From NCBI GenBank assembly GCA_963676835.2, contig CAXXFF010000002.1, positions 864,001-928,000 on the forward strand: a stretch of 64,000 nucleotides of DNA. The letters run 5' to 3'. Numbering within the stretch: position 1 is the first letter of the stretch; the number at the start of each line of letters is the position of its first letter. Below are positions 1 through 64,000 of the stretch, piece after piece. Under the pieces are notes generated by a model, which ran no database searches, was not told where the DNA came from, and was given only the letters and a program-made list of their open reading frames with translations. A program made the translations under genes and the position numbers. The stretch is from Marispirochaeta sp. GTDB lineage: Bacteria > Spirochaetota > Spirochaetia > JC444 > Marispirochaetaceae.

Positions 1-126
1 TTTATTGCATGGGTTCTGTGGGGACTGATTATAATCTCGGTGATCTGGTCTATTGTGCTGAGTTCCCGGGAGAAGAAACATAAAGCCATGTACGGACCGA
101 ATGGCCAGGATAGGGAGACTGACTGA
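1..126 (+). CDS. C-terminal fragment of a membrane protein (gene starts before the window)
   Basis: Frame 1 is open: FIAWVLWGLIIISVIWSIVLSSPEKK...ETD*. It encodes a hydrophobic helix, and the stop overlaps the next ATG (TGATG). Confidence 0.6.
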   Translation, partial: FIAWVLWGLIIISVIWSIVLSSREKKHKAMYGPNGQDRETD

Positions 127-1070
127 TGGGAAAAATACTCATACCGCAGGATGTGGTGCAGGAAGGTAAGGATTTCCTAACTTCCCGTGGACACGAGGTT
201 ATTGTCGGATCGGGATTCGATATCGAGACAATAAAGAGAGAAGTGGCGGATTGTGATGCCATTCTGGCCCGTACCGCGCCGTTTCCGGCGGAAGTGCTGG
301 AGGCCGGAAAAAAGCTGAAGGTAATAGGACGGCATGGTGTTGGGGTAGATAATATCGATGTTGCAAAGGCGACGGAACTTGGGATTCGGGTAACCTATAC
401 GCCGGAAGCCAATGCCAATACTGTTGCAGAAATGGCTGTTGGCTTTATCATTGCATCGGGGAGAAATCTTGTGGTAATGGATGCAGCGACCCGGAGTAGT
501 GATTTCTCCATAAGGAACAGGATGAAAGGACAGGACCTTGCAGGAAAGACACTGTCGGTTATTGGTCTGGGCAGGATTGGCCGCCTTGTTGCGAAAAAAG
601 CTATGTATGGTCTGGACATGAAGGTTCTTGCCTATGATCCGTATGTAACAGCTGATACGGCTCCCGAGGGTGTGGAGATAACCTCCAGCTGGGATGAAGC
701 ATTCAGTAGAGGTGACTTTGTGACTCTGCACATTCCCTCCACCCCGGAAACAAAAGGTTCAATCGACAGTATAACTCTAGGCAAGATGAAGGACAGCGCC
801 ATTCTGATCAATTGTGCCCGGGGCGACCTGGTTGTTGAAGAAGATGTTGCAACAGCGTTGAAAAACGGTGTAATTTCCGGTCTGGCAACGGATGTTTATA
901 CCCGGGAACCGCCTGAGGTTGACCACCGCTATTTTCCCCTGAAGAATACCATTCTTACACCCCATAATGCCGCGTTAACCAATGAGTGTATGGCCCGTAT
1001 GGCGGTGGGGGCTGCTGAAGGAATAGATGATGTTTTGAATGGACGAGAGCCGACATGGCCTGTTAACTGA
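126..1070 (+). CDS. D-isomer-specific 2-hydroxyacid dehydrogenase (phosphoglycerate dehydrogenase-like, no ACT domain)
   Basis: GRHGVGVDNID, GLGRIG (NAD binding), INCARG, DVYTREP and TPHNAA motifs; 314 aa. Confidence 0.9.
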   Translation: MGKILIPQDVVQEGKDFLTSRGHEVIVGSGFDIETIKREVADCDAILARTAPFPAEVLEAGKKLKVIGRHGVGVDNIDVAKATELGIRVTYTPEANANTVAEMAVGFIIASGRNLVVMDAATRSSDFSIRNRMKGQDLAGKTLSVIGLGRIGRLVAKKAMYGLDMKVLAYDPYVTADTAPEGVEITSSWDEAFSRGDFVTLHIPSTPETKGSIDSITLGKMKDSAILINCARGDLVVEEDVATALKNGVISGLATDVYTREPPEVDHRYFPLKNTILTPHNAALTNECMARMAVGAAEGIDDVLNGREPTWPVN

Positions 1071-1234
1071 TGGAATTGAGTTTTCGACTATCTTTCCCGG
1101 CTGTTCATTTTGATATTATTTGTTTATTGAAGATATTGGCATTATCCAATTAGGCAGGTGTTAGAGAGACCGTTTCCGAATCTAACCATAATCCGATAGA
1201 AAGAACAACCATGACTATCGAGTCATTAAAGTTT

Positions 1235-1265
1235 GGGGAGGCGTCTTTATTTTGACGTCTCCCCC
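1235..1265. terminator. Hairpin between convergent genes
   Basis: GGGGAGGCGTC-tttattt-tGACGTCTCCCC inverted repeat next to the stop of the activator gene. Confidence 0.55.
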
Positions 1266-1267
1266 AT

Positions 1268-3229
1268 TCATTGAATTTTGTATTCTTTAATTTTTCTCCA
1301 CAGGGTTGACCGGTTTATGCCAAGAAGCAGTGCGGCCTTGTTCTTTTTATTCCCGCTTTTGATGAGCGCGTTTATTATTGATTGTTTTTCCAGATCTTTT
1401 AGAGATGATGTCTTTTCTGTTGTCGCAGGACAAGAATTTTCCTCTGAAAGGCAATTGTCCAAAATATCTTGTTCCATGGAAAAAATTTGCAAAATCTCTC
1501 TTGATGAAATTTCACAGGTGTTCCTTGCTGTAGCGGCAAGGTGCTCACATAAGTTCATCAACTCTCTGATATTTCCAGGCCATTCATGTATAAGGAGAAT
1601 TTCCTTCGCGTCATCTGTTAAAAGACGTTTTTCTGTGCCAAAACGTTTGGAAAAGAGATCAATATAGTGTTCAAATAGTAGTATTATGTCTTGTCCTCTC
1701 TCTTTCAAATGGGGAAGTGGGAGGCGGACGGATGATATACGAAAGTATAAGTCTTTTCTGAAATCTCCTTTATACACAAGGGTGCGAAGATTGCGGTTAA
1801 CTCCGTACAAAAATCTGATATCCAGGTTTACCGGGCGTGTTCCGCCAACTTTAATTATTTGGTTTTCTTGGATAACCCGGAGAAGCTTACTTTGTAATTG
1901 TATTGATATCTCGGAGATTTCATCAAGGAATATTGTACCACCACTGGCTTGCTCAAAATATCCGGTATGTCCGTTTTTTTGGGCACCAGTGAAAGACCCG
2001 GAGGTATGGCCAAAGAATTCACTTTCGAATAGTGAGTCTGGAATGGCTGCGCAGTTTACTGCAACAAAAGGACCTCTTCTGCGCTGACTGAAATTATGGA
2101 TGCTCTGAGCAAAGAGTTCTTTCCCGGTACCAGTTGCACCCAGAATAAGTATGCTTGAATCGATCTGAGCAAAGGACTTTGCAGTTGTAATAGCATTATT
2201 CATAATGCTGCTGGTGTGGATAATATCATCGAAATTGTGTGTGGCCCGATAAACCGGTTTAACTGTTTTGGATTCATTAAATACAAAAGTTTTCTTTTTC
2301 CTGTTTTGTGATAGTCGCAGCACTGTGCCTATATTCTTGGTGTTATATAAGAATGGGAATGTGTTGACTCTGTAATCATTGATAATGCTGTTATTCAGGG
2401 TTTCTATGTTATTGTTTCCCGCAGCCGAAGTTGCAGATGAAATGAAATCATGGTCCAAAATATCAGTACCTTCTATCTCTGTTTTGCAACTGTTTATTAT
2501 GTGTTGGGCATGTTTGTTCAGGTTGATTACACGGTTTCTGTTGTCAAGTAGAATAAGGCCTTCGGAAGCATTCTGTACTATTTTATTTATTGTTGTTTCG
2601 TTCAGGTTTTTACAATCAGAGATGGTATACATGGCGTCACGAAGTGCTGAAAACAGAGACTCAGATGTACTTCTGATGTGGTAAGGTCTAATTTGTTGGT
2701 CGAGAGCCGCGTCATGAAGAGATGAAAAGCAGAGAGCTTGATCTATGCCTTGTTGTTTAAGGTCTCTGAAAAGTTCATGGTTATAATCCGGATCCAAAGC
2801 GTGATCGGTATAGTGAACTGGAACAATATTCAAATTTAAATAGTTTCTAACCTGATCAGATTGTATAAACACATCTCTCGATGAGTGTACAAGCGCCATA
2901 GGCCGTTCAGGGTCAATGGTGCTTTTTTCTGAAATTTGTTTAATCGAAAAAAGAAAATCAGCGGTCGATATTGGAATTTCAATAACGGGTTTTTCCTTTT
3001 CATGTTCACGCAGAATAATAGCTCGTATACCACGGGCAACAAGAACATCGGCATTCCTTTTGTTTCTCTTGTATGTTTCAGGGTCTGTATAAAAATAAAA
3101 CTCCATTCTTATGTTTGAAAATTCCGGCCGAGAATTCAGATAATGCTGTAATTCTGTCATATATACTTTCTTAAACATTTTTTCAAATTTTCCAGCTTCT
3201 GCAAGTGTTACAAAAAGAATTCTGCACAT
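1268..3229 (-). CDS. Sigma-54-dependent transcriptional activator (PrpR_N-like, PAS, AAA+, Fis HTH)
   Basis: GATGTGKE Walker A, ESEFFGH..GSFTGA loop, FLDEI, WPGNIREL and LGINRSTLWRK. Start moved to ATG 3229 (GGAGG 9 nt upstream). AT-rich. Confidence 0.9.
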   Translation of the reverse strand: MCRILFVTLAEAGKFEKMFKKVYMTELQHYLNSRPEFSNIRMEFYFYTDPETYKRNKRNADVLVARGIRAIILREHEKEKPVIEIPISTADFLFSIKQISEKSTIDPERPMALVHSSRDVFIQSDQVRNYLNLNIVPVHYTDHALDPDYNHELFRDLKQQGIDQALCFSSLHDAALDQQIRPYHIRSTSESLFSALRDAMYTISDCKNLNETTINKIVQNASEGLILLDNRNRVINLNKHAQHIINSCKTEIEGTDILDHDFISSATSAAGNNNIETLNNSIINDYRVNTFPFLYNTKNIGTVLRLSQNRKKKTFVFNESKTVKPVYRATHNFDDIIHTSSIMNNAITTAKSFAQIDSSILILGATGTGKELFAQSIHNFSQRRRGPFVAVNCAAIPDSLFESEFFGHTSGSFTGAQKNGHTGYFEQASGGTIFLDEISEISIQLQSKLLRVIQENQIIKVGGTRPVNLDIRFLYGVNRNLRTLVYKGDFRKDLYFRISSVRLPLPHLKERGQDIILLFEHYIDLFSKRFGTEKRLLTDDAKEILLIHEWPGNIRELMNLCEHLAATARNTCEISSREILQIFSMEQDILDNCLSEENSCPATTEKTSSLKDLEKQSIINALIKSGNKKNKAALLLGINRSTLWRKIKEYKIQ

Positions 3230-3310
3230 TGAGCATTTCCTCCCGCTGCATATTATTCTATCAGATGCTATAGCATTCTTGGTGAAAAAGATGGAAAAGG
3301 TCGCATAGAA

Positions 3311-3327
3311 TGTTGCATTTTGCATCA
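3311..3327. promoter_or_regulatory. Candidate enhancer (UAS) for the sigma-54 activator
   Basis: Near-palindrome TGTTGCA-TTT-TGCATCA about 190 bp upstream of the -24/-12 promoter. A related TGCATCAGTTTGCACCA lies at about 3367-3383. Confidence 0.5.
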
Positions 3328-3507
3328 TGAAACTGTTTGGTTGCTGGTTTGGGTGGGGTTTTATATTGCATCAGTTTGCACCATTTCCCACCTATGTATC
3401 TTTTTATGTAACCAAAGTAGTATTTTACGAGGGAGGGAGGTGTTGTAAGTCGTTTCATTGTAAGTAAATAAAGTAGGATCTGAAGGAATGGTGGATAAGG
3501 AGCATTT

Positions 3508-3523
3508 TGGCAAGGTTATTGCT
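3508..3523 (+). promoter_or_regulatory. Sigma-54 -24/-12 promoter
   Basis: TGGCAAGGTTATTGCT has exact GG-N10-GC spacing and matches TGGCAC-N5-TTGCW. It lies next to the divergent activator gene. Confidence 0.8.
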
Positions 3524-3574
3524 ATGACTTAGTTGAATTCCTGCATATGTGGGAAAATTAAAAAGGAGAGAAGT

Positions 3575-6127
3575 ATGAAGAAAATTCTCTTATGTTCCAT
3601 TACCTTACTGTTCGCTGTATCCATTTGGGCAGCAGGTGCCTCCGAAGCTGATATTGGAAAAGGCGCTTTTAACAAATGGGGAGAATCGATCTATGGGAAG
3701 AATGTCGACCATACGACTTATGGATGGCTTGTTGAGGATGGTGTCATCAATGCTGATGGTACTGTTACGGCAACTATTATGGAGGTCCCGGAGTTTAAAA
3801 CAAAAACCTATACAACTGCATGGCCGATGAATGATGCTGCACATACAAACAGTATAACCGGCGTAAGCCGGGCAGAAGCAATGAGTGGCGAAGGCGACAT
3901 GTTTGGCGGGGGCTGGCTGGTGCAGGGATCATTTATCGAAATACAGAAGGATGCTGAGGATCGCTGTATGGATTTCGAATTGATTCAGTGGAACGAAGTT
4001 CTGATGTTTGACTCAGCCTCCTATGGGCCAGAGCTGACTGCCAAGGGAGGTGCCGCAGGCAACATGGTAGCCCTCGGTTGGGTCCTGGGAAAAAGTCCCG
4101 CAGCTAATACTATCACAATCGGTGATGGTAACCATGTTACCAATGTATTTGAGGAAACCTACACTCTTGCCGATGACTGCAGGATTTACTGTATAGACAA
4201 TGATCATTCTGATGGTTTTACTTATCTGAGCAGGGGTACTTATTCAATCAAGGGGTCATGGGATTTGGTGAAAGAAGGATCTTTCGACGATATCAATGTG
4301 ACTAAAACTATTAACGGTGAAATATACAAAAACCCTGAACGCTGGACTGCACTTTGCGTATTTGACAGCAGTTATAAAAGCTCATGGGAGGATGGGACCG
4401 CCAAGGTCAAGGAACTTTATCTGTATAACAATCCGATTTTGCTTGGAACCCGTAACCTTGTTATCCCTGATGGGATGCAGTATGCCGGAACAAGCTGGTA
4501 CGCTACGATGAGCAAGCTGGAAAACTCGCATAACTATTCTTATGATGGATCTTGTGAACCCTTCGCTCTAATGGAAGACCGCTGCTACTCCATTGGTGAT
4601 TCCTATACAAACATGTTCATGTTTGTCGGTGATGACGGTACAATTTCCACACTCGATATGGGTAACCGTGCGGCCTCCTACCAGTACTGGTTGAATATAG
4701 CAAAGCTGGGATATGATCCACGTCAAATTGACAACCTGATTCTAACTCATGGTCATGGGGACCATTACCAGGCGCTTTATGAAGGCTGGCTGATGATTGA
4801 ACGTGGTGGGAATGCGGTTAATGTCGTGGTTAATAAGTATGCACAGGGTACGACTGTTTCAAGCAGTGATGGATCCACTGTGTATGAACTGAATGCAACC
4901 CTTAAAGATCCGCCTGTTCTCTCTATTGTCGATGTACAACCGGAATGGGATGAGTGGCTGGATTTCATGGGTCCCGGGGCGGACACCTATATCTGGCGTG
5001 CAATCGGTCACAGCAGTGATACCGCATCTTTTGTTTTCAAACTTACCGCTACCGATACGGATGAATATTTTAACGCCGGCGATAAGGTGTCTCTTGTGTA
5101 TTTTGGTGGATATGGTTCGGTTAACAATACTTCTCGCGGGGTAAACCGGAATCAGATTGCCTACAGTATGCAGTATGAAGGTGCTGTTATTGCTCCATGG
5201 GCGGAATGCCAGAGTGATTATGTTTATCCAATTCCGCAGCACTCCAATCAGTATCCGATGTATGAAATCTGGAAGGCTACCCAGGTGGCCAAAATTCCGT
5301 TTATGGAAGGATTTGTGGGCGGAGCAGAGCAGTGTACCAATATGATGGAAAAACGTGTCGCGTTGATGACTTATGAACGCTTCAATACAGATTACTGGAA
5401 TAAAGAAGATGCCTTCGGGGATGCGCTGGAAGCGAAAACCGGGTTCAGGGCCTCTTCTTCCGGAAAGGGATTTCTCGATACCCTCGAGGATAACGGTCCG
5501 TATAAACGAGAAGCGGGTGAGTACATTGTTGATGTAAAGGGTGTCCAGGTTATTCATGGTTTTCAACCTTGGCTGAATAAAACCGATCTCTTTGCCGGTC
5601 AGACAAACGTTTATGGCTATGACCTCAGCGAAGGAATTCTGATCGACAAAGACTCATACGTCGCTGACCCGGATGGATGGTACATACAGTTAATCTGCAA
5701 TGTTCAGGATGACTATGATGGAGGACTTCTTTACGAAGAAAATTTCTTCAAGGGACAGTATGCCACGGGAACTAAAGGCCTTGAAGAAGAGACTTTAACC
5801 AGTCCATGGCTTAGCGGACCAATCGAATTTGGCAACAACCCTGACGGATGGGTGGAAATCCTGCGTCTGGAAAGGTTTGACTCTAAGGCGGAAGCTTTAG
5901 CATATGCCAAAAAACTGACCAATGGTTCCTATAGTACACCGTATGAAGTACAGAGTGTTAACGGAGGGAATCTCTATGACTACCCCGATACTGCGAACTA
6001 TACGGTAAGTGATTATGGTGCAGGAGCTGGTCTTGAGACGTTTGATTCCTACAAAGTGAGTATGAAGCAAACCTGTGAAATCATTGTTGGAGAAACGTTT
6101 GAAGACACTTTCAGAAAAGTAAAATAA
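3575..6127 (+). CDS. Large secreted MBL-fold metallo-hydrolase (HxHxDH, subclass B3-like) with unassigned flanking domains
   Basis: Signal peptide MKKILLCSITLLFAVSIWA, AGGAG RBS, and DMG, THGHGDH, GHS and PQH motifs; 850 aa. Confidence 0.75.
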   Translation: MKKILLCSITLLFAVSIWAAGASEADIGKGAFNKWGESIYGKNVDHTTYGWLVEDGVINADGTVTATIMEVPEFKTKTYTTAWPMNDAAHTNSITGVSRAEAMSGEGDMFGGGWLVQGSFIEIQKDAEDRCMDFELIQWNEVLMFDSASYGPELTAKGGAAGNMVALGWVLGKSPAANTITIGDGNHVTNVFEETYTLADDCRIYCIDNDHSDGFTYLSRGTYSIKGSWDLVKEGSFDDINVTKTINGEIYKNPERWTALCVFDSSYKSSWEDGTAKVKELYLYNNPILLGTRNLVIPDGMQYAGTSWYATMSKLENSHNYSYDGSCEPFALMEDRCYSIGDSYTNMFMFVGDDGTISTLDMGNRAASYQYWLNIAKLGYDPRQIDNLILTHGHGDHYQALYEGWLMIERGGNAVNVVVNKYAQGTTVSSSDGSTVYELNATLKDPPVLSIVDVQPEWDEWLDFMGPGADTYIWRAIGHSSDTASFVFKLTATDTDEYFNAGDKVSLVYFGGYGSVNNTSRGVNRNQIAYSMQYEGAVIAPWAECQSDYVYPIPQHSNQYPMYEIWKATQVAKIPFMEGFVGGAEQCTNMMEKRVALMTYERFNTDYWNKEDAFGDALEAKTGFRASSSGKGFLDTLEDNGPYKREAGEYIVDVKGVQVIHGFQPWLNKTDLFAGQTNVYGYDLSEGILIDKDSYVADPDGWYIQLICNVQDDYDGGLLYEENFFKGQYATGTKGLEEETLTSPWLSGPIEFGNNPDGWVEILRLERFDSKAEALAYAKKLTNGSYSTPYEVQSVNGGNLYDYPDTANYTVSDYGAGAGLETFDSYKVSMKQTCEIIVGETFEDTFRKVK

Positions 6128-6148
6128 TCAATCACAATAAGAAATTAT

Positions 6149-6185
6149 TCATGCTGTCTGGTATGGACCGGACAGCATGATTTTT
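6149..6185 (+). terminator. Rho-independent terminator
   Basis: TCATGCTGTCTGGT-atgg-ACCGGACAGCATGA followed by a T run. Confidence 0.75.
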
Positions 6186-6246
6186 GATGTATGACTGCCA
6201 GGACCGGCATAGGCTGGTGGTTAACAAACGAATTAGGTATGAAACT

Positions 6247-6864
6247 ATGAGAAAACTACTACTGATATGCATTCTCCTGCTTTGTTCTATGGGATTTGCA
6301 GCGGCTCATCCGCATATGTTTATCGACAGCAAGGTTACCGTTGATATGGATAACACTACCCTTAAAGGATTGGAAGTCACCTGGTGGTTTGATCCTCTCT
6401 TCAGCAGTAATATTCTTATCGATTTTGATGTGAATAAAAACAGGATTCTTGATGCGGAAGAGGTAGGATATATTCGTGATTATGCCTTTGGAAACCTGAA
6501 GCAGTATGACTATTTTATCTACCTTCAGACAGGTAATTCCCGATATTCGCCGGAATCAACAGTAAACTTTAATGCCTATTATGAAGGTGAAACCCTTGTC
6601 TACCATTTTTATGTTCCTTTTAATGCGGCGATAAACGGGGGCCAATACACAGTAGCCATGTACGACAAGACCTATTACTGTGATATTCAGTATGTACGGA
6701 AAGATCCGGTTGTGCTCCGCGGGGATACTACAGCTACCTGGGAACTGCTTACCAATACCGATATGAAAATAAAGTATGGCGGTAACGTTTCTGTTGCACG
6801 AGAGGGCAAAACCTATAGTGGGGTCGCTTATCCTATGCAGTTAGTGGTGGAGATCCCGGAATGA
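6247..6864 (+). CDS. DUF1007-family exported protein
   Basis: Signal peptide followed by AHPHMFID, W.FD..S and YD.TYY; coupled to the Ni/Co transporter. Confidence 0.75.
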   Translation: MRKLLLICILLLCSMGFAAAHPHMFIDSKVTVDMDNTTLKGLEVTWWFDPLFSSNILIDFDVNKNRILDAEEVGYIRDYAFGNLKQYDYFIYLQTGNSRYSPESTVNFNAYYEGETLVYHFYVPFNAAINGGQYTVAMYDKTYYCDIQYVRKDPVVLRGDTTATWELLTNTDMKIKYGGNVSVAREGKTYSGVAYPMQLVVEIPE

Positions 6865-7763
6865 GTAAGATGAGTATTCTACTTGTGATATACCTGCTCT
6901 TTCTGGGGTCCTTGGCGGCACAGGTGAATCCATTCTTATCCAGCACACCACAAGAAGATACCATCGAGGGAACTGGCAATACGGTAGCGGAGCGAACCGC
7001 ACCGGTTGATGTTAAAACGCAGTCCATTTTTTCGGCAAGAAGCGCTGCAGTCCAGCGGAAACTGCAGAGGCAGATCACCTCGTTGTTGTCTAATACCAAT
7101 AGTGCAAAGGGCCTGCTATTCATGTTGGGACTCTCGTTTCTCTATGGTGTACTGCATGCCCTTGGCCCGGGACATCGCAAGACGATTATTGTCGGCTATT
7201 TTTTGGGGGAGAAAGTCCGGCCTGTTGCTGGAGTCGGTACAGGCCTGCTCCTTGCTTTTGAACATGGAGGCAGTGCTATTTTCCTAGTTGGAGGATTAAC
7301 GTGGCTTAGTGCGAAGTCGCTTACTCTTTCGATGAATACTGCGGAAGTGATAATGCTGCCCATATCGTATAGCATTATCATAATGTTGGGTATTTGGATG
7401 ATATTACAGGGTTATTTGGATTACAGATGGGAGCGTGAAGGTAATGCGCGACATGTGATGGGAACAGCTGGAATGCTTTTGTCCGGGTTAATACCTTGTC
7501 CGGCGGCTACTGCTATCATGATTTTTTCGATATCCATGGGCTATTTGAAAACCGGTGTATTATCTGTTATAGCAATGTCTCTGGGGATGGGGGCTCTGCT
7601 TTCCTGCATCGGACTTACGGCTATCATATTCAGGGAGAGAATATCCCGGATAATAACGAACAGATCGAGTGTACGCTATCTTGAACTTGTTTTTCATTGG
7701 GGCAGTGGTTTGTTGCTGGTCTTCATTGGAGGAGTTTTTCTGCTGCAGGTTCTGCCTGGTTAA
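6861..7763 (+). CDS. Nickel/cobalt transporter (NiCoT/RcnA-like)
   Basis: YGVLHALGPGHRK, H-containing TM2 and GLIPCP motif; multiple TM helices. Confidence 0.8.
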   Translation: MSKMSILLVIYLLFLGSLAAQVNPFLSSTPQEDTIEGTGNTVAERTAPVDVKTQSIFSARSAAVQRKLQRQITSLLSNTNSAKGLLFMLGLSFLYGVLHALGPGHRKTIIVGYFLGEKVRPVAGVGTGLLLAFEHGGSAIFLVGGLTWLSAKSLTLSMNTAEVIMLPISYSIIIMLGIWMILQGYLDYRWEREGNARHVMGTAGMLLSGLIPCPAATAIMIFSISMGYLKTGVLSVIAMSLGMGALLSCIGLTAIIFRERISRIITNRSSVRYLELVFHWGSGLLLVFIGGVFLLQVLPG

Positions 7764-7848
7764 AGAAATAGCGGGTAGATGAAAGAGCTTGAAATAGACT
7801 GTGCAGTATCGGTGCGGTGATTGAAATCCGGAAATAATAAACAAACAA

Positions 7849-7895
7849 TTGACTGTGCGGACAAATGGCGGTATTGTTATAGACAAATGGCAGTA
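7849..7895 (+). promoter_or_regulatory. TA promoter with tandem operator repeats
   Basis: TTGACT-17-TATTGT, with direct repeats GACAAATGGC(G/A)GTA at 7860 and 7882 (22-bp period). Confidence 0.6.
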
Positions 7896-7900
7896 GCAAG

Positions 7901-8332
7901 ATGAACGCAGTATTAATCGAAGACCTGCTTGGCGGTTCCGGAATCCTGGGGCATAAAATACACACTGAAATGGATTTGTATGAACTGGGGAAAAACGGTA
8001 TTCCAAAAAAAGCCCTGCTTTATCTGGCAAAAAGTATAAACATGCCGATTAAAACTCTCTCTGCCATACTGCATACTACAGAGCGAACCCTGCAGCGCAA
8101 AAAAGATGTAGATCTGCTTAACGAAACCATTTCTGAACATCTTCTTCAGTTGGCGGAGGTTTATTCCCGGGGGGAAGAGGTTTTCGACGGTATCGAGGCT
8201 TTTCAGCTCTGGATTGAGTCTCCCGATAAAGCCCTGGGCGATAAGAAACCTCTGGATCTCCTCTCTTCGCGATATGGAATACAGATGGTTCTGGATGAAC
8301 TGGGAAGAATCGAACACGGCGTGTTCTCCTGA
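7901..8332 (+). CDS. Xre/MbcA/ParS-family antitoxin (DUF2384)
   Basis: HTH ERTLQR, and C-terminal W...P..ALG...PLDLL...G...V.DELGRIEHG. Confidence 0.9.
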   Translation: MNAVLIEDLLGGSGILGHKIHTEMDLYELGKNGIPKKALLYLAKSINMPIKTLSAILHTTERTLQRKKDVDLLNETISEHLLQLAEVYSRGEEVFDGIEAFQLWIESPDKALGDKKPLDLLSSRYGIQMVLDELGRIEHGVFS

Positions 8333-8793
8333 TGAAGGTTTACCGCATAGCGGGTAAAAAGTTTATTCACGACATGTCCGGGGAGGGTGCACGTCTGTAT
8401 GGCGGGCGCTGGAACAGCAAGGGAACCAGTGTTCTGTATACTTCAACAAACAGATCTCTGGCGACAATAGAGTACCTGGTACATTTACCTATGGCAGTAA
8501 TCCCTGCAGATGTCTGTATAGCCGAATTATCTTTGCCCACGGAAGCCGGTATGGATGCGGTAGATATCAATGACTTGCCCTCCGGTTGGTGGGAATACCC
8601 CGCTCCGCTGGAGCTTGCCGAAACGGGTGACAGATTTATTCGGGAAAACAGCGGTCTATCACTTAAAGTACCCTCTGCAATCGTAAAAGGTGAATGGAAC
8701 GTTCTGATTAATCCCCGGCACTCATTGTTCAGCTCGATTGAGATTGCAGAAATAGAAGAGTATGTTTTTGATTCAAGGCTTTTTAAGCGGTAA
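8332..8793 (+). CDS. RES-domain toxin (NAD+ phosphorylase family)
   Basis: YRI, SGEGARLYGGRWNSKG, YTS, E, VPSA and N.LINP motifs; translationally coupled to the antitoxin. Confidence 0.9.
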   Translation: MKVYRIAGKKFIHDMSGEGARLYGGRWNSKGTSVLYTSTNRSLATIEYLVHLPMAVIPADVCIAELSLPTEAGMDAVDINDLPSGWWEYPAPLELAETGDRFIRENSGLSLKVPSAIVKGEWNVLINPRHSLFSSIEIAEIEEYVFDSRLFKR

Positions 8794-8887
8794 TGACGGC
8801 TTTCTCGTGGGTGTGTAAGGTTTCCACGTTTTTGCCCCTTACTTTTCTTCTTGTATTTAATTCGTAATTACAGGTATGCTATAGCTG

Positions 8888-9604
8888 ATGAAATCGAAGA
8901 GCGAGGATATCTACAGTTTTCTTGAACGCAAAATTGTCGGCGGGGAGTATTCCCCCGGCGACAGGCTTCCTTCGGAATCCGAGCTCTGCGGCGAATTCAA
9001 TGTCTCCCGGGGGCCGGTTAGAGCAGCTCTTGATAAGCTGTCTGCCATCGGACTGGTGTACAAGAAAAAGGGAGGCGGTTCCTATGTCCGGGAACAGGAT
9101 ACAGACCGCCTCTTCAGTTCGGTTCTTCCCGCCCTGCGCTTCAACACCAACGATTACCGCGAGATGCTCCGGATGCGTTCTGCTCTGGATAGATTGAGCA
9201 TTGAGCTCTGTATTGAAAATCATGAACGGAATGATTACTCGGAGCTTGACGGAATAATGGCTGCTCTGGAGAAAAATCACTCCCCGGAGCAGTTTTTTGA
9301 TCTTGAGCGCTCATTCTATACCGTTCTTTCCGAGCTTGGGGGCAACCGCCTTCTTCACAGTGTTACCCTGATGATTTGGGATCTGCTGAAGCACTGCAGC
9401 AGGGACTCTCTGTCGGCAAAAGAACAGGCTGAACGGGTTTGGGAATACCGGAAGATATACCAGAGTATAAAAGCCCCGGACTGCGAACTTGCCCTGATCT
9501 ATGCCGGCAGGCACCTGAGGCGGGTGCTGGAAGCTGACGAAAAAGAGCAGGCCCCTGCAACTGAATCACAGCGTTGGAATCCCTGGCTGTACGATACCCT
9601 CTAG
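8888..9604 (+). CDS. GntR/FadR-family transcriptional regulator
   Basis: PGDRLPSESELCGEFNVSRGPVRAAL wHTH plus FCD-like C-terminus. Confidence 0.9.
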   Translation: MKSKSEDIYSFLERKIVGGEYSPGDRLPSESELCGEFNVSRGPVRAALDKLSAIGLVYKKKGGGSYVREQDTDRLFSSVLPALRFNTNDYREMLRMRSALDRLSIELCIENHERNDYSELDGIMAALEKNHSPEQFFDLERSFYTVLSELGGNRLLHSVTLMIWDLLKHCSRDSLSAKEQAERVWEYRKIYQSIKAPDCELALIYAGRHLRRVLEADEKEQAPATESQRWNPWLYDTL

Positions 9605-9647
9605 TTTAGAACAGCCCTCATACCGTCCTTTTTTCATATCTCTTCAC

Positions 9648-9815
9648 CTGTACTACAAATTTTAAACATATTTGTACAAAACCCCTCAATTTTTGTTTTA
9701 CACATAAATATTTCCATGCTAATATCTGACTTGTAGTACAGATAGAGATGTTTTGCTGGATTAATCCCTGTTATTGACGTATTCAAAGGGGATTTTTGGT
9801 GTATTTGTACTACAG
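9648..9815. promoter_or_regulatory. Three candidate GntR operators, TTGTA(G/C)TACAG
   Basis: CTGTACTACAA at 9648-9658 (reverse complement of site 2), TTGTAGTACAG at 9731-9741 and TTGTACTACAG at 9805-9815. Confidence 0.7.
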
Positions 9816-9842
9816 AAAATCAATTATTGGGGGAGAATCATA

Positions 9843-11228
9843 ATGGGTTTAGTGATGATTCTGCTGCTGGTAGCATCTATTGTGCTTATCGTGGCAGCAA
9901 CTTCTGTTTTTAAGCTGCATCCTTTTATCGCACTTATTTTTGCAGCGCTTTTTGTAGGACTTGGAGCATCTGCTCTTGGTGAATTTGATGTAATGGCTGT
10001 TGAGTCCACCATCAGGAATGGTTTCGGCGGTATCCTTGCCTACATAGGTATTGTAATTGTTCTGGGAACCATCATAGGTGTGTTTCTGGAAAAATCCGGA
10101 GCAGCAATTAAAATGGCCGACACCATTCTGAAACTGGTTGGTCCCAAACGGCCCGGACTTGCCATGAGCATTATCGGATGGTTTGTGTCTATTCCCGTAT
10201 TCTGTGACTCCGGTTATGTAATCCTTTCTGCGCTGAGAAAATCAGTTACCCACAAGGCAAAAGTTTCTGCAACCATGATGAGTGTTGCCCTGGCAACCGG
10301 TTTGTATGCCTCCCATACCCTGGTGCCCCCAACTCCCGGCCCCATCGCGGCAGCTGGAAACCTGGGTCTTGAAAACAGCCTGGGCCTGGTTATTATCTTC
10401 GGCGGATTTATCTCTATCTTCTCCATGCTGGCCGGTTTCTTCTGGGCCAAGTTTATCGGTGGCAAGATTGAGATTCAGGAAGACCGGGACAACGCGGCAG
10501 CCTGGGCAAAAGGTCTTGATCTGGAAGAGAAGGCTATCGAGGAACAGTACGGCCAGCTTCCTTCTACCTTTATGGCCTTTGCTCCCATCCTTGTTCCCAT
10601 TATTCTGATTGCCCTTGGGACTATTGCCTCCTTCCCGGGAGAACTTCTCGGCGCAGGTTTCATTGCCAAACTGTTTATCTTTTTCGGTAAGCCCGTTATC
10701 GCCCTTCTGGTGGGCTTCTTCTTTGCCCTGGGACTTGCTCCCAAGCTGAATGAAGAGGTGCTTATGACATGGATTGGTGAGGGAATCAAGATAGCCGGTC
10801 CCATTATTCTTATTACCGGTGCCGGTGGTGCTTTCGGTGCAATTATTAAAGCAACCCCGGTAGCTGCATATCTTGGCGAATCAATGAGCGGCTGGAGCGT
10901 CGGTATCCTGGTTCCATTCTTTATTGCGGCTGCCCTTAAAACTGCTCAGGGTTCCTCCACTACCGCACTGGTAACAACTTCTGCGCTTATGGCGCCTCTG
11001 CTTGCCTCCCTGGGGCTTGATTCTACCATCGGACAGGTGCTTACGGTAATGAGTATCGGTGCAGGTGCAATGACTGTTTCCCATGCCAACGACTCCTACT
11101 TCTGGGTTGTTGCCCAGTTTACCGGAATGGATGTAAAGACTGCTTACAAATCACAGACTGTGGCAACCCTGATTCAGGGAATTGTAACCATAATTGTTAT
11201 TCTAATTCTCTCGTTTATTCTTCTGTAA
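9843..11228 (+). CDS. GntP-family permease, copy 1
   Basis: KLHPF, SIPVFCDSG, HTLVPPTPGP and SHANDSYFWVV. Start at ATG 9843 after GGGAG. Confidence 0.9.
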   Translation: MGLVMILLLVASIVLIVAATSVFKLHPFIALIFAALFVGLGASALGEFDVMAVESTIRNGFGGILAYIGIVIVLGTIIGVFLEKSGAAIKMADTILKLVGPKRPGLAMSIIGWFVSIPVFCDSGYVILSALRKSVTHKAKVSATMMSVALATGLYASHTLVPPTPGPIAAAGNLGLENSLGLVIIFGGFISIFSMLAGFFWAKFIGGKIEIQEDRDNAAAWAKGLDLEEKAIEEQYGQLPSTFMAFAPILVPIILIALGTIASFPGELLGAGFIAKLFIFFGKPVIALLVGFFFALGLAPKLNEEVLMTWIGEGIKIAGPIILITGAGGAFGAIIKATPVAAYLGESMSGWSVGILVPFFIAAALKTAQGSSTTALVTTSALMAPLLASLGLDSTIGQVLTVMSIGAGAMTVSHANDSYFWVVAQFTGMDVKTAYKSQTVATLIQGIVTIIVILILSFILL

Positions 11229-11252
11229 GCGCATCTAAACCAGGAGATAATC

Positions 11253-11284
11253 AGGACTGCTTCTTCGGGGGCAGTCCTTTTTTT
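11253..11284 (+). terminator. Rho-independent terminator
   Basis: AGGACTGCTTC-TTCG-GGGGCAGTCCT followed by a T run. Confidence 0.85.
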
Positions 11285-11349
11285 GCGCTTCCCTCAAATT
11301 ACAGAAACCATGCTACCATTGAAAGCAACCGGTTCTTCAGGAGGGTCTA

Positions 11350-12732
11350 ATGGGGTTTCTTATGGTGATTTTTCTGTTTATCTCCATAATTGCCATCGTA
11401 CTGGCTACATCGAAATACAAGCTTCATCCCTTTGTCTCCCTCCTGCTGGCCTCCCTCTTTTTGGGTATAGGAGCAGCCGCACTGGGTCAGCTGGATCTGA
11501 TGGAAGTGGATACAGCTATTCGTGAAGGCTTCGGCAGAATACTTGCCAATATAGGAATTGTAATTGTACTGGGCGCAATTATAGGTGTTTTTCTGGAGAA
11601 ATCCGGCGCTGCGCTCAAAATGGCCGATACGGTAATAAAAAAGATCGGCCCCGGGCACCCTGCACTGGCAATGAGTATTATCGGATGGATCGTCTCTATT
11701 CCGGTTTTCTGTGACTCGGGATTTGTCATTCTGAATACCATGCGTAAAACAATTACCCGGAAAACACATTCCCATGCGGCAGCCATGAGTGTCGCCCTGG
11801 CGACCGGGCTCTATGCCTCCCATACCCTGGTGCCTCCGACTCCCGGCCCTATCTCTGCAGCGGGTAATCTTGGTATCGGCAGCAGTCTGGGAATGGTAAT
11901 ACTCTTCGGAATCTGTATCTCCCTCTTTCCGATGTTTGCAGGATATATCTGGGCCCGTTTTATGGGTTCCCGGGTAGAAACCAGGGAAGACCTGCTGAAT
12001 AAGGAGTTTTTTCTTAAGGGCCTTGAAGGCGACAGTGCGGTTGAGAAGAAGTATGGGCAGCTGCCTTCGGCGTTTAAATCCTTCGCTCCCATAGTTGTTC
12101 CCATTTTGCTAATAGCAATAGCTGCAGTTGCTGCTCTTCTTGCGGACCTTGGGCATGAGAGCCGTATTACCGGTGTGCTGCTTTTTCTGGGCAGTCCTCT
12201 TATGGCGCTGCTCTGCGGTTTTCTCTTTGCCCTGGCACTGGCTCCTTCTTTGAGCGAAGAGGTCCTGATGAAATGGATAGGCGGGGGAATCAGAATTGCA
12301 GGGCCGATTATTCTTATAACCGGAGCAGGCGGTGCCTTCGGGGCGGTAATCAAAGCCACACCCCTGCCTGAATATCTCGGGCAGGCAATGGAGCACTGGA
12401 ACATCGGAATTCTGCTGCCTTTTATAATTGCCGCAGCTCTGAAGACAGCCCAGGGGTCAACTACCACAACCATGGTGGCGGCATCTGCGCTTGTAGCTCC
12501 GCTGTTGGGGTCTCTGGGGCTGGATTCGGCTTATGGAGCGGCTTTAACGGTTATGAGTATCGGCGCAGGCGCCATGGTCTGCAGTCATGCCAATGATTCA
12601 TATTTCTGGGTTGTGGCAGAGTTTACCGGGATGGATATTAAAACAGGGTATAAAACCCTTACCGCGGCTACAGCTATTCAGGGTGGAGTGACCATGGCGG
12701 CGGTGCTGTTCTTCTCCTTCCTGCTGCTGTAG
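11350..12732 (+). CDS. GntP-family permease, copy 2 (tandem paralogue)
   Basis: Same motifs as copy 1 and colinear with it over the whole length. Confidence 0.9.
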   Translation: MGFLMVIFLFISIIAIVLATSKYKLHPFVSLLLASLFLGIGAAALGQLDLMEVDTAIREGFGRILANIGIVIVLGAIIGVFLEKSGAALKMADTVIKKIGPGHPALAMSIIGWIVSIPVFCDSGFVILNTMRKTITRKTHSHAAAMSVALATGLYASHTLVPPTPGPISAAGNLGIGSSLGMVILFGICISLFPMFAGYIWARFMGSRVETREDLLNKEFFLKGLEGDSAVEKKYGQLPSAFKSFAPIVVPILLIAIAAVAALLADLGHESRITGVLLFLGSPLMALLCGFLFALALAPSLSEEVLMKWIGGGIRIAGPIILITGAGGAFGAVIKATPLPEYLGQAMEHWNIGILLPFIIAAALKTAQGSTTTTMVAASALVAPLLGSLGLDSAYGAALTVMSIGAGAMVCSHANDSYFWVVAEFTGMDIKTGYKTLTAATAIQGGVTMAAVLFFSFLLL

Positions 12733-12748
12733 CAATTCTCCGCTGAAG

Positions 12749-13669
12749 TTACGCCGGTTTTTTCTCTTTCAGCTTTGTAACCGCATAGGCCCCGCCAACA
12801 AGTAGTACCCCGCCGATCATCTGGAGAAGGGTAAGCCGTTCCTGAAAGATGAAGAAGGAGATAAGGGCGGTGAAGAAGGGCCTTGTCAGCTGAAGTATGT
12901 TTGCCAGGGAGACTCCCAGGTGAGGCACAGAACGGTAAAAGAGTGAGTGCCCGAGGCCGATGCCGGCAAGTCCGGAAAGGATAAGCATAAACCAGAGCCA
13001 GGGGCCTGCTTCAAAATGAAAGTCCATTCCATATCCTGCAACGTGGCTGATAAAGAACAGGGGAATTACAAAGGTAAACACCGCAGCATTAACAAAATAG
13101 GGCGAGTATCCCGGCAGCCATGCCCGAACCATAGCGCTCAGAACCGCCCATGAGAGAGCGGAAAGCAGAACAAAGCCAACGCCGAGCATGGAGAATGAAC
13201 TTCCACCGGAATTGCCCGGTGAGACAGTAAGTATTACACCCGCAATTGCTGCAAAAATGCTGACATAAAACAATGGTTTCTTCAGGAGCAGCCGCTCATC
13301 CAGGAAAAAAATACAGCCCAGAATGACGCTGAAAACCGCAGCGGACTGATAGATAAGGATGGCCAGCCCGGGAAAAACATTGTACAGCCCGGCGGTGTAG
13401 GCTGCCTGAAAAGAGAAGTTGGCAATGCCTATAAGGGCCATCTTCGGCAGCAGATGAGAGAGGTTTCCCCGTATTTTTTTTCTCTCTTCTGCCTCTGTGG
13501 CGGTAAAGAAGAGAGGCCAGAGCACGATAATTGCCGAGACATACCTGGCGAAGGACTGGAACATTACCGGGAATCCGGACCCTACATAGCGGATCATAAC
13601 AGCGGTAAAAGACCAGACCAGAGCCGCGCCAAGATTGAGGAATATTGCAGAACGATAGTTGCCGGCCAT
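12749..13669 (-). CDS. DMT/EamA-family transporter
   Basis: Two EamA-like repeats, about 10 TM helices. Start moved to 13669 (AAGGAG RBS). Confidence 0.85.
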   Translation of the reverse strand: MAGNYRSAIFLNLGAALVWSFTAVMIRYVGSGFPVMFQSFARYVSAIIVLWPLFFTATEAEERKKIRGNLSHLLPKMALIGIANFSFQAAYTAGLYNVFPGLAILIYQSAAVFSVILGCIFFLDERLLLKKPLFYVSIFAAIAGVILTVSPGNSGGSSFSMLGVGFVLLSALSWAVLSAMVRAWLPGYSPYFVNAAVFTFVIPLFFISHVAGYGMDFHFEAGPWLWFMLILSGLAGIGLGHSLFYRSVPHLGVSLANILQLTRPFFTALISFFIFQERLTLLQMIGGVLLVGGAYAVTKLKEKKPA

Positions 13670-13803
13670 TGTGTCTCCTTGGGGAACAGGTGGGGCCATA
13701 TTAGTATAAAATGTCTTTTTATTATACCGTTTTTTGCGGATTGAATGTATCATATATGCTACAAGTGGCCCGGAGGGCTGCCTGAAAAAAGGAGTACTGA
13801 AAA

Positions 13804-14553
13804 ATGATTAATCCTCTTAAGAAGAAGCTGCAGAATGGTGAAACTGCCCTTGGTTTCTGGGTAACAATTCCCAGCCCGGATGTTTCTGAAGCACTTTCAC
13901 TGCTGGATGTAGACTGGCTGCTCTTTGATATGGAGCATTCTCCCATGAACCCCCAGAATGCCCAGATCGGCATGCAGGGGATGAAGGGCGACAGGGCCAC
14001 TCCCGTAGTCCGGGTCGCCTGGAACGATCAGGTGCTGATTAAGCGTGCCCTTGATATCGGCAGCTACGGGGTTGTAATCCCCATGGTTAATAATGCGGAG
14101 GATGCACGAAAGGCAGTTGCTGCTACTAAATATCCGCCCAGGGGGATCCGGGGCTGCGGTCCCAGACGGCCTTTCCTCTACGACAAAGACTACCTGGGAA
14201 CAGCTGATGATGAGATTCTCGTTCTGGTGCAGATAGAAACCACGGAAGCGGTAGAGAATGTTGATGAAATTTGTGCAGTAGAGGGCGTTGACGGAATTTT
14301 TATGGGGCCCATGGACCTCTCATTTTCCATGGGTCTTCGCGGCAGCTTTGACAATCCGGAATTTCAGAAGGCTGCGGATACCATTCTTGCTGCAGCGAAA
14401 CGGCATAAAAAAGTGTCCGGACTCTGGCTTGGCGCAGGTGAAACCCTGAATGAGCGGGTAAAAGAGGGCTGGCAGTTTATCGGGGTAGGTATCGATGTCG
14501 GCTTTGTTCAGGACGGCGCCAATGCGGCTTTGAAAGCTGCGAGAGGACAATAG
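13804..14553 (+). CDS. HpcH/HpaI (GarL-like) class II aldolase
   Basis: DMEH, VRV, KRALDIG, YPPRGIRG, QIET and GPMDLS motifs. Confidence 0.9.
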   Translation: MINPLKKKLQNGETALGFWVTIPSPDVSEALSLLDVDWLLFDMEHSPMNPQNAQIGMQGMKGDRATPVVRVAWNDQVLIKRALDIGSYGVVIPMVNNAEDARKAVAATKYPPRGIRGCGPRRPFLYDKDYLGTADDEILVLVQIETTEAVENVDEICAVEGVDGIFMGPMDLSFSMGLRGSFDNPEFQKAADTILAAAKRHKKVSGLWLGAGETLNERVKEGWQFIGVGIDVGFVQDGANAALKAARGQ

Positions 14554-14562
14554 GCCTGGGGG

Positions 14563-15483
14563 TCAGGAGAGCTGTGCGCGCTTGCGGCGGAATGCCTCTT
14601 TGGCCTTTTCTATCTGGTTTGCATAGCTTTCGTAATTTTCCGAAAGCAGTGCCATCTGGATTACGCTGATAACGCAGAGTTCGCTTAAGCGGGCAGCGGG
14701 AAGGTCGCTGAGCACATTGGATTCTCTGGAGCTGGTGAACAGCACCACATCCAGATGCTCTGTCAGGGGAGTGTTGGGGTACCCGGTAATACCGATAACC
14801 TTCGCTCCCTGCTCTTTTGCCATTCGGGATGCATCAACCGTATTGTGTACCCTTCCGGAGTGGGCGATTGCTATGGCCACATCTCCATGGTGGAGCTGGG
14901 ATGCTGCGGTAATCTGCAGCCAGGCATCGTTGTAGCAGGTGCACTGGAGTCCCATCTGCATCAGTATGTAGGCGGCACTCTGTGCAACAGATCCTGAGCC
15001 TCCCTCGCCGTAGATATCAATCTTTCTGGCAGAGCCGATCAGGTCTACGGCTTTCTGCAGATCATCATCATTAAGAATCATCATTGTTTCGTCCAGAACG
15101 GACTGGTTGAAATGAAACAGCTTCTGCTTGATAACCTTTACCGATTCTCCCCGCTTTATCTGGAATGAATCCGTACCGGGGGTAAGAAATTCCCGCTCTA
15201 TATAGTATTTAAGCTCAGTATACCCTTTAAACCCGATTGCCCTGCAGAAGCGGATAATTGTGGCCGGACTGGTTTCGGCAGCCTTTGCAAGAGCCTGGGC
15301 AGACATCTCGGGAACGGCTTCGCTGTGCTGCAGAATGTAATCGGCAATACGCTTTTCCGAGGAATTAAAGGTATCGTAGTGGTTCCGTATACGGGTCAGG
15401 TACTCTATACTTGCTATAGCATCGCTTTTATCGCTGGCTTTGGTTGAGAATGTCTGGGTAGCAAGTTTATGGCTGGGCTTCAT
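14563..15483 (-). CDS. MurR/RpiR-family regulator
   Basis: SEKRIADYIL, SPATIIRFCRAIGFKGYTELK HTH and a SIS domain. Confidence 0.9.
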   Translation of the reverse strand: MKPSHKLATQTFSTKASDKSDAIASIEYLTRIRNHYDTFNSSEKRIADYILQHSEAVPEMSAQALAKAAETSPATIIRFCRAIGFKGYTELKYYIEREFLTPGTDSFQIKRGESVKVIKQKLFHFNQSVLDETMMILNDDDLQKAVDLIGSARKIDIYGEGGSGSVAQSAAYILMQMGLQCTCYNDAWLQITAASQLHHGDVAIAIAHSGRVHNTVDASRMAKEQGAKVIGITGYPNTPLTEHLDVVLFTSSRESNVLSDLPAARLSELCVISVIQMALLSENYESYANQIEKAKEAFRRKRAQLS

Positions 15484-15546
15484 AATACTCTCTAATTCCG
15501 GAGATATTGCATATTATATCGTAATAATATGATTTGTGAAAGAGAA

Positions 15547-15598
15547 AAATGAAACATATATCTTAATAGACGCCTTTACTTGGAAATATGTTTCATTT
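15547..15598. promoter_or_regulatory. Candidate RpiR operator pair
   Basis: Perfect 13-bp inverted repeat AAATGAAACATAT ... ATATGTTTCATTT with a 26-bp spacer, in the divergent intergenic region. Confidence 0.55.
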
Positions 15599-15675
15599 AT
15601 TAGACCATTTTCCCGTTCGCCCTGTCTTTCTGAATTTTTTTCACTATACTTCAGATATAAACGGGGTTGGGAATC

Positions 15676-16656
15676 ATGAAAAAATTTGCTTTGGCGAAAT
15701 CTTTTTTACTTGTCTCTCTGCTGTTCTTTTCGGCCTGCGGCAATAGCGAGTTGTCTATTGTGGTGATCCCAAAGCTTACGGGCATATCCTATTACGATGT
15801 AGTCTATCAGGGGGTAAAGCAAGCCGCCGCCGAACTGGACGATCTGAATGTCCGCTGGATGGGGACGGAAGAAGCCAAAGTAGAGCAGCAGATTGAGCTT
15901 ATCGGAAGTATTATTCCCGACAGGCCCGATGCTGTATGTGTAGCTTCAAACGATGATCTGGCCATTGCTCCCATTCTAAAAAAGGCTGCAGGTGCCGGGA
16001 TATCAGTTATAAGCTGGGACGGGGATGCGGCCTATCGGGATTTTTTTGTTAATCTGGTTGATTACCGGGAATTCGGCCGGGGGCTTGCCGATGCGGTTGC
16101 CGAGTATGCCGGAGAAGATACCGCCCTGGCGATTATTACCACCACCTTTACCGCACCCAATCAGGTGCTCTGGCTGGAGGTTGTTCAGGAGCGGCTGGCA
16201 GAAAAATATCCCGGAATAAACATTCTGGATATACGGCCAGCCGGGGAAAGCTCAGAAGAGGCCTACGCGGTTGCCATGGAATATATCCACAGTATGCCGG
16301 AGCTGGATGCCCTTATGGTTTTAGGTGTGCCCAATGTTCCCGGCGCAGCAAAAGCGGTGGAAGAGACGGGAAATACCGGAAAGATTGTGCTGGTGGGAAA
16401 TGCAACTCCCAATCTGGTGCGGGATTATGTCCATAAAGGTGTAATTCAGGCGGCATTGTTATGGGATGCCCCGGCCCATGGCTATCTGACCGTCTATTCG
16501 ACCTACATGTTTCTCAAAGGAAAAATTCAGGAGGGAATACCCTTTTCCGCCGGCAGTCTGGGTTCTTTTACCCCTGTCCGGGATGGGGTGAGCCTTCAGG
16601 TCTCTCTGCCATTGCTCAAATTTACCAGAGAAAATATCGACAATTATAATTTCTGA
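15676..16656 (+). CDS. Sugar-binding lipoprotein, LsrB/RhaS-like (periplasmic binding protein type I)
   Basis: Lipobox FSAC, IPKLTGISYY, ISWD, APNQ..W and LWD motifs. Confidence 0.8.
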   Translation: MKKFALAKSFLLVSLLFFSACGNSELSIVVIPKLTGISYYDVVYQGVKQAAAELDDLNVRWMGTEEAKVEQQIELIGSIIPDRPDAVCVASNDDLAIAPILKKAAGAGISVISWDGDAAYRDFFVNLVDYREFGRGLADAVAEYAGEDTALAIITTTFTAPNQVLWLEVVQERLAEKYPGINILDIRPAGESSEEAYAVAMEYIHSMPELDALMVLGVPNVPGAAKAVEETGNTGKIVLVGNATPNLVRDYVHKGVIQAALLWDAPAHGYLTVYSTYMFLKGKIQEGIPFSAGSLGSFTPVRDGVSLQVSLPLLKFTRENIDNYNF

Positions 16657-16728
16657 CCAAAAAACTATGAAAAACCGCTTCCCTGAAGTACATTAATAGA
16701 CAGTCCTATTAATGGCAGGGAGGCTGTT

Positions 16729-18480
16729 GTGCCGGTTCTGGTGTTGTTTGCATTTCTCTCCGGGGTGGTCACCATCCTTTCTCCCTGTATTCTCCCGGTT
16801 CTGCCGGTAGTCCTTGCAGGAGGTGCAGGGAAGGGCCGGCGTAAGCCTCTGGGAATTATCACCGGATTTATCTTCTCTTTTACCTTTATTACCGTATCTC
16901 TTGCCGCTCTGACCAGAGCCCTTGGTATTGGCCCCGGCATACTTCGCATACTTGCTGTTGCGGCGGTATCGCTGTTCGGTCTGGTTATGCTGGTTCCCTC
17001 TCTGGGTATTCTCTTTGAGAAATCTGTCTCCAGGATTACAGCAGGTTTTCAGCCTTCACGAAAACAGAACGTCTCCGGGAAAACAGATGGGTTTATTTCC
17101 GGCATCGGAATAGGGCTGAGTCTTGGAGTTCTCTGGACTCCCTGTGTGGGACCTATTATCGCTTCGGTAATAACTGTGGCCCTGGCAGGGAGTGCAGATG
17201 CAGGGGCTGTGGTGATTACCTTTTTCTACAGCCTTGGAACAGCCCTGCCAATGTTTGCTGTTATGAAGGGCGGACGGACATTACTGCAACGATTTTCATT
17301 TCTGTCCAAGAATATGGAGAACATACGGCGGGGCTTCGGGGTTCTAATGCTGATAACCGCCCTTTCCATGAGTCTCGGCTGGGACCTTCGCTTTCAGGCT
17401 ATGGTATTGAAGGTTTTTCCCTCCTACGGAAGGGGGCTGACTTTGATCGAAGATGGCGATGCGGTGCAGAAAGCCCTTGCGGACCGGGAATCGGCCAGAA
17501 ATGCGGGCGAAAGCAGCTACATACGGGAAGGAGTTTTTACCGGCGTAGGCAGCGACGTCTCAATGCAGGGAGTCCCCGGAAATTATGGAGCAGCGCCTCC
17601 GTTCTCTGCAAGCGGTCCCTGGCTTAACTCGTCACCTCTCGAAATGTCCGGCCTGGCCGGCAAGGTTATGCTGATAGATTTCTGGACCTACTCCTGTATC
17701 AACTGTATCCGTACTCTGCCGTATCTTAAAAGCTGGCATGAGCAGTATTCAGATCAGGGGCTGGTTATTATCGGTGTTCACAGTCCGGAGTTTGTCTTTG
17801 AACAGGATCCGGAAAATGTCCGTAAAGCGGTAGCCGATTTAGGGGTCAGCTGGCCGGTTGTTCTGGATAACGACTTTTCACAGTGGCGGGCCTATAACAA
17901 CCGCTTCTGGCCGGCCCATTTTCTAGTCGATACCCGGGGGAATGTACGCTATTTTACCTTCGGCGAAGGACGTTACGGCGAAACTGAACAGATGATCCGC
18001 AGCTTATTGGCTGAGACCGGTGCCCGGTTTACCACCTTCAATGAAAATGCGGATTTCGGCGATGTAGCAGCAACACCGGAAACCTATATGGGCAAGGAGC
18101 GGGCGGAAAGAATGGAGCTTGATCCTTCCATGGGACTGGGGACGGAGGTTTATACCCTGGAGGAAAAACCGGCCCTCCATCACTGGAGTATCGGCGGAGA
18201 GTGGAAAATTACCTACGAATATGCAGAACCAGCGGGCAGTTCCGGCGGGGATCTTGTTCTTAATTTCGACGCCCGCAGGATATTCGCGGTGTTTGATCCC
18301 CGGCCTGGTACGGGAGAATCTTTGGAAGTCACCGTTGAGTTTGAGGGAAATATTACAACACTGACACTGTCAGAGCCGCGCATGTATCAGCTTCTTGAGT
18401 TCGCCCGGCCACGGCAGGGTGTGTTGAAGATGCATATCCCGAAGGGAGTGCGGATATATTCATTTACCTTTGGAGGATAG
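16729..18480 (+). CDS. dipZ: DipZ-type CcdA/thioredoxin fusion
   Basis: LSPCILP and WTPCVGP (CcdA domain); DFWTYSCINC, GVHSPEF and TPETY (thioredoxin-like domain). Confidence 0.85.
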   Translation: MPVLVLFAFLSGVVTILSPCILPVLPVVLAGGAGKGRRKPLGIITGFIFSFTFITVSLAALTRALGIGPGILRILAVAAVSLFGLVMLVPSLGILFEKSVSRITAGFQPSRKQNVSGKTDGFISGIGIGLSLGVLWTPCVGPIIASVITVALAGSADAGAVVITFFYSLGTALPMFAVMKGGRTLLQRFSFLSKNMENIRRGFGVLMLITALSMSLGWDLRFQAMVLKVFPSYGRGLTLIEDGDAVQKALADRESARNAGESSYIREGVFTGVGSDVSMQGVPGNYGAAPPFSASGPWLNSSPLEMSGLAGKVMLIDFWTYSCINCIRTLPYLKSWHEQYSDQGLVIIGVHSPEFVFEQDPENVRKAVADLGVSWPVVLDNDFSQWRAYNNRFWPAHFLVDTRGNVRYFTFGEGRYGETEQMIRSLLAETGARFTTFNENADFGDVAATPETYMGKERAERMELDPSMGLGTEVYTLEEKPALHHWSIGGEWKITYEYAEPAGSSGGDLVLNFDARRIFAVFDPRPGTGESLEVTVEFEGNITTLTLSEPRMYQLLEFARPRQGVLKMHIPKGVRIYSFTFGG

Positions 18481-18486
18481 AGGAGG

Positions 18487-19110
18487 TTGAAGATGACCAG
18501 AATACGCCTGAGGGCGGGTCTTGTATTTTTTATTCTGTCAGGTATCTACCTGAATGCAGCAGAAACTGCAGTTCTTGCGGGCGGATGCTTCTGGGGTGTT
18601 GAGGGTATCTATGAGCATGTTGTCGGAGTGGAAAAGGTTGAGTCCGGTTATTCCGGAGGAGATGCCCGGACAGCCAACTATAATACGGTAAGCCGTGGCT
18701 TTTCTGATCATGCTGAATCGGTTCGGATACAGTTTGATCCGGAAAAAATCAGCTATGCTCAGATTCTTGATATCTTTTTTACCGTTGCCCACGATCCCAC
18801 CCAGCTCAATTATCAGGGGCCTGATCATGGCAGGCAGTACCGCTCAGTAGTTTTCTACACCGACAATGATCAGCGTACAATTGCTGAAGAGGCCATAGGG
18901 AAGCTTGAAGAAACCGGAGTATATTCGGGAAAAATAGTTACCGTGGTTCAGCCCCTGGAAAAATTCTATGCAGCTGAGATGTATCATCAGGATTTTATGC
19001 AGCTGAACCCGTCCCACCCTTACGTTTCCTACTGGGACTGGCCCAAGATTGAACATTTAAAGGAAGCTTTTCCTTCCTTGTATAGGGAGCATTCCTGGAC
19101 GGTTAAATAA
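18487..19110 (+). CDS. msrA: Peptide-methionine (S)-S-oxide reductase, probably exported
   Basis: GGCFWG, GYSGG, HDPTQLN.QG.D.G.QYRS and AE.YHQ; N-terminal hydrophobic signal. Confidence 0.92.
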   Translation: MKMTRIRLRAGLVFFILSGIYLNAAETAVLAGGCFWGVEGIYEHVVGVEKVESGYSGGDARTANYNTVSRGFSDHAESVRIQFDPEKISYAQILDIFFTVAHDPTQLNYQGPDHGRQYRSVVFYTDNDQRTIAEEAIGKLEETGVYSGKIVTVVQPLEKFYAAEMYHQDFMQLNPSHPYVSYWDWPKIEHLKEAFPSLYREHSWTVK

Positions 19111-19280
19111 CAGGGCGGTATCCTTTTTGTATTTTTGCATTTCCCCCTGCAAATCCTTACACTGTAAGGAGCAGGTGTATAATTACCATGGAGTGGAGAT
19201 GTAATGAAAATCAGACAGGGTATTGTTTATCATTGTGAGAGAGTATCTGTTTCAGGACTGGTATTGTAAGGTCTGCCGGA

Positions 19281-20813
19281 ATGCTGAAAACAGGACGAAT
19301 TCTAAAATGCCCTGCTCTGATGATTATTGTTCTTTTGCTGCTTTTTTCTCTTCTGTACGCTTCGGTGTTTATCTATTTTGATCATGACCGGTCTCTGTTT
19401 CTAACCTCCTACCTCAGGCAGCTGGATTATGAGTTTCATATGACCCGTGAGCTGTATGGTCGGCTGGCGGAAGCTATGTTCAACCTGCAGATAGATACCC
19501 TTCAGGTTAAGGAGCTTTTTGCCGCAGGGATGAAAGAGCAGAACCTGGAGAGAAAAAACGGGAAGAGGCAGGAACTGTATGAAGCTCTTCTTCCGCTTTT
19601 TCAACAACTGCAGCATGCGCAGTTCAGGCAGCTCCATTTTCATGAACGGGACAATACCAGTTATCTGCGTATGCATAGACCTTCCACCTTTGGTGATGAT
19701 CTGACCGGTATCCGTACCTCCGTAGAGCTGGTGAACCGGACGAAAGCACCCGTTTCCGGTTTTGAAGAGGGTAGAATTTATAACGGGTACCGTTATGTGT
19801 ATCCTCTGTTTCTGGATGATGAGTATCTGGGCTCTGTGGAGTTGAGTGTCTCAATGAATACGGTGCTCAGTACATACAAATCCATATATGGCCATGATAT
19901 GCAGTTTATTCTTTCCCGGGAGCAGATGGAGAAGAAAGTCTTTGATCAGGAGCAGGGCAACTATGTTGACTGGGAGATCAGCAGTGATTTTGTTCTGGAT
20001 AAAGAGTTGTCCGAGAACAATCTGTTTGGCTACAGGGTTCCCCTGGAAACAGCCCGGCGGATTGATAAGGCTTTGAGAAAACACCGGGCTGAAGGGCTTC
20101 CTTTTGCTGTTTTTCTAAAGCTTCAGGGCGTATATCAGCTGATCACTTTTCTTCCAATAAAGAATTTTGAAGAGAAGACAGTGGCTTATATCTTTTCTCT
20201 GGACGAAGCGGAGAAGCTGAAGGCTTTAAGAGCTAATTTCTTTATTGTAATCCTTATTCTCACTGTGCTCTTCATGAGTACCGCCGGGTTTACGGGCTAT
20301 GTTTTTTACAGCCGCAATAGAATCCGTAAACTCGCGCGGATCGATTATCTGACCAGAGTCCCAACCAGGTCGGTGGTGTATGAAGAGATTGAAAAAGAGA
20401 TAAACCGCTTCCGCCGTTACGGCAAAGCCTTCGCTGTTATGATCATTGACGTAGATCATTTTAAAAAGGTTAATGATACCCATGGACATGTGGTTGGAGA
20501 TAAAGTTCTCCGGAAGATTGCAGAGATTCTGAATCTGAATGTTCGCAGTACCGATTCCCTGGGCCGCTTCGGGGGAGAAGAATTTCTTGTTCTGCTGCCG
20601 GAAACAACCCTGGCACAAGCCCTGGCCGCAGCGGGTAATCTGAGGAGTGCGATAGAGGCGCATCTCTTTGAGGATGCAGGATGGGTCACCATAAGTATCG
20701 GGGTGTCTCAAATGGAGGAAAAATTCAGCTCTTCTGAGCAGTTGGTGGAACAGGCGGATAAAAGTCTGTATAAAGCAAAAGAACAGGGGCGAAACCGGGT
20801 TATTGCTCTTTAA
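19281..20813 (+). CDS. Membrane diguanylate cyclase with Cache-type sensor
   Basis: Two TM helices, LRMH.P..GD and GFEEGR sensor motifs, DVDHFKKVND and RFGGEEF. Confidence 0.9.
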   Translation: MLKTGRILKCPALMIIVLLLLFSLLYASVFIYFDHDRSLFLTSYLRQLDYEFHMTRELYGRLAEAMFNLQIDTLQVKELFAAGMKEQNLERKNGKRQELYEALLPLFQQLQHAQFRQLHFHERDNTSYLRMHRPSTFGDDLTGIRTSVELVNRTKAPVSGFEEGRIYNGYRYVYPLFLDDEYLGSVELSVSMNTVLSTYKSIYGHDMQFILSREQMEKKVFDQEQGNYVDWEISSDFVLDKELSENNLFGYRVPLETARRIDKALRKHRAEGLPFAVFLKLQGVYQLITFLPIKNFEEKTVAYIFSLDEAEKLKALRANFFIVILILTVLFMSTAGFTGYVFYSRNRIRKLARIDYLTRVPTRSVVYEEIEKEINRFRRYGKAFAVMIIDVDHFKKVNDTHGHVVGDKVLRKIAEILNLNVRSTDSLGRFGGEEFLVLLPETTLAQALAAAGNLRSAIEAHLFEDAGWVTISIGVSQMEEKFSSSEQLVEQADKSLYKAKEQGRNRVIAL

Positions 20814-21183
20814 CCAGTTTCAGCTGATTATCTAACAGAGTTTCCAGCTCGGCGAAGTGGAGGGGTTTTCGCAGCAGGGCCAGGGGATTTATTTCGAGGG
20901 CTCTTCGGTCAAGTTCCTTGTCCATGTACCCGGTTATAAAAATTATCGGCACAGCCCTACTGCTCTGGATAATACGGGCGGCTTCCAGTCCATCCAGCTT
21001 TCCTGCCAGGTTAATATCCATAATAATCAGATCCGGATTGACCTCTTCCGCGGCCTGTACGGCTTTTTCTCCGGTGGCTATCTGATCGCATATGGAATAT
21101 CCGGCAGTCTCAAGCTGCAGGCTGAGGCCAATTGCAATGAGGGTTTCATCCTCAACCAGAAGTATTTTCAGATCTTTATTCAT
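20800..21183 (-). CDS. Single-domain response regulator
   Basis: VEDE, MDINL, FITG and KP motifs. Confidence 0.9.
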   Translation of the reverse strand: MNKDLKILLVEDETLIAIGLSLQLETAGYSICDQIATGEKAVQAAEEVNPDLIIMDINLAGKLDGLEAARIIQSSRAVPIIFITGYMDKELDRRALEINPLALLRKPLHFAELETLLDNQLKLVKEQ

Positions 21184-22541
21184 TTACCTACCCGTGTGGT
21201 ATAAAGGCTTAAGGGAAACTGCATTTTCCACTCCAGAGTTTTACTGTTACTGAATTCACCTGTACTGTTCATCTGCTGTTTACTTAGCGCCTGAATCAGT
21301 GTAACCGCTGTAACAGGGCTATCGTCGGACTCTGATATAAAATCTTCCATATTTACCTGTGTATCTTCATAGCGAAGAAATCCCAGATTCTCTTCTTCGA
21401 AACTGATCTCAATGTTGATCTTGTCTTCTACCTCTCTGTTTTTTCCATACTGTAAAGAGAGGCCGAACAGTTCGATGAGTACCAGTCCCAGGGGAATGGC
21501 AGTATCCAGCAGAAGGGGGAAGCTCTGGATGTTCCGGTTAGTCTTAATGGCTGTTCCCGAATTCTGCAGCATGAAGTCTACAAGTTCGGCCACAAACACA
21601 GAGCTGTCGATATGCGACAGATCCCGGGAACGGTAGAGAAGTTCATGAACCAGGGAGACTGCAAAGATTCTTCTTTCTGTCTCTTTTATCAGATTTCTGG
21701 TTTGAAGGTTTTCCTGCATGCGTGATGCTTCAATTACCAGCATGGAAAGGATTACCTGCATGGTGTTTCTTGTCCGGTGATAGAGCTCACGCATGAGGGT
21801 TTCTCTCTCTTCAAGGGCAGATGAAAGCTGTTCCCGTGTTTCCTGCTCCTTTCTGAAGCTGCTGCTTATTCGAGCGAGCATGCTGTTGATGGTTCCGGTT
21901 ATGGTGTCCAGTTCGTCGGGGTGCTTGAAAAAAAGATGTTCTCTATCCAGGCTCAGGGCAATATAGTCGCTGCTGGTAAGGGTAACGGATTTAAGGTAGA
22001 GGTTTATTTTCTTCAGGTGTCTGAGAATAAAGCGCTGCTGAAAGAGAATTATACTTGCCGCAAAAAAGAGGGTAATAAAGATAATTCCCGCAATATTGAG
22101 GAGAACCTGGCTGCGCAGTTTTTCATGCATATGTGAAAGGCCGGCCTCCACAACCAGGGTACCCAGCGACCTGTCTTCTCCCATATATGTATAGACCAGC
22201 GGGAAAGAACGTTCCAGTGAGTTTTTTCCCGCATATGTACCCATGGCCGCAACTGCAGAGTTTATCCTGTCTCTCTTCTCCAATACTGCCACAAAGTCTA
22301 TATCCGGCCGGGAGTAAATTCCCCGCAGGAGCAGATTCAACTGGTCATCATCCAGAAAAAACCGGCTGGCTGTAATTGCATTCAGATAGCTTGTTTCTAT
22401 AGCAAAGAGGTTCTCTTCTATGTTGTGCATTTCGTACTGGTACTCTGCATAGTACTGTCCTGCAATTGCAAGTAAGGAGAAAAAGAGAGCCGTAATGGTT
22501 ATGGCCAGAATGAATTTTGTTTCAAGTGTAGGGTGGGCCAT
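21180..22541 (-). CDS. HisKA_2-type membrane sensor kinase with degenerate ATPase domain
   Basis: H-box ELYHRTRNTMQ and VHELLY are present, but N, G1 and G2 boxes are not recognisable. Confidence 0.75.
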   Translation of the reverse strand: MAHPTLETKFILAITITALFFSLLAIAGQYYAEYQYEMHNIEENLFAIETSYLNAITASRFFLDDDQLNLLLRGIYSRPDIDFVAVLEKRDRINSAVAAMGTYAGKNSLERSFPLVYTYMGEDRSLGTLVVEAGLSHMHEKLRSQVLLNIAGIIFITLFFAASIILFQQRFILRHLKKINLYLKSVTLTSSDYIALSLDREHLFFKHPDELDTITGTINSMLARISSSFRKEQETREQLSSALEERETLMRELYHRTRNTMQVILSMLVIEASRMQENLQTRNLIKETERRIFAVSLVHELLYRSRDLSHIDSSVFVAELVDFMLQNSGTAIKTNRNIQSFPLLLDTAIPLGLVLIELFGLSLQYGKNREVEDKINIEISFEEENLGFLRYEDTQVNMEDFISESDDSPVTAVTLIQALSKQQMNSTGEFSNSKTLEWKMQFPLSLYTTRVGK

Positions 22542-23672
22542 CTACTCTCTCATTGCTCCCTCTATGCCTTTCAGGCTGAAGTCGTACTCTGTCCGTCTGG
22601 AGTTGAGGGATAAAGAAAGCAGGGAAAAGTCTATCCTGTCGTATTCTCTATAGAGACGCATATATCTATCTGCATTTTCTGCTGTTGCCGTATGGGGTTC
22701 GGGGCTTATCTGCAGGCCGGTGCTCGCCAGGAAATCCCGGCCGTTCAGGTAATCCACCAGGTAAATAAGAATTTCCACATAGGAAAAGAGGGTTGCCGAA
22801 ACAGTGGCGGTGAACCTGCCCGACAGAACCTGTTCAAGTCCAATATTTGACAGATCAAGACCGCCGGTGAGAATATCCTTCCCCGGAGTTTTTCCCATAT
22901 CCTCAACCGCCAGCGCGGCTCCTGTTCCAAGCTGATCGCTGGCAGCCCAGATAATCCGTGTGTCGGGGTAGCGTCTTAAAAGCTGGGATGCTTTCTCTCT
23001 GCCTTCGACGGGGGTCCACAAGGTTGGCACTATCTGCAGCAGAGTGGCCTGGTCAAATTCCAAAACCGCCTGCCGCAATCCTTCTTCCCTCTGCAGGCTG
23101 CCGGCCCAGGTATGGTCTCCGCTTATTCCCAGTATCTCGATATCACCTCCGGGAGCAGTTCTGCCAGACATTATGGCTGTACGTATCAGCTCTTTTGCCA
23201 GAAGATAGCCTTTTTCTTTTTCGTTCTGGGAGTAGACCGCCAGCCAGGATGAATACAGCGCCCGTGGCTTGTAGCCGAGGGCGGGTAGTTCTTCTTCAAA
23301 CAAAGGGCCCTGTATCATCATGGGAATATGCAGATCTTCCGCCGTTTCCAGAAGCGGGCGGACCTGTCCGAAGGCTACGGAACATACGGCACCGTCGGGC
23401 CGGGGGGTGCTGGAGAGGATCCGGGATCCCTTATTTGCCATTGCAAAGCGGTCGCCTACGGTAAACTCGTTGATTTGAATCTCTACACCCAGATCGGCTG
23501 CGGCGGACTTAAGAATGGTATAAACCTGGGGCCAGTAGGTATTATTCTCTGAGGTTGGGGTAAAGAAGGCAATACGATACTTAACTTCAGTGTTGTCTGC
23601 ACAAAGTATGTTAAAGCTGGAAAGAAAAGCAGTCAGCATTGCAAAAAGTACAATACGAGTATGCATTTTCAC
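22542..23672 (-). CDS. Periplasmic sugar-binding-like protein (type I) coupled to the sensor kinase
   Basis: Signal peptide, AAADLG, R..GL, IWAASD and GGLD; directly abuts the kinase gene. Confidence 0.8.
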   Translation of the reverse strand: MKMHTRIVLFAMLTAFLSSFNILCADNTEVKYRIAFFTPTSENNTYWPQVYTILKSAAADLGVEIQINEFTVGDRFAMANKGSRILSSTPRPDGAVCSVAFGQVRPLLETAEDLHIPMMIQGPLFEEELPALGYKPRALYSSWLAVYSQNEKEKGYLLAKELIRTAIMSGRTAPGGDIEILGISGDHTWAGSLQREEGLRQAVLEFDQATLLQIVPTLWTPVEGREKASQLLRRYPDTRIIWAASDQLGTGAALAVEDMGKTPGKDILTGGLDLSNIGLEQVLSGRFTATVSATLFSYVEILIYLVDYLNGRDFLASTGLQISPEPHTATAENADRYMRLYREYDRIDFSLLSLSLNSRRTEYDFSLKGIEGAMRE

Positions 23673-23759
23673 TCATTCCATTTTGTACTTGTAATGATAG
23701 GTAATTCTATTCCAAATTGAAAGTCCTTTCAGTATATATTACTAAGATTATTATAAAAT

Positions 23760-23771
23760 GCCCAGGTGTCC
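23760..23771 (+). promoter_or_regulatory. GGACA-N2-TGTCC box A (degenerate) upstream of the MFS gene
   Basis: GCCCA-GG-TGTCC followed by T-run; -10-like TATGGT 23 nt downstream (23795). Confidence 0.55.
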
Positions 23772-23834
23772 TTTTTTCTGCGGACCTTGATCTATATGGT
23801 ATACGCGAAGAAATCCTGTAAGGCGGAAGCAGAA

Positions 23835-25019
23835 ATGGCGTATATTGAACTGGGCACCCGGTCCCATAAACGGGCAACCCTGGGAATCAGCCTGGGAAGC
23901 ATGATTACCTTTGCAATTATGTACAGCCCCCAGCCCCTGATAAGCGTATTTTCCGCCGAGTATGGAGTTGCTCCGGCAACTGCGAGCCTTTCTGTTTCGC
24001 TGACAACCTTCGGGCTGGCGGGGGCGCTCTTTTTTATTGCCATTATAACCAATGTCTTTTCCCGTAAAGGCTTAATGTGCTTTTCCCTGATTGTATCTTC
24101 CAGCTTGACTCTGCTCTCCGCCTTTATGATGGATTTTACCGTCTTTCTGGGATTCCGCCTTTTAATCGGCATTGTTGTAGCCGGTTTTCCCTCTGTTGCC
24201 ATGGCCTATCTGTACGAGGAGTTTTCGCCTGAGGATCTGGGCAAGGTTATCGGGTATTATGTCTCCGGTACCGCATTGGGAGGACTCTCCGGGCGGATAG
24301 TGGTTGGCGCCCTGTCTGATTTTATGAGTTTTCACCTGGCCTTTGCCATTCAGGGCGTGCTCAGTCTTGCAGTGAGTATCTGGTTTCTGGTCTCCCTTCC
24401 GCCTTCAAAGAATCATGTGCAGAAAAAAATAACCCGCAAAGAGTGGTTTGCAGGTATTTCAGCTGCCTTCGGCAGTAAAGGCCTGGTGCCGGTATATCTG
24501 GTGGGATTTCTTATTATGGGTTCCTATATCAGTATCCTTAACTATATCGGCTACCCCCTCACTTCTGCTCCCTATAACCTCAGTCAGACTCTGTTCGGTT
24601 TTCTCTTTGTGGTGAACCTCTTCGGGTCATACAGCTCGGTGCTTTTCGGCAAGCTGGCAGACCGCTATCCAAGGCCCATGGTTATGTCCATAGCTCTGGG
24701 GGTAATTGCTCTGGGGGTTGGTGCAACCCTGCATCCCTGGCTTCCCGTCAAGATTGCTGGCGTAGCAGCAGTTGCTTTCGGCCTTTTTGCCGGGCACTCC
24801 GTTGCCAGCGGCTGGACCGGGATACTGGCTCCAAAAGAGTACAAGGGGCAGGCTTCCGCTTTTTATCTGCTCTTCTACTACGCCGGATCAAGTATTCTCG
24901 GCTGGGCTGGTGGCTTGTTTTTCCGGCAGTATGACTGGCTTGGACTCACTCTTTATATATTTACCCTCTTAAGCATGACTCTGGGGATTACCTTTCTCTT
25001 TCTGAGAAACAGAAGATAA
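23835..25019 (+). CDS. MFS transporter (YnfM-like)
   Basis: FAIMYSPQPL, AMAYLYEE, YVSGTALGGLSGR and YLLFYYAGSS; about 12 TM helices. Confidence 0.85.
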   Translation: MAYIELGTRSHKRATLGISLGSMITFAIMYSPQPLISVFSAEYGVAPATASLSVSLTTFGLAGALFFIAIITNVFSRKGLMCFSLIVSSSLTLLSAFMMDFTVFLGFRLLIGIVVAGFPSVAMAYLYEEFSPEDLGKVIGYYVSGTALGGLSGRIVVGALSDFMSFHLAFAIQGVLSLAVSIWFLVSLPPSKNHVQKKITRKEWFAGISAAFGSKGLVPVYLVGFLIMGSYISILNYIGYPLTSAPYNLSQTLFGFLFVVNLFGSYSSVLFGKLADRYPRPMVMSIALGVIALGVGATLHPWLPVKIAGVAAVAFGLFAGHSVASGWTGILAPKEYKGQASAFYLLFYYAGSSILGWAGGLFFRQYDWLGLTLYIFTLLSMTLGITFLFLRNRR

Positions 25020-25022
25020 AGG

Positions 25023-25034
25023 GGACAGGTGTCC
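25023..25034 (+). promoter_or_regulatory. GGACA-N2-TGTCC box B upstream of yjjI
   Basis: Perfect GGACA-GG-TGTCC; TATAGT 24 nt downstream (25059). Confidence 0.75.
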
Positions 25035-25126
25035 TTTCATCTGACTGTTTTACTTGCCTATAGTTAAAAGTAATGCAGAATCTAATGGAGAAAAAAGGTG
25101 CATCCACAGAAGGGAGGATAGTGCGT

Positions 25127-26641
25127 ATGAATGAAGCGCTGAAAATTGTAACATCCCGAAACTTTACAACTCGACAGAAAATGACCCAGCTTGCCGCAGT
25201 GGGAGAAAACTCTGTTTCTCCCATGAAGGTACCTGAAAAGTTCCGCTTTTATGCAGATAAGGGTGCACTATGTGATATGAACGAGGGGAATGCGCCCTAT
25301 CGCCCGCGTTATGTTCTGCCGGATTATCAGAAGTTTCTCGATCAGGGCAGCAGTTTTCTGCGTCTGGACCCGCCGAAGGATCTGGATGAGGCCCTCAATG
25401 CTTTAAGTATTATCTATCATCATGTTCCCTCAATTACCGGCATGCCTGTATATGTGGGAGCCCTCGATACTCTGATTGATCCCTTTCTTGAGGGTGTTGA
25501 TGATGCGGAAGCAGCCAAAAAAATCAGTCTGTTTCTCAATTTTATCGACCGGACCATTCCCAGCGGATACTGTCACGCCAATATCGGGCCGGAAGATACC
25601 AGGGCTGGCAGGATTATCCTTTCCCTTGCTCCGGAACTGAAAAACGCTGTACCCAACATTACCATGAAGTATGATCCTGACATTACTCCCGATGATTTTG
25701 CTGAATCCGCCATGGGTTCTGCCATGGTCTGTGCCGGGCCTGCGGTATGTAATCATGCTGTGCATAAAGAGACCTATACCGGCAGGTACGGGGTTGTCAG
25801 CTGTTATAATATTCTCCCCGAAGCAGGCGGTGCCTATTGTCTTTCCCGTATCGTGCTCCCCCGTCTTGCGGAGATGGCGGAAAACCATTCACATTTTCTC
25901 TCCACTCTTCTCCCGGATGCGCTGAATGCTCTCGGAGAATATATGAATGAGCGTATCCGCTTCTTTGTTGAGGAGTCGGGATTTTTCGAAAGTTCCTTTC
26001 TTGTAGATGAAGGGTTAATCAGTACAGACCGTTTTATAGGTATGTTCGGTCTTGCAGGGCTTGCGGACTGTGTAAATATCCTGCTTGGAAGAGAAATGGG
26101 CTACGGCGGCGATGAAGAAGGGGATAATCTGGCGGAAACCATTCTGTCGGAAATTGCGGTTTTTGCCGCGAATTTTGAGGCTCCCTATTCGCCGGTATCC
26201 GGAGGGCATCATATGCTCCACGCTCAGGCGGGGCTTGCCACCGATGAAGGGGTTTCTCCTGGAATCCGCATCCGGGTAGGAGAAGAGCCGGAATCTCTTT
26301 TCAAGCATCTGCGGCACAGTGCCAGAATGCACAAATATATCCCCACCGGCTGTTCGGATATTTTTCCTGTGGAAAGTACCGCCGGTAAAAACCCTGCGGC
26401 CCTGGTTGATGTGATCAAAGGGGCATTTTCCGTGGGCGATAAATACCTCAGCTTCTACGCTTCCGATGGAGATCTGGTGCGTATTACCGGCTACCTTGCC
26501 AAGCGCAGTGAGATTGACCGCTTTAAGGACGGCACAGCTGTTCTGCACGACACAGTTGCAGGAGCGTCACTGAACTATAAAAATAACCGGGTGGGCCAGC
26601 GTAAAGTCCGTACACAGAATGATCTCGGCTCCGGTAAATAA
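25127..26641 (+). CDS. yjjI: YjjI-family glycyl radical enzyme
   Basis: CDMNEGNAPYRPRY, YHHVPSIT, HANIGP, SCYN (Cys loop) and C-terminal DLVRITGY (Gly loop). Start at ATG 25127 after GGAGG. Confidence 0.88.
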   Translation: MNEALKIVTSRNFTTRQKMTQLAAVGENSVSPMKVPEKFRFYADKGALCDMNEGNAPYRPRYVLPDYQKFLDQGSSFLRLDPPKDLDEALNALSIIYHHVPSITGMPVYVGALDTLIDPFLEGVDDAEAAKKISLFLNFIDRTIPSGYCHANIGPEDTRAGRIILSLAPELKNAVPNITMKYDPDITPDDFAESAMGSAMVCAGPAVCNHAVHKETYTGRYGVVSCYNILPEAGGAYCLSRIVLPRLAEMAENHSHFLSTLLPDALNALGEYMNERIRFFVEESGFFESSFLVDEGLISTDRFIGMFGLAGLADCVNILLGREMGYGGDEEGDNLAETILSEIAVFAANFEAPYSPVSGGHHMLHAQAGLATDEGVSPGIRIRVGEEPESLFKHLRHSARMHKYIPTGCSDIFPVESTAGKNPAALVDVIKGAFSVGDKYLSFYASDGDLVRITGYLAKRSEIDRFKDGTAVLHDTVAGASLNYKNNRVGQRKVRTQNDLGSGK

Positions 26642-27455
26642 GATCATACCGTTCAGTCTGGTCGATGGCCCGGGCAGCAGAACGGCAGTTTTTCTGCAGG
26701 GCTGCAATCTTATGTGTTCCTATTGCCATAATCCTGAAACCAGAACAATCTGCAACAACTGCGGTATCTGTGTTTCTCACTGCCCTTCCGGGGCTTTGGA
26801 GATGCAGGAGGGCACCGTTCTCTGGAACGAAGATCTTTGCACCGGCTGTGACCGCTGTATTTCCCTCTGTCACAACTCAGCATCTCCACGGGTTCGCCGT
26901 ATGAGTTCCGGTGAAGTGCTTGCCCTTGTGGAGGAGAACATTCCCTTTATCCGGGGAATTACTGTTTCCGGCGGTGAATGTACCCTCTATCCGGATTTTC
27001 TGGTTGAACTGTTTTCCGGAGCCCGTCAGTTTGGTCTGGGGACCCTGATAGACAGCAACGGAACGGTGGACTTTACCCTGTACCCCCATCTGTTTGAGAA
27101 CCTCTGTGACGGGGTTATGCTGGATGTTAAGAGCTGGGACGGAGATCTCTTTTTCTCTCTTACCCGGGGAAGCAATTCCATGATTCGCAGAAATCTCCGT
27201 TATCTTGCAGATATTCAGAAGCTTGAGGAGATCCGGATTGTATGTATTCAGGAGCTTACGGATCCCGAACGGGCGGTTGAAGAGATAGGCGCTGCCATAG
27301 GCGATAAGCTGCATCAGCAGCGATTGAAACTGATTCAGTACAGAGATCACGGGGTTAAGGATCTGATTAACGCCCGGGGATATTCTATTCCTCAGTTGGA
27401 ATCCCTTGCCCTGCGTGCATCTGATATGGGATTCGGCGAGGTTATTATACAGTAG
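26619..27455 (+). CDS. yjjW: YjjW-family glycyl radical activating enzyme
   Basis: DGPGSR, GCNLMCSYCHNPE (CxxxCxxC), two ferredoxin CxxCxxCxxxC motifs and GITVSGGEC. Confidence 0.9.
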   Translation: MISAPVNKIIPFSLVDGPGSRTAVFLQGCNLMCSYCHNPETRTICNNCGICVSHCPSGALEMQEGTVLWNEDLCTGCDRCISLCHNSASPRVRRMSSGEVLALVEENIPFIRGITVSGGECTLYPDFLVELFSGARQFGLGTLIDSNGTVDFTLYPHLFENLCDGVMLDVKSWDGDLFFSLTRGSNSMIRRNLRYLADIQKLEEIRIVCIQELTDPERAVEEIGAAIGDKLHQQRLKLIQYRDHGVKDLINARGYSIPQLESLALRASDMGFGEVIIQ

Positions 27456-27469
27456 AGGAGCATATTGCA

Positions 27470-28288
27470 ATGATCCATTGTCAGGCGAACTTTTTTTCCA
27501 AAATACTTATGAACCATGTTGATGTGGATGTGCTTCTGCCGTCCATGCCGGATAACGATATTCTGTTTAATGATCTGAGTACGGTTTATCCCAAAGGCTG
27601 CGAGCATCCGGTGCTGTATCTCCTGCATGGTGCGCTTGAGGATCATTCCAGCTGGCTCCGGCAGACCTGTGTGGAACGCTATGCAGAGCATGCCGGTATT
27701 GCGGTGGTAATGGCTTCCGCCCAGAACGGGTTTTATGCAAACGCAAGGCAGGGACATGCCTATTTCGATTTCTTTACAAAAGAGCTTCCCGATTTTATAG
27801 CCTATACCTTCCCGGTTTCCCGCCGCAGGGAGGATACCTTTGTGGCCGGCGCCTCAATGGGCGGCTATGGTGCAGCGAAACTGGCTCTCAGCTGTCCTGA
27901 GTCCTATTCGTCCTTCGGCTGCTTTTCCGGTGCTGTTGATCCGGAGAAGCTTGAAAGCAAAATGGTAAGTCAGGGTTATGATGTTTTTCGCTACGATCTT
28001 ATTTTCGGCGGGGCATCCAAGGTTACCGGGAGCAGTGATGACCTTAAAGTACTGGCTGCATCCCTTGCAGATTCCGACATAAAGCCCGATGCCTTTGTTA
28101 CCTGCGGTCTGGAAGAGGCCAACAATTATGAGATGGTCAGTGAGTTCCGCGATGTTCTGGTCAAATCGGGTTTTCAGGTTCGTTTTACCGATGGGCACGG
28201 AGAGCATGACTGGGATTACTGGGAACGGTGTATTGCCCTCTACATGGAACATCTGGCCCATATTATTGATCAGGGAAAGGCTGTATGA
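27470..28288 (+). CDS. Alpha/beta-hydrolase esterase (tributyrin esterase / S-formylglutathione hydrolase-like)
   Basis: VLYLLHG, GASMGGYGA nucleophile elbow and GEHDWDYW. Confidence 0.85.
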   Translation: MIHCQANFFSKILMNHVDVDVLLPSMPDNDILFNDLSTVYPKGCEHPVLYLLHGALEDHSSWLRQTCVERYAEHAGIAVVMASAQNGFYANARQGHAYFDFFTKELPDFIAYTFPVSRRREDTFVAGASMGGYGAAKLALSCPESYSSFGCFSGAVDPEKLESKMVSQGYDVFRYDLIFGGASKVTGSSDDLKVLAASLADSDIKPDAFVTCGLEEANNYEMVSEFRDVLVKSGFQVRFTDGHGEHDWDYWERCIALYMEHLAHIIDQGKAV

Positions 28289-29601
28289 AAGAAGATCTTG
28301 TGAAAAAGGGCAAAATGACAGAAGTTTCCATTCCCTGGCTTGATGGAACCCGAACGATTGAAATTGATGAAGCGCTTATCAGGTTTATAGCCACCCCCAA
28401 TAATCCTGCTGCAGTTTCTGATCCCGATGCCGAGATTCTTGATGCCCTTAGAAATCCTGTAAAGTCTCCCGGCCTTAAAACCCTGATCGGGGATCCTGAA
28501 GGGAAGAAAGTTGCAGTTGTTATTGATGACAACACCAGGGTAACACCGGTGGAACGGGTTCTTACCGTTCTTGTCAAGGAGCTCGAAGTTCTGGGTGTCA
28601 GTCCCGAACAGGTTGTGGTGATCCTCGCCCTGGGCAGTCACCGTTATATGACCCCCGATGAAATCCGCAAGCGTGTAGGCGACTGGTGTTATGAACGGGT
28701 GTCCGTAATTAATCATGAATACAAGGATCCTGCAGAACTGGTGGATCTGGGAAAAACATCTCAGGGGACTCCGGTAATCATAAACAGGGTTTTCTATGAG
28801 AGTGATGTACGGCTCTGTATCGGGAATATAATTCCCCAGTTTATTGCCGGATGGTCCGGAGGGGCCAAGATCATTCAGCCGGGAATATCCGGAGCGGATA
28901 CAACTGCCCGGGTGCATCTGAACGGTTCTCTTACCTGGCCGAAGCGTCTTGGAAATGCCGAGAATGATATCCGCCATGATATGGAGGAGATTGCCGAACG
29001 GGCGGGGCTTCAGTTTATTATCAATACCATTCTGAACCTTGATGAAGATATCTATCGGGTTGTCGCCGGGGATGTTGTATCTGCCCACAGAAAAGGGGTG
29101 GAGTATGCAAAAGAGATCTACCAGCTGATTATCCCTGAACAGGCAGATATTGTTATTGCCGGCTCCTATCCGGCCAACAAGGATATGTGGCAGGCCGATA
29201 AAGGACTTGCAGCAGCGGTTCTGACGGTTAAACCCGGTAAGACGGTAATCTGGGCTGCTCCCTGTGTGGAGGGTGTAAGCCCGGAGCACCCCATCCTGCT
29301 TGAGCTTAAAGATACCCCGCCCCGGAAGGTATTTGATATGTGTGAGAACGGAGAAATCGATGATGTGGTGGGGGCCACCGCCCACATTATGATCGGGGTT
29401 ATGCGCGAAATGGCCAATGTGATCCTGGTGAGCGACGGAGTGTCCCGGAAGGAGTGTGAATCCATGGGAATATCCTGGGCTCCTAACCTCGAAACAGCTC
29501 TTAAGGATGCCCGGGCACGGGAAGGGGAAGCTGCCGGTATAGGTGTTATCACCCATGGTGCAGACCTGGCACCTCTGGTGGAGAACTCTTCTGTAAACTG
29601 A
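28285..29601 (+). CDS. LarA-family (nickel-pincer cofactor) racemase/epimerase homologue
   Basis: DDNTR, ALGSHR, AGWSGGAK, GDVVSAH and YP...D..QA.K motifs. Confidence 0.82.
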   Translation: MKEDLVKKGKMTEVSIPWLDGTRTIEIDEALIRFIATPNNPAAVSDPDAEILDALRNPVKSPGLKTLIGDPEGKKVAVVIDDNTRVTPVERVLTVLVKELEVLGVSPEQVVVILALGSHRYMTPDEIRKRVGDWCYERVSVINHEYKDPAELVDLGKTSQGTPVIINRVFYESDVRLCIGNIIPQFIAGWSGGAKIIQPGISGADTTARVHLNGSLTWPKRLGNAENDIRHDMEEIAERAGLQFIINTILNLDEDIYRVVAGDVVSAHRKGVEYAKEIYQLIIPEQADIVIAGSYPANKDMWQADKGLAAAVLTVKPGKTVIWAAPCVEGVSPEHPILLELKDTPPRKVFDMCENGEIDDVVGATAHIMIGVMREMANVILVSDGVSRKECESMGISWAPNLETALKDARAREGEAAGIGVITHGADLAPLVENSSVN

Positions 29602-29664
29602 TTTCCGGGTGTGACAATTTCAAAGAAATATAAAAAAAATTATGAAATAAATAATCACCGCAAG

Positions 29665-29676
29665 GGTCATTTGTCC
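29665..29676 (+). promoter_or_regulatory. GGACA-N2-TGTCC box C upstream of the TudS-like operon
   Basis: GGTCA-TT-TGTCC followed by T-run; TACTAT 23 nt downstream (29700). Confidence 0.72.
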
Positions 29677-29773
29677 TTTTTATTAAAAATCTAAGTGTCT
29701 ACTATTTCTTCAGAATCCGGCGGGAAGTCTTTACAGGACAGCCGCCGGAGGTCAGTGAGAGGAGGGATAGGGA

Positions 29774-30349
29774 ATGTCTTTGCATAAAGAGGATGCCAGA
29801 AGCGGCAAAGTAGTATTTGTCGCTAATTGTCTGCTGAATGCCAACAACAAAGTCCTTGAGCAGGCCCGCTACAAGGGAATGTTTTCCGAGGTGGTGGCTT
29901 CTCTGGACAAGCTTGGTCTGGGAGTAATGCAGATGCCCTGTCCCGAAACCCTCCACCTGGGTAACCAGCGCTGGTGGACCAGCAGAAACCTTTATGACAA
30001 CCCGGGATACCGGAAGCTCTGCCGGAAGATTGCGGACCAGATGGCTGACTATCTGGAAAGCTACCGCAATATCGGCTATCAGGTTCCGGCAATCCTAACC
30101 TGTGACGGTTCACCTTCCTGCGGCATTACCTGCTCCAGCTACTGCGAAGACTGGGGCGGCCGGCCCAAGGAGATACCCCGGACTCTTGTAAATAAACCGG
30201 GTGTTTTTATTGAAGAGTTGATGAGTGTAGTCAGTGAACGGGGACTTGAGTGTCCCTATATCTATGGTCTGAAAATGGATGACCATGGCGAGTCAAACGA
30301 ACAGATTATCAGGGATTTTGAAGACTTTCTGAAGAAAGAACTCAAGTGA
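29774..30349 (+). CDS. TudS/DUF523-related putative thiopyrimidine desulfidase
   Basis: NCLLN, MPCPE and GSPSCG Cys motifs typical of the [4Fe-4S] DUF523-like family. Confidence 0.72.
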   Translation: MSLHKEDARSGKVVFVANCLLNANNKVLEQARYKGMFSEVVASLDKLGLGVMQMPCPETLHLGNQRWWTSRNLYDNPGYRKLCRKIADQMADYLESYRNIGYQVPAILTCDGSPSCGITCSSYCEDWGGRPKEIPRTLVNKPGVFIEELMSVVSERGLECPYIYGLKMDDHGESNEQIIRDFEDFLKKELK

Positions 30350-30381
30350 AATCCTGATTTTAATAAGCATGGGAAACTAAA

Positions 30382-31581
30382 ATGAGCAACTTACTTAAGA
30401 CTAATTTTGCAGGTGTAGATTTACCAAACCCTTTTGTGCTGGCATCAGCGCCTCCGGCAACCAACCCGGAGATTATAGCCCGCAGTTTCGACCGCGGCTG
30501 GGGCGGGGCAATTATAAAAACTGTACAGTATACTCCCAGATGGACCAAAATAAACGTTACTCCCCGAATCCGTGCGGTTAAGGACAAGGGAAAAATCCTT
30601 GGCTTCACCAACTTTGAAATCGGCAGCCCCAAGACTCTGGATCAGTGGGCCGAAGGTATCCGCTGGCTGAAGGAGCGCTTTCCGGACCATGCGGTCTTCG
30701 GCAGTCTTATGCACACCGATGTTCTTAACGAGCATGAATGGCGGGAGGTTACCCGGATCTTTGATCAGGCCGGGGTGGACGGATTCGAGCTGAACCTTTC
30801 CTGCTCCCATGGACAGGCTGAGAGCGGTAACGGTGCAGCCCTGGGTGCCAATGCGGATATGGTGAAAATGGTAACCAGCTGGGTACGGGAAGAGACCAAA
30901 AAGCCGGTTATGCCGAAGCTCACCGCCCTTACCTTTGATGTTCCCGGAAAAGGGCTTGCCGCAAAAGAGGCCGGAGCAGATGCTCTTGCAGCTATTAACA
31001 CCTTAAGTTCCCTGCCGGGAATTGATATCGATACCTTCGCCCCCTACAGTACTGTAAACGGCCAGAGTGCATTTCAGGGACTGAGCGGAAGGGCTATCCG
31101 TCCCATTGCTCTTCGCTGTGTAGCCCAGCTTGCTGCAGCTACCGGACTGCCTATTTCCGCAACCGGCGGAGCCTACACCTGGCGGGACGCGGTTGAGTTT
31201 ATCCTCGCCGGAGCATCCACCATTCAGGTCTGTTCCGCTGTTATGGAATACGGTTACGGAATTATCGACAGTCTCAAAGAAGGGCTGGTGGATTACATGG
31301 AGACCAAGGGCTTCAAGTCCATCGATGATTTCTGCGGAAAAGCTCTGCCGAACATTACCAAACAGATAGAGCTCAGCCGGGATGTACGTCTTGCGGCGAA
31401 AGTTGATGCAGAACGCTGTGTGGGCTGCGGGCGCTGTGTAGACAGCTGTGCTGATAACGGTTACGGCGCAATCTGCATGGACGGAAAAAAGGCTGTGATA
31501 GATCCGGCAAAATGTGACGGCTGCGGACTCTGTACTCAGATATGTCCTGCATCCTGCATCACTATGACCGGAGCTAACTGA
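30382..31581 (+). CDS. preA: Dihydropyrimidine dehydrogenase PreA-like subunit with C-terminal ferredoxin domain
   Basis: NPFVLASAP, GWGGAIIKT, ELNLSCSHG, AINT, GLSG.AIRPIAL and two CxxCxxCxxxC motifs. Confidence 0.82.
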   Translation: MSNLLKTNFAGVDLPNPFVLASAPPATNPEIIARSFDRGWGGAIIKTVQYTPRWTKINVTPRIRAVKDKGKILGFTNFEIGSPKTLDQWAEGIRWLKERFPDHAVFGSLMHTDVLNEHEWREVTRIFDQAGVDGFELNLSCSHGQAESGNGAALGANADMVKMVTSWVREETKKPVMPKLTALTFDVPGKGLAAKEAGADALAAINTLSSLPGIDIDTFAPYSTVNGQSAFQGLSGRAIRPIALRCVAQLAAATGLPISATGGAYTWRDAVEFILAGASTIQVCSAVMEYGYGIIDSLKEGLVDYMETKGFKSIDDFCGKALPNITKQIELSRDVRLAAKVDAERCVGCGRCVDSCADNGYGAICMDGKKAVIDPAKCDGCGLCTQICPASCITMTGAN

Positions 31582-31589
31582 GGCGGTTT

Positions 31590-32987
31590 ATGAGAAGCGG
31601 CAACGATCTGAATCTTCTCAACGGAACTCTTATTTTTCCTGAAGCTGAAAGAACAGGAAGCATAGGCATTGCCGACGGGCTGATTACTCAGGTTGTAGAG
31701 AATGCAGAGGACCTGCTGCCCTCTTCCCGGGTAATTGATGCGGAAGGTATGCTTATCTTCCCGGGATTGATCGACTCCCATGTACACGTCCGGGGTGCCG
31801 GTTTCAGCTACCGGGAGGATTTCTCAAGCGGCTCCAGAGCTGCTGCTTCATCCGGTATTACCACCATTATGGAGATGCCCGGAACGGATATTCCCGCCAA
31901 TACTGCCGAACGCTTTCTGACACGTCTTGAAGAGGTGCGCCGGGACGGTGGAATCAGCTTTGCCATGTACGGTGCCGCCGGGGCGGACAACCTGAATGAG
32001 ATTGAGGGAATTGCCGCCGCTGGAGCCGTTGGATTCAAGACTTTTCAGATGGCGCCGGTCCCCGGAAGGGAGACCGAGTTCTACGGAATGTGTGCCGAAA
32101 CCTATGACGATCTGGTGGCTATTATGCAGCGGATTGCCCCCACCGGGCTTTCTCTTACTGTGCACTGCGAAAGCCAGGAGATAATCAACAGCAAAATGGC
32201 GGAGATCCGTGCCGCCGGCGGAAAAGACCTTATCGCATTCTGTGATTCACGGCCGCCGGAAGCCGAGACGGCTTCTGTCGATCTGGTTATTCGGGCGGCG
32301 GAGAAAACGGGCTGCAGAACGGTAATTGCCCACACAAGTACTCCCGAAGCGGTGGAAATGGTTCACGAGGCCAGGCTTCGGGGAGTGGAAGTCTACGTGG
32401 AAAGCTGTGCTCAGTACCTGAGCTTTGACAAAGAGCAGATGGCACCTCATGGAGTCTTTGCCCGGATGAAACCTCCTTTTCGGGACCGGGGCAGGGTTGA
32501 AAAACTGGCGGCTCTCTATAGTGCCGGAAAAATCGATATAACCGGAAGTGATCATGCTCCCCACACCCTGGAAGAGAAAACCAGGAATGGAGTGGATGAT
32601 ATATGGACCACCACCGACGGCCTTGCGGGACTTGAGATGACTTTTCCCATGCTCCTGAAACTGGTGGAGCAGGGAAAAATTTCCTACCGGTCCATTGCCG
32701 CATCGGCCAGTCAGAATACTGCGGAGTTTTTCAATCTTCCCTCCAAGGGGCGTATTGAAACAGGCAGGGATGCGGATCTGGTTCTGGTGTCTCTGGAAGA
32801 GAGAGAAACCGCTTTTGACAGAAACAGACTTCTGTGCAAATGCAGGGATGTCTGCCGAATCTACGAAGGCTTTTCCATGAAGCACAAAATTAACACAGTT
32901 ATAATCCACGGGAATGTTGCCCATTCTCATGGACAAACAGCAGACCGGAAGGGCTGCGCACAAATACTATTTCCGACTCAGAATTGA
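31590..32987 (+). CDS. Cyclic amidohydrolase (dihydroorotase/allantoinase family)
   Basis: IDSHVHVR, GITT..EMP, GFK, VHCE, AH, KPP.R, GSDHAPH and KGRI..G.DAD. Confidence 0.85.
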   Translation: MRSGNDLNLLNGTLIFPEAERTGSIGIADGLITQVVENAEDLLPSSRVIDAEGMLIFPGLIDSHVHVRGAGFSYREDFSSGSRAAASSGITTIMEMPGTDIPANTAERFLTRLEEVRRDGGISFAMYGAAGADNLNEIEGIAAAGAVGFKTFQMAPVPGRETEFYGMCAETYDDLVAIMQRIAPTGLSLTVHCESQEIINSKMAEIRAAGGKDLIAFCDSRPPEAETASVDLVIRAAEKTGCRTVIAHTSTPEAVEMVHEARLRGVEVYVESCAQYLSFDKEQMAPHGVFARMKPPFRDRGRVEKLAALYSAGKIDITGSDHAPHTLEEKTRNGVDDIWTTTDGLAGLEMTFPMLLKLVEQGKISYRSIAASASQNTAEFFNLPSKGRIETGRDADLVLVSLEERETAFDRNRLLCKCRDVCRIYEGFSMKHKINTVIIHGNVAHSHGQTADRKGCAQILFPTQN

Positions 32988-32999
32988 GCGGAGGAGGAT

Positions 33000-34391
33000 A
33001 TGAATATGGGGAAAACGATTGCGGAGCAGATAGCTTCGCTCTCCACATCACTTCGGTATGAAGATCTGCCGAAGGAAGCTGTTGATCACGCACGTATGCT
33101 GACATTGGATGTTCTTGCCTCCATGGTGGGAACCCGCAATGAAACGTCCAGCAAGATTGCCCGTGAAGTGGCCGAAGAGATGGCTGGTCCCGAAGAGGGA
33201 ACTATCGTCGGTTCTTCCAAAAAAGTGGCTCTGCCCAACGCGGCATTTGCCAATGCAATTCAGTGTTATGGACTGGATTTTGTGGACGATCATAATGAGT
33301 CCAACTCCCATCCTTCTCCCGCAACTTATCCCACAGCAATGGCACTGTGTGAAAACATGCACAAAAGCGGTAAGGAGTTCATCGAGGCTGTTGCCCTCGG
33401 TAACGAGGTTGTCTGCCGCATGGGAGCTGCCTACCTCGGTGATATGTACTACCAGGGATTCCACCCCACCAGTACCTGCGGCGCCATCGGAGCAGCGGTA
33501 ACCTCCGCCAAGCTGATGGGACTCAACGAGCAGGAGACTGCTTATGTTCAGGGTCTTGCGGGAAGTATGGTTTCAGGACTTATGTCATGGAACTCCCAGG
33601 GCTCCTGGTCAAAGCGCTACCAGGCCGGACACCCTGCGATGAACGCAATTATTTGCGCGCGGATGATTCAGAAGGGATTTAACGGACCCACCGATATCTT
33701 TGAAGGTAAAGATGGACTTCTCCATGCTTACTCCTTCAAGGATCACTATGATGCCTCAATCCTGACCAACGATCTTGGCAAAGAATGGATCTTCGCTACC
33801 TCCAGTATCAAGGTTTACCCCTGCTGCCGCTACTCTGCGGGACACCTCGATGCCTGTCTTGAGATCGTAGATAAATACGCACCAAAGCATGAGGATATCG
33901 AAAAGATCAATATCCGCTCTTCCAAGTACACCATGCGTCTTCTTGCTGAACCCCGGAAATGGAAACCCGGCAACCAGGTAGACCTCCAGTTCAGCATGCC
34001 TTTCCAGGCTGCAATTGCTTTTATTAACGGTAAAATTACCGTTGATGAGTTTGATGCCAAATACATCGGCGACCCCGAAGTTGACAGACTGATTGCTGCG
34101 ACCACAGTTGTGGAGGACGAAGAGTTCGAGCGCCGCTATCCTGAGCACTACTCCAGTGCGGTTGAGATCACCATGAAAGACGGCACAAAATACAGTGCAG
34201 TCATTGATGATCCCAAGGGAGACTGGCGGAATCCGGTAACCTACGAAGATGTTGTGGAGAAATTCCGCATCCTCGCAGACCGTACCTACGGAGACCCCGC
34301 ACGGACCCAGAAGATCATTGACTGGGTTGGAAAGCTTGATGAGCAGACCGACATGGCCGAACTGATGGCCCTCGTGAATGACGTAAAATAA
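33000..34391 (+). CDS. MmgE/PrpD-family protein
   Basis: AAFANA...LDF.DDH, SHP, GFHPT and KVYPCC motifs. Confidence 0.88.
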   Translation: MNMGKTIAEQIASLSTSLRYEDLPKEAVDHARMLTLDVLASMVGTRNETSSKIAREVAEEMAGPEEGTIVGSSKKVALPNAAFANAIQCYGLDFVDDHNESNSHPSPATYPTAMALCENMHKSGKEFIEAVALGNEVVCRMGAAYLGDMYYQGFHPTSTCGAIGAAVTSAKLMGLNEQETAYVQGLAGSMVSGLMSWNSQGSWSKRYQAGHPAMNAIICARMIQKGFNGPTDIFEGKDGLLHAYSFKDHYDASILTNDLGKEWIFATSSIKVYPCCRYSAGHLDACLEIVDKYAPKHEDIEKINIRSSKYTMRLLAEPRKWKPGNQVDLQFSMPFQAAIAFINGKITVDEFDAKYIGDPEVDRLIAATTVVEDEEFERRYPEHYSSAVEITMKDGTKYSAVIDDPKGDWRNPVTYEDVVEKFRILADRTYGDPARTQKIIDWVGKLDEQTDMAELMALVNDVK

Positions 34392-34400
34392 GGATTATAT

Positions 34401-35627
34401 ATGAACACAATTAAGTCCAACCCCGAGCGCATGCAGAGAAGGCTGGATGAGATTGCCGCAATTACAGAAGAGCCGGGTAGAATTACCCGGCGTACTTATT
34501 CTCAGGCCTGGGTGGAATCAACCCGCTATGTTACCGCCGAGATGGAAGCTGTCGGTATGACTGTACGGATGGATACCTTCGGTAATGTTATCGGTACCTA
34601 TAATCCCGGCAACAGTACAGAAAAACCCATCGGTATCGGATCTCACATAGACAGTGTGGTTGATGCCGGCGCCTACGACGGCGTTGCAGGAGTGGTTGTC
34701 GGCCTTGAGCTTATATCCATGATGCATGAGAACGGCATTGTTCCCGCATTTCCCATAGAGATTCTCGCTACCGCCGAAGAGGAAGGCGCTGTCTGTCAAC
34801 GCGGTTATTTCGGCGCACGCTTTATGGTAGGCGACATGACCATCGAAGAACTTCTCTCCTACAAGGATGCCAACGGCAAGAACCTTGAGGTGCTGCGAAA
34901 AGAGAGCGGCATTTTCGAGGATATTCCCTTCGGTACTGACAACGGCTGGGGTAAAGGCTACTATCAGCGTTTTTATGAAGTGCACGTCGAGCAGGGCGGA
35001 GTTCTTGAAGCCGCTGACTGCGACATCGGTATTGTAAAAGGTGTTGTAGGTATCGGTCGTCTCTTTATCGACTTCTTCGGCGATTCCTGCCATGCAGGTC
35101 CCACGGTTATGAAGGGCCGCAAGGATTCCATGGTTGCTGCATCAGATTTTATTCTCAAGTCCTGGGAAACCGGACAGAAACATTCCGGACATGCTGCTGC
35201 AACGGTTGCCCGTATTCATAACTATCCCAATATCCATAATGTTATCGCCGGAAAAACCTCGGTTGTATTTGACTACCGGGCGGATGATGACAGCCTTGGT
35301 GCAGAGATAGCGGAAGAGATGAAGGCATATGCCCTTTCTCTGAAAGAGAAATACGGTATAGGTGTCGAGATTATCCGCGAGGTCTACACCCCGGTAAAAC
35401 TCTTTGCAGAAAACCTGGTAAGTGAGATCCGGGCTCTTGATATGCCTAACTCGATGGACCTCTTCAGCTGGGCAGGTCACGATGCCAAGGCTTATGCCGA
35501 GGTGACAGATACCGCCATGATCTTCATGCCCAGTATCGGTGGTAAGAGTCACAGCCCCGATGAGTTTACCGACATAAAGAGCTTTCAGCTGGTGTGTGAC
35601 AATATAATTAATCTCTTTATAAATTAA
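34401..35627 (+). CDS. M20 Zn amidohydrolase (N-carbamoyl-amino-acid hydrolase / beta-ureidopropionase-like)
   Basis: GSHIDSV, GAYDG, EEEG, EVHVEQG, HAG, AGHDA and SHSPDE. Confidence 0.88.
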   Translation: MNTIKSNPERMQRRLDEIAAITEEPGRITRRTYSQAWVESTRYVTAEMEAVGMTVRMDTFGNVIGTYNPGNSTEKPIGIGSHIDSVVDAGAYDGVAGVVVGLELISMMHENGIVPAFPIEILATAEEEGAVCQRGYFGARFMVGDMTIEELLSYKDANGKNLEVLRKESGIFEDIPFGTDNGWGKGYYQRFYEVHVEQGGVLEAADCDIGIVKGVVGIGRLFIDFFGDSCHAGPTVMKGRKDSMVAASDFILKSWETGQKHSGHAAATVARIHNYPNIHNVIAGKTSVVFDYRADDDSLGAEIAEEMKAYALSLKEKYGIGVEIIREVYTPVKLFAENLVSEIRALDMPNSMDLFSWAGHDAKAYAEVTDTAMIFMPSIGGKSHSPDEFTDIKSFQLVCDNIINLFIN

Positions 35628-35743
35628 TTTTATAGATTATTCTTCCCGAGGATGATGTTTTTACAGGTAAAAAAGTTTGTTTATTTCCTTCCATTCCCCT
35701 CTTATGATTCGATTTTAAATTGAGGTTTAACAGTTACGGATAC

Positions 35744-35781
35744 TATTAGTGCTTGACGATATTAGTGAGTAGCACTAATAA
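35744..35781 (+). promoter_or_regulatory. higBA promoter with palindromic operator
   Basis: TTGACG-17-TAATAA, palindrome TATTAGTG-agtag-CACTAATA at 35760-35780, and an extra half-site at 35744. Confidence 0.65.
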
Positions 35782-35786
35782 TAAGT

Positions 35787-36068
35787 ATGATAAAAAGTTT
35801 CAGGAATAAGCTTGCAGAGAATATCTGGCAGCGTAAGCGTGTAAAAGGTTTTCCTTCCGATCTTTTTAAGATAGCAAGACGCAAGCTGGGGTTTCTTGAG
35901 GATGCTGTAAATTTAAAAGATTTACGGATACCTCCCGGGAACCGCTTGGAAGCTTTAAAGGGTAATCGGTCAGGGCAATATAGTATCCGAATAAATGATC
36001 AATGGCGTGTCTGCTTTCTGTGGGAAGATGGTAATGCCTTTGATGTCGAGATAACAGACTATCACTGA
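35787..36068 (+). CDS. higB: HigB (RelE/ParE family) toxin
   Basis: MIKSF, DLRIPPGNRLEALKG.R.GQYSIRINDQWR and DYH C-terminus. Confidence 0.93.
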   Translation: MIKSFRNKLAENIWQRKRVKGFPSDLFKIARRKLGFLEDAVNLKDLRIPPGNRLEALKGNRSGQYSIRINDQWRVCFLWEDGNAFDVEITDYH

Positions 36069-36093
36069 TGATTTGAGATGTGGGGGAGAGAAA

Positions 36094-36396
36094 ATGGATA
36101 AGCGACTAATAGAATTGTCAACGCCTGGTGAAATACTGAAGGAAGAGTTCCTCGACCCTATGGGTATTACCCCGTATGCTCTGGCTAAAGGTGTTCATGT
36201 TGATCCCCCCAGAATAGCTGCGATTATTAAGGGAAAGAGAAAGATTACTGCAGATACAGCTGTCAGATTTTCAAGGTTCTTCGGGACAACGCCGGAGTTC
36301 TGGATGAATATGCAGAGCCGTTATGATCTGGAAGTTCTGATGGAAGAGAAGAAAGCAGAAATGAACAAGATTAAGCAGTATCATAAGGCGTCATGA
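36094..36396 (+). CDS. higA: HigA antitoxin
   Basis: PGEILKEEFL, KRKITADTA and FGTTPEFWMNMQ. Confidence 0.93.
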   Translation: MDKRLIELSTPGEILKEEFLDPMGITPYALAKGVHVDPPRIAAIIKGKRKITADTAVRFSRFFGTTPEFWMNMQSRYDLEVLMEEKKAEMNKIKQYHKAS

Positions 36397-36516
36397 ATAT
36401 TCATCAATCAAGCAGTATCTGAATTTTTGTCTTATGTTGATCCTACATTATTTTGCAGCAGGACTATCCCGGGAGCTGATTCTCAGGCACACTAACTGGA
36501 GAAAGTATTCTTTAAT

Positions 36517-36753
36517 CTATCTGATAATTGATTCTTTGGCTAACTTATTTATTTGTCTACTGTTTTTCAATTGCTTGAAATTATGATCGTCATCTAAATC
36601 AACTGTTCCAAAAAGATCAATGATTCTTTCTTGTTTTCTGCGCTGAATAAATTCTTTTAAGGCTAAATTTACAGTTTCTTTCTTTGTCTTAATACCAGCG
36701 ATTCTTTGAGCAGTAAGAAGTAATTTATCATCAATTGCCAAGTTTGTAGACAT
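36517..36753 (-). CDS. vapB: VapB-like antitoxin, apparently orphan
   Basis: MSTNLAIDDKLL...TKKETVNLALKEFI with GAGGAGG RBS. No PIN toxin ORF follows. Confidence 0.75.
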   Translation of the reverse strand: MSTNLAIDDKLLLTAQRIAGIKTKKETVNLALKEFIQRRKQERIIDLFGTVDLDDDHNFKQLKNSRQINKLAKESIIR

Positions 36754-36973
36754 TAAAATCCTCCTCATCGCATAACTGTTTAAGGTTAAGCACAATGGAG
36801 TGTGTAGATCAAGATGAAGTTATTTCATTGAAGACAAATGCACTCTGCTGCAGAGAAAAACTCCATATGGACTTATTTTCTACCAAAAAAGCAGTTCGGA
36901 GTGATACTTTGTGTGAAAATTATACACGATTAAACTGTCATATAGCGGTGGATAAGGAGTTTTAATGTTAGCA

Positions 36974-38107
36974 ATGAAAAAACGGATATGTAATGTGGTA
37001 TTGGCTGTTATTGCAGCAATAGCGATTCTGGCTTCATGTCAGGACCCGTCCGGATCCGGTGGTAGCAATGGAGGTGGGACCGGTATAGCAGCTCCTGCTG
37101 TGGAGAATGAAGACTTTACTACTGCGTCCATTCCTGGAGAGTCGGCGGAACTTCTGTTAACAGGAGATCTTTCGGTTACAATGATTTATGCCAAGGACGA
37201 CGCGGCTATCTCATTTCCCGATGATTATGATAATACTTGGACCACACTGGACACCCCCTTTTTTATGGGTGAAACTGAATTTACAAATGGCATGGCTGCC
37301 CGCGTTCTCCAATGGGCTATGGATGAAGGAACACTGAGTGCAGACCTTTCTAATCATAATGGAGTCAGTGAAGAAACGGTAAAATACGGTGGTCAGGAAT
37401 TGGTAAGTCTTGATGACGGTACCAGTCATCTTACCTATAGTTCTGCCGGCGGCTTTGCTTCCCAAAGTGGATACCAAAACCATCCCCTTGTGCATGTTTC
37501 CTGGTATGGAGCGGTTATGATTTGTAACTGGCTTAGCGAGATGAGGGATGGCAATACCGACCAGGTGGTTTACACAGGTATTGATGATACTCTGGATTAT
37601 TCTGAAATCAGTTGTGATGAATCGAAAACAGGGTACCGCCTCCCGGTACATGGTGAATGGCAGTATGCCGCGCGCTACCTGGGAACTGAAGAACCTTCGA
37701 CCGGCGATATAGCAACCGAAAGAAAGTATGGGAATGATAACTCAAACTGGACTGATGGATACTATTGGTTGCCCTATACTTATGCCAGCGGGGCCAATGC
37801 TGATTATAATAATGTTGCAGCGTGCCGCAGCGTAGCAGTTTATTCCGGTCAGGATCCGGTCCCCACAGAAGCTCTAATGGTTGGGTCATGTAATGCCAGC
37901 GCGCTGGGGCTGTATGATATGAGTGGAAATGTGTGGGAGTACGAATTTACGGCACACTCCGCTAATCCGGCAAGTCGTCTGGTCGATGGCGGTGGATGGA
38001 AGTTAAATGCTCAATACCTTCGGGTAGGAGTTGTTGAGACTGTTAGTGCCCATGCACCATTTGACAATGTAGGATTCAGAATCTACCGGACTGTAGAGAC
38101 TCCTTGA
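36974..38107 (+). CDS. FGE-sulfatase (SUMF1/CLec-fold) domain lipoprotein
   Basis: Lipobox LASC, Gly/Ser linker, P.V.VSWY.A...CNWLS, GYRLP...EWQYAAR, N.LGLYDMSGNVWE and GFR. Confidence 0.85.
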   Translation: MKKRICNVVLAVIAAIAILASCQDPSGSGGSNGGGTGIAAPAVENEDFTTASIPGESAELLLTGDLSVTMIYAKDDAAISFPDDYDNTWTTLDTPFFMGETEFTNGMAARVLQWAMDEGTLSADLSNHNGVSEETVKYGGQELVSLDDGTSHLTYSSAGGFASQSGYQNHPLVHVSWYGAVMICNWLSEMRDGNTDQVVYTGIDDTLDYSEISCDESKTGYRLPVHGEWQYAARYLGTEEPSTGDIATERKYGNDNSNWTDGYYWLPYTYASGANADYNNVAACRSVAVYSGQDPVPTEALMVGSCNASALGLYDMSGNVWEYEFTAHSANPASRLVDGGGWKLNAQYLRVGVVETVSAHAPFDNVGFRIYRTVETP

Positions 38108-38131
38108 TTTTAGATTGAAGGCATTTTCAGG

Positions 38132-38161
38132 AAAAAACCGCCCGGCTAAAAACCGGGCGGT
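38132..38161. terminator. Terminator hairpin, duplicate copy
   Basis: A-run-ACCGCCCGG-ctaaaaa-CCGGGCGGT, with the same stem as 39295-39324. Confidence 0.8.
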
Positions 38162-38186
38162 GTAAACACTCTATAATCAGAGAAGC

Positions 38187-38330
38187 TTATTTTGTAGCTT
38201 CTTCCCAGATCTCTGTGGTGTAGAGCATATCCAGGGGAAGTTTCTCGGAGATAGTGCCGTATTTCTCGAGCATTGCATAGATGGGGTAGTCAGCTTTTCC
38301 GAGCCATGCACCGATAGACTTGCCCTGGAG
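38187..38330 (-). pseudogene. Internally deleted duplicate of the 3' part of the ABC substrate-binding gene
   Basis: 38187-38264 matches 39350-39427 and 38255-38330 matches 39892-39967, each nearly identical. Confidence 0.9.
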
Positions 38331-38452
38331 GTCTGGTCCATTCTATTTTAAATGGTGCGAAAGATTTTGGACGTGGACTGATGTAAATTGTCTGATAATT
38401 ATTTTTTGGTATCTTGTTCTTGGTAAAGCTGTCCGTTTATGTAGCTACTGAT

Positions 38453-38857
38453 TCAATTCTTTTCTGTAAGTATCATTTTTGCTACTTGAGCATAAATCGC
38501 CTCTGCTTCTCGCATAAATTCTTCAGCTTTATTATGTGAGGGCAATCCCGATGGTAGTAAGCCAAAATCTCCAGGGTATCGTGTATCGATGTATACTTGA
38601 TTAAGTTGATCGATTATTTCAGTAGAAAAGATTAATACTCGACCGAAATTTGTAACAATAGCATACAATTTGCGTAAATCATGAATTCGGGGTACTTTCT
38701 GATCATGAAGTACAAGAAGTGCTTTTAAGGATTTTTCAACACATTGTTGCGCATGAAAGGAAACAGCAGCGGTTAATTCTTCTTTTTCAATAATTTGCTT
38801 GATGGTAAGCAAATCCATATAAGCATATTTTAGCCATTCTTCAGCTTGCTTTTTCAT
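38453..38857 (-). CDS. HEPN-domain protein (toxin of MNT-HEPN pair)
   Basis: EWL..A..DL, FHAQQCVEKSLKA, PRIHDL and Y..TRYP. Start MKKQ overlaps the MNT stop. Confidence 0.85.
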   Translation of the reverse strand: MKKQAEEWLKYAYMDLLTIKQIIEKEELTAAVSFHAQQCVEKSLKALLVLHDQKVPRIHDLRKLYAIVTNFGRVLIFSTEIIDQLNQVYIDTRYPGDFGLLPSGLPSHNKAEEFMREAEAIYAQVAKMILTEKN

Positions 38858-39185
38858 AAAGCACTTTTCCAGTTTCATGAATTTCTTTCTGGAATGAGTT
38901 CATATTTTTCTGGATAATTTCATATTGGGGGCTTGTATAAACTAAAAGATCAATACCCACATTATTGTTAATATCTCGCAGTAAGCGTCGAACCTGCATT
39001 TTAATTTCAAGCCAGTCATCATAACTGTCAGGGATATAGTTTTCATCTAATACAACGAGAAGATCGATATCACTATCTTCGTTTTGGCTGCCGGTTGCAT
39101 ATGATCCGAAAAGCAATACCTTTTTAAGGTTCAATGGAGAGAGACTTGAAAGAATTTCGTTTATATATACATCTGACGCAACCAT
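38841..39185 (-). CDS. Minimal nucleotidyltransferase (MNT antitoxin)
   Basis: LFGSYATG....DSDIDLLVV and IDLLV motifs. Confidence 0.88.
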   Translation of the reverse strand: MVASDVYINEILSSLSPLNLKKVLLFGSYATGSQNEDSDIDLLVVLDENYIPDSYDDWLEIKMQVRRLLRDINNNVGIDLLVYTSPQYEIIQKNMNSFQKEIHETGKVLYEKAS

Positions 39186-39294
39186 AGGAATATATTATGC
39201 GTTGGGTAATAATTTGTCGAGCCTAAAGAAGGCATTGGGTACTTCTTGTGTATTCGAAGCACTGTAAAAGGTCTCTTTTTGCATGTTAAGGGTT

Positions 39295-39324
39295 AAAAAA
39301 ACCGCCCGGCGTAAACCGGGCGGT
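39295..39324 (-). terminator. Rho-independent terminator of the nitrilase-ABC operon
   Basis: ACCGCCCGG-cgtaaa-CCGGGCGGT with a U-run on the minus strand. Confidence 0.85.
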
Positions 39325-39349
39325 GTAAACAACTCTGTATCAGAGAGGC

Positions 39350-40372
39350 TTATTTTGTAGCTTCTTCCCAGATCTCTGTGGTGTAGAGCATATCCAGGGG
39401 AAGTTTCTCGGAGATAATGCCGTATTTTGCAGCAATATCTACGGTGTTCTGAATCTTGTCTGCATCGAAGTAGCCGATTTTCGCAGGATCAAATCCTTCG
39501 GGGCTTACTACAGTAGCAATCTTCTGAGACATACCGATCTGGTGCTCTTTTGTAGTGCTGGCCTGGTCGAGGCTTTTCCAGATGATGTCGGCAGCTGCAA
39601 GGGGATCTGCACAAGCATCGGCCCATCCCTTGATGGAAGCACGGAGGAACTTAACTGCAGTTTCCTTGTTTTCCGCAAGCCACTCGGAGTTAACCACAAG
39701 GCAGTCCTCGAGCATTCCGGTTCCTTCCTTGTTAACATCGATGATGTTCAGTTCGCTCTCAGGGTAACCGGACTCAACCAGTACCATGATTTCGTTGTAG
39801 ATCATACCGGAAGCTACATCGAGCTTGCCGCTGATAAGACCGTCCATGGTGTAGTCCTGTTTTGCCATAACTACGTCCTTGTCCTTGTCCATGCCGTATT
39901 TCTCGAGCATTGCATAGATGGGGTAGTCAGCTTTTCCGAGCCATGCACCGATAGTCTTGCCCTGGAGATCGGGAACGCTTTCGATTCCGTTCTTCTTGAA
40001 GGAAACAAGGCGGAAAGAGCTCTGCTGGAAGGTCTGTGCAATAGATACAAGGGGGAAGCCCTTTTCTACGAAGGGAAGCAGACCGTACATATTGATGATA
40101 CCGAAATCAGCTGCACCAACGGAAACCTGGTTTGCAGGGATAATGTCGGGACCGCCGGGAAGGAGTTTTACATCCAGTCCTTCTTCAGCATAATAACCTT
40201 TTTCAAGGGCTACATAGTAACCGTTGAACTGTGCCTGGGGCAGCCATTTCAGCTGCAGGCGTACTTCTACGGGGCCGTCGGCGCTTTCCTGGGAGCCATT
40301 GGCAAAAACAGATGTGGTTGCTGCCATTAGCATAGCAGCGGCGAACAGAAGAAACATGATTTTCTTGCTCAT
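39350..40372 (-). CDS. NMT1/THI5-like ABC substrate-binding protein (pyrimidine/nucleobase type)
   Basis: LQLKWLPQAQFNGYYVA..KGYY.EEGLDV, PGGPD and YNE motifs; signal peptide. Confidence 0.85.
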   Translation of the reverse strand: MSKKIMFLLFAAAMLMAATTSVFANGSQESADGPVEVRLQLKWLPQAQFNGYYVALEKGYYAEEGLDVKLLPGGPDIIPANQVSVGAADFGIINMYGLLPFVEKGFPLVSIAQTFQQSSFRLVSFKKNGIESVPDLQGKTIGAWLGKADYPIYAMLEKYGMDKDKDVVMAKQDYTMDGLISGKLDVASGMIYNEIMVLVESGYPESELNIIDVNKEGTGMLEDCLVVNSEWLAENKETAVKFLRASIKGWADACADPLAAADIIWKSLDQASTTKEHQIGMSQKIATVVSPEGFDPAKIGYFDADKIQNTVDIAAKYGIISEKLPLDMLYTTEIWEEATK

Positions 40373-40396
40373 AGTGTCATCCTCTCTCTTGATGAT

Positions 40397-41167
40397 TTAT
40401 CTTTGTGATGCATGCCACTTAATGGCATAGCGCTCAACCAAAATTATTAGGGTGTACATGGTTATTCCGAAGAATGCCGCTGTACCGATATATGCCCACG
40501 CCCGGGCCATCTGGGCCTGTTTCAGGGCGGTGGACAGTTCAAAGCCGATGCCGGCGAAGGAGGAGAAAAACTCACTACAGATCGCCGCAATCATGCTTGA
40601 TGTTGTACTTATTTTCAGCGCGGTAAGAATATTGGGAACCGCATTGGGCAGCCTGAGGTAAAAGAAGATCTCCTTCTTTGTGGCTGCGTAGGATTTCATA
40701 AGATCCAGGGAGAATGCCTTGAATACATTGAATCCGCGGTAGGCGTTTATTGCCATGGCTGCCATGGTAAAGACGGTTACAATGGCTATTTTTGAACCCA
40801 TTCCCATGCCGAACCAGTTATTCATTACCGGCGCCAGAGCGATGATGGGGATTGCATTGAATGCGGAAATAAGGGTAAGACCGCCGATTCCCCACACCGG
40901 GAAAAGGGTAGCAATTACTGCAATCATAAATCCCATACTGGAACCGAGCACCAGACCGATAAGTGCTTCCGCAACAGTAACGAGGCTGTGCCGCAGAATA
41001 ACGTCATACTCCTCGAAAAAGGTGGTCAGGATTTCCGACGGCACGGGTAGCTGGAACTTCCGCAGGTGCATCATCAGGTGTACTCCGCCTTTTTCCCACC
41101 AGAGGAAAAAGAGAACGCCGAAGAGTACGGGCAACAGAATATCGAAGAATTTTTCTACCTTGTTCAT
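40397..41167 (-). CDS. ABC permease (SsuC/TauC type)
   Basis: LP.PS.I, P.IALAP and LRLPNAVP motifs. Confidence 0.88.
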   Translation of the reverse strand: MNKVEKFFDILLPVLFGVLFFLWWEKGGVHLMMHLRKFQLPVPSEILTTFFEEYDVILRHSLVTVAEALIGLVLGSSMGFMIAVIATLFPVWGIGGLTLISAFNAIPIIALAPVMNNWFGMGMGSKIAIVTVFTMAAMAINAYRGFNVFKAFSLDLMKSYAATKKEIFFYLRLPNAVPNILTALKISTTSSMIAAICSEFFSSFAGIGFELSTALKQAQMARAWAYIGTAAFFGITMYTLIILVERYAIKWHASQR

Positions 41168-41169
41168 AA

Positions 41170-41976
41170 TCAGTTACCTCCCTCTTTTTTGGACAGTGCG
41201 CTTTCCCATGGCACCAGCAGTTTCTCAAGCAGCAGAACAAAGCCGAAAAAGCTCATCCCTAAAAGGGCTGCCATAATAACCGATGCCCAGAACAGATGGG
41301 TTCCGTTGGCACCGTAGTAGAGGGTGTAGAGAATCTTTACGCCGATGCCCTTGTCGGTACCTAACATTTCCACCAGAATCGCTGCAGTAATGGAACGGGG
41401 GGCAGCGATTTTCAGACCCACAAAGAGGTTGGGCAGGGTCGAAGGCAGCATCAGCTTGGTGAATACTTCCGGCTTGGTGGCAGCGTAGGAGTACATCAGG
41501 TCGATCTGATCTTTATCCACGCTCTTAAGCCCGCTCAGGGTGTTCACCGTAACAGGAAAGAAGGTAATAAAGGCGGCAATAATAACCCTGGCTGCATCGG
41601 GGCTGCGTACGATACTCCAGATAATCGGTGCCAGACCGAGGATCGGTATCATCTGGGAGATAATCACGTAGGGAAAAGTTACCTTCTCTAGGATCCGGTT
41701 GTAGCTCATGAAAACTGCAACCAGAAATCCGAAACATCCGCCAATCAGAAAGCCGAAGAATGCCTTGGACACGGTAACCAGTCCGGAATCAAGCAGAGAC
41801 CAGAGGTTTGCGATGAATGTGGCAACCACGGTGTGCAGAAAGGGAAGTTTCTGTTTTGCCATGGTGTCATGGATTACATCCTGAAGCAGCCAGGCTCCGG
41901 CTTCCCAGAGCAGAATAATTGCTGCAATCCACACCAGGGTGGTCAGCCATTTCTGGCTGCGGGCATTAATGACCAT
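41170..41976 (-). CDS. ABC permease (SsuC/TauC type)
   Basis: Q.IP...LAP, FFPVTVN..SGL and LP.LF.GLK. Start at 41976 after GGAGG. Confidence 0.88.
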   Translation of the reverse strand: MVINARSQKWLTTLVWIAAIILLWEAGAWLLQDVIHDTMAKQKLPFLHTVVATFIANLWSLLDSGLVTVSKAFFGFLIGGCFGFLVAVFMSYNRILEKVTFPYVIISQMIPILGLAPIIWSIVRSPDAARVIIAAFITFFPVTVNTLSGLKSVDKDQIDLMYSYAATKPEVFTKLMLPSTLPNLFVGLKIAAPRSITAAILVEMLGTDKGIGVKILYTLYYGANGTHLFWASVIMAALLGMSFFGFVLLLEKLLVPWESALSKKEGGN

Positions 41977-42784
41977 TCTCACCCTCCTCAAAGCTGTCAC
42001 GGATTTTTGCAACAAGAGAGTAAAACTCGGGACTATCCCGCATTTCAGCGGTTCTCGGCCGGGGCAGATCAATATCAATTACTGCAGAAAGACGTCCGGG
42101 GTGAGCGGAGAGAACAAATACCTTTTCCGAAAGAAATACTGACTCGGGAATGTTGTGGGTAACGAACAGGATTGTCTTTCCTGTCTTCTGCCAGATCTTC
42201 AGAAGGTCCTCGTTCAGCCGTTCCCGGGTAAACTCGTCCAGAGCGGAGAAAGGTTCGTCCATAAGAAGAATTTCAGGATCCATTGCCAGTGCCCGGGCAA
42301 TACCGACGCGCTGCTGCATTCCACCGGAAAGCTGGTAGGGATGCATATCGGCGCAATGGCTTAATCCCACGAGATCAAGCATTTCCATGGCACGCTCTTC
42401 CTGCTCCTGTTTCTTCCACTTGAGAAGTTCCAGGGGCAGGCAGATATTCTTTTTTACTGTTCGCCAGTCGTACAATACGGGATTCTGGAATACGATTCCA
42501 TACTGGTGCTCCAGTCGGATTTGCCGGGGAGTTTTACCGGAAATAGTAACAATCCCGGAGGTCGGCTTCAGCAGATCTGCGATGATTCTCAGGATGGTGG
42601 TCTTGCCGCAGCCGGAAGGGCCGAGGAGGCTGATGAATTCGCCATTGAGAATATCAAGACTTACACCGTTGAGAGCGGTTGTTACATCCCCATTATTGTT
42701 TGTGTACTTCATTTCAATATTTTTAAGGTGAATGTCGTCTTGTGCTTTCTCTTTTTTCATGGGTTCTGTGCTAACTGTGCTCAT
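41966..42784 (-). CDS. ABC ATP-binding protein (SsuB/TauB type)
   Basis: GPSGCGKT, LSGGMQQR, LMDEPFSALD and FVTH. Confidence 0.93.
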   Translation of the reverse strand: MSTVSTEPMKKEKAQDDIHLKNIEMKYTNNNGDVTTALNGVSLDILNGEFISLLGPSGCGKTTILRIIADLLKPTSGIVTISGKTPRQIRLEHQYGIVFQNPVLYDWRTVKKNICLPLELLKWKKQEQEERAMEMLDLVGLSHCADMHPYQLSGGMQQRVGIARALAMDPEILLMDEPFSALDEFTRERLNEDLLKIWQKTGKTILFVTHNIPESVFLSEKVFVLSAHPGRLSAVIDIDLPRPRTAEMRDSPEFYSLVAKIRDSFEEGENGH

Positions 42785-43718
42785 AACCTGACCTCGTGCT
42801 GAGATTTTTCCACTCCGGGCTGGAGAGGATTTCCTTGTACATTTTTACGTATAAATCCGGACGCCAGTCGGGCTCTCCGATTTTTTCATTATGTTTGAAC
42901 AGGTGGGTAAAGGTGTTGTGCTCCGAAAGGCTTAAATCGATGGATGCACTGTACATCTCATGGGAATCGCTCCCTTCTGCGTAAAAGGGGAAGCCGGCGA
43001 AGTATTTCACATCGCCGATGTTGCCTGCGGGGCCTGCTATACTGCTGCCGCCGATAAAGTAATTCTCCCTGTCCCATCCGGTGAGATTGGCGGAAGCAAC
43101 GTATATGGGGCTGGTAATTACCAGGGATTCCAGCTGGGTCTGAACCATTCTGCCTGGAACTGCTGATGCGCAGCAGGCAGTAGGGTTTATAAAAAGTCTG
43201 CAGCCTTTAGCCGATGCCCAGCGGACTATTTCGGGGAAGGCATAAAAGTCGTAACAGATCCCAATTCCCATCGGTCCCCAGGGGGTATCAAATACAGTCG
43301 GGTAATCACCTCTGGTGGCCCAGGTGGGTTCGTTCTCCGGGAGATGAAGCTTGCGGCAGCTGCTTATTGATCCGTCGGGAGAACAGATTGCTGCCGAGTT
43401 GTACACGGTGGCGGGATTATTTTTATCCTGCTCGGGCAGGCCGAAAACAACGTAGATGCCGTATTCTGCTGCCAGTTTTGAAACCGCAAGAGTTGATTCG
43501 CCCGGTACGGTTTCTGCCAGCCGGACATGCATTTTACTGTTGAACTCAACTTCCGGTTCCGGATCGTAGCCGGACAGAGCCAGTTCGGGAAGGATAATCA
43601 TATCGGAACCAGATCTGGCGGCAGCTTTCACATAACTGCAGATTCGTTCCAGATTGACTTCCCTGTTACCCCAGATTGCTCTGAAATTAACTACCGAAAG
43701 GTTGATCACATGTTCCAT
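42771..43718 (-). CDS. Carbon-nitrogen hydrolase (nitrilase superfamily)
   Basis: E-K-C triad: LPELA, RKLHL and ICYD. Start at 43718 after GGAGG. Confidence 0.88.
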   Translation of the reverse strand: MEHVINLSVVNFRAIWGNREVNLERICSYVKAAARSGSDMIILPELALSGYDPEPEVEFNSKMHVRLAETVPGESTLAVSKLAAEYGIYVVFGLPEQDKNNPATVYNSAAICSPDGSISSCRKLHLPENEPTWATRGDYPTVFDTPWGPMGIGICYDFYAFPEIVRWASAKGCRLFINPTACCASAVPGRMVQTQLESLVITSPIYVASANLTGWDRENYFIGGSSIAGPAGNIGDVKYFAGFPFYAEGSDSHEMYSASIDLSLSEHNTFTHLFKHNEKIGEPDWRPDLYVKMYKEILSSPEWKNLSTRSGYEHS

Positions 43719-43814
43719 ACGGACCCGGTTCCTCCAAGCATACATAAAGGTAGCCTTCCCGGCATTAACCTTCATTCAGGAACCGATACTATGGATTTGG
43801 GATTGCATTCAAAA

Positions 43815-43826
43815 GGACATGTGTCC
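43815..43826 (-). promoter_or_regulatory. GGACA-N2-TGTCC box D upstream of the nitrilase-ABC operon
   Basis: Perfect GGACA-TG-TGTCC; minus-strand TAGTAT (43791-43786) 23 nt away. Confidence 0.75.
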
Positions 43827-43926
43827 TGATTTATAAAAATATTTTACAAAAATGAAAATGAAAAATACCTTTAAGTATAATACTTGTAAAAAATATACGT
43901 AAATGTAAAAGATTTAAAAATTTAAC

Positions 43927-44637
43927 CTATAATTCAGCTTCTTCTATCATTGAAGAGAGTAAATCATACTGTTTTTGATTGATTGATATGTAGTGACCAT
44001 GCTGGGATATAACATTTTTCTTCTTCATTTTATTGATACAGCGGTTAACAGTTTTGACACTTATGCGGGTTTCATCGGCAAGCTGGTGCCGGGGGATCTT
44101 CAGAGTACATACCCCGTTAACCGATTGGGTCTCAAAATAATGGATAAACTGGTATGCCAGACGGATCTCTCCGGGAAAGAAGAGAAAGGTCCGGTCTTTT
44201 GATACCTGCCGGATAATGGTTTTGACGTAATTGGTAGTAAAGGTGAAAAGCGCTGAATTGCTTGCTTTCATCCACTGAATAAATTTATCCGCAGGAATTG
44301 AAATAAAATAGCAGCGGGTTTCGCACACTATTGATCCCCGGTAAAGGGGAATTTCGGCAAAGCATTCTGCGGCACCGATAAAGTGGGGAGGTTCCACCTT
44401 GTCGATGGTGTAGAGTATCCCGTTCTGCAGCTCATTTTCTATGCGTATTGTTCCTTCCAGGAGAATAATTACCGTATCACAGGGATCTCCGGAGTAGATA
44501 AGAAAGGAATCGGTTTCAGCTGAATCAAACTGGCTTGCCGAGGCGACGGCCGGGGGCATTGTATCAATCAGATTTGTGATAAAGACAGCGACTGATTTAC
44601 AGCGAATATGTGAAGCAGCTTTTGCCTTTAAATCCAT
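43927..44637 (-). CDS. Crp/Fnr-family transcriptional regulator
   Basis: cNMP-binding-like barrel (LLEG.I, FIG..E) and C-terminal HTH LADETRISVKTVNR. Confidence 0.85.
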   Translation of the reverse strand: MDLKAKAASHIRCKSVAVFITNLIDTMPPAVASASQFDSAETDSFLIYSGDPCDTVIILLEGTIRIENELQNGILYTIDKVEPPHFIGAAECFAEIPLYRGSIVCETRCYFISIPADKFIQWMKASNSALFTFTTNYVKTIIRQVSKDRTFLFFPGEIRLAYQFIHYFETQSVNGVCTLKIPRHQLADETRISVKTVNRCINKMKKKNVISQHGHYISINQKQYDLLSSMIEEAEL

Positions 44638-44716
44638 CCTGAGTGTTCCAACCTCGCTTCTAATTTAATCTTAACAAAAACAGGAGGAGATTACTACATC
44701 AGGATGGATTAACCGG

Positions 44717-45481
44717 CTATTTTGTCTCTTTTCCGATAACAATACGAAAGGCTTCGATGGCTGTTTTTATGGCCTGTTCCGTATCGGTTACCCGGATAAT
44801 GCCGCTGTTTTCCAGCATTTCCCGTTCCTTGTTCCGGCACAGGAGAAGAACTGTTGCACAGCGGACCCGAAGTACAGAAGCAACAATAAACAAAGTTGCA
44901 GATTCCATTTCCGAGGCTAACGCGCCGGCCCGTTTCCAGGCTTCCCATTTATAGAGCAGCTCTGGTGCAGTGGGCATCCGGTCGGGATTATGCTGTCCGT
45001 AATAGGAGTCCTTGCACTCAACAATGCCGGTAAAGCTTGGGTATTTCAACTTCTCCGCAGATTCAATAAGGGCGGAGACCAGTCCATGGTCGGCAACAGC
45101 GGGAAACTCAATGGGGACATACTCGTTGCCCGTACCGTCTTTGCGGATGGCTCCGGTGGGAATTATGAGGCTGCCGGGGTCTATGGTGCTGTCTATTGCA
45201 CCGCTTGTTCCTACACGGATAAAGGTATGGGCGCCGAGCATTACCAGCTCTTCCATGGCAATCGATGCCGAAGGTCCTCCGATTCCTGTACTGGTAACGC
45301 TAACCCGGGTGCCGTCGATGATGCCGGTATAGGTAACGTACTCTCTTTTTGTGGCTATATGCACAGGATTTTCGAGTTGTGCAGCGATCTGTTCTACTCT
45401 GCCGGGATCTCCGGTGAGAATAACATAGCCCCCGATTTCCCCTTTGGCGCAGCCTATGTGGTGCATTCGCTCTATGTCCAT
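44717..45481 (-). CDS. udp: Uridine phosphorylase
   Basis: GDPGRV, REY, STGIGGPSA.IA.EEL, IRVGTSG, KDSYYGQH and EMESA. Start moved to 45481. Confidence 0.88.
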   Translation of the reverse strand: MDIERMHHIGCAKGEIGGYVILTGDPGRVEQIAAQLENPVHIATKREYVTYTGIIDGTRVSVTSTGIGGPSASIAMEELVMLGAHTFIRVGTSGAIDSTIDPGSLIIPTGAIRKDGTGNEYVPIEFPAVADHGLVSALIESAEKLKYPSFTGIVECKDSYYGQHNPDRMPTAPELLYKWEAWKRAGALASEMESATLFIVASVLRVRCATVLLLCRNKEREMLENSGIIRVTDTEQAIKTAIEAFRIVIGKETK

Positions 45482-45578
45482 TTTTCCCAATACTCCAGAA
45501 TATGCGTTATTTTTTTGAAGAACTGAAAGTTCCTCAGCATGTATCAACAGTATAAAAGTGAAAAAAAGATTTGAAAAA

Positions 45579-45590
45579 GGCCATTTGACC
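45579..45590. promoter_or_regulatory. GGACA-N2-TGTCC box E in the divergent udp/ECF region
   Basis: AAAAA-GGCCA-TT-TGACC-TTTTT, with TACTTT 23 nt right (+) and TATACT 24 nt left (-). Confidence 0.7.
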
Positions 45591-45666
45591 TTTTTAGCCT
45601 GTTTGTTATACCGTACTTTCATTGCAGAATCTTCAAAAAATATCACTTGTAGGGAGAGGATTAACA

Positions 45667-46287
45667 ATGGATACCACCACCAAGAAGTATTCTATCAAGA
45701 CTGATTTCACCATGCTGTCGATTCTGCTTGTACCAATAGCAGTCGCACTCAACTTTATCGGCTCGCAGATTGCTCACGCACTGAAGCTGCCGCTGTATCT
45801 CGATACAATCGGTACGGTTCTGGTTGCTCTGCTTTGTGGCCCCTGGGTCGGTGCTCTAGGCGGACTTCTTACCAATCTTATGACAGGAATTACCAACCCC
45901 GTCAGTATCGCCTTCGCTCCGGTAAACATTGCCGTAGGCCTTGTTACAGGTTACCTTGCCCGGAAGAACATGTTCAGTGTCTGGTGGAAATGGGTAATCT
46001 CCATGATCCTCATGGCCCTTGCATCCCTTATTGTTGCAACTCCTATCGTTGTAATAGTTTTCGGTGGTGTTACCGGATCAGGATCTTCTCTTATCGCTGC
46101 TACAATGATGGCTTCCGGAACAAAGGTTCTGAAGGCGGTTCTCAGTACAGAACTTGTATTTACCTGTACAGACCGGGCTATAGCCTTCTTTATAACCTGG
46201 CTTGTTGTGCGGGTAATTCCTGCCAGAACACTGGTTAAGTACCCCTGCGGGGAAAACTATATCAAAACCGTGCCTGAAGAGGCTTAA
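45667..46287 (+). CDS. ECF transporter S component
   Basis: VALN, LKLPLYLDTIGT...LCGPWVG..G.LTN; about 6 TM helices. Confidence 0.85.
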   Translation: MDTTTKKYSIKTDFTMLSILLVPIAVALNFIGSQIAHALKLPLYLDTIGTVLVALLCGPWVGALGGLLTNLMTGITNPVSIAFAPVNIAVGLVTGYLARKNMFSVWWKWVISMILMALASLIVATPIVVIVFGGVTGSGSSLIAATMMASGTKVLKAVLSTELVFTCTDRAIAFFITWLVVRVIPARTLVKYPCGENYIKTVPEEA

Positions 46288-46381
46288 GCTTCTGCGGTAG
46301 TAGGTGTAAGGAGCATATTGATGTACTCGGACACGGCAATTAAAGGAGTTCCAGGTAGATGGACTGCAGGGACGGTGAAAT

Positions 46382-47173
46382 ATGTATAGAGATCGTCTGC
46401 AGCTGAACAAAAAGAATGTTCTGGCTGCCCTGTATCCAACGGCAAAACTCTGGATAGTCCTGCTGTATTGTCTGAGTACATTGATCCTTGCATCAATTAC
46501 CTATCACGGCTTTCCCGTATACCTGGCTGCTTTCTACCTGTGTATACCGGTACTTTTCATAGCCAGCGGGATTGCCAATAAGCTGATCAAACTGTTTCTG
46601 CCGGTCTACTGGCTGGCGGGGGCAATCTTTTTTGTACAGACCTTTGTTATTCCCGGAGAAGCGGTTTTATACCAGTTCAAGTTCATCAGGATTTATACCT
46701 TCGGTATGCAGCACGGGATGTTTCTCTGTTTTCTTATTCTGAACTTTGCGGGGATAATTCTCTGGATGTTTCAAACAACCGAACATCGTGAACTATCCCG
46801 GGCTATGGAAAAGAGCGGAATGAGCGATAAGGCAGCCTTTGTCTTTCTCTCTACCCTTCAGATGATTGAGATTCTGGGCAGTAAATCAAAGGTTATTATG
46901 AATGCCCAGCGGGCCAGAGGCGTAGAAACGGAAGGGAATATGATTGTCCGCTTCAAGGCCTTTGTTCCGGCTCTTATCCCGCTTGTTCTTGGAGCCATTA
47001 CCAATACCGAGGAGAGGGTTCTTACCCTTGAGTGCCGGGGATTTGATGTAGTTGGAAAAAAGACCCGTCTCTTCGATATCAGAAAATCCGGAAGAGAAGG
47101 TGTTGCAATAGCTTTTGCTTTACTTGTGTTTATCGCCATAGCAGCATGGAGGATTGTTCTGTGGATACTGTAA
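46382..47173 (+). CDS. ECF transporter T component
   Basis: AQRARG and LECRGF (two conserved Arg motifs). Confidence 0.88.
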   Translation: MYRDRLQLNKKNVLAALYPTAKLWIVLLYCLSTLILASITYHGFPVYLAAFYLCIPVLFIASGIANKLIKLFLPVYWLAGAIFFVQTFVIPGEAVLYQFKFIRIYTFGMQHGMFLCFLILNFAGIILWMFQTTEHRELSRAMEKSGMSDKAAFVFLSTLQMIEILGSKSKVIMNAQRARGVETEGNMIVRFKAFVPALIPLVLGAITNTEERVLTLECRGFDVVGKKTRLFDIRKSGREGVAIAFALLVFIAIAAWRIVLWIL

Positions 47174-48024
47174 TTGAACTGAAAGGGGTCAGATACTGTT
47201 ATCCTCTCTGCAAAACTCCTGCAATTAATGACTTCAATATCAGTATTGAGCGGGGAAAATTCTACGGGGTTGTCGGAGCAAACGGATCGGGAAAAACAAC
47301 CCTGTGTTCACTTATCCGTGGATTCGCACCGGATTTCTACAAGGGCAAGCTTGAAGGCGAAGTTCTCGTGGAAGGAAAACCGACGGTTGACTACGGCCCC
47401 GGTGAGCTTGCACTGAAGATCGGCTATGTCTTCCAGAATCCTTTTACCCAGATAAGCGGTGTTAAAGGAACTGTTTTTGAGGAAGTAGCCTTCGGTCTGG
47501 AGAACTTCGGTGTTGACCTGGATGAAATCGAAGAGCGGGTAATCCGGGTAATGAAGCTGACGGACATTTTTCACCTGGCTGAAAAGAATCCCTTTGAGCT
47601 TTCCGGAGGTCAGCAGCAGAGAATGGCCCTTGCTTCGGCTATCGTACTCGAGCCGGATATCTTTATTATTGATGAGCCTACATCACAGCTGGACCCGGAA
47701 GGTACGGAAAGTGTATTCCGGATTATCAGCGATATGAAGGACGATAAGAAAACGGTGATTCTGGTCGAGCATAAGGTGGACCTTATTGCCGAGTATGCTG
47801 ACGAAGTCTTGGTCCTCGACGGCGGAGAATTGATTGCATCTGGACCCACTCAGGATATTCTCTCCGATATTTCGCTGCTGGACAGGAATATTGAGATCCC
47901 GCAGGTGGCCATGCTCGGCAACGAACTGGTTAAGAGAGGTCTTTCTCTTGACTACATACCGATAACACAGCAGCAGGCTGAGGATGTAATCGGCAAAGCA
48001 ATCAAGCAGAGAGGTGCTGTTTAA
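47146..48024 (+). CDS. ECF ATPase A
   Basis: GANGSGKTT, FQNP, LSGGQQQR and DEPTSQLDP. True start may be GTG 47161. Confidence 0.9.
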   Translation: MEDCSVDTVIELKGVRYCYPLCKTPAINDFNISIERGKFYGVVGANGSGKTTLCSLIRGFAPDFYKGKLEGEVLVEGKPTVDYGPGELALKIGYVFQNPFTQISGVKGTVFEEVAFGLENFGVDLDEIEERVIRVMKLTDIFHLAEKNPFELSGGQQQRMALASAIVLEPDIFIIDEPTSQLDPEGTESVFRIISDMKDDKKTVILVEHKVDLIAEYADEVLVLDGGELIASGPTQDILSDISLLDRNIEIPQVAMLGNELVKRGLSLDYIPITQQQAEDVIGKAIKQRGAV

Positions 48025-48839
48025 TGTCCTACATCAAGCTTTCCAATACCAGTTTTTCCTATCCCAACGGCTATCTTGCGGTGGATTCAATCAACCTGGA
48101 AATTGAGCAGGGTGAAAATATTGCCATCGTCGGACAGAATGGAGCGGGAAAAACAACTACAGTCAAAATGCTGAACGGACTGCTGCTTCCTTCTTCCGGA
48201 GATGTTGTTGTCGCAGATCAGAATACCCGGGAGTATACCACTGCCCAGATGAGCAGGCTCGTGGGCTATGTTTTCCAGAACCCCGATGATCAGATTTTTC
48301 ACTCCACCATTTATGATGAGGTTGCATTCGGCCCGAAAAAGCTGAGACGTGAACCCGAGTGGACCGAAAGAATGGTCCTGGAGGCCCTGGAAATTACCGG
48401 CATGCTGGATAAGAAGGATGAAAATCCCTACGATCTACCCTTTTCCACCAGGAAGTTTGTTACTATAGCCGCGATTATCGCCATGGATTCCCCGGTAATG
48501 GTTTTCGATGAGCCCACCGCGGGTCAGGATATTGTGGGTAACCGGCAGCTTGAGGCTATTCTGCATAAGCTTAAGGCAAAAGGAAAAACCCTTATAACCA
48601 TTTCCCACGATATGGAGTTTGTGGCGAAGAATTTCTCACGGGTAGTTGTTATGGCAAACAAACAGATTGTACGAACCGGTTCTCCCCGTTCGATCTTCTG
48701 GGACTTCGAGGCCATGGAAACGGCAATGATAAAGCAGCCTTATATCAGCGAACTCTGCAGGCGTCTGAAGATTGGTGATCAGCCGGTGCTGATGAACGAT
48801 GCGTTAGAGGCTATTCTGGGCTCTGCAGGAATCACATAG
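48024..48839 (+). CDS. ECF ATPase A'
   Basis: GQNGAGKTT, FQNPDDQ, DEPTAGQD and ISHD. Confidence 0.9.
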   Translation: MSYIKLSNTSFSYPNGYLAVDSINLEIEQGENIAIVGQNGAGKTTTVKMLNGLLLPSSGDVVVADQNTREYTTAQMSRLVGYVFQNPDDQIFHSTIYDEVAFGPKKLRREPEWTERMVLEALEITGMLDKKDENPYDLPFSTRKFVTIAAIIAMDSPVMVFDEPTAGQDIVGNRQLEAILHKLKAKGKTLITISHDMEFVAKNFSRVVVMANKQIVRTGSPRSIFWDFEAMETAMIKQPYISELCRRLKIGDQPVLMNDALEAILGSAGIT

Positions 48840-48881
48840 CCGTATAGATTTTTTCACTGTATTTATCTATCTTCATCTTAT

Positions 48882-50378
48882 ATGCGCATAACCCTGCTTA
48901 CTCTTAATATTCCGGAAAGCCGCTGGCAGGTTCCTTACGCTGCGGCGCGGCTAAGGGCTGCAGCGGAAGGGCTGTCCGACGTTCATATTTCCCTGATAAC
49001 CGGCACAACAGATGACACCGTGGAAGATCTTTTGCAGAGGATCGTTGCGCAAAGGCCGGCGCTTGTCGGGTTCTCCCTCTACGTCTGGAACCATTCCCTG
49101 GCAATTCAGCTGGCCGAAGGTCTTCGTGCCTCCATCCCCGGTGTTATGCTGATTGCCGGCGGTCCGGAGGCCGGATTTCTCTCCACGATAGAGCAGGAAG
49201 TTTTTAACACGGTAGTGACCGGAGAGGGCGAGGAGGCTTTTATTCAGATTGTTTCCTCCCTGGTTTCTGATGCAGAAAAACCATCAGGAAGGCTCATGTC
49301 CGGAGGTGTGGTATCATCGCCGCAAAATCTCGTTTCTCCTTATATCTCAGGTATACTTAACTCTGCTGATTATCCCGATCTTCTCTGGGAGCTTTCCCGG
49401 GGCTGTCCCTACAACTGCGCTTTTTGCTACGAGTCCCGGGGCGAAAAAGGGGTTCGCTTCTTTTCCTCCGAGACTGCCGCTGCCGAACTGGAGCTCTTTC
49501 AATCCTCCGGGGTAGAGCATGTTTTTGTGCTGGATCCCACCTTCAATTTCAATCGCCCCCGGGCTAAAGATATTCTCAGGCTGATAGCAGAAAAGGCGCC
49601 GGATGTTCATTTTGTAATTGAAGTCAGGGCGGAACTGCTGGATGAAGAGACGGTTGAACTTTTTTCCCGGATAAACTGTTCACTTCAGATTGGCATACAG
49701 AGTGTGCATCCCGAGGTTCTCAGGCTGATTAACCGCAATATGGATGCCCGCCGCTTTGTAGAGAATGTAGAGCTTCTGAATGAGTACGGTATTATCTTCG
49801 GCTTTGATCTTATATACGGGCTCCCCGGAGACAGTCCGTCGGGGTTTTTCGAGAGCTTTGACGGCGCCATGGCACTGCTTCCCAACCATCTGGATATTTT
49901 TCCTCTTTCCGTGCTTCCCGGAACGGATCTTCATGAACGGGCGGCTTCACTGGGCCTTAAAGCCATGAAGCACAATCCCTATACCCTTATTACTGCTCCG
50001 GGTTTTTCCGAAGGGGAGATGGCTTTTCTGACTGACTTTGCCGCCCTGTTTGATGCCTTCTATAATCAGGGTAAGGCTGTACCGTGGTTCAATCTGATCA
50101 CTGAGTATCTTGAGCTTTCCCCTTCGGAGGTCTTCCGCCGTTTTACAGGCTTTCATGCCGGGGAAGATACCCTTTTGGAATGGCAGCTTTCCCTGATAAG
50201 TCAACTTTTCTCTGACTGTAATAAAGAGTCCGGTACTGCTCCGGCTCTGGATATGATCCGTCTATTTTCCGATGAGCCAACTCTGTTCTTTGATGCCGGG
50301 GATCTTCTGGATCACCTTGAACAGGGCGTTACCGATTTTGATGAGCTTGCATACTTTGTAGCACCCCTGGAGACATAA
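48882..50378 (+). CDS. B12-binding radical SAM protein
   Basis: GFS.YVWN, GGPE, GEGE (cobalamin domain) and SRGCPYNCAFC. Confidence 0.85.
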   Translation: MRITLLTLNIPESRWQVPYAAARLRAAAEGLSDVHISLITGTTDDTVEDLLQRIVAQRPALVGFSLYVWNHSLAIQLAEGLRASIPGVMLIAGGPEAGFLSTIEQEVFNTVVTGEGEEAFIQIVSSLVSDAEKPSGRLMSGGVVSSPQNLVSPYISGILNSADYPDLLWELSRGCPYNCAFCYESRGEKGVRFFSSETAAAELELFQSSGVEHVFVLDPTFNFNRPRAKDILRLIAEKAPDVHFVIEVRAELLDEETVELFSRINCSLQIGIQSVHPEVLRLINRNMDARRFVENVELLNEYGIIFGFDLIYGLPGDSPSGFFESFDGAMALLPNHLDIFPLSVLPGTDLHERAASLGLKAMKHNPYTLITAPGFSEGEMAFLTDFAALFDAFYNQGKAVPWFNLITEYLELSPSEVFRRFTGFHAGEDTLLEWQLSLISQLFSDCNKESGTAPALDMIRLFSDEPTLFFDAGDLLDHLEQGVTDFDELAYFVAPLET

Positions 50379-50430
50379 GGTCGTATCCTGCGATTTGCAT
50401 TCCTGCTTTCTGTAAATAATAATTTTCATT

Positions 50431-50862
50431 ATGGATAGTACTCACGACTCGGATAAGCGGTCTCTTGTCAGGCGGCATCTGCTTGTCTATCTGGAAGTTG
50501 TCGATTCTGATACAGGATCCTCCCTGGGAAGAATCGGTGACCTCAACCGTTCAGGATTCCTGCTCCTCTCAACCATCCCTTTCGATCCCGGTCTTGCAAT
50601 ATCCGCGGGGATCAATCTGCCCAAACAGATGGATTTCTCTATGACCCGGCTTGATCTTACCTTTCGTGTCCGCTGGTGCCGAAGGGACGCCCGGCCTGGC
50701 AGCTGGATCTGCGGCTGTGAATTATTCAACACCGACAGTGATGCGCTTGATATTATCGATACCCTTGTCGGCCGGCTGGGATTCTCCGACGGGACCCGCC
50801 GTATTTTTCTTAAAAACGATCAGAATATTTTTCTCGATACAGACATTCCTACGGGAGAATAG
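50431..50862 (+). CDS. PilZ-domain protein
   Basis: RSLVR (RxxxR), DLNRSG and VRWC motifs; first gene of the chemosensory operon. Confidence 0.7.
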   Translation: MDSTHDSDKRSLVRRHLLVYLEVVDSDTGSSLGRIGDLNRSGFLLLSTIPFDPGLAISAGINLPKQMDFSMTRLDLTFRVRWCRRDARPGSWICGCELFNTDSDALDIIDTLVGRLGFSDGTRRIFLKNDQNIFLDTDIPTGE

Positions 50863-52614
50863 ATGAAAACTGCAGCGAATAGAAAGCAAGAAAAAGGCAA
50901 CTTTGTTTTCCGGTTTTTTCAGACCGAATCAATTGGCCTCGGATTGGGGGTCCCCGCGGCAGCAGCCTATGTACTGCTGCTTCTGGACCTTACACCCATG
51001 CAGGTGGAGAAGACCCTTCACTTTCTTATAATTATTGCGTTGCTTGTGGTGGGAGGAATTGCCATGCCCACCAACTATATGCTTATCAAACCCATTAGCC
51101 CTCTGCTCAAGGAGCTCAACAGCGGTGAGATCTCAAGCGCCCGTGGGCAGAAACTCTATCTTCTGCTCATGAACCTTCCGCTGAAGCACGGGATAATGCT
51201 TTTTACCCGTATTGGCGGAGGCGCGGTTGTTGTTGCTTTCTATATGCTGTTTTTCCTGAAGGTGGAGTTCATCAAGTTCCTCATGGCTATTATCTTTTCC
51301 GCCTACGGGGCATATCTTGCGTCCATTACGGTCTACATGGCAGCAGCAGCCCTGGTTAGAGCGCCTGGACAAACGATTGTTTCCCGGGGACTGCTAAGTG
51401 AGGAGTTTATAGAAAAACGAAGGATTTTCGGTCTTGGAGTTATAAAGAGAAGTCTTCTCTTTCTTATTGTACCTATTGTGCTTACCAATCTGACAATCTT
51501 CTTTACTTTTTACTCTGCCCATATTTCCGGAGTAGCCATGGACCAGCTTGTGGGACGGGTTGCTGGCGTTCTTGCGGTTAACACGGTTACCCTGCTGATA
51601 GCCTTTGGGCTTGCCATTTTTATGATGTACCGCCCGATTAAAATCCTTGTCTCTTCTCTCGGGAAATTTCTTCATACCGACCGGAGTGAGACGGATCCGA
51701 TTCCCACCGACCTATCCGATGATTTTGCCTATATAAGTCATCTTATGAACAGGGCTATCGAAAGTCTTCACCAGATTATTGTCAAAGTTGAAGATGCCGC
51801 CCTGGTTCTCACCGATTCGGTTCAGGAGCTTTCTGCATCGTCCGCTCAGATCTCCACTACTTCCAATGAACAGGCCGCGGCGGTTAAGGAGATTGTTACC
51901 ACCATGGAAGACGCCGATCAGCTGGCGCGCATGATCGCCGCGAGTATTCATGAAGTTACCGGTACGGTCCGCAGTACAACTTCGGCGGTCGAGTCGGGAA
52001 AGCAGCGTATTACCATGAGCCTGAGTAAAATGGATGAGATCAGTGAATCCAATGGAAAAACAATTCAGGAGATACGTTCCCTGGGAGAAAAAATTGACAG
52101 TATCTGGGACATTGTAAATATCATCAACGGCATTGCCAATCAGACAAAAATAATCGCCTTCAATGCAGAGCTGGAGGCTTCCGCTGCAGGGGATGCGGGG
52201 AAAAACTTTCAGATAGTTGCTACCGAGATCAGGCGTCTGGCGGACAGCACCGTATCATCTACATCGGAAATACGAAAAAAGATCCAGGAAATTCAGCAGT
52301 CATCGGATGAAGTTATCTCTGCTTCCGAGGATGGAACCAGGAAAATAAGCCACGGCCGGGAGCTTTCCAGCTCTCTGAATGAAGATTTCAGTGAAATAAA
52401 GAGTCTTGCAGATATATCGGCCTGCTCTGCCGATGAGATTGAATCCTCGGTGAATCAGCAGGTTCTTTCCTTTGAGCAGATACTCGCCACGTTGCGGCAG
52501 ATAGCCGACGGTATTGAGTACTTTGCAGAGTCAACAAAATCAACCAGTACCTCTTCGGAGCAGCTGCGTCAGATGGCGGATTCCCTGAGTCAGCTGGTAA
52601 AGGGGGGTGCGTAA
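50863..52614 (+). CDS. Methyl-accepting chemotaxis protein with multi-TM sensor
   Basis: Several N-terminal TM helices, HAMP-like region and tip IANQTKIIAFNAELEA..AG.AGKNF.IVA.EIRRLA. Confidence 0.9.
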   Translation: MKTAANRKQEKGNFVFRFFQTESIGLGLGVPAAAAYVLLLLDLTPMQVEKTLHFLIIIALLVVGGIAMPTNYMLIKPISPLLKELNSGEISSARGQKLYLLLMNLPLKHGIMLFTRIGGGAVVVAFYMLFFLKVEFIKFLMAIIFSAYGAYLASITVYMAAAALVRAPGQTIVSRGLLSEEFIEKRRIFGLGVIKRSLLFLIVPIVLTNLTIFFTFYSAHISGVAMDQLVGRVAGVLAVNTVTLLIAFGLAIFMMYRPIKILVSSLGKFLHTDRSETDPIPTDLSDDFAYISHLMNRAIESLHQIIVKVEDAALVLTDSVQELSASSAQISTTSNEQAAAVKEIVTTMEDADQLARMIAASIHEVTGTVRSTTSAVESGKQRITMSLSKMDEISESNGKTIQEIRSLGEKIDSIWDIVNIINGIANQTKIIAFNAELEASAAGDAGKNFQIVATEIRRLADSTVSSTSEIRKKIQEIQQSSDEVISASEDGTRKISHGRELSSSLNEDFSEIKSLADISACSADEIESSVNQQVLSFEQILATLRQIADGIEYFAESTKSTSTSSEQLRQMADSLSQLVKGGA

Positions 52615-54608
52615 TGACAATGAAAGGAATTCTCTCCAGTATCAAGGTACGGATTCAGCTTATTTTTGCCGGAGTATATATCATCTTCGTTACCGGTCTC
52701 AGTATCGGTGTTTTTATGAGTCTGACAGAGGGCTTTGAAAAACAGTTTCACCGGCAGATCAATAATACTACCGAACTTATCTATCAGCTCACCGACAGTT
52801 ATGTGGATTCCAGCGCCCAGAATTACCTTATAGGAATGGCGGAATCCGTTAAACGGCTGGTTGCCTACGAATACAGTCTCTACGAAAAGGGCGAGATAAC
52901 CGAGGCTGAGGCCTGGAGCAATGCCCGCAGGATAATCCTCGATCCCGATTTTGGAAAAATCGGGGAAACAGGTTACCTTGCCGGGGTCAGCGGTGACGGT
53001 GTTCTGGTTATTCATCCCCGCTCCGAAGGTGCTGATGCCAGCGGTAATGATTTTATGAAAGAGGCGATGATTAAGAAAGAAGGCTACATCGAGTATATGT
53101 GGAAGAATGTCGGAGAGGATGAAGCCCGGGCCAAGGCGGGCGGTATGGCATACTTCGAACCCTGGAATCTGATTATCTGGGCATCCTCCTATAAAAGCGA
53201 GTTTTCCAGTCTGGTTGACCTTGAGGAACTGGAGAAGCGTATTCTCAGTATAAAGATAGGCGAGCACGGTTATCCCTATGTCATTGACAGCAAAGGCAAT
53301 ATTCTTATTCATCCGACCCTCAAAGGGGAAAATTTTCTGGATGAACAGTCTGCGGATGGACGCTATTTTGTCCGGGAGCTTATAGAACAGAAGAACGGCA
53401 TGATCCATTACGAAATGGTCGGGGATGATCTGGGCAAAGGGGCTCTGGCTGCCTTCCGTTATTACCCGGATCTGGATATTTATATTGTCAGCAAGGTCTA
53501 TGAAAATGACATGTACGGACTGATAAACAGAATACGTATTATCAGTCAGATCCTTGTTTTTGCAGGCCTTATTGTTACCAATATTCTTATCGCTCTGATG
53601 CTGAACAAAATTCTCAAACCTCTGGACAGGATCAACGAGCTTACCCGTCAGGTTGGCAGTGGTGATCTTACCGGTCGCATTGATGATATCGGTGCTGATG
53701 AGATCGGCATTATTGCCGGACAGTTCAACACCCTGGTGGATACCATGGCAGACATGCTCACCCGGATAAAATCAACCTCCTTTGAGCTTTTCGATTCTGT
53801 CCAGAGTTTGTCCGTGTCAAACCAGGAGATAAACGCCACATCCAACCAGCAGGCGGCGGCGGTAAAAGAGATCGTTACCACCATGGAAGATTCCGACTCC
53901 CTTTCCAAAAGTATTGCCATCAGGGTAAGGGAGGTTGCGAAAATCTCCAACCAGACAAGAACAGTAGTGCAGACCGGATTTGATACGGTGCAGACCAGTC
54001 TGGACAAAATGGAAGAGATAAAGGGTTCCAACTCGGAGACCATTACCGGAATCCGATCTCTGGGAGAACGGATTGAAAACATCTGGGAGATTGTCAATAT
54101 AATCAATGGAATTGCAGACCAGACCAAGATAATCGCCTTTAATGCAGAACTGGAAGCTTCAGCGGCTGGAGAGGCGGGGAAGAATTTTCAGATTGTCGCA
54201 ACTGAAATTCGTCGTCTCGCGGACAGCACCATGACTTCCACCAATGAGATAAAAACCAAAATCAACGAGATTCAGCACTCATCGGATAACCTGATTATTG
54301 CCTCCGAAGAGGGGACTGAGCATATTCGCAAAGGGGGCGAGCTGTCCGGAGAAATACGCAAAATATTTGAGGATGTCCTGAGCTCCGCGGAAATTTCAGC
54401 AGAGTCCGCAGAACAGATTGCTTCTTCGATAAATCAGCAGGTCGGGGCCTTTGAGCAGATTCTTCAGACGCTTAAACAGATTTCCGAGGGAATAGACAAT
54501 TTTGTGGTGTCCATAAAATCAACAACTACCTCATCGGTAAAGCTTAAGGAAATGGCCGAAGGTCTGAATGATATGGTCTCCGGATATCAGGTTGGTGAAG
54601 ATGAATAA
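52614..54608 (+). CDS. Methyl-accepting chemotaxis protein with Cache domains
   Basis: Two Cache-like repeats (IG..GY...HP), HAMP (DEIG) and the same divergent signalling tip. Confidence 0.92.
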   Translation: MTMKGILSSIKVRIQLIFAGVYIIFVTGLSIGVFMSLTEGFEKQFHRQINNTTELIYQLTDSYVDSSAQNYLIGMAESVKRLVAYEYSLYEKGEITEAEAWSNARRIILDPDFGKIGETGYLAGVSGDGVLVIHPRSEGADASGNDFMKEAMIKKEGYIEYMWKNVGEDEARAKAGGMAYFEPWNLIIWASSYKSEFSSLVDLEELEKRILSIKIGEHGYPYVIDSKGNILIHPTLKGENFLDEQSADGRYFVRELIEQKNGMIHYEMVGDDLGKGALAAFRYYPDLDIYIVSKVYENDMYGLINRIRIISQILVFAGLIVTNILIALMLNKILKPLDRINELTRQVGSGDLTGRIDDIGADEIGIIAGQFNTLVDTMADMLTRIKSTSFELFDSVQSLSVSNQEINATSNQQAAAVKEIVTTMEDSDSLSKSIAIRVREVAKISNQTRTVVQTGFDTVQTSLDKMEEIKGSNSETITGIRSLGERIENIWEIVNIINGIADQTKIIAFNAELEASAAGEAGKNFQIVATEIRRLADSTMTSTNEIKTKINEIQHSSDNLIIASEEGTEHIRKGGELSGEIRKIFEDVLSSAEISAESAEQIASSINQQVGAFEQILQTLKQISEGIDNFVVSIKSTTTSSVKLKEMAEGLNDMVSGYQVGEDE

Positions 54609-55107
54609 TGATGAACTGCTGGACCAGATTGAAGAGGCTTCATCTTCCGGAGAAAACAAGCAGCAGCTTGTTGAAGATAAAACCGTAAAGGTTATGGTTT
54701 TTCTGGTGGATGAGAAAAAGTATGCCTTTTATGCCGAGGATATTCGGGAGATAATTCTCGACTATCCCCTCTTTTTTGTTCCCTTTGTTCCTCCCTATGT
54801 GAGGGGATTTCTCAACCGCCATGGGGAACCCTATACAGTGCTTGACCTGAATGTCCTCTTCGATCAGGTCCGCCTGGAAAGTTCCACCTTTCTGGTTCTG
54901 AACAGGGATTCTGATCAGCTTGCTGTTATTATCACCGAAATCCTTGAGATTGTGAAAATACCGGAAAAGGATATTCATCTTGTCTCCAGTGATACCGGTG
55001 AAGAGGGATATTTTCTGGGATCAATTACTTCAGAAGGAAAAGAGACCTTTATTGTGGATGTGGAAAAAGTTCTGGACCGGCTGGCCCGGGATGTTGCCGC
55101 CGGATAA
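54601..55107 (+). CDS. cheW: CheW
   Basis: YAF....IREI and VP..P.YVRG..NRHG....V.DL motifs. Confidence 0.85.
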   Translation: MNNDELLDQIEEASSSGENKQQLVEDKTVKVMVFLVDEKKYAFYAEDIREIILDYPLFFVPFVPPYVRGFLNRHGEPYTVLDLNVLFDQVRLESSTFLVLNRDSDQLAVIITEILEIVKIPEKDIHLVSSDTGEEGYFLGSITSEGKETFIVDVEKVLDRLARDVAAG

Positions 55108-55114
55108 GGGCATT

Positions 55115-55642
55115 ATGAAGAGCATTCAGGATTTTCTACTGGTTAAACATGGAGCGGCCGGATTTCTTATAAACCGGGAGCAGTTCCATGCCAGTCTGTA
55201 TCTGCAGGATCTGAAGCCGCTGGAACCCGCTGTTGATCAGGAGGCTCACCAATACTGTTTCGGTACCATAGATTTCCGGGATGAACAGGTGCTGGTCTAT
55301 GATCTTAACCGCAGACTGGGTGAGCTGTTTCATCTTGAAGAGGATGAGGGACTGTCCATTGCCCTGGTTGCGGATGTTTCCTCTTTTTCTGACAGGGCCA
55401 GGCAGCGCTTTCAGGAAATGGTAACGATTAAAGCGCCGGAAGCAAACCTGACTACCGTTGCCTACCGTATCGGCAGTCAGGCAGAGATTAAAAGTCTGCC
55501 CCTGTCTCAGGTAAAACTTGTTCCGAAGGGGCTTAAAGAGCTGCTGCGCCGGAAAGGGGTTTACGGCTGCAGATTTACAGAAGATTCAGAGATTTATTAT
55601 TTCGTTGATATAGAAATTCTTTCCTTCGGACTGTTGGAGTAA
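55115..55642 (+). CDS. Divergent CheW-like protein
   Basis: G.IDFR...V.VYDL segment and position between CheW and CheB. Start uncertain (MKSIQ used). Confidence 0.5.
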   Translation: MKSIQDFLLVKHGAAGFLINREQFHASLYLQDLKPLEPAVDQEAHQYCFGTIDFRDEQVLVYDLNRRLGELFHLEEDEGLSIALVADVSSFSDRARQRFQEMVTIKAPEANLTTVAYRIGSQAEIKSLPLSQVKLVPKGLKELLRRKGVYGCRFTEDSEIYYFVDIEILSFGLLE

Positions 55643-55654
55643 TGTGGAGTAAAA

Positions 55655-56689
55655 ATGGGAACACAGGAAAAACTGCGGCTGCTTTTAGTGGATGATTCAG
55701 CCCTTGTCCGCAGTATTTTGAAACAGGTTTTTGCAGATGATCCGGAAATATCGGTAATAGGAGAGGCTTCCAACGGACTCTCCGGCTGTGAAGAGAATCT
55801 CCGCCTGAGGCCGGATGCGGTAATCATGGACCTGGAAATGCCGGTGATGGACGGCATCAGCGCCACGGCGAGGATTATGCAGGAGCAGCCGGTTCCGGTC
55901 ATTATATTTTCCAGCGCCGTAAATGCCGCCAGCAGTTTTGATGCAGTGGCTGCAGGAGCGATTGATATTATTCCAAAACCCGATATGGATGCTATCGGGT
56001 CAGTTGAGTTTATTCAGTCTTTAAAAGAGAAGGTCAGGTCCGCCCGGAAAAATCATATAAAAGCGTATCCCTCCCGCGGCTATGAGGACCAGCCGGGGGC
56101 GGATGCGGTGCTTCCGGAAGTGGAAGCGCTGGTAATAGGGGCATCAACCGGCGGTCCCCAGGCGGTGCGTAAGCTTCTTTCTTCATTGCCGGAAGGGTTT
56201 CCTGTGGGGATAGCTCTTGTTCAGCATCTGGAGACCGGTTTTGACCGCGGCTACGCAGCCTGGCTCGACGATAGTTCCAGATTGAAGGTGCGGCTGGCGG
56301 AAAACAATGACCGCTTTACCCCCGGGGAGGTGCTGGTTTCTCCTGTGGATATTCACCTCGCCGTAAGGTCCGGTATTATCCAGCTTGAAGATACGCCCCG
56401 GGTGGAAAACCAGAAACCCGCAGTGGATGTGTTGTTTACCACCGCTGCAGAATATTATAAGCACCGGCTCCTCGGGGTTCTTCTTACCGGTATGGGCCGG
56501 GATGGAGCTTCCGGGTGTAAGAAGATTATCGATGCCGGCGGCTACACTCTGGTCCAGGATAAAGAGAGCAGTGCTATCTACGGCATGCCCCGGGCAGCTG
56601 CTGAGCTCGGTGGTGCCTCTGAAATTCAGAGTATTTCCATGATGGCCGGGCGGATCTGTACTCTTTTAGGGGTCAGTCAGAATCCATGA
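55655..56689 (+). CDS. cheB: Chemotaxis methylesterase CheB
   Basis: REC domain (VDDS, MDLEMP), GASTGGP, VQH, PAVDVLF and LTGMGRDG. Confidence 0.93.
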   Translation: MGTQEKLRLLLVDDSALVRSILKQVFADDPEISVIGEASNGLSGCEENLRLRPDAVIMDLEMPVMDGISATARIMQEQPVPVIIFSSAVNAASSFDAVAAGAIDIIPKPDMDAIGSVEFIQSLKEKVRSARKNHIKAYPSRGYEDQPGADAVLPEVEALVIGASTGGPQAVRKLLSSLPEGFPVGIALVQHLETGFDRGYAAWLDDSSRLKVRLAENNDRFTPGEVLVSPVDIHLAVRSGIIQLEDTPRVENQKPAVDVLFTTAAEYYKHRLLGVLLTGMGRDGASGCKKIIDAGGYTLVQDKESSAIYGMPRAAAELGGASEIQSISMMAGRICTLLGVSQNP

Positions 56690-58110
56690 CACACGCCGGG
56701 CATCTGCTTACAGAGAAAACTCTCTCCTTCATCGAATCGAGGACCGGTATTCATATGCCGGAAACCGGATACCGCCAGGTGGAATCATTCCTGGAAGAGC
56801 GGGTCACGCTGCTTGGTGTTTCTCTTAATAAATACCTTGAGCTGCTGGATTCGGCACCGGATGAACGGCATGCCTTTCTGGATGCAATTACCATCAATGA
56901 AACCTACTTTTTTCGGGAAGAACGCCACTTCGATGTACTGGAAAAAGAGATATTTCCTGCTCTCAAGCAGCAGGGAGTTAAGCGGCCGGGAATGTGGAGT
57001 GCCGCCTGTTCTACCGGGGAGGAGGCAATCTCACTGGCTGTGCTGGCCAGGCAGTTCTGGGGGAGTAAGGATTGTACTGTTCTTGCCACGGATATAAACC
57101 GCTCTGCTGTTGAACGGCTCCACTCCGGGGTTTACCGTAAAAGTTCCTTTCGTCATGATGGAGAAAAGTATCATCAACTGTTGACTCCCTATGCTGATGA
57201 ACAGGGAACCCGGGTTCAGATTTCCCCTTCTCTTCTCGACTCGGTTAATTCCTGCTGGATAAACCTTTCAGACAGCGAGTATGCCGGCGTTCCCCGGGAC
57301 CTGCATGTGGTTTTCTTAAGGAATATGCTTATCTATGTAAGCTTCGAGCGGCGCCTGGAGATTTTGGCCCGGATTGCAGCGCTTCTTGTAGAAGGAGGAT
57401 TCCTCTTTCTGAGCTCCACGGAGATTCCCCTTTTAAAGCATCCGGATATGGAATTGAAGCTCAGTAAGGGGTGTTACTACTTTCAGAAAAAGACGGGTGT
57501 TGTCCACATAAAGCAGCATAGCGGGAATGGACTGAAAACAGATCAGCCGGAAATTGTTCTTCCTTCCCCAAAGCAGAAGCAGCCGGAACCGGTACCCCTC
57601 AGGATTATGGAAATACTCAAGCGGATTGGAGAAACTTCAGCCGCTGAGGGCCGTGCTGTTTCCGTTGATCCTGCCGGGGATGCTTTAGCAGAGGCTGCGG
57701 TGGTGCTTTTGCACGCGGTTGAACTGCTGAACAGCGGAGATTTTGAACGTGGAGAAGCCGCGCTTGAGAAACTGGAGAGCCTGACTGGTCCCAATGAAAT
57801 AAGCACGTACCTCCTCGGTGTTTCTGCGCAGCGGCAGGATAACAGTAAGGAAGCTTTGCACCTGTTCAGCGCATCATCAGCAGGGAATGCCGACTTCTGG
57901 CCCGCCCTTTTTCAACATGCCATGCTGCTGCGGCAGGAAGATCCGAAGAGAGCTTCCCGGGAGTTTGCAGCAGTTCTGCGTCTGGTGAAAAAGTACCGGG
58001 AGCGGGGCGACGGCAGCTATAATTTTTTACTGGAAGGGTTTGATAGCCAGTATTTTGCCGGAATCTGTGAAGGCTGGATTAACCGATTGGGATCTAAAAG
58101 GAGCATATAA
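56686..58110 (+). CDS. cheR: CheR methyltransferase with C-terminal TPR
   Basis: TINETYFFRE, WSAACSTGEE, ATDI, RN.LIY and a helical TPR-like tail. Confidence 0.9.
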   Translation: MTHAGHLLTEKTLSFIESRTGIHMPETGYRQVESFLEERVTLLGVSLNKYLELLDSAPDERHAFLDAITINETYFFREERHFDVLEKEIFPALKQQGVKRPGMWSAACSTGEEAISLAVLARQFWGSKDCTVLATDINRSAVERLHSGVYRKSSFRHDGEKYHQLLTPYADEQGTRVQISPSLLDSVNSCWINLSDSEYAGVPRDLHVVFLRNMLIYVSFERRLEILARIAALLVEGGFLFLSSTEIPLLKHPDMELKLSKGCYYFQKKTGVVHIKQHSGNGLKTDQPEIVLPSPKQKQPEPVPLRIMEILKRIGETSAAEGRAVSVDPAGDALAEAAVVLLHAVELLNSGDFERGEAALEKLESLTGPNEISTYLLGVSAQRQDNSKEALHLFSASSAGNADFWPALFQHAMLLRQEDPKRASREFAAVLRLVKKYRERGDGSYNFLLEGFDSQYFAGICEGWINRLGSKRSI

Positions 58111-60338
58111 TGGCAATAAACAGAGAAGCCTTTATTGCAAACTATCTGGAAGAGCTGGCGGACAATCTCTCTGTTGTAGACTCGGGAATCCTGGTACTTA
58201 AAAAAGATCCGGAAAATGATGAAGAACTCACCAGGCTGTTACGGTCCCTGCATACCATTAAAGGCTCCTCCCGGATGCTGAAATTTTCCACTGTGGAAAA
58301 AATTGCCCATGGTATTGAGAATGTATTCAAGGGGGTTAAGGAAGAACGCTACCCTGTTTCCACCGAACTTATTCAACTGGTTTTTATTACCACAGATACA
58401 ATCCGCAATGCGGCGGAGGTAATTCGTGTTTCCGGAGATGATACCCTGGAAATCCATTCCCTGTTGAATGCCTACGACTATGCCTATGCCGGGGAGCCCT
58501 ACGACGTTCAGGCCCTGCGCAGCGAGTATGGTAAGAAAGAGGTGTTTTCCGCGGTCCCTCCCCCGGAGGAAACAGGCGGCAGTGGAGGCAGCGAGCCGGA
58601 AGAGGCTGCACCTTCCCGTCGGCCCCTGCCTTCGTCATCTGATGAGGGGGAGGGGGAGTACGACACAATCCGGATACAGGTAAGCAGAATAGACAAGATC
58701 GTCAAACTGCTGAACAACCTTATAATTCGTCAGTTTCAGCTGCGCAAGGAAAACGAAGTTCTTGCCGGCATGGAGCGAAGTCTTCAGACCCTCGGCAGCT
58801 CCGGTGCGGGGCACAAAGGCAGCTCACTCTTTTCGGAAGAGATGACAAGCCTGATGGAGAATCTGCAGGTTCTGAAAAAGAGCTTTCAGGAGGAGCTTCC
58901 CCAGATCGAACGGAACATCTTCGATCTTCAGGAGGAGATTCTTTCACTTCGTATGCTTCCCCTGGAGCTTATTCTGGGAAGTCTGGGGAAGATGGTTGAA
59001 GAGACGGCTATTATAACCGGCAAGGAGATATCCTACTCAACCAGGGGAACAGAACTCAAGCTGGATAAGTTTATACTCGAACGGCTCCATGACCCGGTGA
59101 TTCATATTGTGCGCAACTCGGTTGATCACGGTATCGAAACTCCCGAAGAGCGGAAGGCTGCCGGAAAAGAAGCGGAAGGCAGGCTGGAAATTGCCTGCTC
59201 CTCTGAGGGGGGTAACATTGTGATCCGCATCCGGGATGACGGCCGGGGCCTTGATTACGAGAAGATCCGCCGCAGGGCTATGGAAATGGAACCTCTTCGG
59301 CGGGAAGAGATAGAGGAGATGGATGATACTGCTTTAAACTCCTATCTTTTCCGGTCAGGCTTCTCTACCAAGGACGAAATTACCGATCTTTCAGGCCGGG
59401 GTGTCGGTCTCGATATTGTCCGTTACAATATTGAAAAGATGAAGGGCAAGATCTCTCTCTCCAGCAAAAAGGGAGAGGGTACGGAGTTTAAGCTTTCGCT
59501 GCCTCTTTCCCTTGCCACGGTTAACGGCTTTTTCATTAAATCTGCGGGAGAGAAATTCCTCATTCCTGCGGCCTTTGTTCGTGAGATTGTTATCGTTCAT
59601 TCCGGTGAAGAGCTGGATCTTCTGAACAGAAAAGGCTACAAGCTGCGGGATCTTATTGTGCCCCTGTATCCCCTCTCGTCAATTATAGAGGGACATGAGT
59701 CTGATCAGGCTCCAAAGAATAAATCATTTGTGGTCATTGTGGAGAGTATGGGTGAGGTTGTCGGTATTGTGGTGGATGCGGTTATTCAGTACAACTCGCT
59801 GATCTACAAGCCTGTGCCGAAAAACCTGGCCTCCCTTAAATCAATCCAGGGGATTGTTTTCGATGAAAACTACAACATAATCAACATTCTTTTTATTCCG
59901 GAGATCATTACACGCTTTAAGAGAATCCGGGGAATCGATACCCGCAGGCGGTTCTCTTCCGGCACCAGGGAGTATAAAAAAGTGCTGGTGGTGGACGACT
60001 CCTTTTCCACCCGTGAAATTGAAAAATCAATACTCGAACTGGAACACTACGATGTATTTACCGCTGTGGATGGAATCGACGGCCTGGAAAAACTGAAGGA
60101 GCAGCGCTTCAGTCTGATTATCACAGATATTCATATGCCCCGGATGGACGGGCTGACCTTCCTGGAAAATCTTCGCAAGGATGAACGCTATGCGACAACT
60201 CCGGTGATCGTTATTTCATCCGACGAAAACCAGGCGGGACAAAGTCGCTTCCGGGAAGCCGGAGCGGACCGCTTTATTATCAAGTCTGATTTCGACAGAG
60301 GAAATCTTCTTAAAGAAGTCAAGGAACTTATCGGGTAA
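58110..60338 (+). CDS. cheA: Hybrid CheA-REC histidine kinase
   Basis: Hpt HTIKGS, HIVRNSVDHGIE, DDGRG, GFST..SGRGVGLD, CheW domain and C-terminal REC (VDDS, TDIHMP). Confidence 0.93.
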   Translation: MAINREAFIANYLEELADNLSVVDSGILVLKKDPENDEELTRLLRSLHTIKGSSRMLKFSTVEKIAHGIENVFKGVKEERYPVSTELIQLVFITTDTIRNAAEVIRVSGDDTLEIHSLLNAYDYAYAGEPYDVQALRSEYGKKEVFSAVPPPEETGGSGGSEPEEAAPSRRPLPSSSDEGEGEYDTIRIQVSRIDKIVKLLNNLIIRQFQLRKENEVLAGMERSLQTLGSSGAGHKGSSLFSEEMTSLMENLQVLKKSFQEELPQIERNIFDLQEEILSLRMLPLELILGSLGKMVEETAIITGKEISYSTRGTELKLDKFILERLHDPVIHIVRNSVDHGIETPEERKAAGKEAEGRLEIACSSEGGNIVIRIRDDGRGLDYEKIRRRAMEMEPLRREEIEEMDDTALNSYLFRSGFSTKDEITDLSGRGVGLDIVRYNIEKMKGKISLSSKKGEGTEFKLSLPLSLATVNGFFIKSAGEKFLIPAAFVREIVIVHSGEELDLLNRKGYKLRDLIVPLYPLSSIIEGHESDQAPKNKSFVVIVESMGEVVGIVVDAVIQYNSLIYKPVPKNLASLKSIQGIVFDENYNIINILFIPEIITRFKRIRGIDTRRRFSSGTREYKKVLVVDDSFSTREIEKSILELEHYDVFTAVDGIDGLEKLKEQRFSLIITDIHMPRMDGLTFLENLRKDERYATTPVIVISSDENQAGQSRFREAGADRFIIKSDFDRGNLLKEVKELIG

Positions 60339-60359
60339 GCGGTAACCGGGGGTAGGACT

Positions 60360-62213
60360 ATGAAAAACGAAGGAACAGTTCTGATAATTGATGACTCTGA
60401 TCTGGTTGCGGGAGTCTTATCTCAGGCTCTGGAATCCGCAGGCTTTACGGTGGAGCGGGAGAGCAACGGTGTGGATGGTGTTCTCGGAGTGTACAGAATT
60501 ATTCCCGACCTGATTATTATGGATGTTGAAATGCCCCTGATGCAGGGTTATCAGGCAAGCAGGCTGCTTAAAAGGCGGCGGGGTGTTCGGGATATTCCCA
60601 TTATCATGCATACCAGTCTTTCCGAGGACAAAGACAAATACTGGGCCTTCTCTTCCGGGGCTGATGCCTTTGTTAACAAGGACTTTGATAACCTTGACCT
60701 GATAGTTTCCCGGGTAAGCGAACTGATTGATCATTCTCCCCTGGACAGGGCATGTATAGAAGAAGACGGTGCCGGGATGAACCGGGAACGGATATTCGAA
60801 ATAATCGGATCGGTTTTTGATAACGATCTTTTCCGTTCCACCATTCTAAATATGCTGGGGGATATCGGCCGGGCCATCGATTCATTAAAAGGGACATGCG
60901 GAAGAATACTCGATCTGCTGCCAAAAGTGTGTGAAGCGGATATCGGGATTATTATGCTGAAGAATGGAAAAAATCCGGATGCCTATATCCGGCCTTCCAC
61001 CGCGGTGGTTAAATCCGATATCGATGCTTTTCTGGAAATCTGCTTCCCCGATTTTGCGGATCACTTTGCCCGTCTCAGTTTTGACGATCTTAAGACAGAA
61101 CTGGTAACAGAAGAGCTTGCAGAAGACTTCGAGAAAATCAGGATTGACAGTAAGCACCTCAGTTCCTACGTCTGCTTTCCTCTTATCGGGAAAGGGGATG
61201 AAGTTATAGGTACCCTGCATATCGGGAGCTTTATTAATAACTATTTTTCCGATCGTATCAGTGCCGATATCGATGTCTTTGCTCAAGGGTCGGGGATTAT
61301 TGTAGAAAACTCCCTGTTGTTCAACCAGACCCGTCAGATGGAGGAAAACATCCGCAACGTATTCGGCAAGTTTGTTCCCCGGGAGATTATCAACGATTTA
61401 GTGGAAAAGCAGAGTGATGATGCGCTTCTTGTGGGAGAGAAACGCAAAATTGTCGTACTCTTTTCCGATATCCGCAGTTTTACCACCATCAGCGAAAACA
61501 ATCCTCCCGAAAAGGTAGTGGCCTTTCTGAACAGCCACTTTACTATTATGGTTGATATCATCAAGGAGGAGGGCGGCTCCATTGACAAGTTTATCGGGGA
61601 TGCAATTTTTGCCATCTTCGGAGCTCCCATAAGCTATGAAGACAATGCCCAGCGGGCGGTGCGGGCAGCCCTGAAGATGATAGAAGCCCGAAGCAGGGTT
61701 GCCGTGGAGGGGCTGGTTCTGCCTGAGATCGGTTACGACCTGGGCATCGGACTCCACGAAGGCGATGCAATTGTCGGCAACATCGGCTCCTCTGAGAAGT
61801 TTGATTATACCGCCATCGGCGACACGGTAAATATCGCAGCCCGTCTTGAAGGGCTGACCAAGCATTATCACCGCAAGATTCTTCTCTCCGATGAACTCTC
61901 CCGGAAGCTGGATGACAGCATCAGTTTAAGGGAAGTTGATCAGGTGAAGGTGAAGGGTAAGGCCCTCGCCACCCGGCTGCTTTCGCCGGTAACCATGGAG
62001 GATCCCGGCGATGGTGAGGCGGGAGAGGCTTACGAGAAGGGCATTAAGCAGTACAAGCTGGGCAACTGGGAATCCGCGGCGGATTATTTCACCCGGGTGC
62101 TTGAGCTTATAGAGGGGGATTACCTGGCGGATATGTTTCTTTCCCGCTGCATCGATTTTCAGCAGGATCCTCCCCGGGAATGGGACGGTTCGCTGATGCT
62201 TGATTTTAAATAA
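60360..62213 (+). CDS. REC-GAF-class III adenylate cyclase with TPR-like tail
   Basis: REC (IDDS, MDVEMP), FSDIRSFT, DKFIGDA and YTAIGDTVNIAARLE. Confidence 0.9.
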   Translation: MKNEGTVLIIDDSDLVAGVLSQALESAGFTVERESNGVDGVLGVYRIIPDLIIMDVEMPLMQGYQASRLLKRRRGVRDIPIIMHTSLSEDKDKYWAFSSGADAFVNKDFDNLDLIVSRVSELIDHSPLDRACIEEDGAGMNRERIFEIIGSVFDNDLFRSTILNMLGDIGRAIDSLKGTCGRILDLLPKVCEADIGIIMLKNGKNPDAYIRPSTAVVKSDIDAFLEICFPDFADHFARLSFDDLKTELVTEELAEDFEKIRIDSKHLSSYVCFPLIGKGDEVIGTLHIGSFINNYFSDRISADIDVFAQGSGIIVENSLLFNQTRQMEENIRNVFGKFVPREIINDLVEKQSDDALLVGEKRKIVVLFSDIRSFTTISENNPPEKVVAFLNSHFTIMVDIIKEEGGSIDKFIGDAIFAIFGAPISYEDNAQRAVRAALKMIEARSRVAVEGLVLPEIGYDLGIGLHEGDAIVGNIGSSEKFDYTAIGDTVNIAARLEGLTKHYHRKILLSDELSRKLDDSISLREVDQVKVKGKALATRLLSPVTMEDPGDGEAGEAYEKGIKQYKLGNWESAADYFTRVLELIEGDYLADMFLSRCIDFQQDPPREWDGSLMLDFK

Positions 62214-62342
62214 AGATTGTCTCCAATTAAACCCCTTCATTTTCCAGTAAAAACCATGTGAGAGGCTTGAAAATTACTGGTAAGATAAAATTCTGGAGTA
62301 TGCCTGTTTCCAAAAGGCACACACAGGTTTATACTTCTGTAC

Positions 62343-62618
62343 GTGGATAAGAACTTCAACTGGAATGATGAAAAGAATATCCTCCTGATTAAGGACAGAG
62401 GTATCTCTTTCGAGGAAGTTGTGTTTTGTATTCAGCATGGTGGAATACTTGATGAGGTCGAACATCCTAATCATGAAAAGTATCAGATTCAGAGAATATA
62501 TGTTGTTGTGATCAATGATTATATCTATCTGGTTCCGTATGTAGAGAGTAAAGAAGAAATTTTTCTGAAAACAATTATTCCAAGCAGAAAGGCGAAGAAA
62601 GAATATTTAGGAGGATAG
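62343..62618 (+). CDS. BrnT-like toxin
   Basis: FNWNDEKN..L...RGISFEE, HPN and FLKTIIPSRKA. Confidence 0.8.
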   Translation: MDKNFNWNDEKNILLIKDRGISFEEVVFCIQHGGILDEVEHPNHEKYQIQRIYVVVINDYIYLVPYVESKEEIFLKTIIPSRKAKKEYLGG

Positions 62619-62620
62619 GC

Positions 62621-62902
62621 ATGGACCTCAACGAATATGAAAAAGAAATACAAGCGGACTATGAGGCGGGAAAACTGACATCCCTGGGTATAAGCGACTC
62701 CGAGAAGGAACGATTATCAGAAATTGCTGCCAGTACACTGAAAAAAAATAAAAGGGTAAATATCCGTCTGTCGGAACATGATCTCCAGTCCATACAGAGA
62801 AAAGCAATTCAGGAAGGATTGCCGTACCAGACATTGATTTCCAGTTTGATACATAAATACACAAATGGCCTGCTTGTTGATTCGACAAAAGCAGCCGGTT
62901 GA
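62621..62902 (+). CDS. CopG/RHH antitoxin (BrnA-like)
   Basis: KRVNIRLS..DL..I..KA..EGLPYQTLISS.IHKY. Confidence 0.85.
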   Translation: MDLNEYEKEIQADYEAGKLTSLGISDSEKERLSEIAASTLKKNKRVNIRLSEHDLQSIQRKAIQEGLPYQTLISSLIHKYTNGLLVDSTKAAG

Positions 62903-62921
62903 AATTAACGCAAAGATAATA

Positions 62922-63281
62922 ATGAAGATAATTCAGCAAATCGGTATATTCTTTTCCATCTGTCTTCTGGGAGAAATAATTTCAGCCCTGCTTCCGGTTC
63001 CCTTTCCCGCCAGTGTTCTGGCCATGGTTATAGCTTTTCTTTTCTTATACTTCCGCATTTTGCGGCCGGATCATATTCAGGAGAAGGCTGATTTTCTGCT
63101 GAAGAATATGGCCTTCTTTTTTATTCCCGCCGGTGTGGGAATCCTTTCCAGCTACAGTGCGATCAAGTCGGTGCTGCTGCCGGTTTTATTTATCTGCGTA
63201 GTTACGTTTGTCGGTAATTTCCTAATAACCGGGCTGGTGGTCAAAGGTGTTATGCGCCTTATGAACAGGCAGGGGAGCTGA
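62922..63281 (+). CDS. CidA/LrgA holin-like protein
   Basis: GE.IS..LP.P.P.SV..M and LLKNM.FFFIPAGVG. Confidence 0.88.
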   Translation: MKIIQQIGIFFSICLLGEIISALLPVPFPASVLAMVIAFLFLYFRILRPDHIQEKADFLLKNMAFFFIPAGVGILSSYSAIKSVLLPVLFICVVTFVGNFLITGLVVKGVMRLMNRQGS

Positions 63282-63283
63282 AG

Positions 63284-63967
63284 ATGCAGGAAATATACAG
63301 CTCTCCCTTCTTTTCAATAACCCTCTGCATTGTTACCTATATGGTGGGTTTGTGGATCCATTCCCGGTTACGCTCCCCGCTGGTGAATCCCCTGCTTATT
63401 GCCATAGTTCTAACCATTGCAGTTATCCTCGGGCTGAATATTCCCCTGAAAAGTTTCTATAAAGGGGGAGATATGATTACCCTCTTTCTGGGGCCCGCAA
63501 CGGCGGCCCTGGCAATTTCCATCTACAGTCAGATGAAGCTTTTAAAAAAGAATCTGCTGCCCATTCTTATCGGTACCTTTACGGGCTCCCTCTTTTCCGT
63601 GGTCAGCATCTATTTTCTCTGCCGCTGGTTCAAGTTGGACGATGTGATGACAGCCTCTCTTCTGCCCAAGTCGGTAACCACCCCTATAGCCATGGGGGTT
63701 TCCCAATCCCTGGGCGGAATTGTACCGGTAACCATTATTGCCGTGGTTTTAACCGGTCTTTTAGGGGCGATTTTCTCTCCTCTGCTGGTTAAGCTGTTCC
63801 GGCTGAAAGACCCGGTGGTCATCGGCCTTGCCATTGGAACCTCCAGTCATGCCCTGGGTACATCCAAGGCGGTGGAGATGGGTGAGATTCAGGGCGCGGT
63901 AAGCGGAATTGCCATCGGCCTTGCAGGCCTGTTTACGGTAATTATTACCCTGTTTTTTCAGGGATAA
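63284..63967 (+). CDS. lrgB: LrgB/CidB-family protein
   Basis: NPLLIA, LGPAT.ALA, PKSVTTPIA and GTSSHALGTSKA. Confidence 0.9.
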   Translation: MQEIYSSPFFSITLCIVTYMVGLWIHSRLRSPLVNPLLIAIVLTIAVILGLNIPLKSFYKGGDMITLFLGPATAALAISIYSQMKLLKKNLLPILIGTFTGSLFSVVSIYFLCRWFKLDDVMTASLLPKSVTTPIAMGVSQSLGGIVPVTIIAVVLTGLLGAIFSPLLVKLFRLKDPVVIGLAIGTSSHALGTSKAVEMGEIQGAVSGIAIGLAGLFTVIITLFFQG

Positions 63968-64000
63968 AACATAAGGGCAGCTCTAAAAAGAGTCCGGTTT

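Follow-up and report, generated by a model that had tools for sequence, protein, structure and literature searches.

The locus examined here carries five copies of a palindrome of the form aaaGGACAnnTGTCCttt, and the question raised by them is whether they are operators of a single transcription factor, and of which one. In the initial annotation of this DNA, a window of 64,000 nucleotides from a Marispirochaeta sp., they were proposed to make up a five-site regulon activated by a Crp/Fnr-family protein encoded within the locus. It is probable that the palindromes are indeed the operators of this protein, from which it would direct class II activation of a pyrimidine-nucleoside regulon. All five 12-mers were verified at the positions and with the sequences claimed for them. 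With gene starts set by conservation or by alignment to the family (MFS 23836, yjjI 25127, udp 45481), all of them are intergenic, and their flanks were confirmed to be A-rich on the left and T-rich on the right, as had been described for most of them. The sites and the genes around them are arranged as follows.

23760..23771, site 1, GCCCAGGTGTCC, between the divergent binding-protein/kinase genes (-) and MFS gene (+)
23836..25019, + strand, MFS transporter gene (Pfam MFS_1; start set by conservation in the related genome G002), downstream of site 1
25023..25034, site 2, GGACAGGTGTCC, 3 nt past the stop codon of the MFS gene, ahead of the yjjI operon
25127..29601, + strand, yjjI operon, which follows site 2 and encodes a YjjI-family glycyl radical enzyme, its radical-SAM activase, an esterase and a LarA-like nickel-pincer racemase homologue
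29665..29676, site 3, GGTCATTTGTCC, ahead of the operon whose first gene is the TudS-related one and whose last is the M20 gene
29774..35627, + strand, operon after site 3: CD3072-family TudS-related protein, PreA/PydAc-like dihydropyrimidine dehydrogenase, cyclic amidohydrolase (dihydropyrimidinase/allantoinase-like), MmgE/PrpD-family protein and M20 carbamoylase-like amidase
39350..43775, - strand, operon after site 4: CN-hydrolase (beta-ureidopropionase-like) and ABC transporter (ATPase, two permeases and NMT1/THI5-like binding protein)
43815..43826, site 4, GGACATGTGTCC, in the gap that separates the end of the regulator gene from the CN-hydrolase/ABC operon (-)
43927..44637, - strand, gene of the Crp/Fnr-family regulator P0001 (236 aa), which is proposed as the cognate activator
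44717..45481, - strand, uridine phosphorylase gene udp, first gene of the udp-regulator pair
45579..45590, site 5, GGCCATTTGACC, between the divergent udp-regulator pair (-) and ECF transporter operon (+)
45667..48839, + strand, operon after site 5 for an ECF transporter made up of a CD3073-family S component, a T component and two ATPases

The YjjI-family enzyme was assigned by PF11230 and TIGR04040 (626.8 bits vs. a cut-off of 498.3), and the other products of its operon by the domains Radical_SAM, Esterase and Lar_N/LarA_C. The udp product scores 280.8 bits with TIGR01718 (cut-off 280.3), its start being Met-63 of the longest open reading frame. The dihydropyrimidine dehydrogenase has an FMN domain and one ferredoxin domain; the PydAc type of this enzyme is described in PMC7332683. 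The left-hand neighbours of site 1, on the minus strand, are periplasmic-binding-protein/histidine-kinase genes. No known RNA families were detected in the window.

The bare core of the motif is not enriched. Relative to GGACANNTGTCC the five sites have, listed without regard to position, 0, 0, 1, 2, and 2 mismatches, with two core mismatches each in sites 1 and 5. The window holds 27 matches with up to two mismatches vs. 24.3 +/- 4.6 expected, and 3 matches with up to one mismatch vs. 1.5 expected, while the five exact copies found genome-wide are about the expected number. Sites 1 and 5 are therefore indistinguishable from chance on the core alone. The genome scan that had been suggested as a check was made with a matrix trained solely on eight sites from six foreign loci (L007-L012), flanks included, and among all positions of the 4.43-Mb genome it placed the window sites at ranks 1 (site 5, score 28.1), 2 (site 4, 24.9), 3 (site 3, 22.1), 5 (site 1, 19.4), and 6 (site 2, 19.3). 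The concern that the motif is no commoner than chance thus holds for the bare core but not for the core with its flanks, which reaches the top genome ranks. Rank 4, which precedes an EamA transporter gene on a different contig, is likely a sixth regulon site beyond the window; the five sites of the original proposal stand, but the total of five probably does not. The product of this unlinked EamA gene shares only 22-23% identity with those of the EamA genes of L007 and L008, and the likeness is therefore at family level only. The only related species with the locus is G002, in which the DNA is about 80% identical. All five sites lie at aligned positions there, sites 2, 3, 4, and 5 being identical and the sole change affecting the spacer of site 1, and the stretch between site 1 and its -10-like hexamer has diverged while the site itself was retained. 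The yjjI, udp and regulator genes are jointly missing from the same-genus genomes G001, G003, G004, and G005.

P0001 is a member of the Crp/Fnr superfamily, having the barrel, the central helix, the winged helix-turn-helix and the overall fold. Its N-terminal part matches cNMP_binding (PF00027; 41.4 bits vs. a cut-off of 27.5) and its C-terminal part HTH_Crp_2 (PF13545; 32.5 bits vs. 27). The AlphaFold model (pLDDT 89.8) has beta strands in residues 36-115 and, at 127-153, the long central helix that serves dimerisation in the superfamily, and the best Foldseek matches of the model are GlxR, CRP, MtbCRP, Vfr, Clp, and Clr, at a probability of 1.00. Judged by sequence, the subfamily of P0001 is a small, divergent branch of the Crp/Fnr proteins. 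A single copy of the regulator was found in the genome. Of 301 sampled Negativicutes genomes 47 have the subfamily, which is rarer in Oscillospirales and Marispirochaeta; a word-indexed homologue search found the G002 orthologue only, while an exhaustive profile search recovered more. No curated NCBIfam model exists for the subfamily. P0001 was rejected as CRP proper on the equivalog model NF008732 (30.8 bits vs. a cut-off of 266) and on the residue equivalent to the cAMP-contacting Glu72, which is Ala in both P0001 and P0003 and counts against inferring the ligand. The [4Fe-4S] centre of FNR needs an N-terminal cysteine cluster; P0001 was rejected as FNR since it has a single Cys in its first 50 residues and the FNR model had no match at E<=1e-5. 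YeiL, the third E. coli Crp/Fnr member, encoded beside nucleoside genes, is likewise a divergent member of the family, and some subfamily homologues match its model weakly. P0001 was nevertheless rejected as YeiL, as NF007707 had no match to it at E<=1e-5 and three homologues reached 25.8-35.6 bits vs. a cut-off of 180. No YeiL operator was found in the literature consulted.

As judged from sequence comparison, the pair of regulator and site recurs in distant anaerobes. Homologous loci from Oscillospiraceae, Clostridia and Negativicutes were compared, 39 in total, and in 36 of them a aaaGGACAnnTGTCCttt site is no more than about 250 bp away from the regulator gene. The genomes are kin, especially in Negativicutes, so that the 39 loci amount to far fewer than 39 independent events. 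The proposed link between regulator and site is borne out, at the level of sequence, by the first six loci, which were found with six regulator sequences as query and all of which have a site with 0-2 mismatches at most about 250 bp from the regulator gene. For the 33 further loci a second matrix was used, trained solely on the five sites of the window. In all of them its best match has at most two core mismatches; the regulator gene is 37-182 bp away from it in 30 loci and more than 1.2 kb away in the other three, and in 24 of the 33 loci the score is above the 95th percentile of shuffles. The 45 sites used for frequency and spacing counts were chosen by matrix, which inflates core conservation but not -10 spacing, and with that reservation the consensus of their 90 half-sites is aaaGGACAn, with G-5 at 99% and C-3 at 100%. 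The operator is thus two-fold symmetric, and site 5 is predicted to be used both ways. Among nine annotated loci (Spirochaetota, Oscillospiraceae, Clostridia and Negativicutes) the Crp/Fnr gene is the only transcription factor gene that recurs beside the site; the remaining 30 loci were annotated for the regulator and udp only.

The regulator gene mostly adjoins udp or other nucleoside genes, and a udp-like gene is next to it in all of the first six loci. Its neighbours in other phyla include udp, pdp, deoB, deoC, cdd, nupC, and uracil/xanthine permease genes, as well as MmgE/PrpD and NMT1-type ABC transporter genes. The udp-regulator-site order seen at site 4 is also present in L007, L008, L020/L053, and L021/L054, with an NMT1-type ABC module after the site in L007, L053, and L054. 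In ten Negativicutes without the regulator a Udp-like match was found in only one, at 29% identity, and the best matrix score at that locus (6.9) is below the shuffled mean (7.9). The YjjI family was not found in five regulator-bearing Firmicutes genomes searched; YjjI was therefore rejected as a general member of the regulon, and its membership appears specific to the Marispirochaeta island.

The positions of the sites relative to the predicted promoters suggest how the regulator may act. A TAnnnT hexamer had been reported 23 or 24 nt from the site in six promoter directions, and this was reproduced, the distance being 24 nt for the plus direction of site 2 and the minus direction of site 5 and 23 nt for the others. 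All six spacings are retained in G002. The hexamers, together with a possible seventh, are:

23731..23736, - strand, TATACT, 23 nt past site 1 toward the binding-protein/kinase genes, the possible seventh direction
23795..23800, + strand, -10-like TATGGT, 23 nt past site 1, predicted MFS promoter; the 23 nt are kept in G002
25059..25064, + strand, -10-like TATAGT, 24 nt past site 2, predicted yjjI operon promoter; the G002 counterpart is TACAGT, at 24 nt
29700..29705, + strand, -10-like TACTAT, 23 nt past site 3, predicted; retained in G002
43786..43791, - strand, -10-like TAGTAT, 23 nt past site 4, predicted; retained in G002
45549..45554, - strand, -10-like TATACT, 24 nt past site 5, predicted udp-regulator promoter; retained in G002
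45614..45619, + strand, -10-like TACTTT, 23 nt past site 5, predicted ECF operon promoter; retained in G002

The minus-strand hexamer of site 1 is doubtful as a seventh promoter direction; it is absent at the aligned position in G002, where there is an insertion of about 116 bp, and a separate sigma-70-like pair lies near it at 23732-23704. Across the 45 sites an offset of 23 carries TAnnnT in 48 of 90 directions and an offset of 24 in 7, any other offset giving 0-8, and 43 sites have the hexamer at 23 or 24 nt in at least one direction. No sigma-70-type -35/-10 pair was detected at the six predicted promoters, which have a T-run at the -35 position. A Crp/Fnr dimer activating from a class II position is a textbook mechanism, and the placement originally calculated for it is consistent with the conserved 23-nt spacing, which would put the centre of the site near -41.5 if the -10-like hexamers are the -10 boxes. 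The -35 box would be expected there, which makes class II activation the preferred interpretation.

E. coli CRP is the best sequence match of P0001 (a full-length profile match, E 1.5e-25, residues 30-218) and among the best folds (Foldseek ~1e-15), and it has the same two-domain architecture. In class II activation by CRP the site, centred near -41.5, replaces the -35 box, as is predicted here, and the CRP operator consensus has A-rich and T-rich outer flanks like those of the present operator. The two differ in the recognition helix, which is S-R-E-T-V-G-R in CRP and S-V-K-T-V-N-R in P0001 (Arg180 to Val, Glu181 to Lys), in the half-site (TGTGA with a 6-bp centre vs. GGACA with a 2-bp centre) and in scope, CRP being a global regulator and P0001 a local one. 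The helix difference had been noted in the initial annotation and is reproduced by profile alignment (lsvkTvnR vs. csreTvgR); within the subfamily the helix reads S-V/L-K-T-V/I-N/Q-R. It had been taken to fit a non-TGTGA site with a short spacer; the difference in the helix stands, but a 5-N2-5 site is not unusual for the family, the PrfA box having the same geometry. E. coli CytR and DeoR, and B. subtilis DeoR, control udp, deo, cdd and nupC-type genes of nucleoside uptake and catabolism in response to nucleosides or deoxyribose-5-phosphate. They belong to unrelated families (LacI, DeoR), act as repressors and use other operators. The comparative genomics of CytR is treated in PMC3454398. Closer in its site is PrfA of Listeria, a dimeric Crp/Fnr-family activator of which the palindrome has an ACAnnTGT core and a 2-bp centre; its box, tTAACanntGTtAa, is centred at -41.5 according to PMC3443378. 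The outer half-site bases are TA in the PrfA box and GG here, and the PrfA regulon serves virulence whereas the present one serves nucleoside/pyrimidine catabolism. PrfA uses glutathione as effector (PMC5359189). Sequence similarity is low, and P0001 was rejected as PrfA on this ground: PrfA is missing from the best 60 of 76 PDB matches at E<=0.001, which include only the PrfA-like Lmo0753 (E 4.5e-9). What the two share is the operator geometry. In the literature searched, GGACANNTGTCC turned up only as the site of LtmA, an unrelated c-di-GMP-responsive regulator of Mycobacterium smegmatis.

The same regulator could occupy the same sites as a repressor lying over the -35 region and be released by a nucleoside-derived signal. 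A repressor covering the position of the -35 box would give an identical sequence picture, and repression is also the mode of action of CytR and DeoR, the best-known nucleoside regulators in E. coli. It is nevertheless unlikely that P0001 represses. The predicted promoters have a T-run in place of a recognizable -35 hexamer and no sigma-70-like pair, which leaves nothing to block; the spacing is fixed to one bp across phyla, as is typical of activators that touch RNA polymerase and needless for repressors; and the precedent in the family is activation, PrfA and NtcA both activating from -41.5 (PMC3443378 and PMC3898017).

The co-location of gene and sites is circumstantial, and it is conceivable that a different factor binds the palindromes, or that they are parts of alternative-sigma promoters, with the Crp/Fnr gene a mere neighbour. 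This is improbable, since no other transcription factor gene recurs beside the site in the nine annotated loci and the subfamily has kept its recognition helix together with the motif, while the two-fold symmetry and the bidirectional site 5 suit a dimeric helix-turn-helix protein rather than a sigma promoter. Sites 2, 3, and 4 are placed between genes of the same direction, and with their A-rich and T-rich flanks the elements could also be read as weak bidirectional intrinsic terminators, with an A-tract, stem and T-tract, between operons. That reading was rejected on folding energies and genomic context and is very improbable. The hairpins (stem 5 bp, loop 2 nt as written) reach -3.5 to -9.5 kcal/mol with z from +0.14 to -1.37, which is no better than shuffles. 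Sites 1 and 5 are in divergent promoter regions with nothing to terminate, particular bases rather than pairing are conserved (G-5 and C-3, as above), and a 23-nt spacing to -10 boxes is meaningless for a terminator.

With activation by P0001 as the preferred reading, the Crp/Fnr protein would bind the palindromes as a dimer and activate rather than repress, the site, centred at about -41.5, standing in for the -35 box. The signal may be a pyrimidine nucleoside or a breakdown product of one, held in the cNMP-type pocket. The regulon would turn on uptake (MFS, NMT1-type ABC, ECF and likely the unlinked EamA exporter/importer) and catabolism by uridine phosphorylase, a ferredoxin-type dihydropyrimidine dehydrogenase, a cyclic amidohydrolase and carbamoylase or beta-ureidopropionase-like amidases. 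It would also take in enzymes of obscure role, namely YjjI with its activase and the LarA-like, MmgE/PrpD-like and TudS-related proteins, and through site 5 the udp-regulator pair would be under positive control by its own product.

That the motif does not belong to a described regulon agrees with the literature search, which yielded no paper on the regulon and none on the regulator subfamily. The subfamily is now paired with a predicted DNA motif and predicted target genes, and as it extends over Negativicutes, Oscillospirales and Marispirochaeta, nucleoside/pyrimidine utilisation genes become predictable from sequence in these groups. If YjjI, the LarA-like and MmgE/PrpD-like proteins and the CD3072/CD3073 pair are indeed under one nucleoside-linked switch, the search for their substrates is narrowed. 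It is tempting to speculate, more tentatively, that a pyrimidine-nucleoside sensor here reuses a cyclic-nucleotide pocket and governs an anaerobic branch, so far undescribed, by which pyrimidines or modified nucleosides are broken down. In such a branch the orphan enzyme YjjI would do the chemistry together with the LarA-like racemase, the MmgE/PrpD-like enzyme and the TudS-related desulfidase fed by the CD3073-type ECF transporter, and YjjI would get its first testable substrate class. In E. coli the yjjI gene adjoins deoCABD.

All five palindromic 12-mers named in the initial annotation were recovered with their sequences by a pattern search of the window, with A-rich left and T-rich right flanks visible around s1–s5, and after placing the gene starts all five are intergenic. 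A -10-like hexamer (TAnnnT) lies 23 nt beyond the site in the six promoter directions singled out earlier, or 24 nt for s2+ and s5- (the sign marking promoter direction).

Palindromic sites of the window and the units behind them
s1, 23760, GCCCAGGTGTCC, intergenic; MFS transporter
s2, 25023, GGACAGGTGTCC, intergenic; YjjI glycyl radical enzyme, activase, esterase, LarA-like protein
s3, 29665, GGTCATTTGTCC, intergenic; CD3072-family TudS-related protein, PreA-like dihydropyrimidine dehydrogenase, cyclic amidohydrolase, MmgE/PrpD protein, M20 carbamoylase-like amidase
s4, 43815, GGACATGTGTCC, intergenic; CN-hydrolase, NMT1-type ABC transporter
s5, 45579, GGCCATTTGACC, intergenic; minus direction, udp and the regulator; plus direction, ECF transporter with CD3073-family S component

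Gene starts and their basis
23836, MFS gene; conservation in the congener G002
25127, yjjI; GGGAGGA ribosome-binding site upstream
45481, udp; residue Met-63 of the longest ORF, residue 69 being the first aligned to the Udp model

The core alone is no more than chance. With up to two mismatches it occurs 27 times in the window versus 24.3 ± 4.6 times in shuffles, which is no excess, and with up to one mismatch three times versus 1.5 times in shuffles; the five exact copies in the 4.43-Mb genome are about the number expected from composition. The argument that the sites nevertheless exceed chance is built on their flanks, genome ranks, conservation and weak hairpins. On a crude coding map of ATG-started ORFs of at least 120 amino acids, 21 genome matches with at most one mismatch are non-coding, seven of them copies of one repeat, and among the other 14 only the three of the window locus carry aaa...ttt flanks. 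A 22-bp weight matrix trained on eight sites from six foreign loci, and on nothing else, places s5, s4, s3, s1, and s2 at ranks 1, 2, 3, 5, and 6, respectively, of all genome positions (scores 28.1 to 19.3). In G002, where the locus DNA is about 80–84% identical to the window, s1–s5 are all present at aligned positions and the sole change, GG to GT, affects the unspecified spacer of s1; the 23 nt from s1 to its -10 have largely diverged, and all six site-to-hexamer spacings are kept. The RNA hairpins of the sites are weak and no better than those of shuffles (-3.5 to -9.5 kcal/mol, z +0.14 to -1.37).

The regulator (43927–44637, minus strand) is a genuine Crp/Fnr superfamily member, as indicated by its cNMP_binding and HTH_Crp_2 domains, by a 21-sequence profile that covers both domains of E. 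coli CRP (E 1.5e-25), and by a confident AlphaFold model (pLDDT 89.8) whose best fold matches are GlxR, CRP, MtbCRP, Vfr, Clp, and Clr. Its identification as CRP, FNR, YeiL or PrfA was rejected. The protein falls under no NCBIfam model: the CRP model (cut-off 266) gives it only 30.8 bits, and the YeiL model (cut-off 180) gives it no match and the three homologues tested no more than 35.6 bits. When 1.84 billion representatives were searched exhaustively with phmmer, only 543 matches emerged at E<=1e-3, the best at 41% identity. The recognition helix S-(V/L)-K-T-(V/I)-(N/Q)-R is conserved in the alignment of the 21 closest sequences. The residue aligned with Glu72 of CRP is Ala in the regulator and Glu in most relatives, and so gives no pointer to the ligand.

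The pairing of this Crp/Fnr gene with the sites, put forward in the initial annotation, is favored by co-occurrence. A scan for the helix peptide with one genome per species gave seven loci, one of them in G002 and the others in two Oscillospiraceae, one Clostridia bacterium, one Selenomonadaceae, and two Pectinatus. In each of the six foreign loci the regulator gene has a site with the same flanks and zero to two mismatches to the core no farther than about 250 bp away; both Pectinatus loci have a second site. Whole-genome profile searches, each covering 301 genomes, detected the subfamily in 4 from the order to which L007, one of the six foreign loci, belongs, and in 47 from the class of the Pectinatus brassicae DSM 24661 locus L011. 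When the 33 loci that these searches yielded were scored with a matrix trained on the five window sites alone, the best match had at most two mismatches to the core in every locus, and the score exceeded the 95th percentile of shuffled loci (12.6) in 24. For 30 loci the distance between the best site and the regulator gene was 37–182 bp (28 sites upstream, two just downstream), and for the remaining three it exceeded 1.2 kb. The 39 loci come from kin genomes, so that independent events are well below 39, yet representatives of four distant lineages are included.

Promoter geometry was assessed over 45 pooled sites (five from the window, eight foreign, and 32 new) in both directions. TAnnnT lies at offset 23 in 48 of 90 directions and at offset 24 in seven, while any other offset from 0 to 44 accounts for 0–8 directions each; the hexamer stands at one of the first two offsets on at least one side of 43 of the 45 sites, and on both sides of 12. 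Taking the hexamer as the -10 box (-12 to -7) would put the site at -47 to -36, with its center at -41.5, and the T-run at the -35 position. A consensus scan of 23000–36500, covering sites 1–3, gave no sigma-70-like -35/-10 pair at the predicted promoters. The dominant 23-nt spacing thus agrees with the proposed class II activator position, to the extent that the hexamers are -10 boxes. The class II arrangement is common to CRP, FNR, NtcA, and PrfA. Half-sites (n = 90) have G-6 in 81%, G-5 in 99%, A-4 in 80%, C-3 in 100%, and A-2 in 92%, with A at 59–83% from -7 to -12, all frequencies inflated by the way the sites were chosen. The earlier argument that the helix differs from that of CRP holds, as the profile pairs lsvkTvnR with csreTvgR of CRP. 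The short spacer can no longer be regarded as unusual: according to PMC3443378 the PrfA box tTAACanntGTtAa, centered at -41.5, has the same 2-bp center and ACAnnTGT core as the window sites, so that such a spacer is not foreign to the Crp/Fnr family.

Observed are the sites with their spacing, conservation, and genome-wide specificity, their co-occurrence with the regulator, and the membership of that protein in the Crp/Fnr superfamily; we infer binding, sign of regulation, and signal. The regulator would bind the sites as a dimer and activate from the class II position on a pyrimidine-nucleoside-derived signal, with s5 giving positive autoregulation, and we consider this scheme probable. A repressor acting at the same sites would share operators and cognate gene with the activator and differ in the sign of regulation; set beside the class II spacing it appears unlikely. 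That another factor binds the sites is considerably less likely still, and no other recurring transcription factor was found among the nine loci with annotated neighbors. A role as weak terminators, given the hairpin energies, is hardly credible.

The proposed class II activation is a textbook mechanism; what is new is a Crp/Fnr subfamily with its own putative operator and regulon. A full-text literature search found no description of the regulator, motif or regulon, in line with the initial view that the motif is not a described regulon; the motif string was found only for an unrelated mycobacterial regulator. The main text of a Crp/Fnr motif survey (PMC3590769) contains no GGACA, TGTCC, udp, uridine or nucleoside.

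The units behind the window sites and the neighbors elsewhere share one theme: pyrimidine nucleosides and bases are taken up and broken down. Two of the foreign loci (L007, L008) have the order udp, regulator, site, EamA transporter, L007 additionally having MmgE/PrpD and an NMT1-type ABC transporter. In G404 and G577, two Negativicutes with the closest regulators, udp, regulator, site, MmgE/PrpD, and NMT1-type ABC genes are followed by M20, PrpF or amidohydrolase. In the Selenomonadaceae and Pectinatus loci (L010–L012), udp, uracil/xanthine permease, deoB, and pdp are divergent from the regulator, some adding cdd and 5'-nucleotidase; deoC-nupC in both Pectinatus loci is headed by the second site, and a nucleobase permease and amidohydrolase in the further genome G206 are headed by a site. 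The Marispirochaeta island goes further, taking in the complete reductive route and several enzymes with no assigned role. It is accessory; regulator, yjjI, and udp occur together in the window's genome and G002 and in none of the four other congeners searched (G001, G003, G004, G005). The window Udp shares 61% identity with its counterparts in G404 and G577, genomes whose regulators are the two strongest subfamily-profile matches in the Negativicutes search, which suggests that the udp-regulator pair may have been transferred between phyla.

The dihydropyrimidine dehydrogenase homolog (30382–31581) has an FMN domain and one ferredoxin domain only, with no FAD/NADPH partner gene nearby. In this domain set it resembles variants of PydAc, the ferredoxin-dependent type, described in PMC7332683. 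YjjI and its activase (25127–27455) sit within the nucleoside-linked regulon and, in E. coli K-12 (4614680–4621602), yjjI-yjjW is divergent from deoCABD, providing two separate genomic links of YjjI to nucleoside catabolism; a YjjI literature search found no paper with YjjI in title or abstract. The putative CD3072-family TudS-related desulfidase (29774–30349) and the CD3073-family ECF S component (45667–46287) are 15 kb apart, each behind one palindrome. Their family names suggest adjacent genes in C. difficile, and the pair may point to a thiolated base or nucleoside that is imported and desulfurated. Between the two conserved halves of the island, about 3.7 kb (35611–39349) carries a HigB/HigA-like toxin-antitoxin pair, an FGE-sulfatase-domain gene, and a HEPN/nucleotidyltransferase pair; the G002 counterpart is about 24 kb, and this is therefore a variable insertion spot. 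Adjoining s1 is a sensor module (19281–23672) made up of a GGDEF protein with dCache domain, a periplasmic binding protein, and a CHASE5/HisKA_2 kinase; it might be driven by the minus-direction hexamer of s1, which is absent from G002. In the Selenomonadaceae locus (L010:9887–10001) the shared site has the 23-nt hexamer in the udp direction only, and a separate canonical TTGACA-17-AATAAT promoter, downstream of that site, serves the regulator gene; autoregulation is therefore not universal in the subfamily.

Outside the window, one further match is likely a sixth operator.

Candidate sixth operator
C3:741336–741347 (L013:4337–4348), GGACACATGTCC, genome PWM rank 4

An EamA transporter gene follows closely downstream of it; the product of this gene shares only 22–23% identity with the EamA proteins encoded at L007 and L008. 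In G002 only the spacer of the site has changed and the surrounding intergenic DNA has otherwise diverged; in three regulator-less congeners site and EamA gene are unaligned, the alignment covering the neighboring gene only. A hexamer lies 23 nt away in both species (TACTAC in the window's genome, TAATTT in G002), and an in-frame ATG 7 nt after it in both suggests that the EamA transcript may be leaderless. The rank-7 match, aaaaaGTCCATATGGACttttt at C2:1714638 (L014) between a DUF285 gene and prfC, has a different half-site (GTCCA) and may thus act as a terminator or bind another factor. The seven-copy repeat with GGACACCTGTTC (gcaaaaacGGACACCTGTTCcggccgaa) is unrelated to the regulon and probably belongs to some multi-copy element, for instance the flank of an rRNA operon; some copies lie at contig ends.

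Copies of the repeat
C1:117
C2:478711
C2:1874050
C3:793
C3:16465
C3:524166
C3:669381

What the first reader, a model, noticed from the sequence alone, without database searches (positions are those of the whole stretch)
25127..29601. YjjI glycyl radical enzyme in an operon with an esterase and a LarA homologue
Seen: yjjI-yjjW-esterase-LarA homologue are overlapping or closely spaced behind a perfect box B. Established: YjjI is a short glycyl radical enzyme whose function, to my knowledge, is unresolved, and in E. coli yjjI-yjjW lies next to the deoCABD nucleoside catabolism operon. Inference: independent placement in a nucleoside regulon here supports a nucleoside-derived substrate, for example a modified ribose or a base side chain, with a hydroxy-acid or ester downstream intermediate.
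Basis: partly seen in the sequence, partly recalled or inferred. Interest (0 to 1): 0.8.

Follow-up and report, generated by a model that had tools for sequence, protein, structure and literature searches.

The report
Radical enzyme for modified uridine breakdown
An oxygen-sensitive radical enzyme of unknown function (YjjI) sits here with an esterase and shares a regulatory DNA box with an altered uridine phosphorylase, which suggests it likely removes the acidic side chain from modified uridines released by tRNA breakdown, a testable job for an enzyme family that E. coli also carries.

Summary
In detail: yjjI-yjjW-esterase-larA are coupled behind an exact GGACA-N2-TGTCC box. A matrix trained only on other genomes puts 4 of its top 5 genome-wide sites in this island (yjjI, pyrimidine-ring catabolism, nitrilase/ABC, udp/ECF), each 23-24 nt before a -10, with a Crp-family gene inside the island. 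YjjI is a true TIGR04040 member with a class III RNR fold but lacks RNR's second Cys, Asn and Glu and the eliminase CxE, so it is neither. Nucleoside genes flank 38 of 79 close homologues (background 2.9%) but only 4 of 80 gammaproteobacterial-type loci. The scan found this general link before on other DNA (63 findings, 52+ genomes; one marked in print, source not found). New here: this YjjI clade travels with the esterase and a uridine phosphorylase paralogue whose hydrophobic C5 pocket has become His/Cys/Arg while ribose contacts are unchanged. That points to an ester-bearing acidic C5 side chain (mcm5U-type); YjjI most likely decarboxylates 5-carboxymethyluracil to thymine (about 0.38), with ribose chemistry the main rival (0.3). 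The Arg-pocket enzyme was not found in 10 other YjjI genomes, so this may not extend to E. coli. LarA is accessory.

The parts
25023..25034 (+). Box B, GGACA-N2-TGTCC palindrome, likely site of the Crp-family activator; centre about -42.5 from the inferred start of transcription
   Evidence: (20.3 bits, rank 3), conserved in G527
25059..25064 (+). -10 hexamer TATAGT, 24 nt after the box; no consensus -35 was called here
25127..26641 (+). yjjI, 504-aa glycyl radical enzyme; finger-loop Cys226 (SCYN), radical Gly455 (= E. coli Gly465); invariant R61, Y62, H150, R241, H365, Q367, D373, R381
26619..27455 (+). yjjW, radical-SAM activase; CxxxCxxC at 29-36 and two ferredoxin-type motifs at 45-55 and 74-84
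27470..28288 (+). EstA/tributyrin-esterase-type alpha/beta hydrolase (GASMG, GEHDW); 54-59% identical to the esterases of the clade's Bacillota loci
28285..29601 (+). LarA-superfamily protein of an unnamed subfamily; second catalytic His replaced by Gln185
23835..25019 (+). MFS transporter behind a 2-mismatch box (23760-23771, -10 TATGGT); possible exporter (YnfM-like is a recalled label)
   Evidence: site below the matrix cut-off
29665..29705 (+). Second box (1 mismatch) plus -10 TACTAT at 29700-29705
29774..35627 (+). Operon: CD3072-family TudS-related desulfidase (29774-30349), PreA-type dihydropyrimidine dehydrogenase (30382-31581), cyclic amidohydrolase (31590-32987), MmgE/PrpD (33000-34391), M20 carbamoylase (34401-35627)
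39350..43775 (-). Operon: C-N hydrolase (nitrilase family, ORF 42771-43775) followed by an NMT1/THI5-type ABC importer
43786..43826 (-). Third box (exact, 43815-43826) plus -10 TAGTAT at 43786-43791
43927..44637 (-). Crp/Fnr-family regulator, homologous to the regulator found at 21 other yjjI loci; likely the box-binding activator
44717..45481 (-). Uridine phosphorylase, 254 aa, with His7/Cys215/Arg216 at E. coli Phe7/Ile220/Val221 (C5-substituent pocket); the only Udp/PNP-family hit in the genome
45579..45590 (.). Fourth box between the divergent udp and ECF genes, with a -10 on each side
45667..48839 (+). ECF importer with a CD3073-like S component (124 bits, below the cut-off of 180)

Best explanation
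yjjI-yjjW-esterase-larA is one arm of a likely Crp-activated anaerobic pathway for scavenging modified uridines, in which YjjI most likely decarboxylates a 5-carboxymethyl-uracil released from tRNA wobble nucleosides to give thymine and CO2. Shown: operon structure, shared box, family membership, class III RNR fold without RNR catalytic residues, co-travel with the esterase and an Arg-pocket Udp. Inferred steps: import of an mcm5U-type nucleoside (ECF/ABC); ester hydrolysis to cm5U by the esterase; phosphorolysis by the Arg216 Udp to the acidic base plus ribose 1-phosphate; YjjW installs the Gly455 radical, Cys226 becomes the thiyl radical and drives redox-neutral decarboxylation in the manner of arylacetate decarboxylases; thymine is salvaged or goes through PreA, hydantoinase and carbamoylase. 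The TudS-like, C-N hydrolase and LarA-like enzymes would funnel the 2-thio, amide and hydroxy variants (mcm5s2U, ncm5U, mchm5U; structures recalled) into the same acid.
For: Box shared by yjjI, udp/ECF, ring-catabolism and nitrilase/ABC promoters. Window YjjI lies in an 8-row clade (SH-aLRT 99) whose 7 Bacillota rows all have the esterase within the locus. The window Udp, 18 kb away, has as its five best hits the Udp genes of five esterase-yjjI loci. Those have His/Cys/Arg at E. coli Phe7/Ile220/Val221, the residues that enclose the C5 substituent (PMC2939078; PMC2664818), while His8, Arg30, Arg48, Arg91, Thr94, Gln166, Glu196, Met197 and Glu198 are unchanged in 101 of 101 Arg-type homologues. 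G966 keeps both the Arg paralogue and an ordinary Udp. The one new Arg-type Udp found in 350 genomes sits beside esterase, importer, crp, yjjI, yjjW and deoB. 14 contig lengths outside the own genus are shared between the Udp and YjjI hit lists, all Arg-type. A different esterase (27% identical) lies before yjjI in two Fusobacteriota genomes. YjjI has lost RNR's second Cys, Asn, Glu and NxN flap and has no CxE, but has three invariant Arg and two His that could hold an anion.
Against: No activity, expression or binding data. Arg-type Udp was not found in 10 of 10 YjjI genomes outside the clade, although the YjjI invariant residues are the same family-wide. Other yjjI loci carry pseudouridine, purine, nucleoside-hydrolase and deoB/deoC genes, whose common product is ribose phosphate. 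Known GRE decarboxylases are PFL-type, whereas YjjI is closer to the ribose-acting NrdD (Z 30.3 vs about 24-25). The TudS-like family passed its cut-off in 0 of 5 clade genomes and the LarA subfamily was not found in 8, so the neat fit of all accessory enzymes rests on this genus. The window branch is long (0.61, flagged). I had no model coordinates, so which invariant residues line the cavity is mapped by alignment only.
Confidence: 0.38

Rival explanations
1. YjjI acts on the sugar: a thiyl radical abstracts H from ribose (phosphate) or a 2'-O-methyl ribose and eliminates water or methanol, giving a deoxy-keto sugar or deoxyribonolactone that the esterase would open.
For: Closest fold is class III RNR. 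Family neighbours are base-agnostic: Udp/DeoD, PsuK/PsuG, nucleoside hydrolase plus kinase, DeoB, DeoC. deoB directly follows yjjW in G1577 and E. coli yjjI faces deoCABD. Three Arg could bind phosphate. The fate of 2'-O-methyl nucleosides is poorly known (PMC6278475).
Against: Does not explain why the linked Udp changed only its C5 pocket while Glu198/Met197 stay. No CxE base as in all listed eliminases and isomerases (PMC13450708), and the NrdD His motif and NxN flap are gone. A general ribose enzyme would not be expected to track a rare Udp paralogue (inference).
Confidence: 0.3
2. The substrate is a C5-acidic uracil but not cm5U, or the chemistry is not decarboxylation: for example uracil-5-oxyacetate from bacterial mcmo5U, or a hydroxy-acid side chain cleaved after LarA-type epimerisation.
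For: The Arg pocket and esterase fit any ester-bearing C5 acid. The LarA subfamily shares three contig lengths with the Udp list outside this genus, one of them also with YjjI.
Against: The LarA subfamily is missing from the minimal module; products such as 5-methoxyuracil give no obvious gain (inference).
Confidence: 0.15
3. YjjI works in general anaerobic metabolism (for example the nitrogen role predicted from co-expression) and is only a passenger in nucleoside loci.
For: Only 4 of 80 gammaproteobacterial-type loci have nucleoside genes and 47 of 80 have a convergent LysR gene instead; most other spirochaete loci lack them. E. coli yjjI is listed with FNR-activated operons (PMC3688515) and clusters with narG (PMC3228777).
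Against: 38 of 79 vs 2.9% background; the label needs 19 changes on the tree, at least 14 forced by supported branches; several unrelated importer types and a shared box tie yjjI to these genes.
Confidence: 0.12
4. YjjI is a minimal class III ribonucleotide or ribonucleoside reductase.
For: NrdD fold, Z 30.3, rmsd 2.9 over 465 residues; hhalign probability 99.9.
Against: Second Cys is Tyr in 190 of 190, no Asn or third Cys on strand 6, Glu lost, no Zn domain (requirements in PMC11226230). The genome has a separate NrdD-like gene on C3.
Confidence: 0.03

Closest known systems
E. coli YjjI/YjjW (b4380/b4379; TIGR04040/TIGR04041, PF11230)
   Same: Same family over cut-off, same adjacent activase, same invariant residues; window Gly455 aligns to E. 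coli Gly465, the residue labelled by a radical probe in the 2026 preprint, which calls YjjI uncharacterised.
   Different: E. coli's is FNR-linked, faces deoCABD and has no esterase, Crp-type box or Arg-pocket Udp in its locus; the window's clade has its own residues near the active-site strands (Y148, D314, A368).
[quoted passage not shown]
   Same: Ten-stranded barrel, finger-loop Cys, Gly loop, Tyr after the radical Gly; best structural match.
   Different: No second Cys, Asn, Glu, NxN flap, Zn domain or ATP cone; about 500 aa.
GRE arylacetate decarboxylases (HPAD, IAD, PAD, AAD)
   Same: Proposed reaction type: redox-neutral loss of CO2 from an aryl-CH2-COOH (review PMC13450708). This is what YjjI is proposed to work like.
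   Different: Those are PFL-like GREs with other active sites; YjjI is NrdD-like and much shorter, so it is not a member and the chemistry would be convergent.
Uridine phosphorylase (TIGR01718; S. pyogenes-type, PDB 3qpb)
   Same: 280.8 bits vs cut-off 280.3; ribose, phosphate and Gln166 contacts kept.
   Different: C5 pocket is His/Cys/Arg instead of Phe/Ile/Val.
LarA superfamily (lactate and malate racemases)
   Same: Both Pfam domains, Asp/Arg/His/Lys cofactor and catalytic positions mostly kept; larC and larE present in the genome.
   Different: Below every LarAH subfamily cut-off (best 311.7 vs 500); second His is Gln in 21 of 39 subfamily members.

Membership tests
YjjI family (TIGR04040) | HMM score over curated cut-off | tested here: met
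   626.8 vs 498.3 bits
YjjI family (TIGR04040) | Adjacent YjjW activase | tested here: met
   TIGR04041 349.6 vs 250.2, overlapping gene
Glycyl radical enzymes | Ten-stranded barrel with finger-loop Cys and C-terminal Gly loop | tested here: met
   Model pLDDT 94.1, matches to NrdD and PFL-type GREs; Cys226 and Gly455 in 190 of 190
Glycyl radical enzymes | Glycyl radical formed by the activase | not testable with these tools
   Needs EPR; probe labelling reported for E. coli Gly465 only
Class III ribonucleotide reductase | NrdD fold | tested here: met
   Z 30.3, rmsd 2.9, 465 aligned
Class III ribonucleotide reductase | Second cysteine on the first barrel strand, or a third Cys/Asn on strand 6 | tested here: not met
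   E. coli C175 aligns to Tyr62 (190 of 190); N405 to Ala/Ser/Gly
Class III ribonucleotide reductase | NxN flap, active-site Glu and C-terminal Zn domain | tested here: not met
   All absent in the profile alignment
GRE 1,2-eliminases and isomerases | [quoted passage not shown] | tested here: not met
   C-Y/F-N in 190 of 190; requirement in PMC13450708
GRE arylacetate decarboxylases | PFL-like large subunit; HPAD-type Cys-x-Glu | tested here: not met
   Closer to NrdD than to any PFL-type chain; CxN. Lowers membership, not the works-like claim
GRE arylacetate decarboxylases | Radical decarboxylation of an aryl-acetate | not testable with these tools
   Needs an anaerobic assay
LarA superfamily | Lar_N and LarA_C domains plus cofactor biosynthesis genes | tested here: met
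Named LarA racemase subfamilies | Subfamily cut-off and both catalytic His | tested here: not met
   Best 311.7 vs 500 bits; Gln185 (L. plantarum numbering recalled)
Uridine phosphorylase | TIGR01718 cut-off and ribose/phosphate/uracil residues | tested here: met
Uridine phosphorylase | Hydrophobic pocket around the C5 substituent | tested here: not met
   His7, Cys215, Arg216
Crp/Fnr class II activated promoter | Palindrome centred near -41.5 and a cognate Crp-family gene | tested here: met
   23-24 nt to -10 at four sites; box tracks the Crp homologue across loci
Crp/Fnr class II activated promoter | Binding and activation by the regulator | not testable with these tools
   Needs a shift assay or RNA data

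The most novel reading that the evidence does not exclude
YjjI is an NrdD-derived glycyl radical decarboxylase that turns 5-carboxymethyluracil into thymine, and this island is a complete anaerobic pathway for the wobble-uridine modifications of tRNA (mcm5U, ncm5U, mcm5s2U, mchm5U), with a dedicated Arg-pocket uridine phosphorylase. It would be the first non-reductase chemistry on the RNR-like GRE scaffold and, if the family is isofunctional, the function of E. coli YjjI.
Probability: 0.33. Interest if true: 0.87.

Novelty: new variant of a known kind. Interest (0 to 1): 0.66.

Why it matters
[quoted passage not shown] The breakdown of modified nucleosides beyond the nucleoside is little known (PMC6278475). 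The window turns a vague 'nucleoside neighbour' hint into a short substrate list that can be tested first on two easy, oxygen-stable enzymes (the Udp paralogue and the esterase) before any radical work. If right, it adds a new reaction to a new branch of glycyl radical enzymes and a route by which anaerobes recover thymine and ribose from tRNA. The Arg-pocket Udp and the His-to-Gln LarA subfamily are testable variants in their own right.

Tried and rejected
Sequence search of solved structures with the YjjI profile: nothing under E 0.29. No RNA holder listed for the operon. The generic promoter scan called no -35/-10 pair before yjjI. The widened box TGACA-N2-TGTCA also occurs before unrelated genes and the reversed-pattern control gives similar counts in several genomes, so the hunt for further regulon members in 10 genomes added no substrate clue. 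The yjjI-linked nucleoside hydrolase tested matched only general hydrolases. Weak TIGR04040 hits in Fusobacteriota are short NrdD proteins, not a second YjjI family. Generic esterases (35-41% identity, 9 loci in a 401-genome Bacillota sample) had no yjjI or udp within about 1.5 kb. 2'-O-methyl nucleosides were my first guess and were demoted. The Atlas search returned only YjjI clusters and one NrdD cluster. Ten literature searches found no paper giving YjjI a function or a nucleoside link, nor the C5-acid reading; an earlier scan note says the nucleoside link is in print and I could not find that source; subscription papers and preprint supplements are not searchable, so absence is not shown. 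No complex prediction was run, as no binding is claimed.
Full report
What is there. The window is G000:C2:864001-928000 of a 4.43-Mb genome whose phylum-level relatives include Spirochaetota-type loci. Four coupled genes run from 25127 to 29601: yjjI (TIGR04040 626.8 bits, cut-off 498.3), yjjW (TIGR04041 349.6, cut-off 250.2), a PF00756 esterase and a LarA-superfamily gene. They belong to a larger island: an MFS gene; a TudS-related desulfidase, PreA, cyclic amidohydrolase, MmgE/PrpD and M20 carbamoylase operon; a C-N hydrolase with an NMT1-type ABC importer; a Crp-family regulator; a uridine phosphorylase; and an ECF importer. yjjI was over the family cut-off in 3 of 41 related genomes, counting G000 and one of 5 others in the genus; that sister species, G527, keeps the island in order.

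The box. GGACA-N2-TGTCC occurs exactly 5 times in the genome, all intergenic, twice in the window. Counts alone are weak (3 vs 1.48, 19 of 100 shuffles; 7 vs 2.95, 2 of 100). With the window's own pattern at up to 1 mismatch, a site lies just upstream of yjjI in 6 of 22 loci that carry the Crp homologue and 2 of 64 that do not. After widening the pattern on those hits and requiring a -10 at 22-25 nt, the figures are 18 of 22 and 1 of 65 (partly circular, window included). A matrix from 23 sites of other genomes only places 4 of its top 5 genome-wide sites in this island, at 43815, 25023, 29665 and 45579, each with a -10 at 23-24 nt; the MFS site fell below the cut-off. That spacing centres the box near -42, the class II Crp activator position (established knowledge). 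The yjjI and 29665 boxes and spacers are conserved in G527. So yjjI is likely co-activated with udp, the importers and the ring-catabolism genes; binding is untested.

What YjjI is. The model is confident (pLDDT 94.1) and matches class III RNRs best (Foldseek E 7.8e-17; Z 30.3, rmsd 2.9 over 465 residues, against Z about 24-25 for PFL-type enzymes). An NrdD-like fold was predicted in 2011 (PMC3228777, passages). In 190 full-length sequences Cys226 and Gly455 are invariant, and Gly455 aligns to E. coli Gly465, the residue labelled in a 2026 preprint that still calls YjjI uncharacterised (passages). Profile alignment to E. coli NrdD (probability 99.9) maps Cys175 to Tyr62, Asn174 to Arg61, Asn405 to Ala/Ser/Gly and the TPSE Glu to Ile/Leu, and removes the NxN flap and the Zn domain; the second Cys, Asn and flap are described for NrdD in PMC11226230 (passages). 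The Cys loop is CxN, whereas the eliminases and isomerases in the June 2026 review keep CxE; that review has no occurrence of 'yjj' or 'nucleoside' (PMC13450708: outline, passages, sections 5.4 and 7). YjjI is therefore neither a reductase nor a standard eliminase. Its invariant polar set is R61, Y62, H150, N228, R241, H365, Q367, D373 and R381.

Family neighbourhoods. 38 of 79 have a nucleoside importer, phosphorylase, deaminase, pseudouridine glycosidase, hydrolase, deoB or deoC within 7.5 kb (23 of 45 loci of 15 kb or more), against 111 of 3824 ORFs (2.9%) in G000 scored with six of these families. Kin are not independent, but the label needs 19 changes on a 118-row tree, at least 14 forced by supported branches (the window was labelled positive through its box, having no such gene within 7.5 kb; loci with split yjjI were left out). 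Against this, only 4 of 80 metagenome loci fetched with a gammaproteobacterial-type query (all deo loci) and 4 of 17 Fusobacteriota loci have nucleoside genes, 47 of the 80 have a convergent LysR gene, and 2 of 7 other spirochaete loci score. The scan has noted the general link before: 63 findings in at least 52 genomes, one marked in print.

The new clue. The window YjjI groups not with other spirochaete copies but with 7 Bacillota proteins (SH-aLRT 99; long end branch flagged). All 7 loci, and L039, hold the same esterase (54-59% identity for the full-length copies; L029 has a fragment at its contig end). The window Udp, 18 kb from yjjI, has as its five best hits among my loci the Udp genes of L023, L039, L032, L037 and L043; the other three loci are short and show no Udp. 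Aligned to E. coli Udp, these six carry His, Cys and Arg at Phe7, Ile220 and Val221. Ile220, Val221 and Pro229 enclose the C5 substituent (PMC2939078, passages) and the N-terminal Phe stacks on a C5-benzyl group (PMC2664818, passages). Among the 120 nearest homologues, 101 have the Arg; 96 of these have His7 and 88 Cys220, and all 101 keep the ribose, phosphate and Gln166 residues. In 301 genomes of one order only the yjjI-linked copy was Arg-type among 15 hits, and its genome also has an ordinary Udp. In 350 genomes of another family the single new Arg-type hit, in G1577, proved to lie beside esterase, yczE, BMP-type ABC, gntR, crp, yjjI, yjjW and deoB; it is a relative, so this is one blind check, not an independent origin. 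Fourteen contig lengths outside the own genus are shared between the Udp and YjjI hit tables, all Arg-type; equal length suggests, but does not show, the same contig or adjacency. A basic pocket at C5 with an untouched ribose site, plus an esterase, points to a uridine with an ester-bearing acidic C5 chain. From my own knowledge, mcm5U, mcm5s2U, mchm5U and mcmo5U are such tRNA wobble nucleosides.

Mechanism proposed. Esterase gives cm5U, the Arg-pocket Udp releases 5-carboxymethyluracil and ribose 1-phosphate, and YjjI removes CO2 by thiyl-radical chemistry to give thymine, working like the arylacetate decarboxylases of the review without being a member of that class. The minimal module (esterase, Udp, YjjI/YjjW, importer, deoB) needs no more. 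In this genus the desulfidase, C-N hydrolase and LarA-like protein would widen the intake and the PreA operon would degrade the product. Every chemical step is inferred.

Limits. Arg-type Udp was not found in 10 of 10 YjjI genomes outside the clade, three of which gave no Udp hit at all, so the reading may be clade-specific even though the invariant residues are shared. Family-wide neighbours converge on ribose phosphate, which keeps sugar chemistry a strong rival; aerobic E. coli auxotrophs were used to select for Um hydrolases, implying they do not use Um unaided (PMC6278475, first two of five parts), but anaerobic use is untested. E. coli yjjI appears with FNR-activated operons (PMC3688515, one table passage); passages in PMC9068703, PMC4287617, PMC6643234 and PMC13552136 gave no function. 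LarA forms a distinct subfamily (39 clusters at 52% or more, then a drop to 44%; Gln for the second His in 21 of 39), larC and larE are present, but the genome has three other LarA-like genes and the subfamily was not found in 10 other YjjI genomes tested, 8 of them from the clade.

Verdict. The protein is an ordinary member of a known, function-less family, and the general link is not new to the scan. The esterase plus Arg-pocket Udp module was not found in my ten literature searches or in the scan's notes and makes the open question directly testable. Interest 0.66.

Noticed in passing
L200:6126-7724, L201:6023-7582, L202:6096-7685, L207, L208: Very short class III RNRs (519-534 aa, no ATP cone) in Fusobacteriota that weakly hit the YjjI model but keep the second Cys and Zn motifs; a size bridge between NrdD and YjjI.
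   Followed up: partly
G000:C3:741336 (outside the window); L231: The top-scoring box in the genome lies after a dehydratase-like gene and before EamA, thiamine-binding and NMT1-type ABC genes (labels by eye); conserved in G527, where it has a -10 at the right distance. Possible further regulon member.
   Followed up: partly
L103-L182: A LysR regulator lies convergently after yjjW in 47 of 80 gammaproteobacterial-type loci; its effector could reveal the substrate in that branch.
   Followed up: no
window 30382-31581: PreA-type dehydrogenase with no PreT partner in the operon; may be ferredoxin-linked (recalled precedent).
   Followed up: no
window 35787-39185: Low-GC insertion splitting the island: HigB/HigA-like pair, nucleotidyltransferase/HEPN-like pair (labels recalled) and an FGE-sulfatase-domain lipoprotein; G527 has different genes at the same place.
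   Followed up: partly
L062; L039; L095: Two tandem YjjI copies in L062; yjjI appears split into two ORFs in L039 and L095.
   Followed up: no
L183, L184, L199; L068, L069, L082, L088: An AlkD-like DNA alkylation repair gene follows yjjW in three Fusobacteriota loci, and a SpoU methyltransferase in four spirochaete-type loci; probably lineage synteny.
   Followed up: no
L244 (G565:C59): A second Crp paralogue divergent from an amidohydrolase with an exact GGACA-N2-TGTCC box between them, so the regulator family also serves loci without yjjI.
   Followed up: no
window 126-15483: Sugar-acid type cluster: 2-hydroxyacid dehydrogenase, sigma-54 activator, two GntP permeases, HpcH aldolase, GntR and RpiR regulators; no box.
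   Followed up: no
L017, L058, L060, L064, L079, L080, L093, L098: Pseudouridine kinase and glycosidase genes lie next to or near yjjI-yjjW in several separate branches, consistent with scavenging of modified RNA nucleosides.
   Followed up: partly
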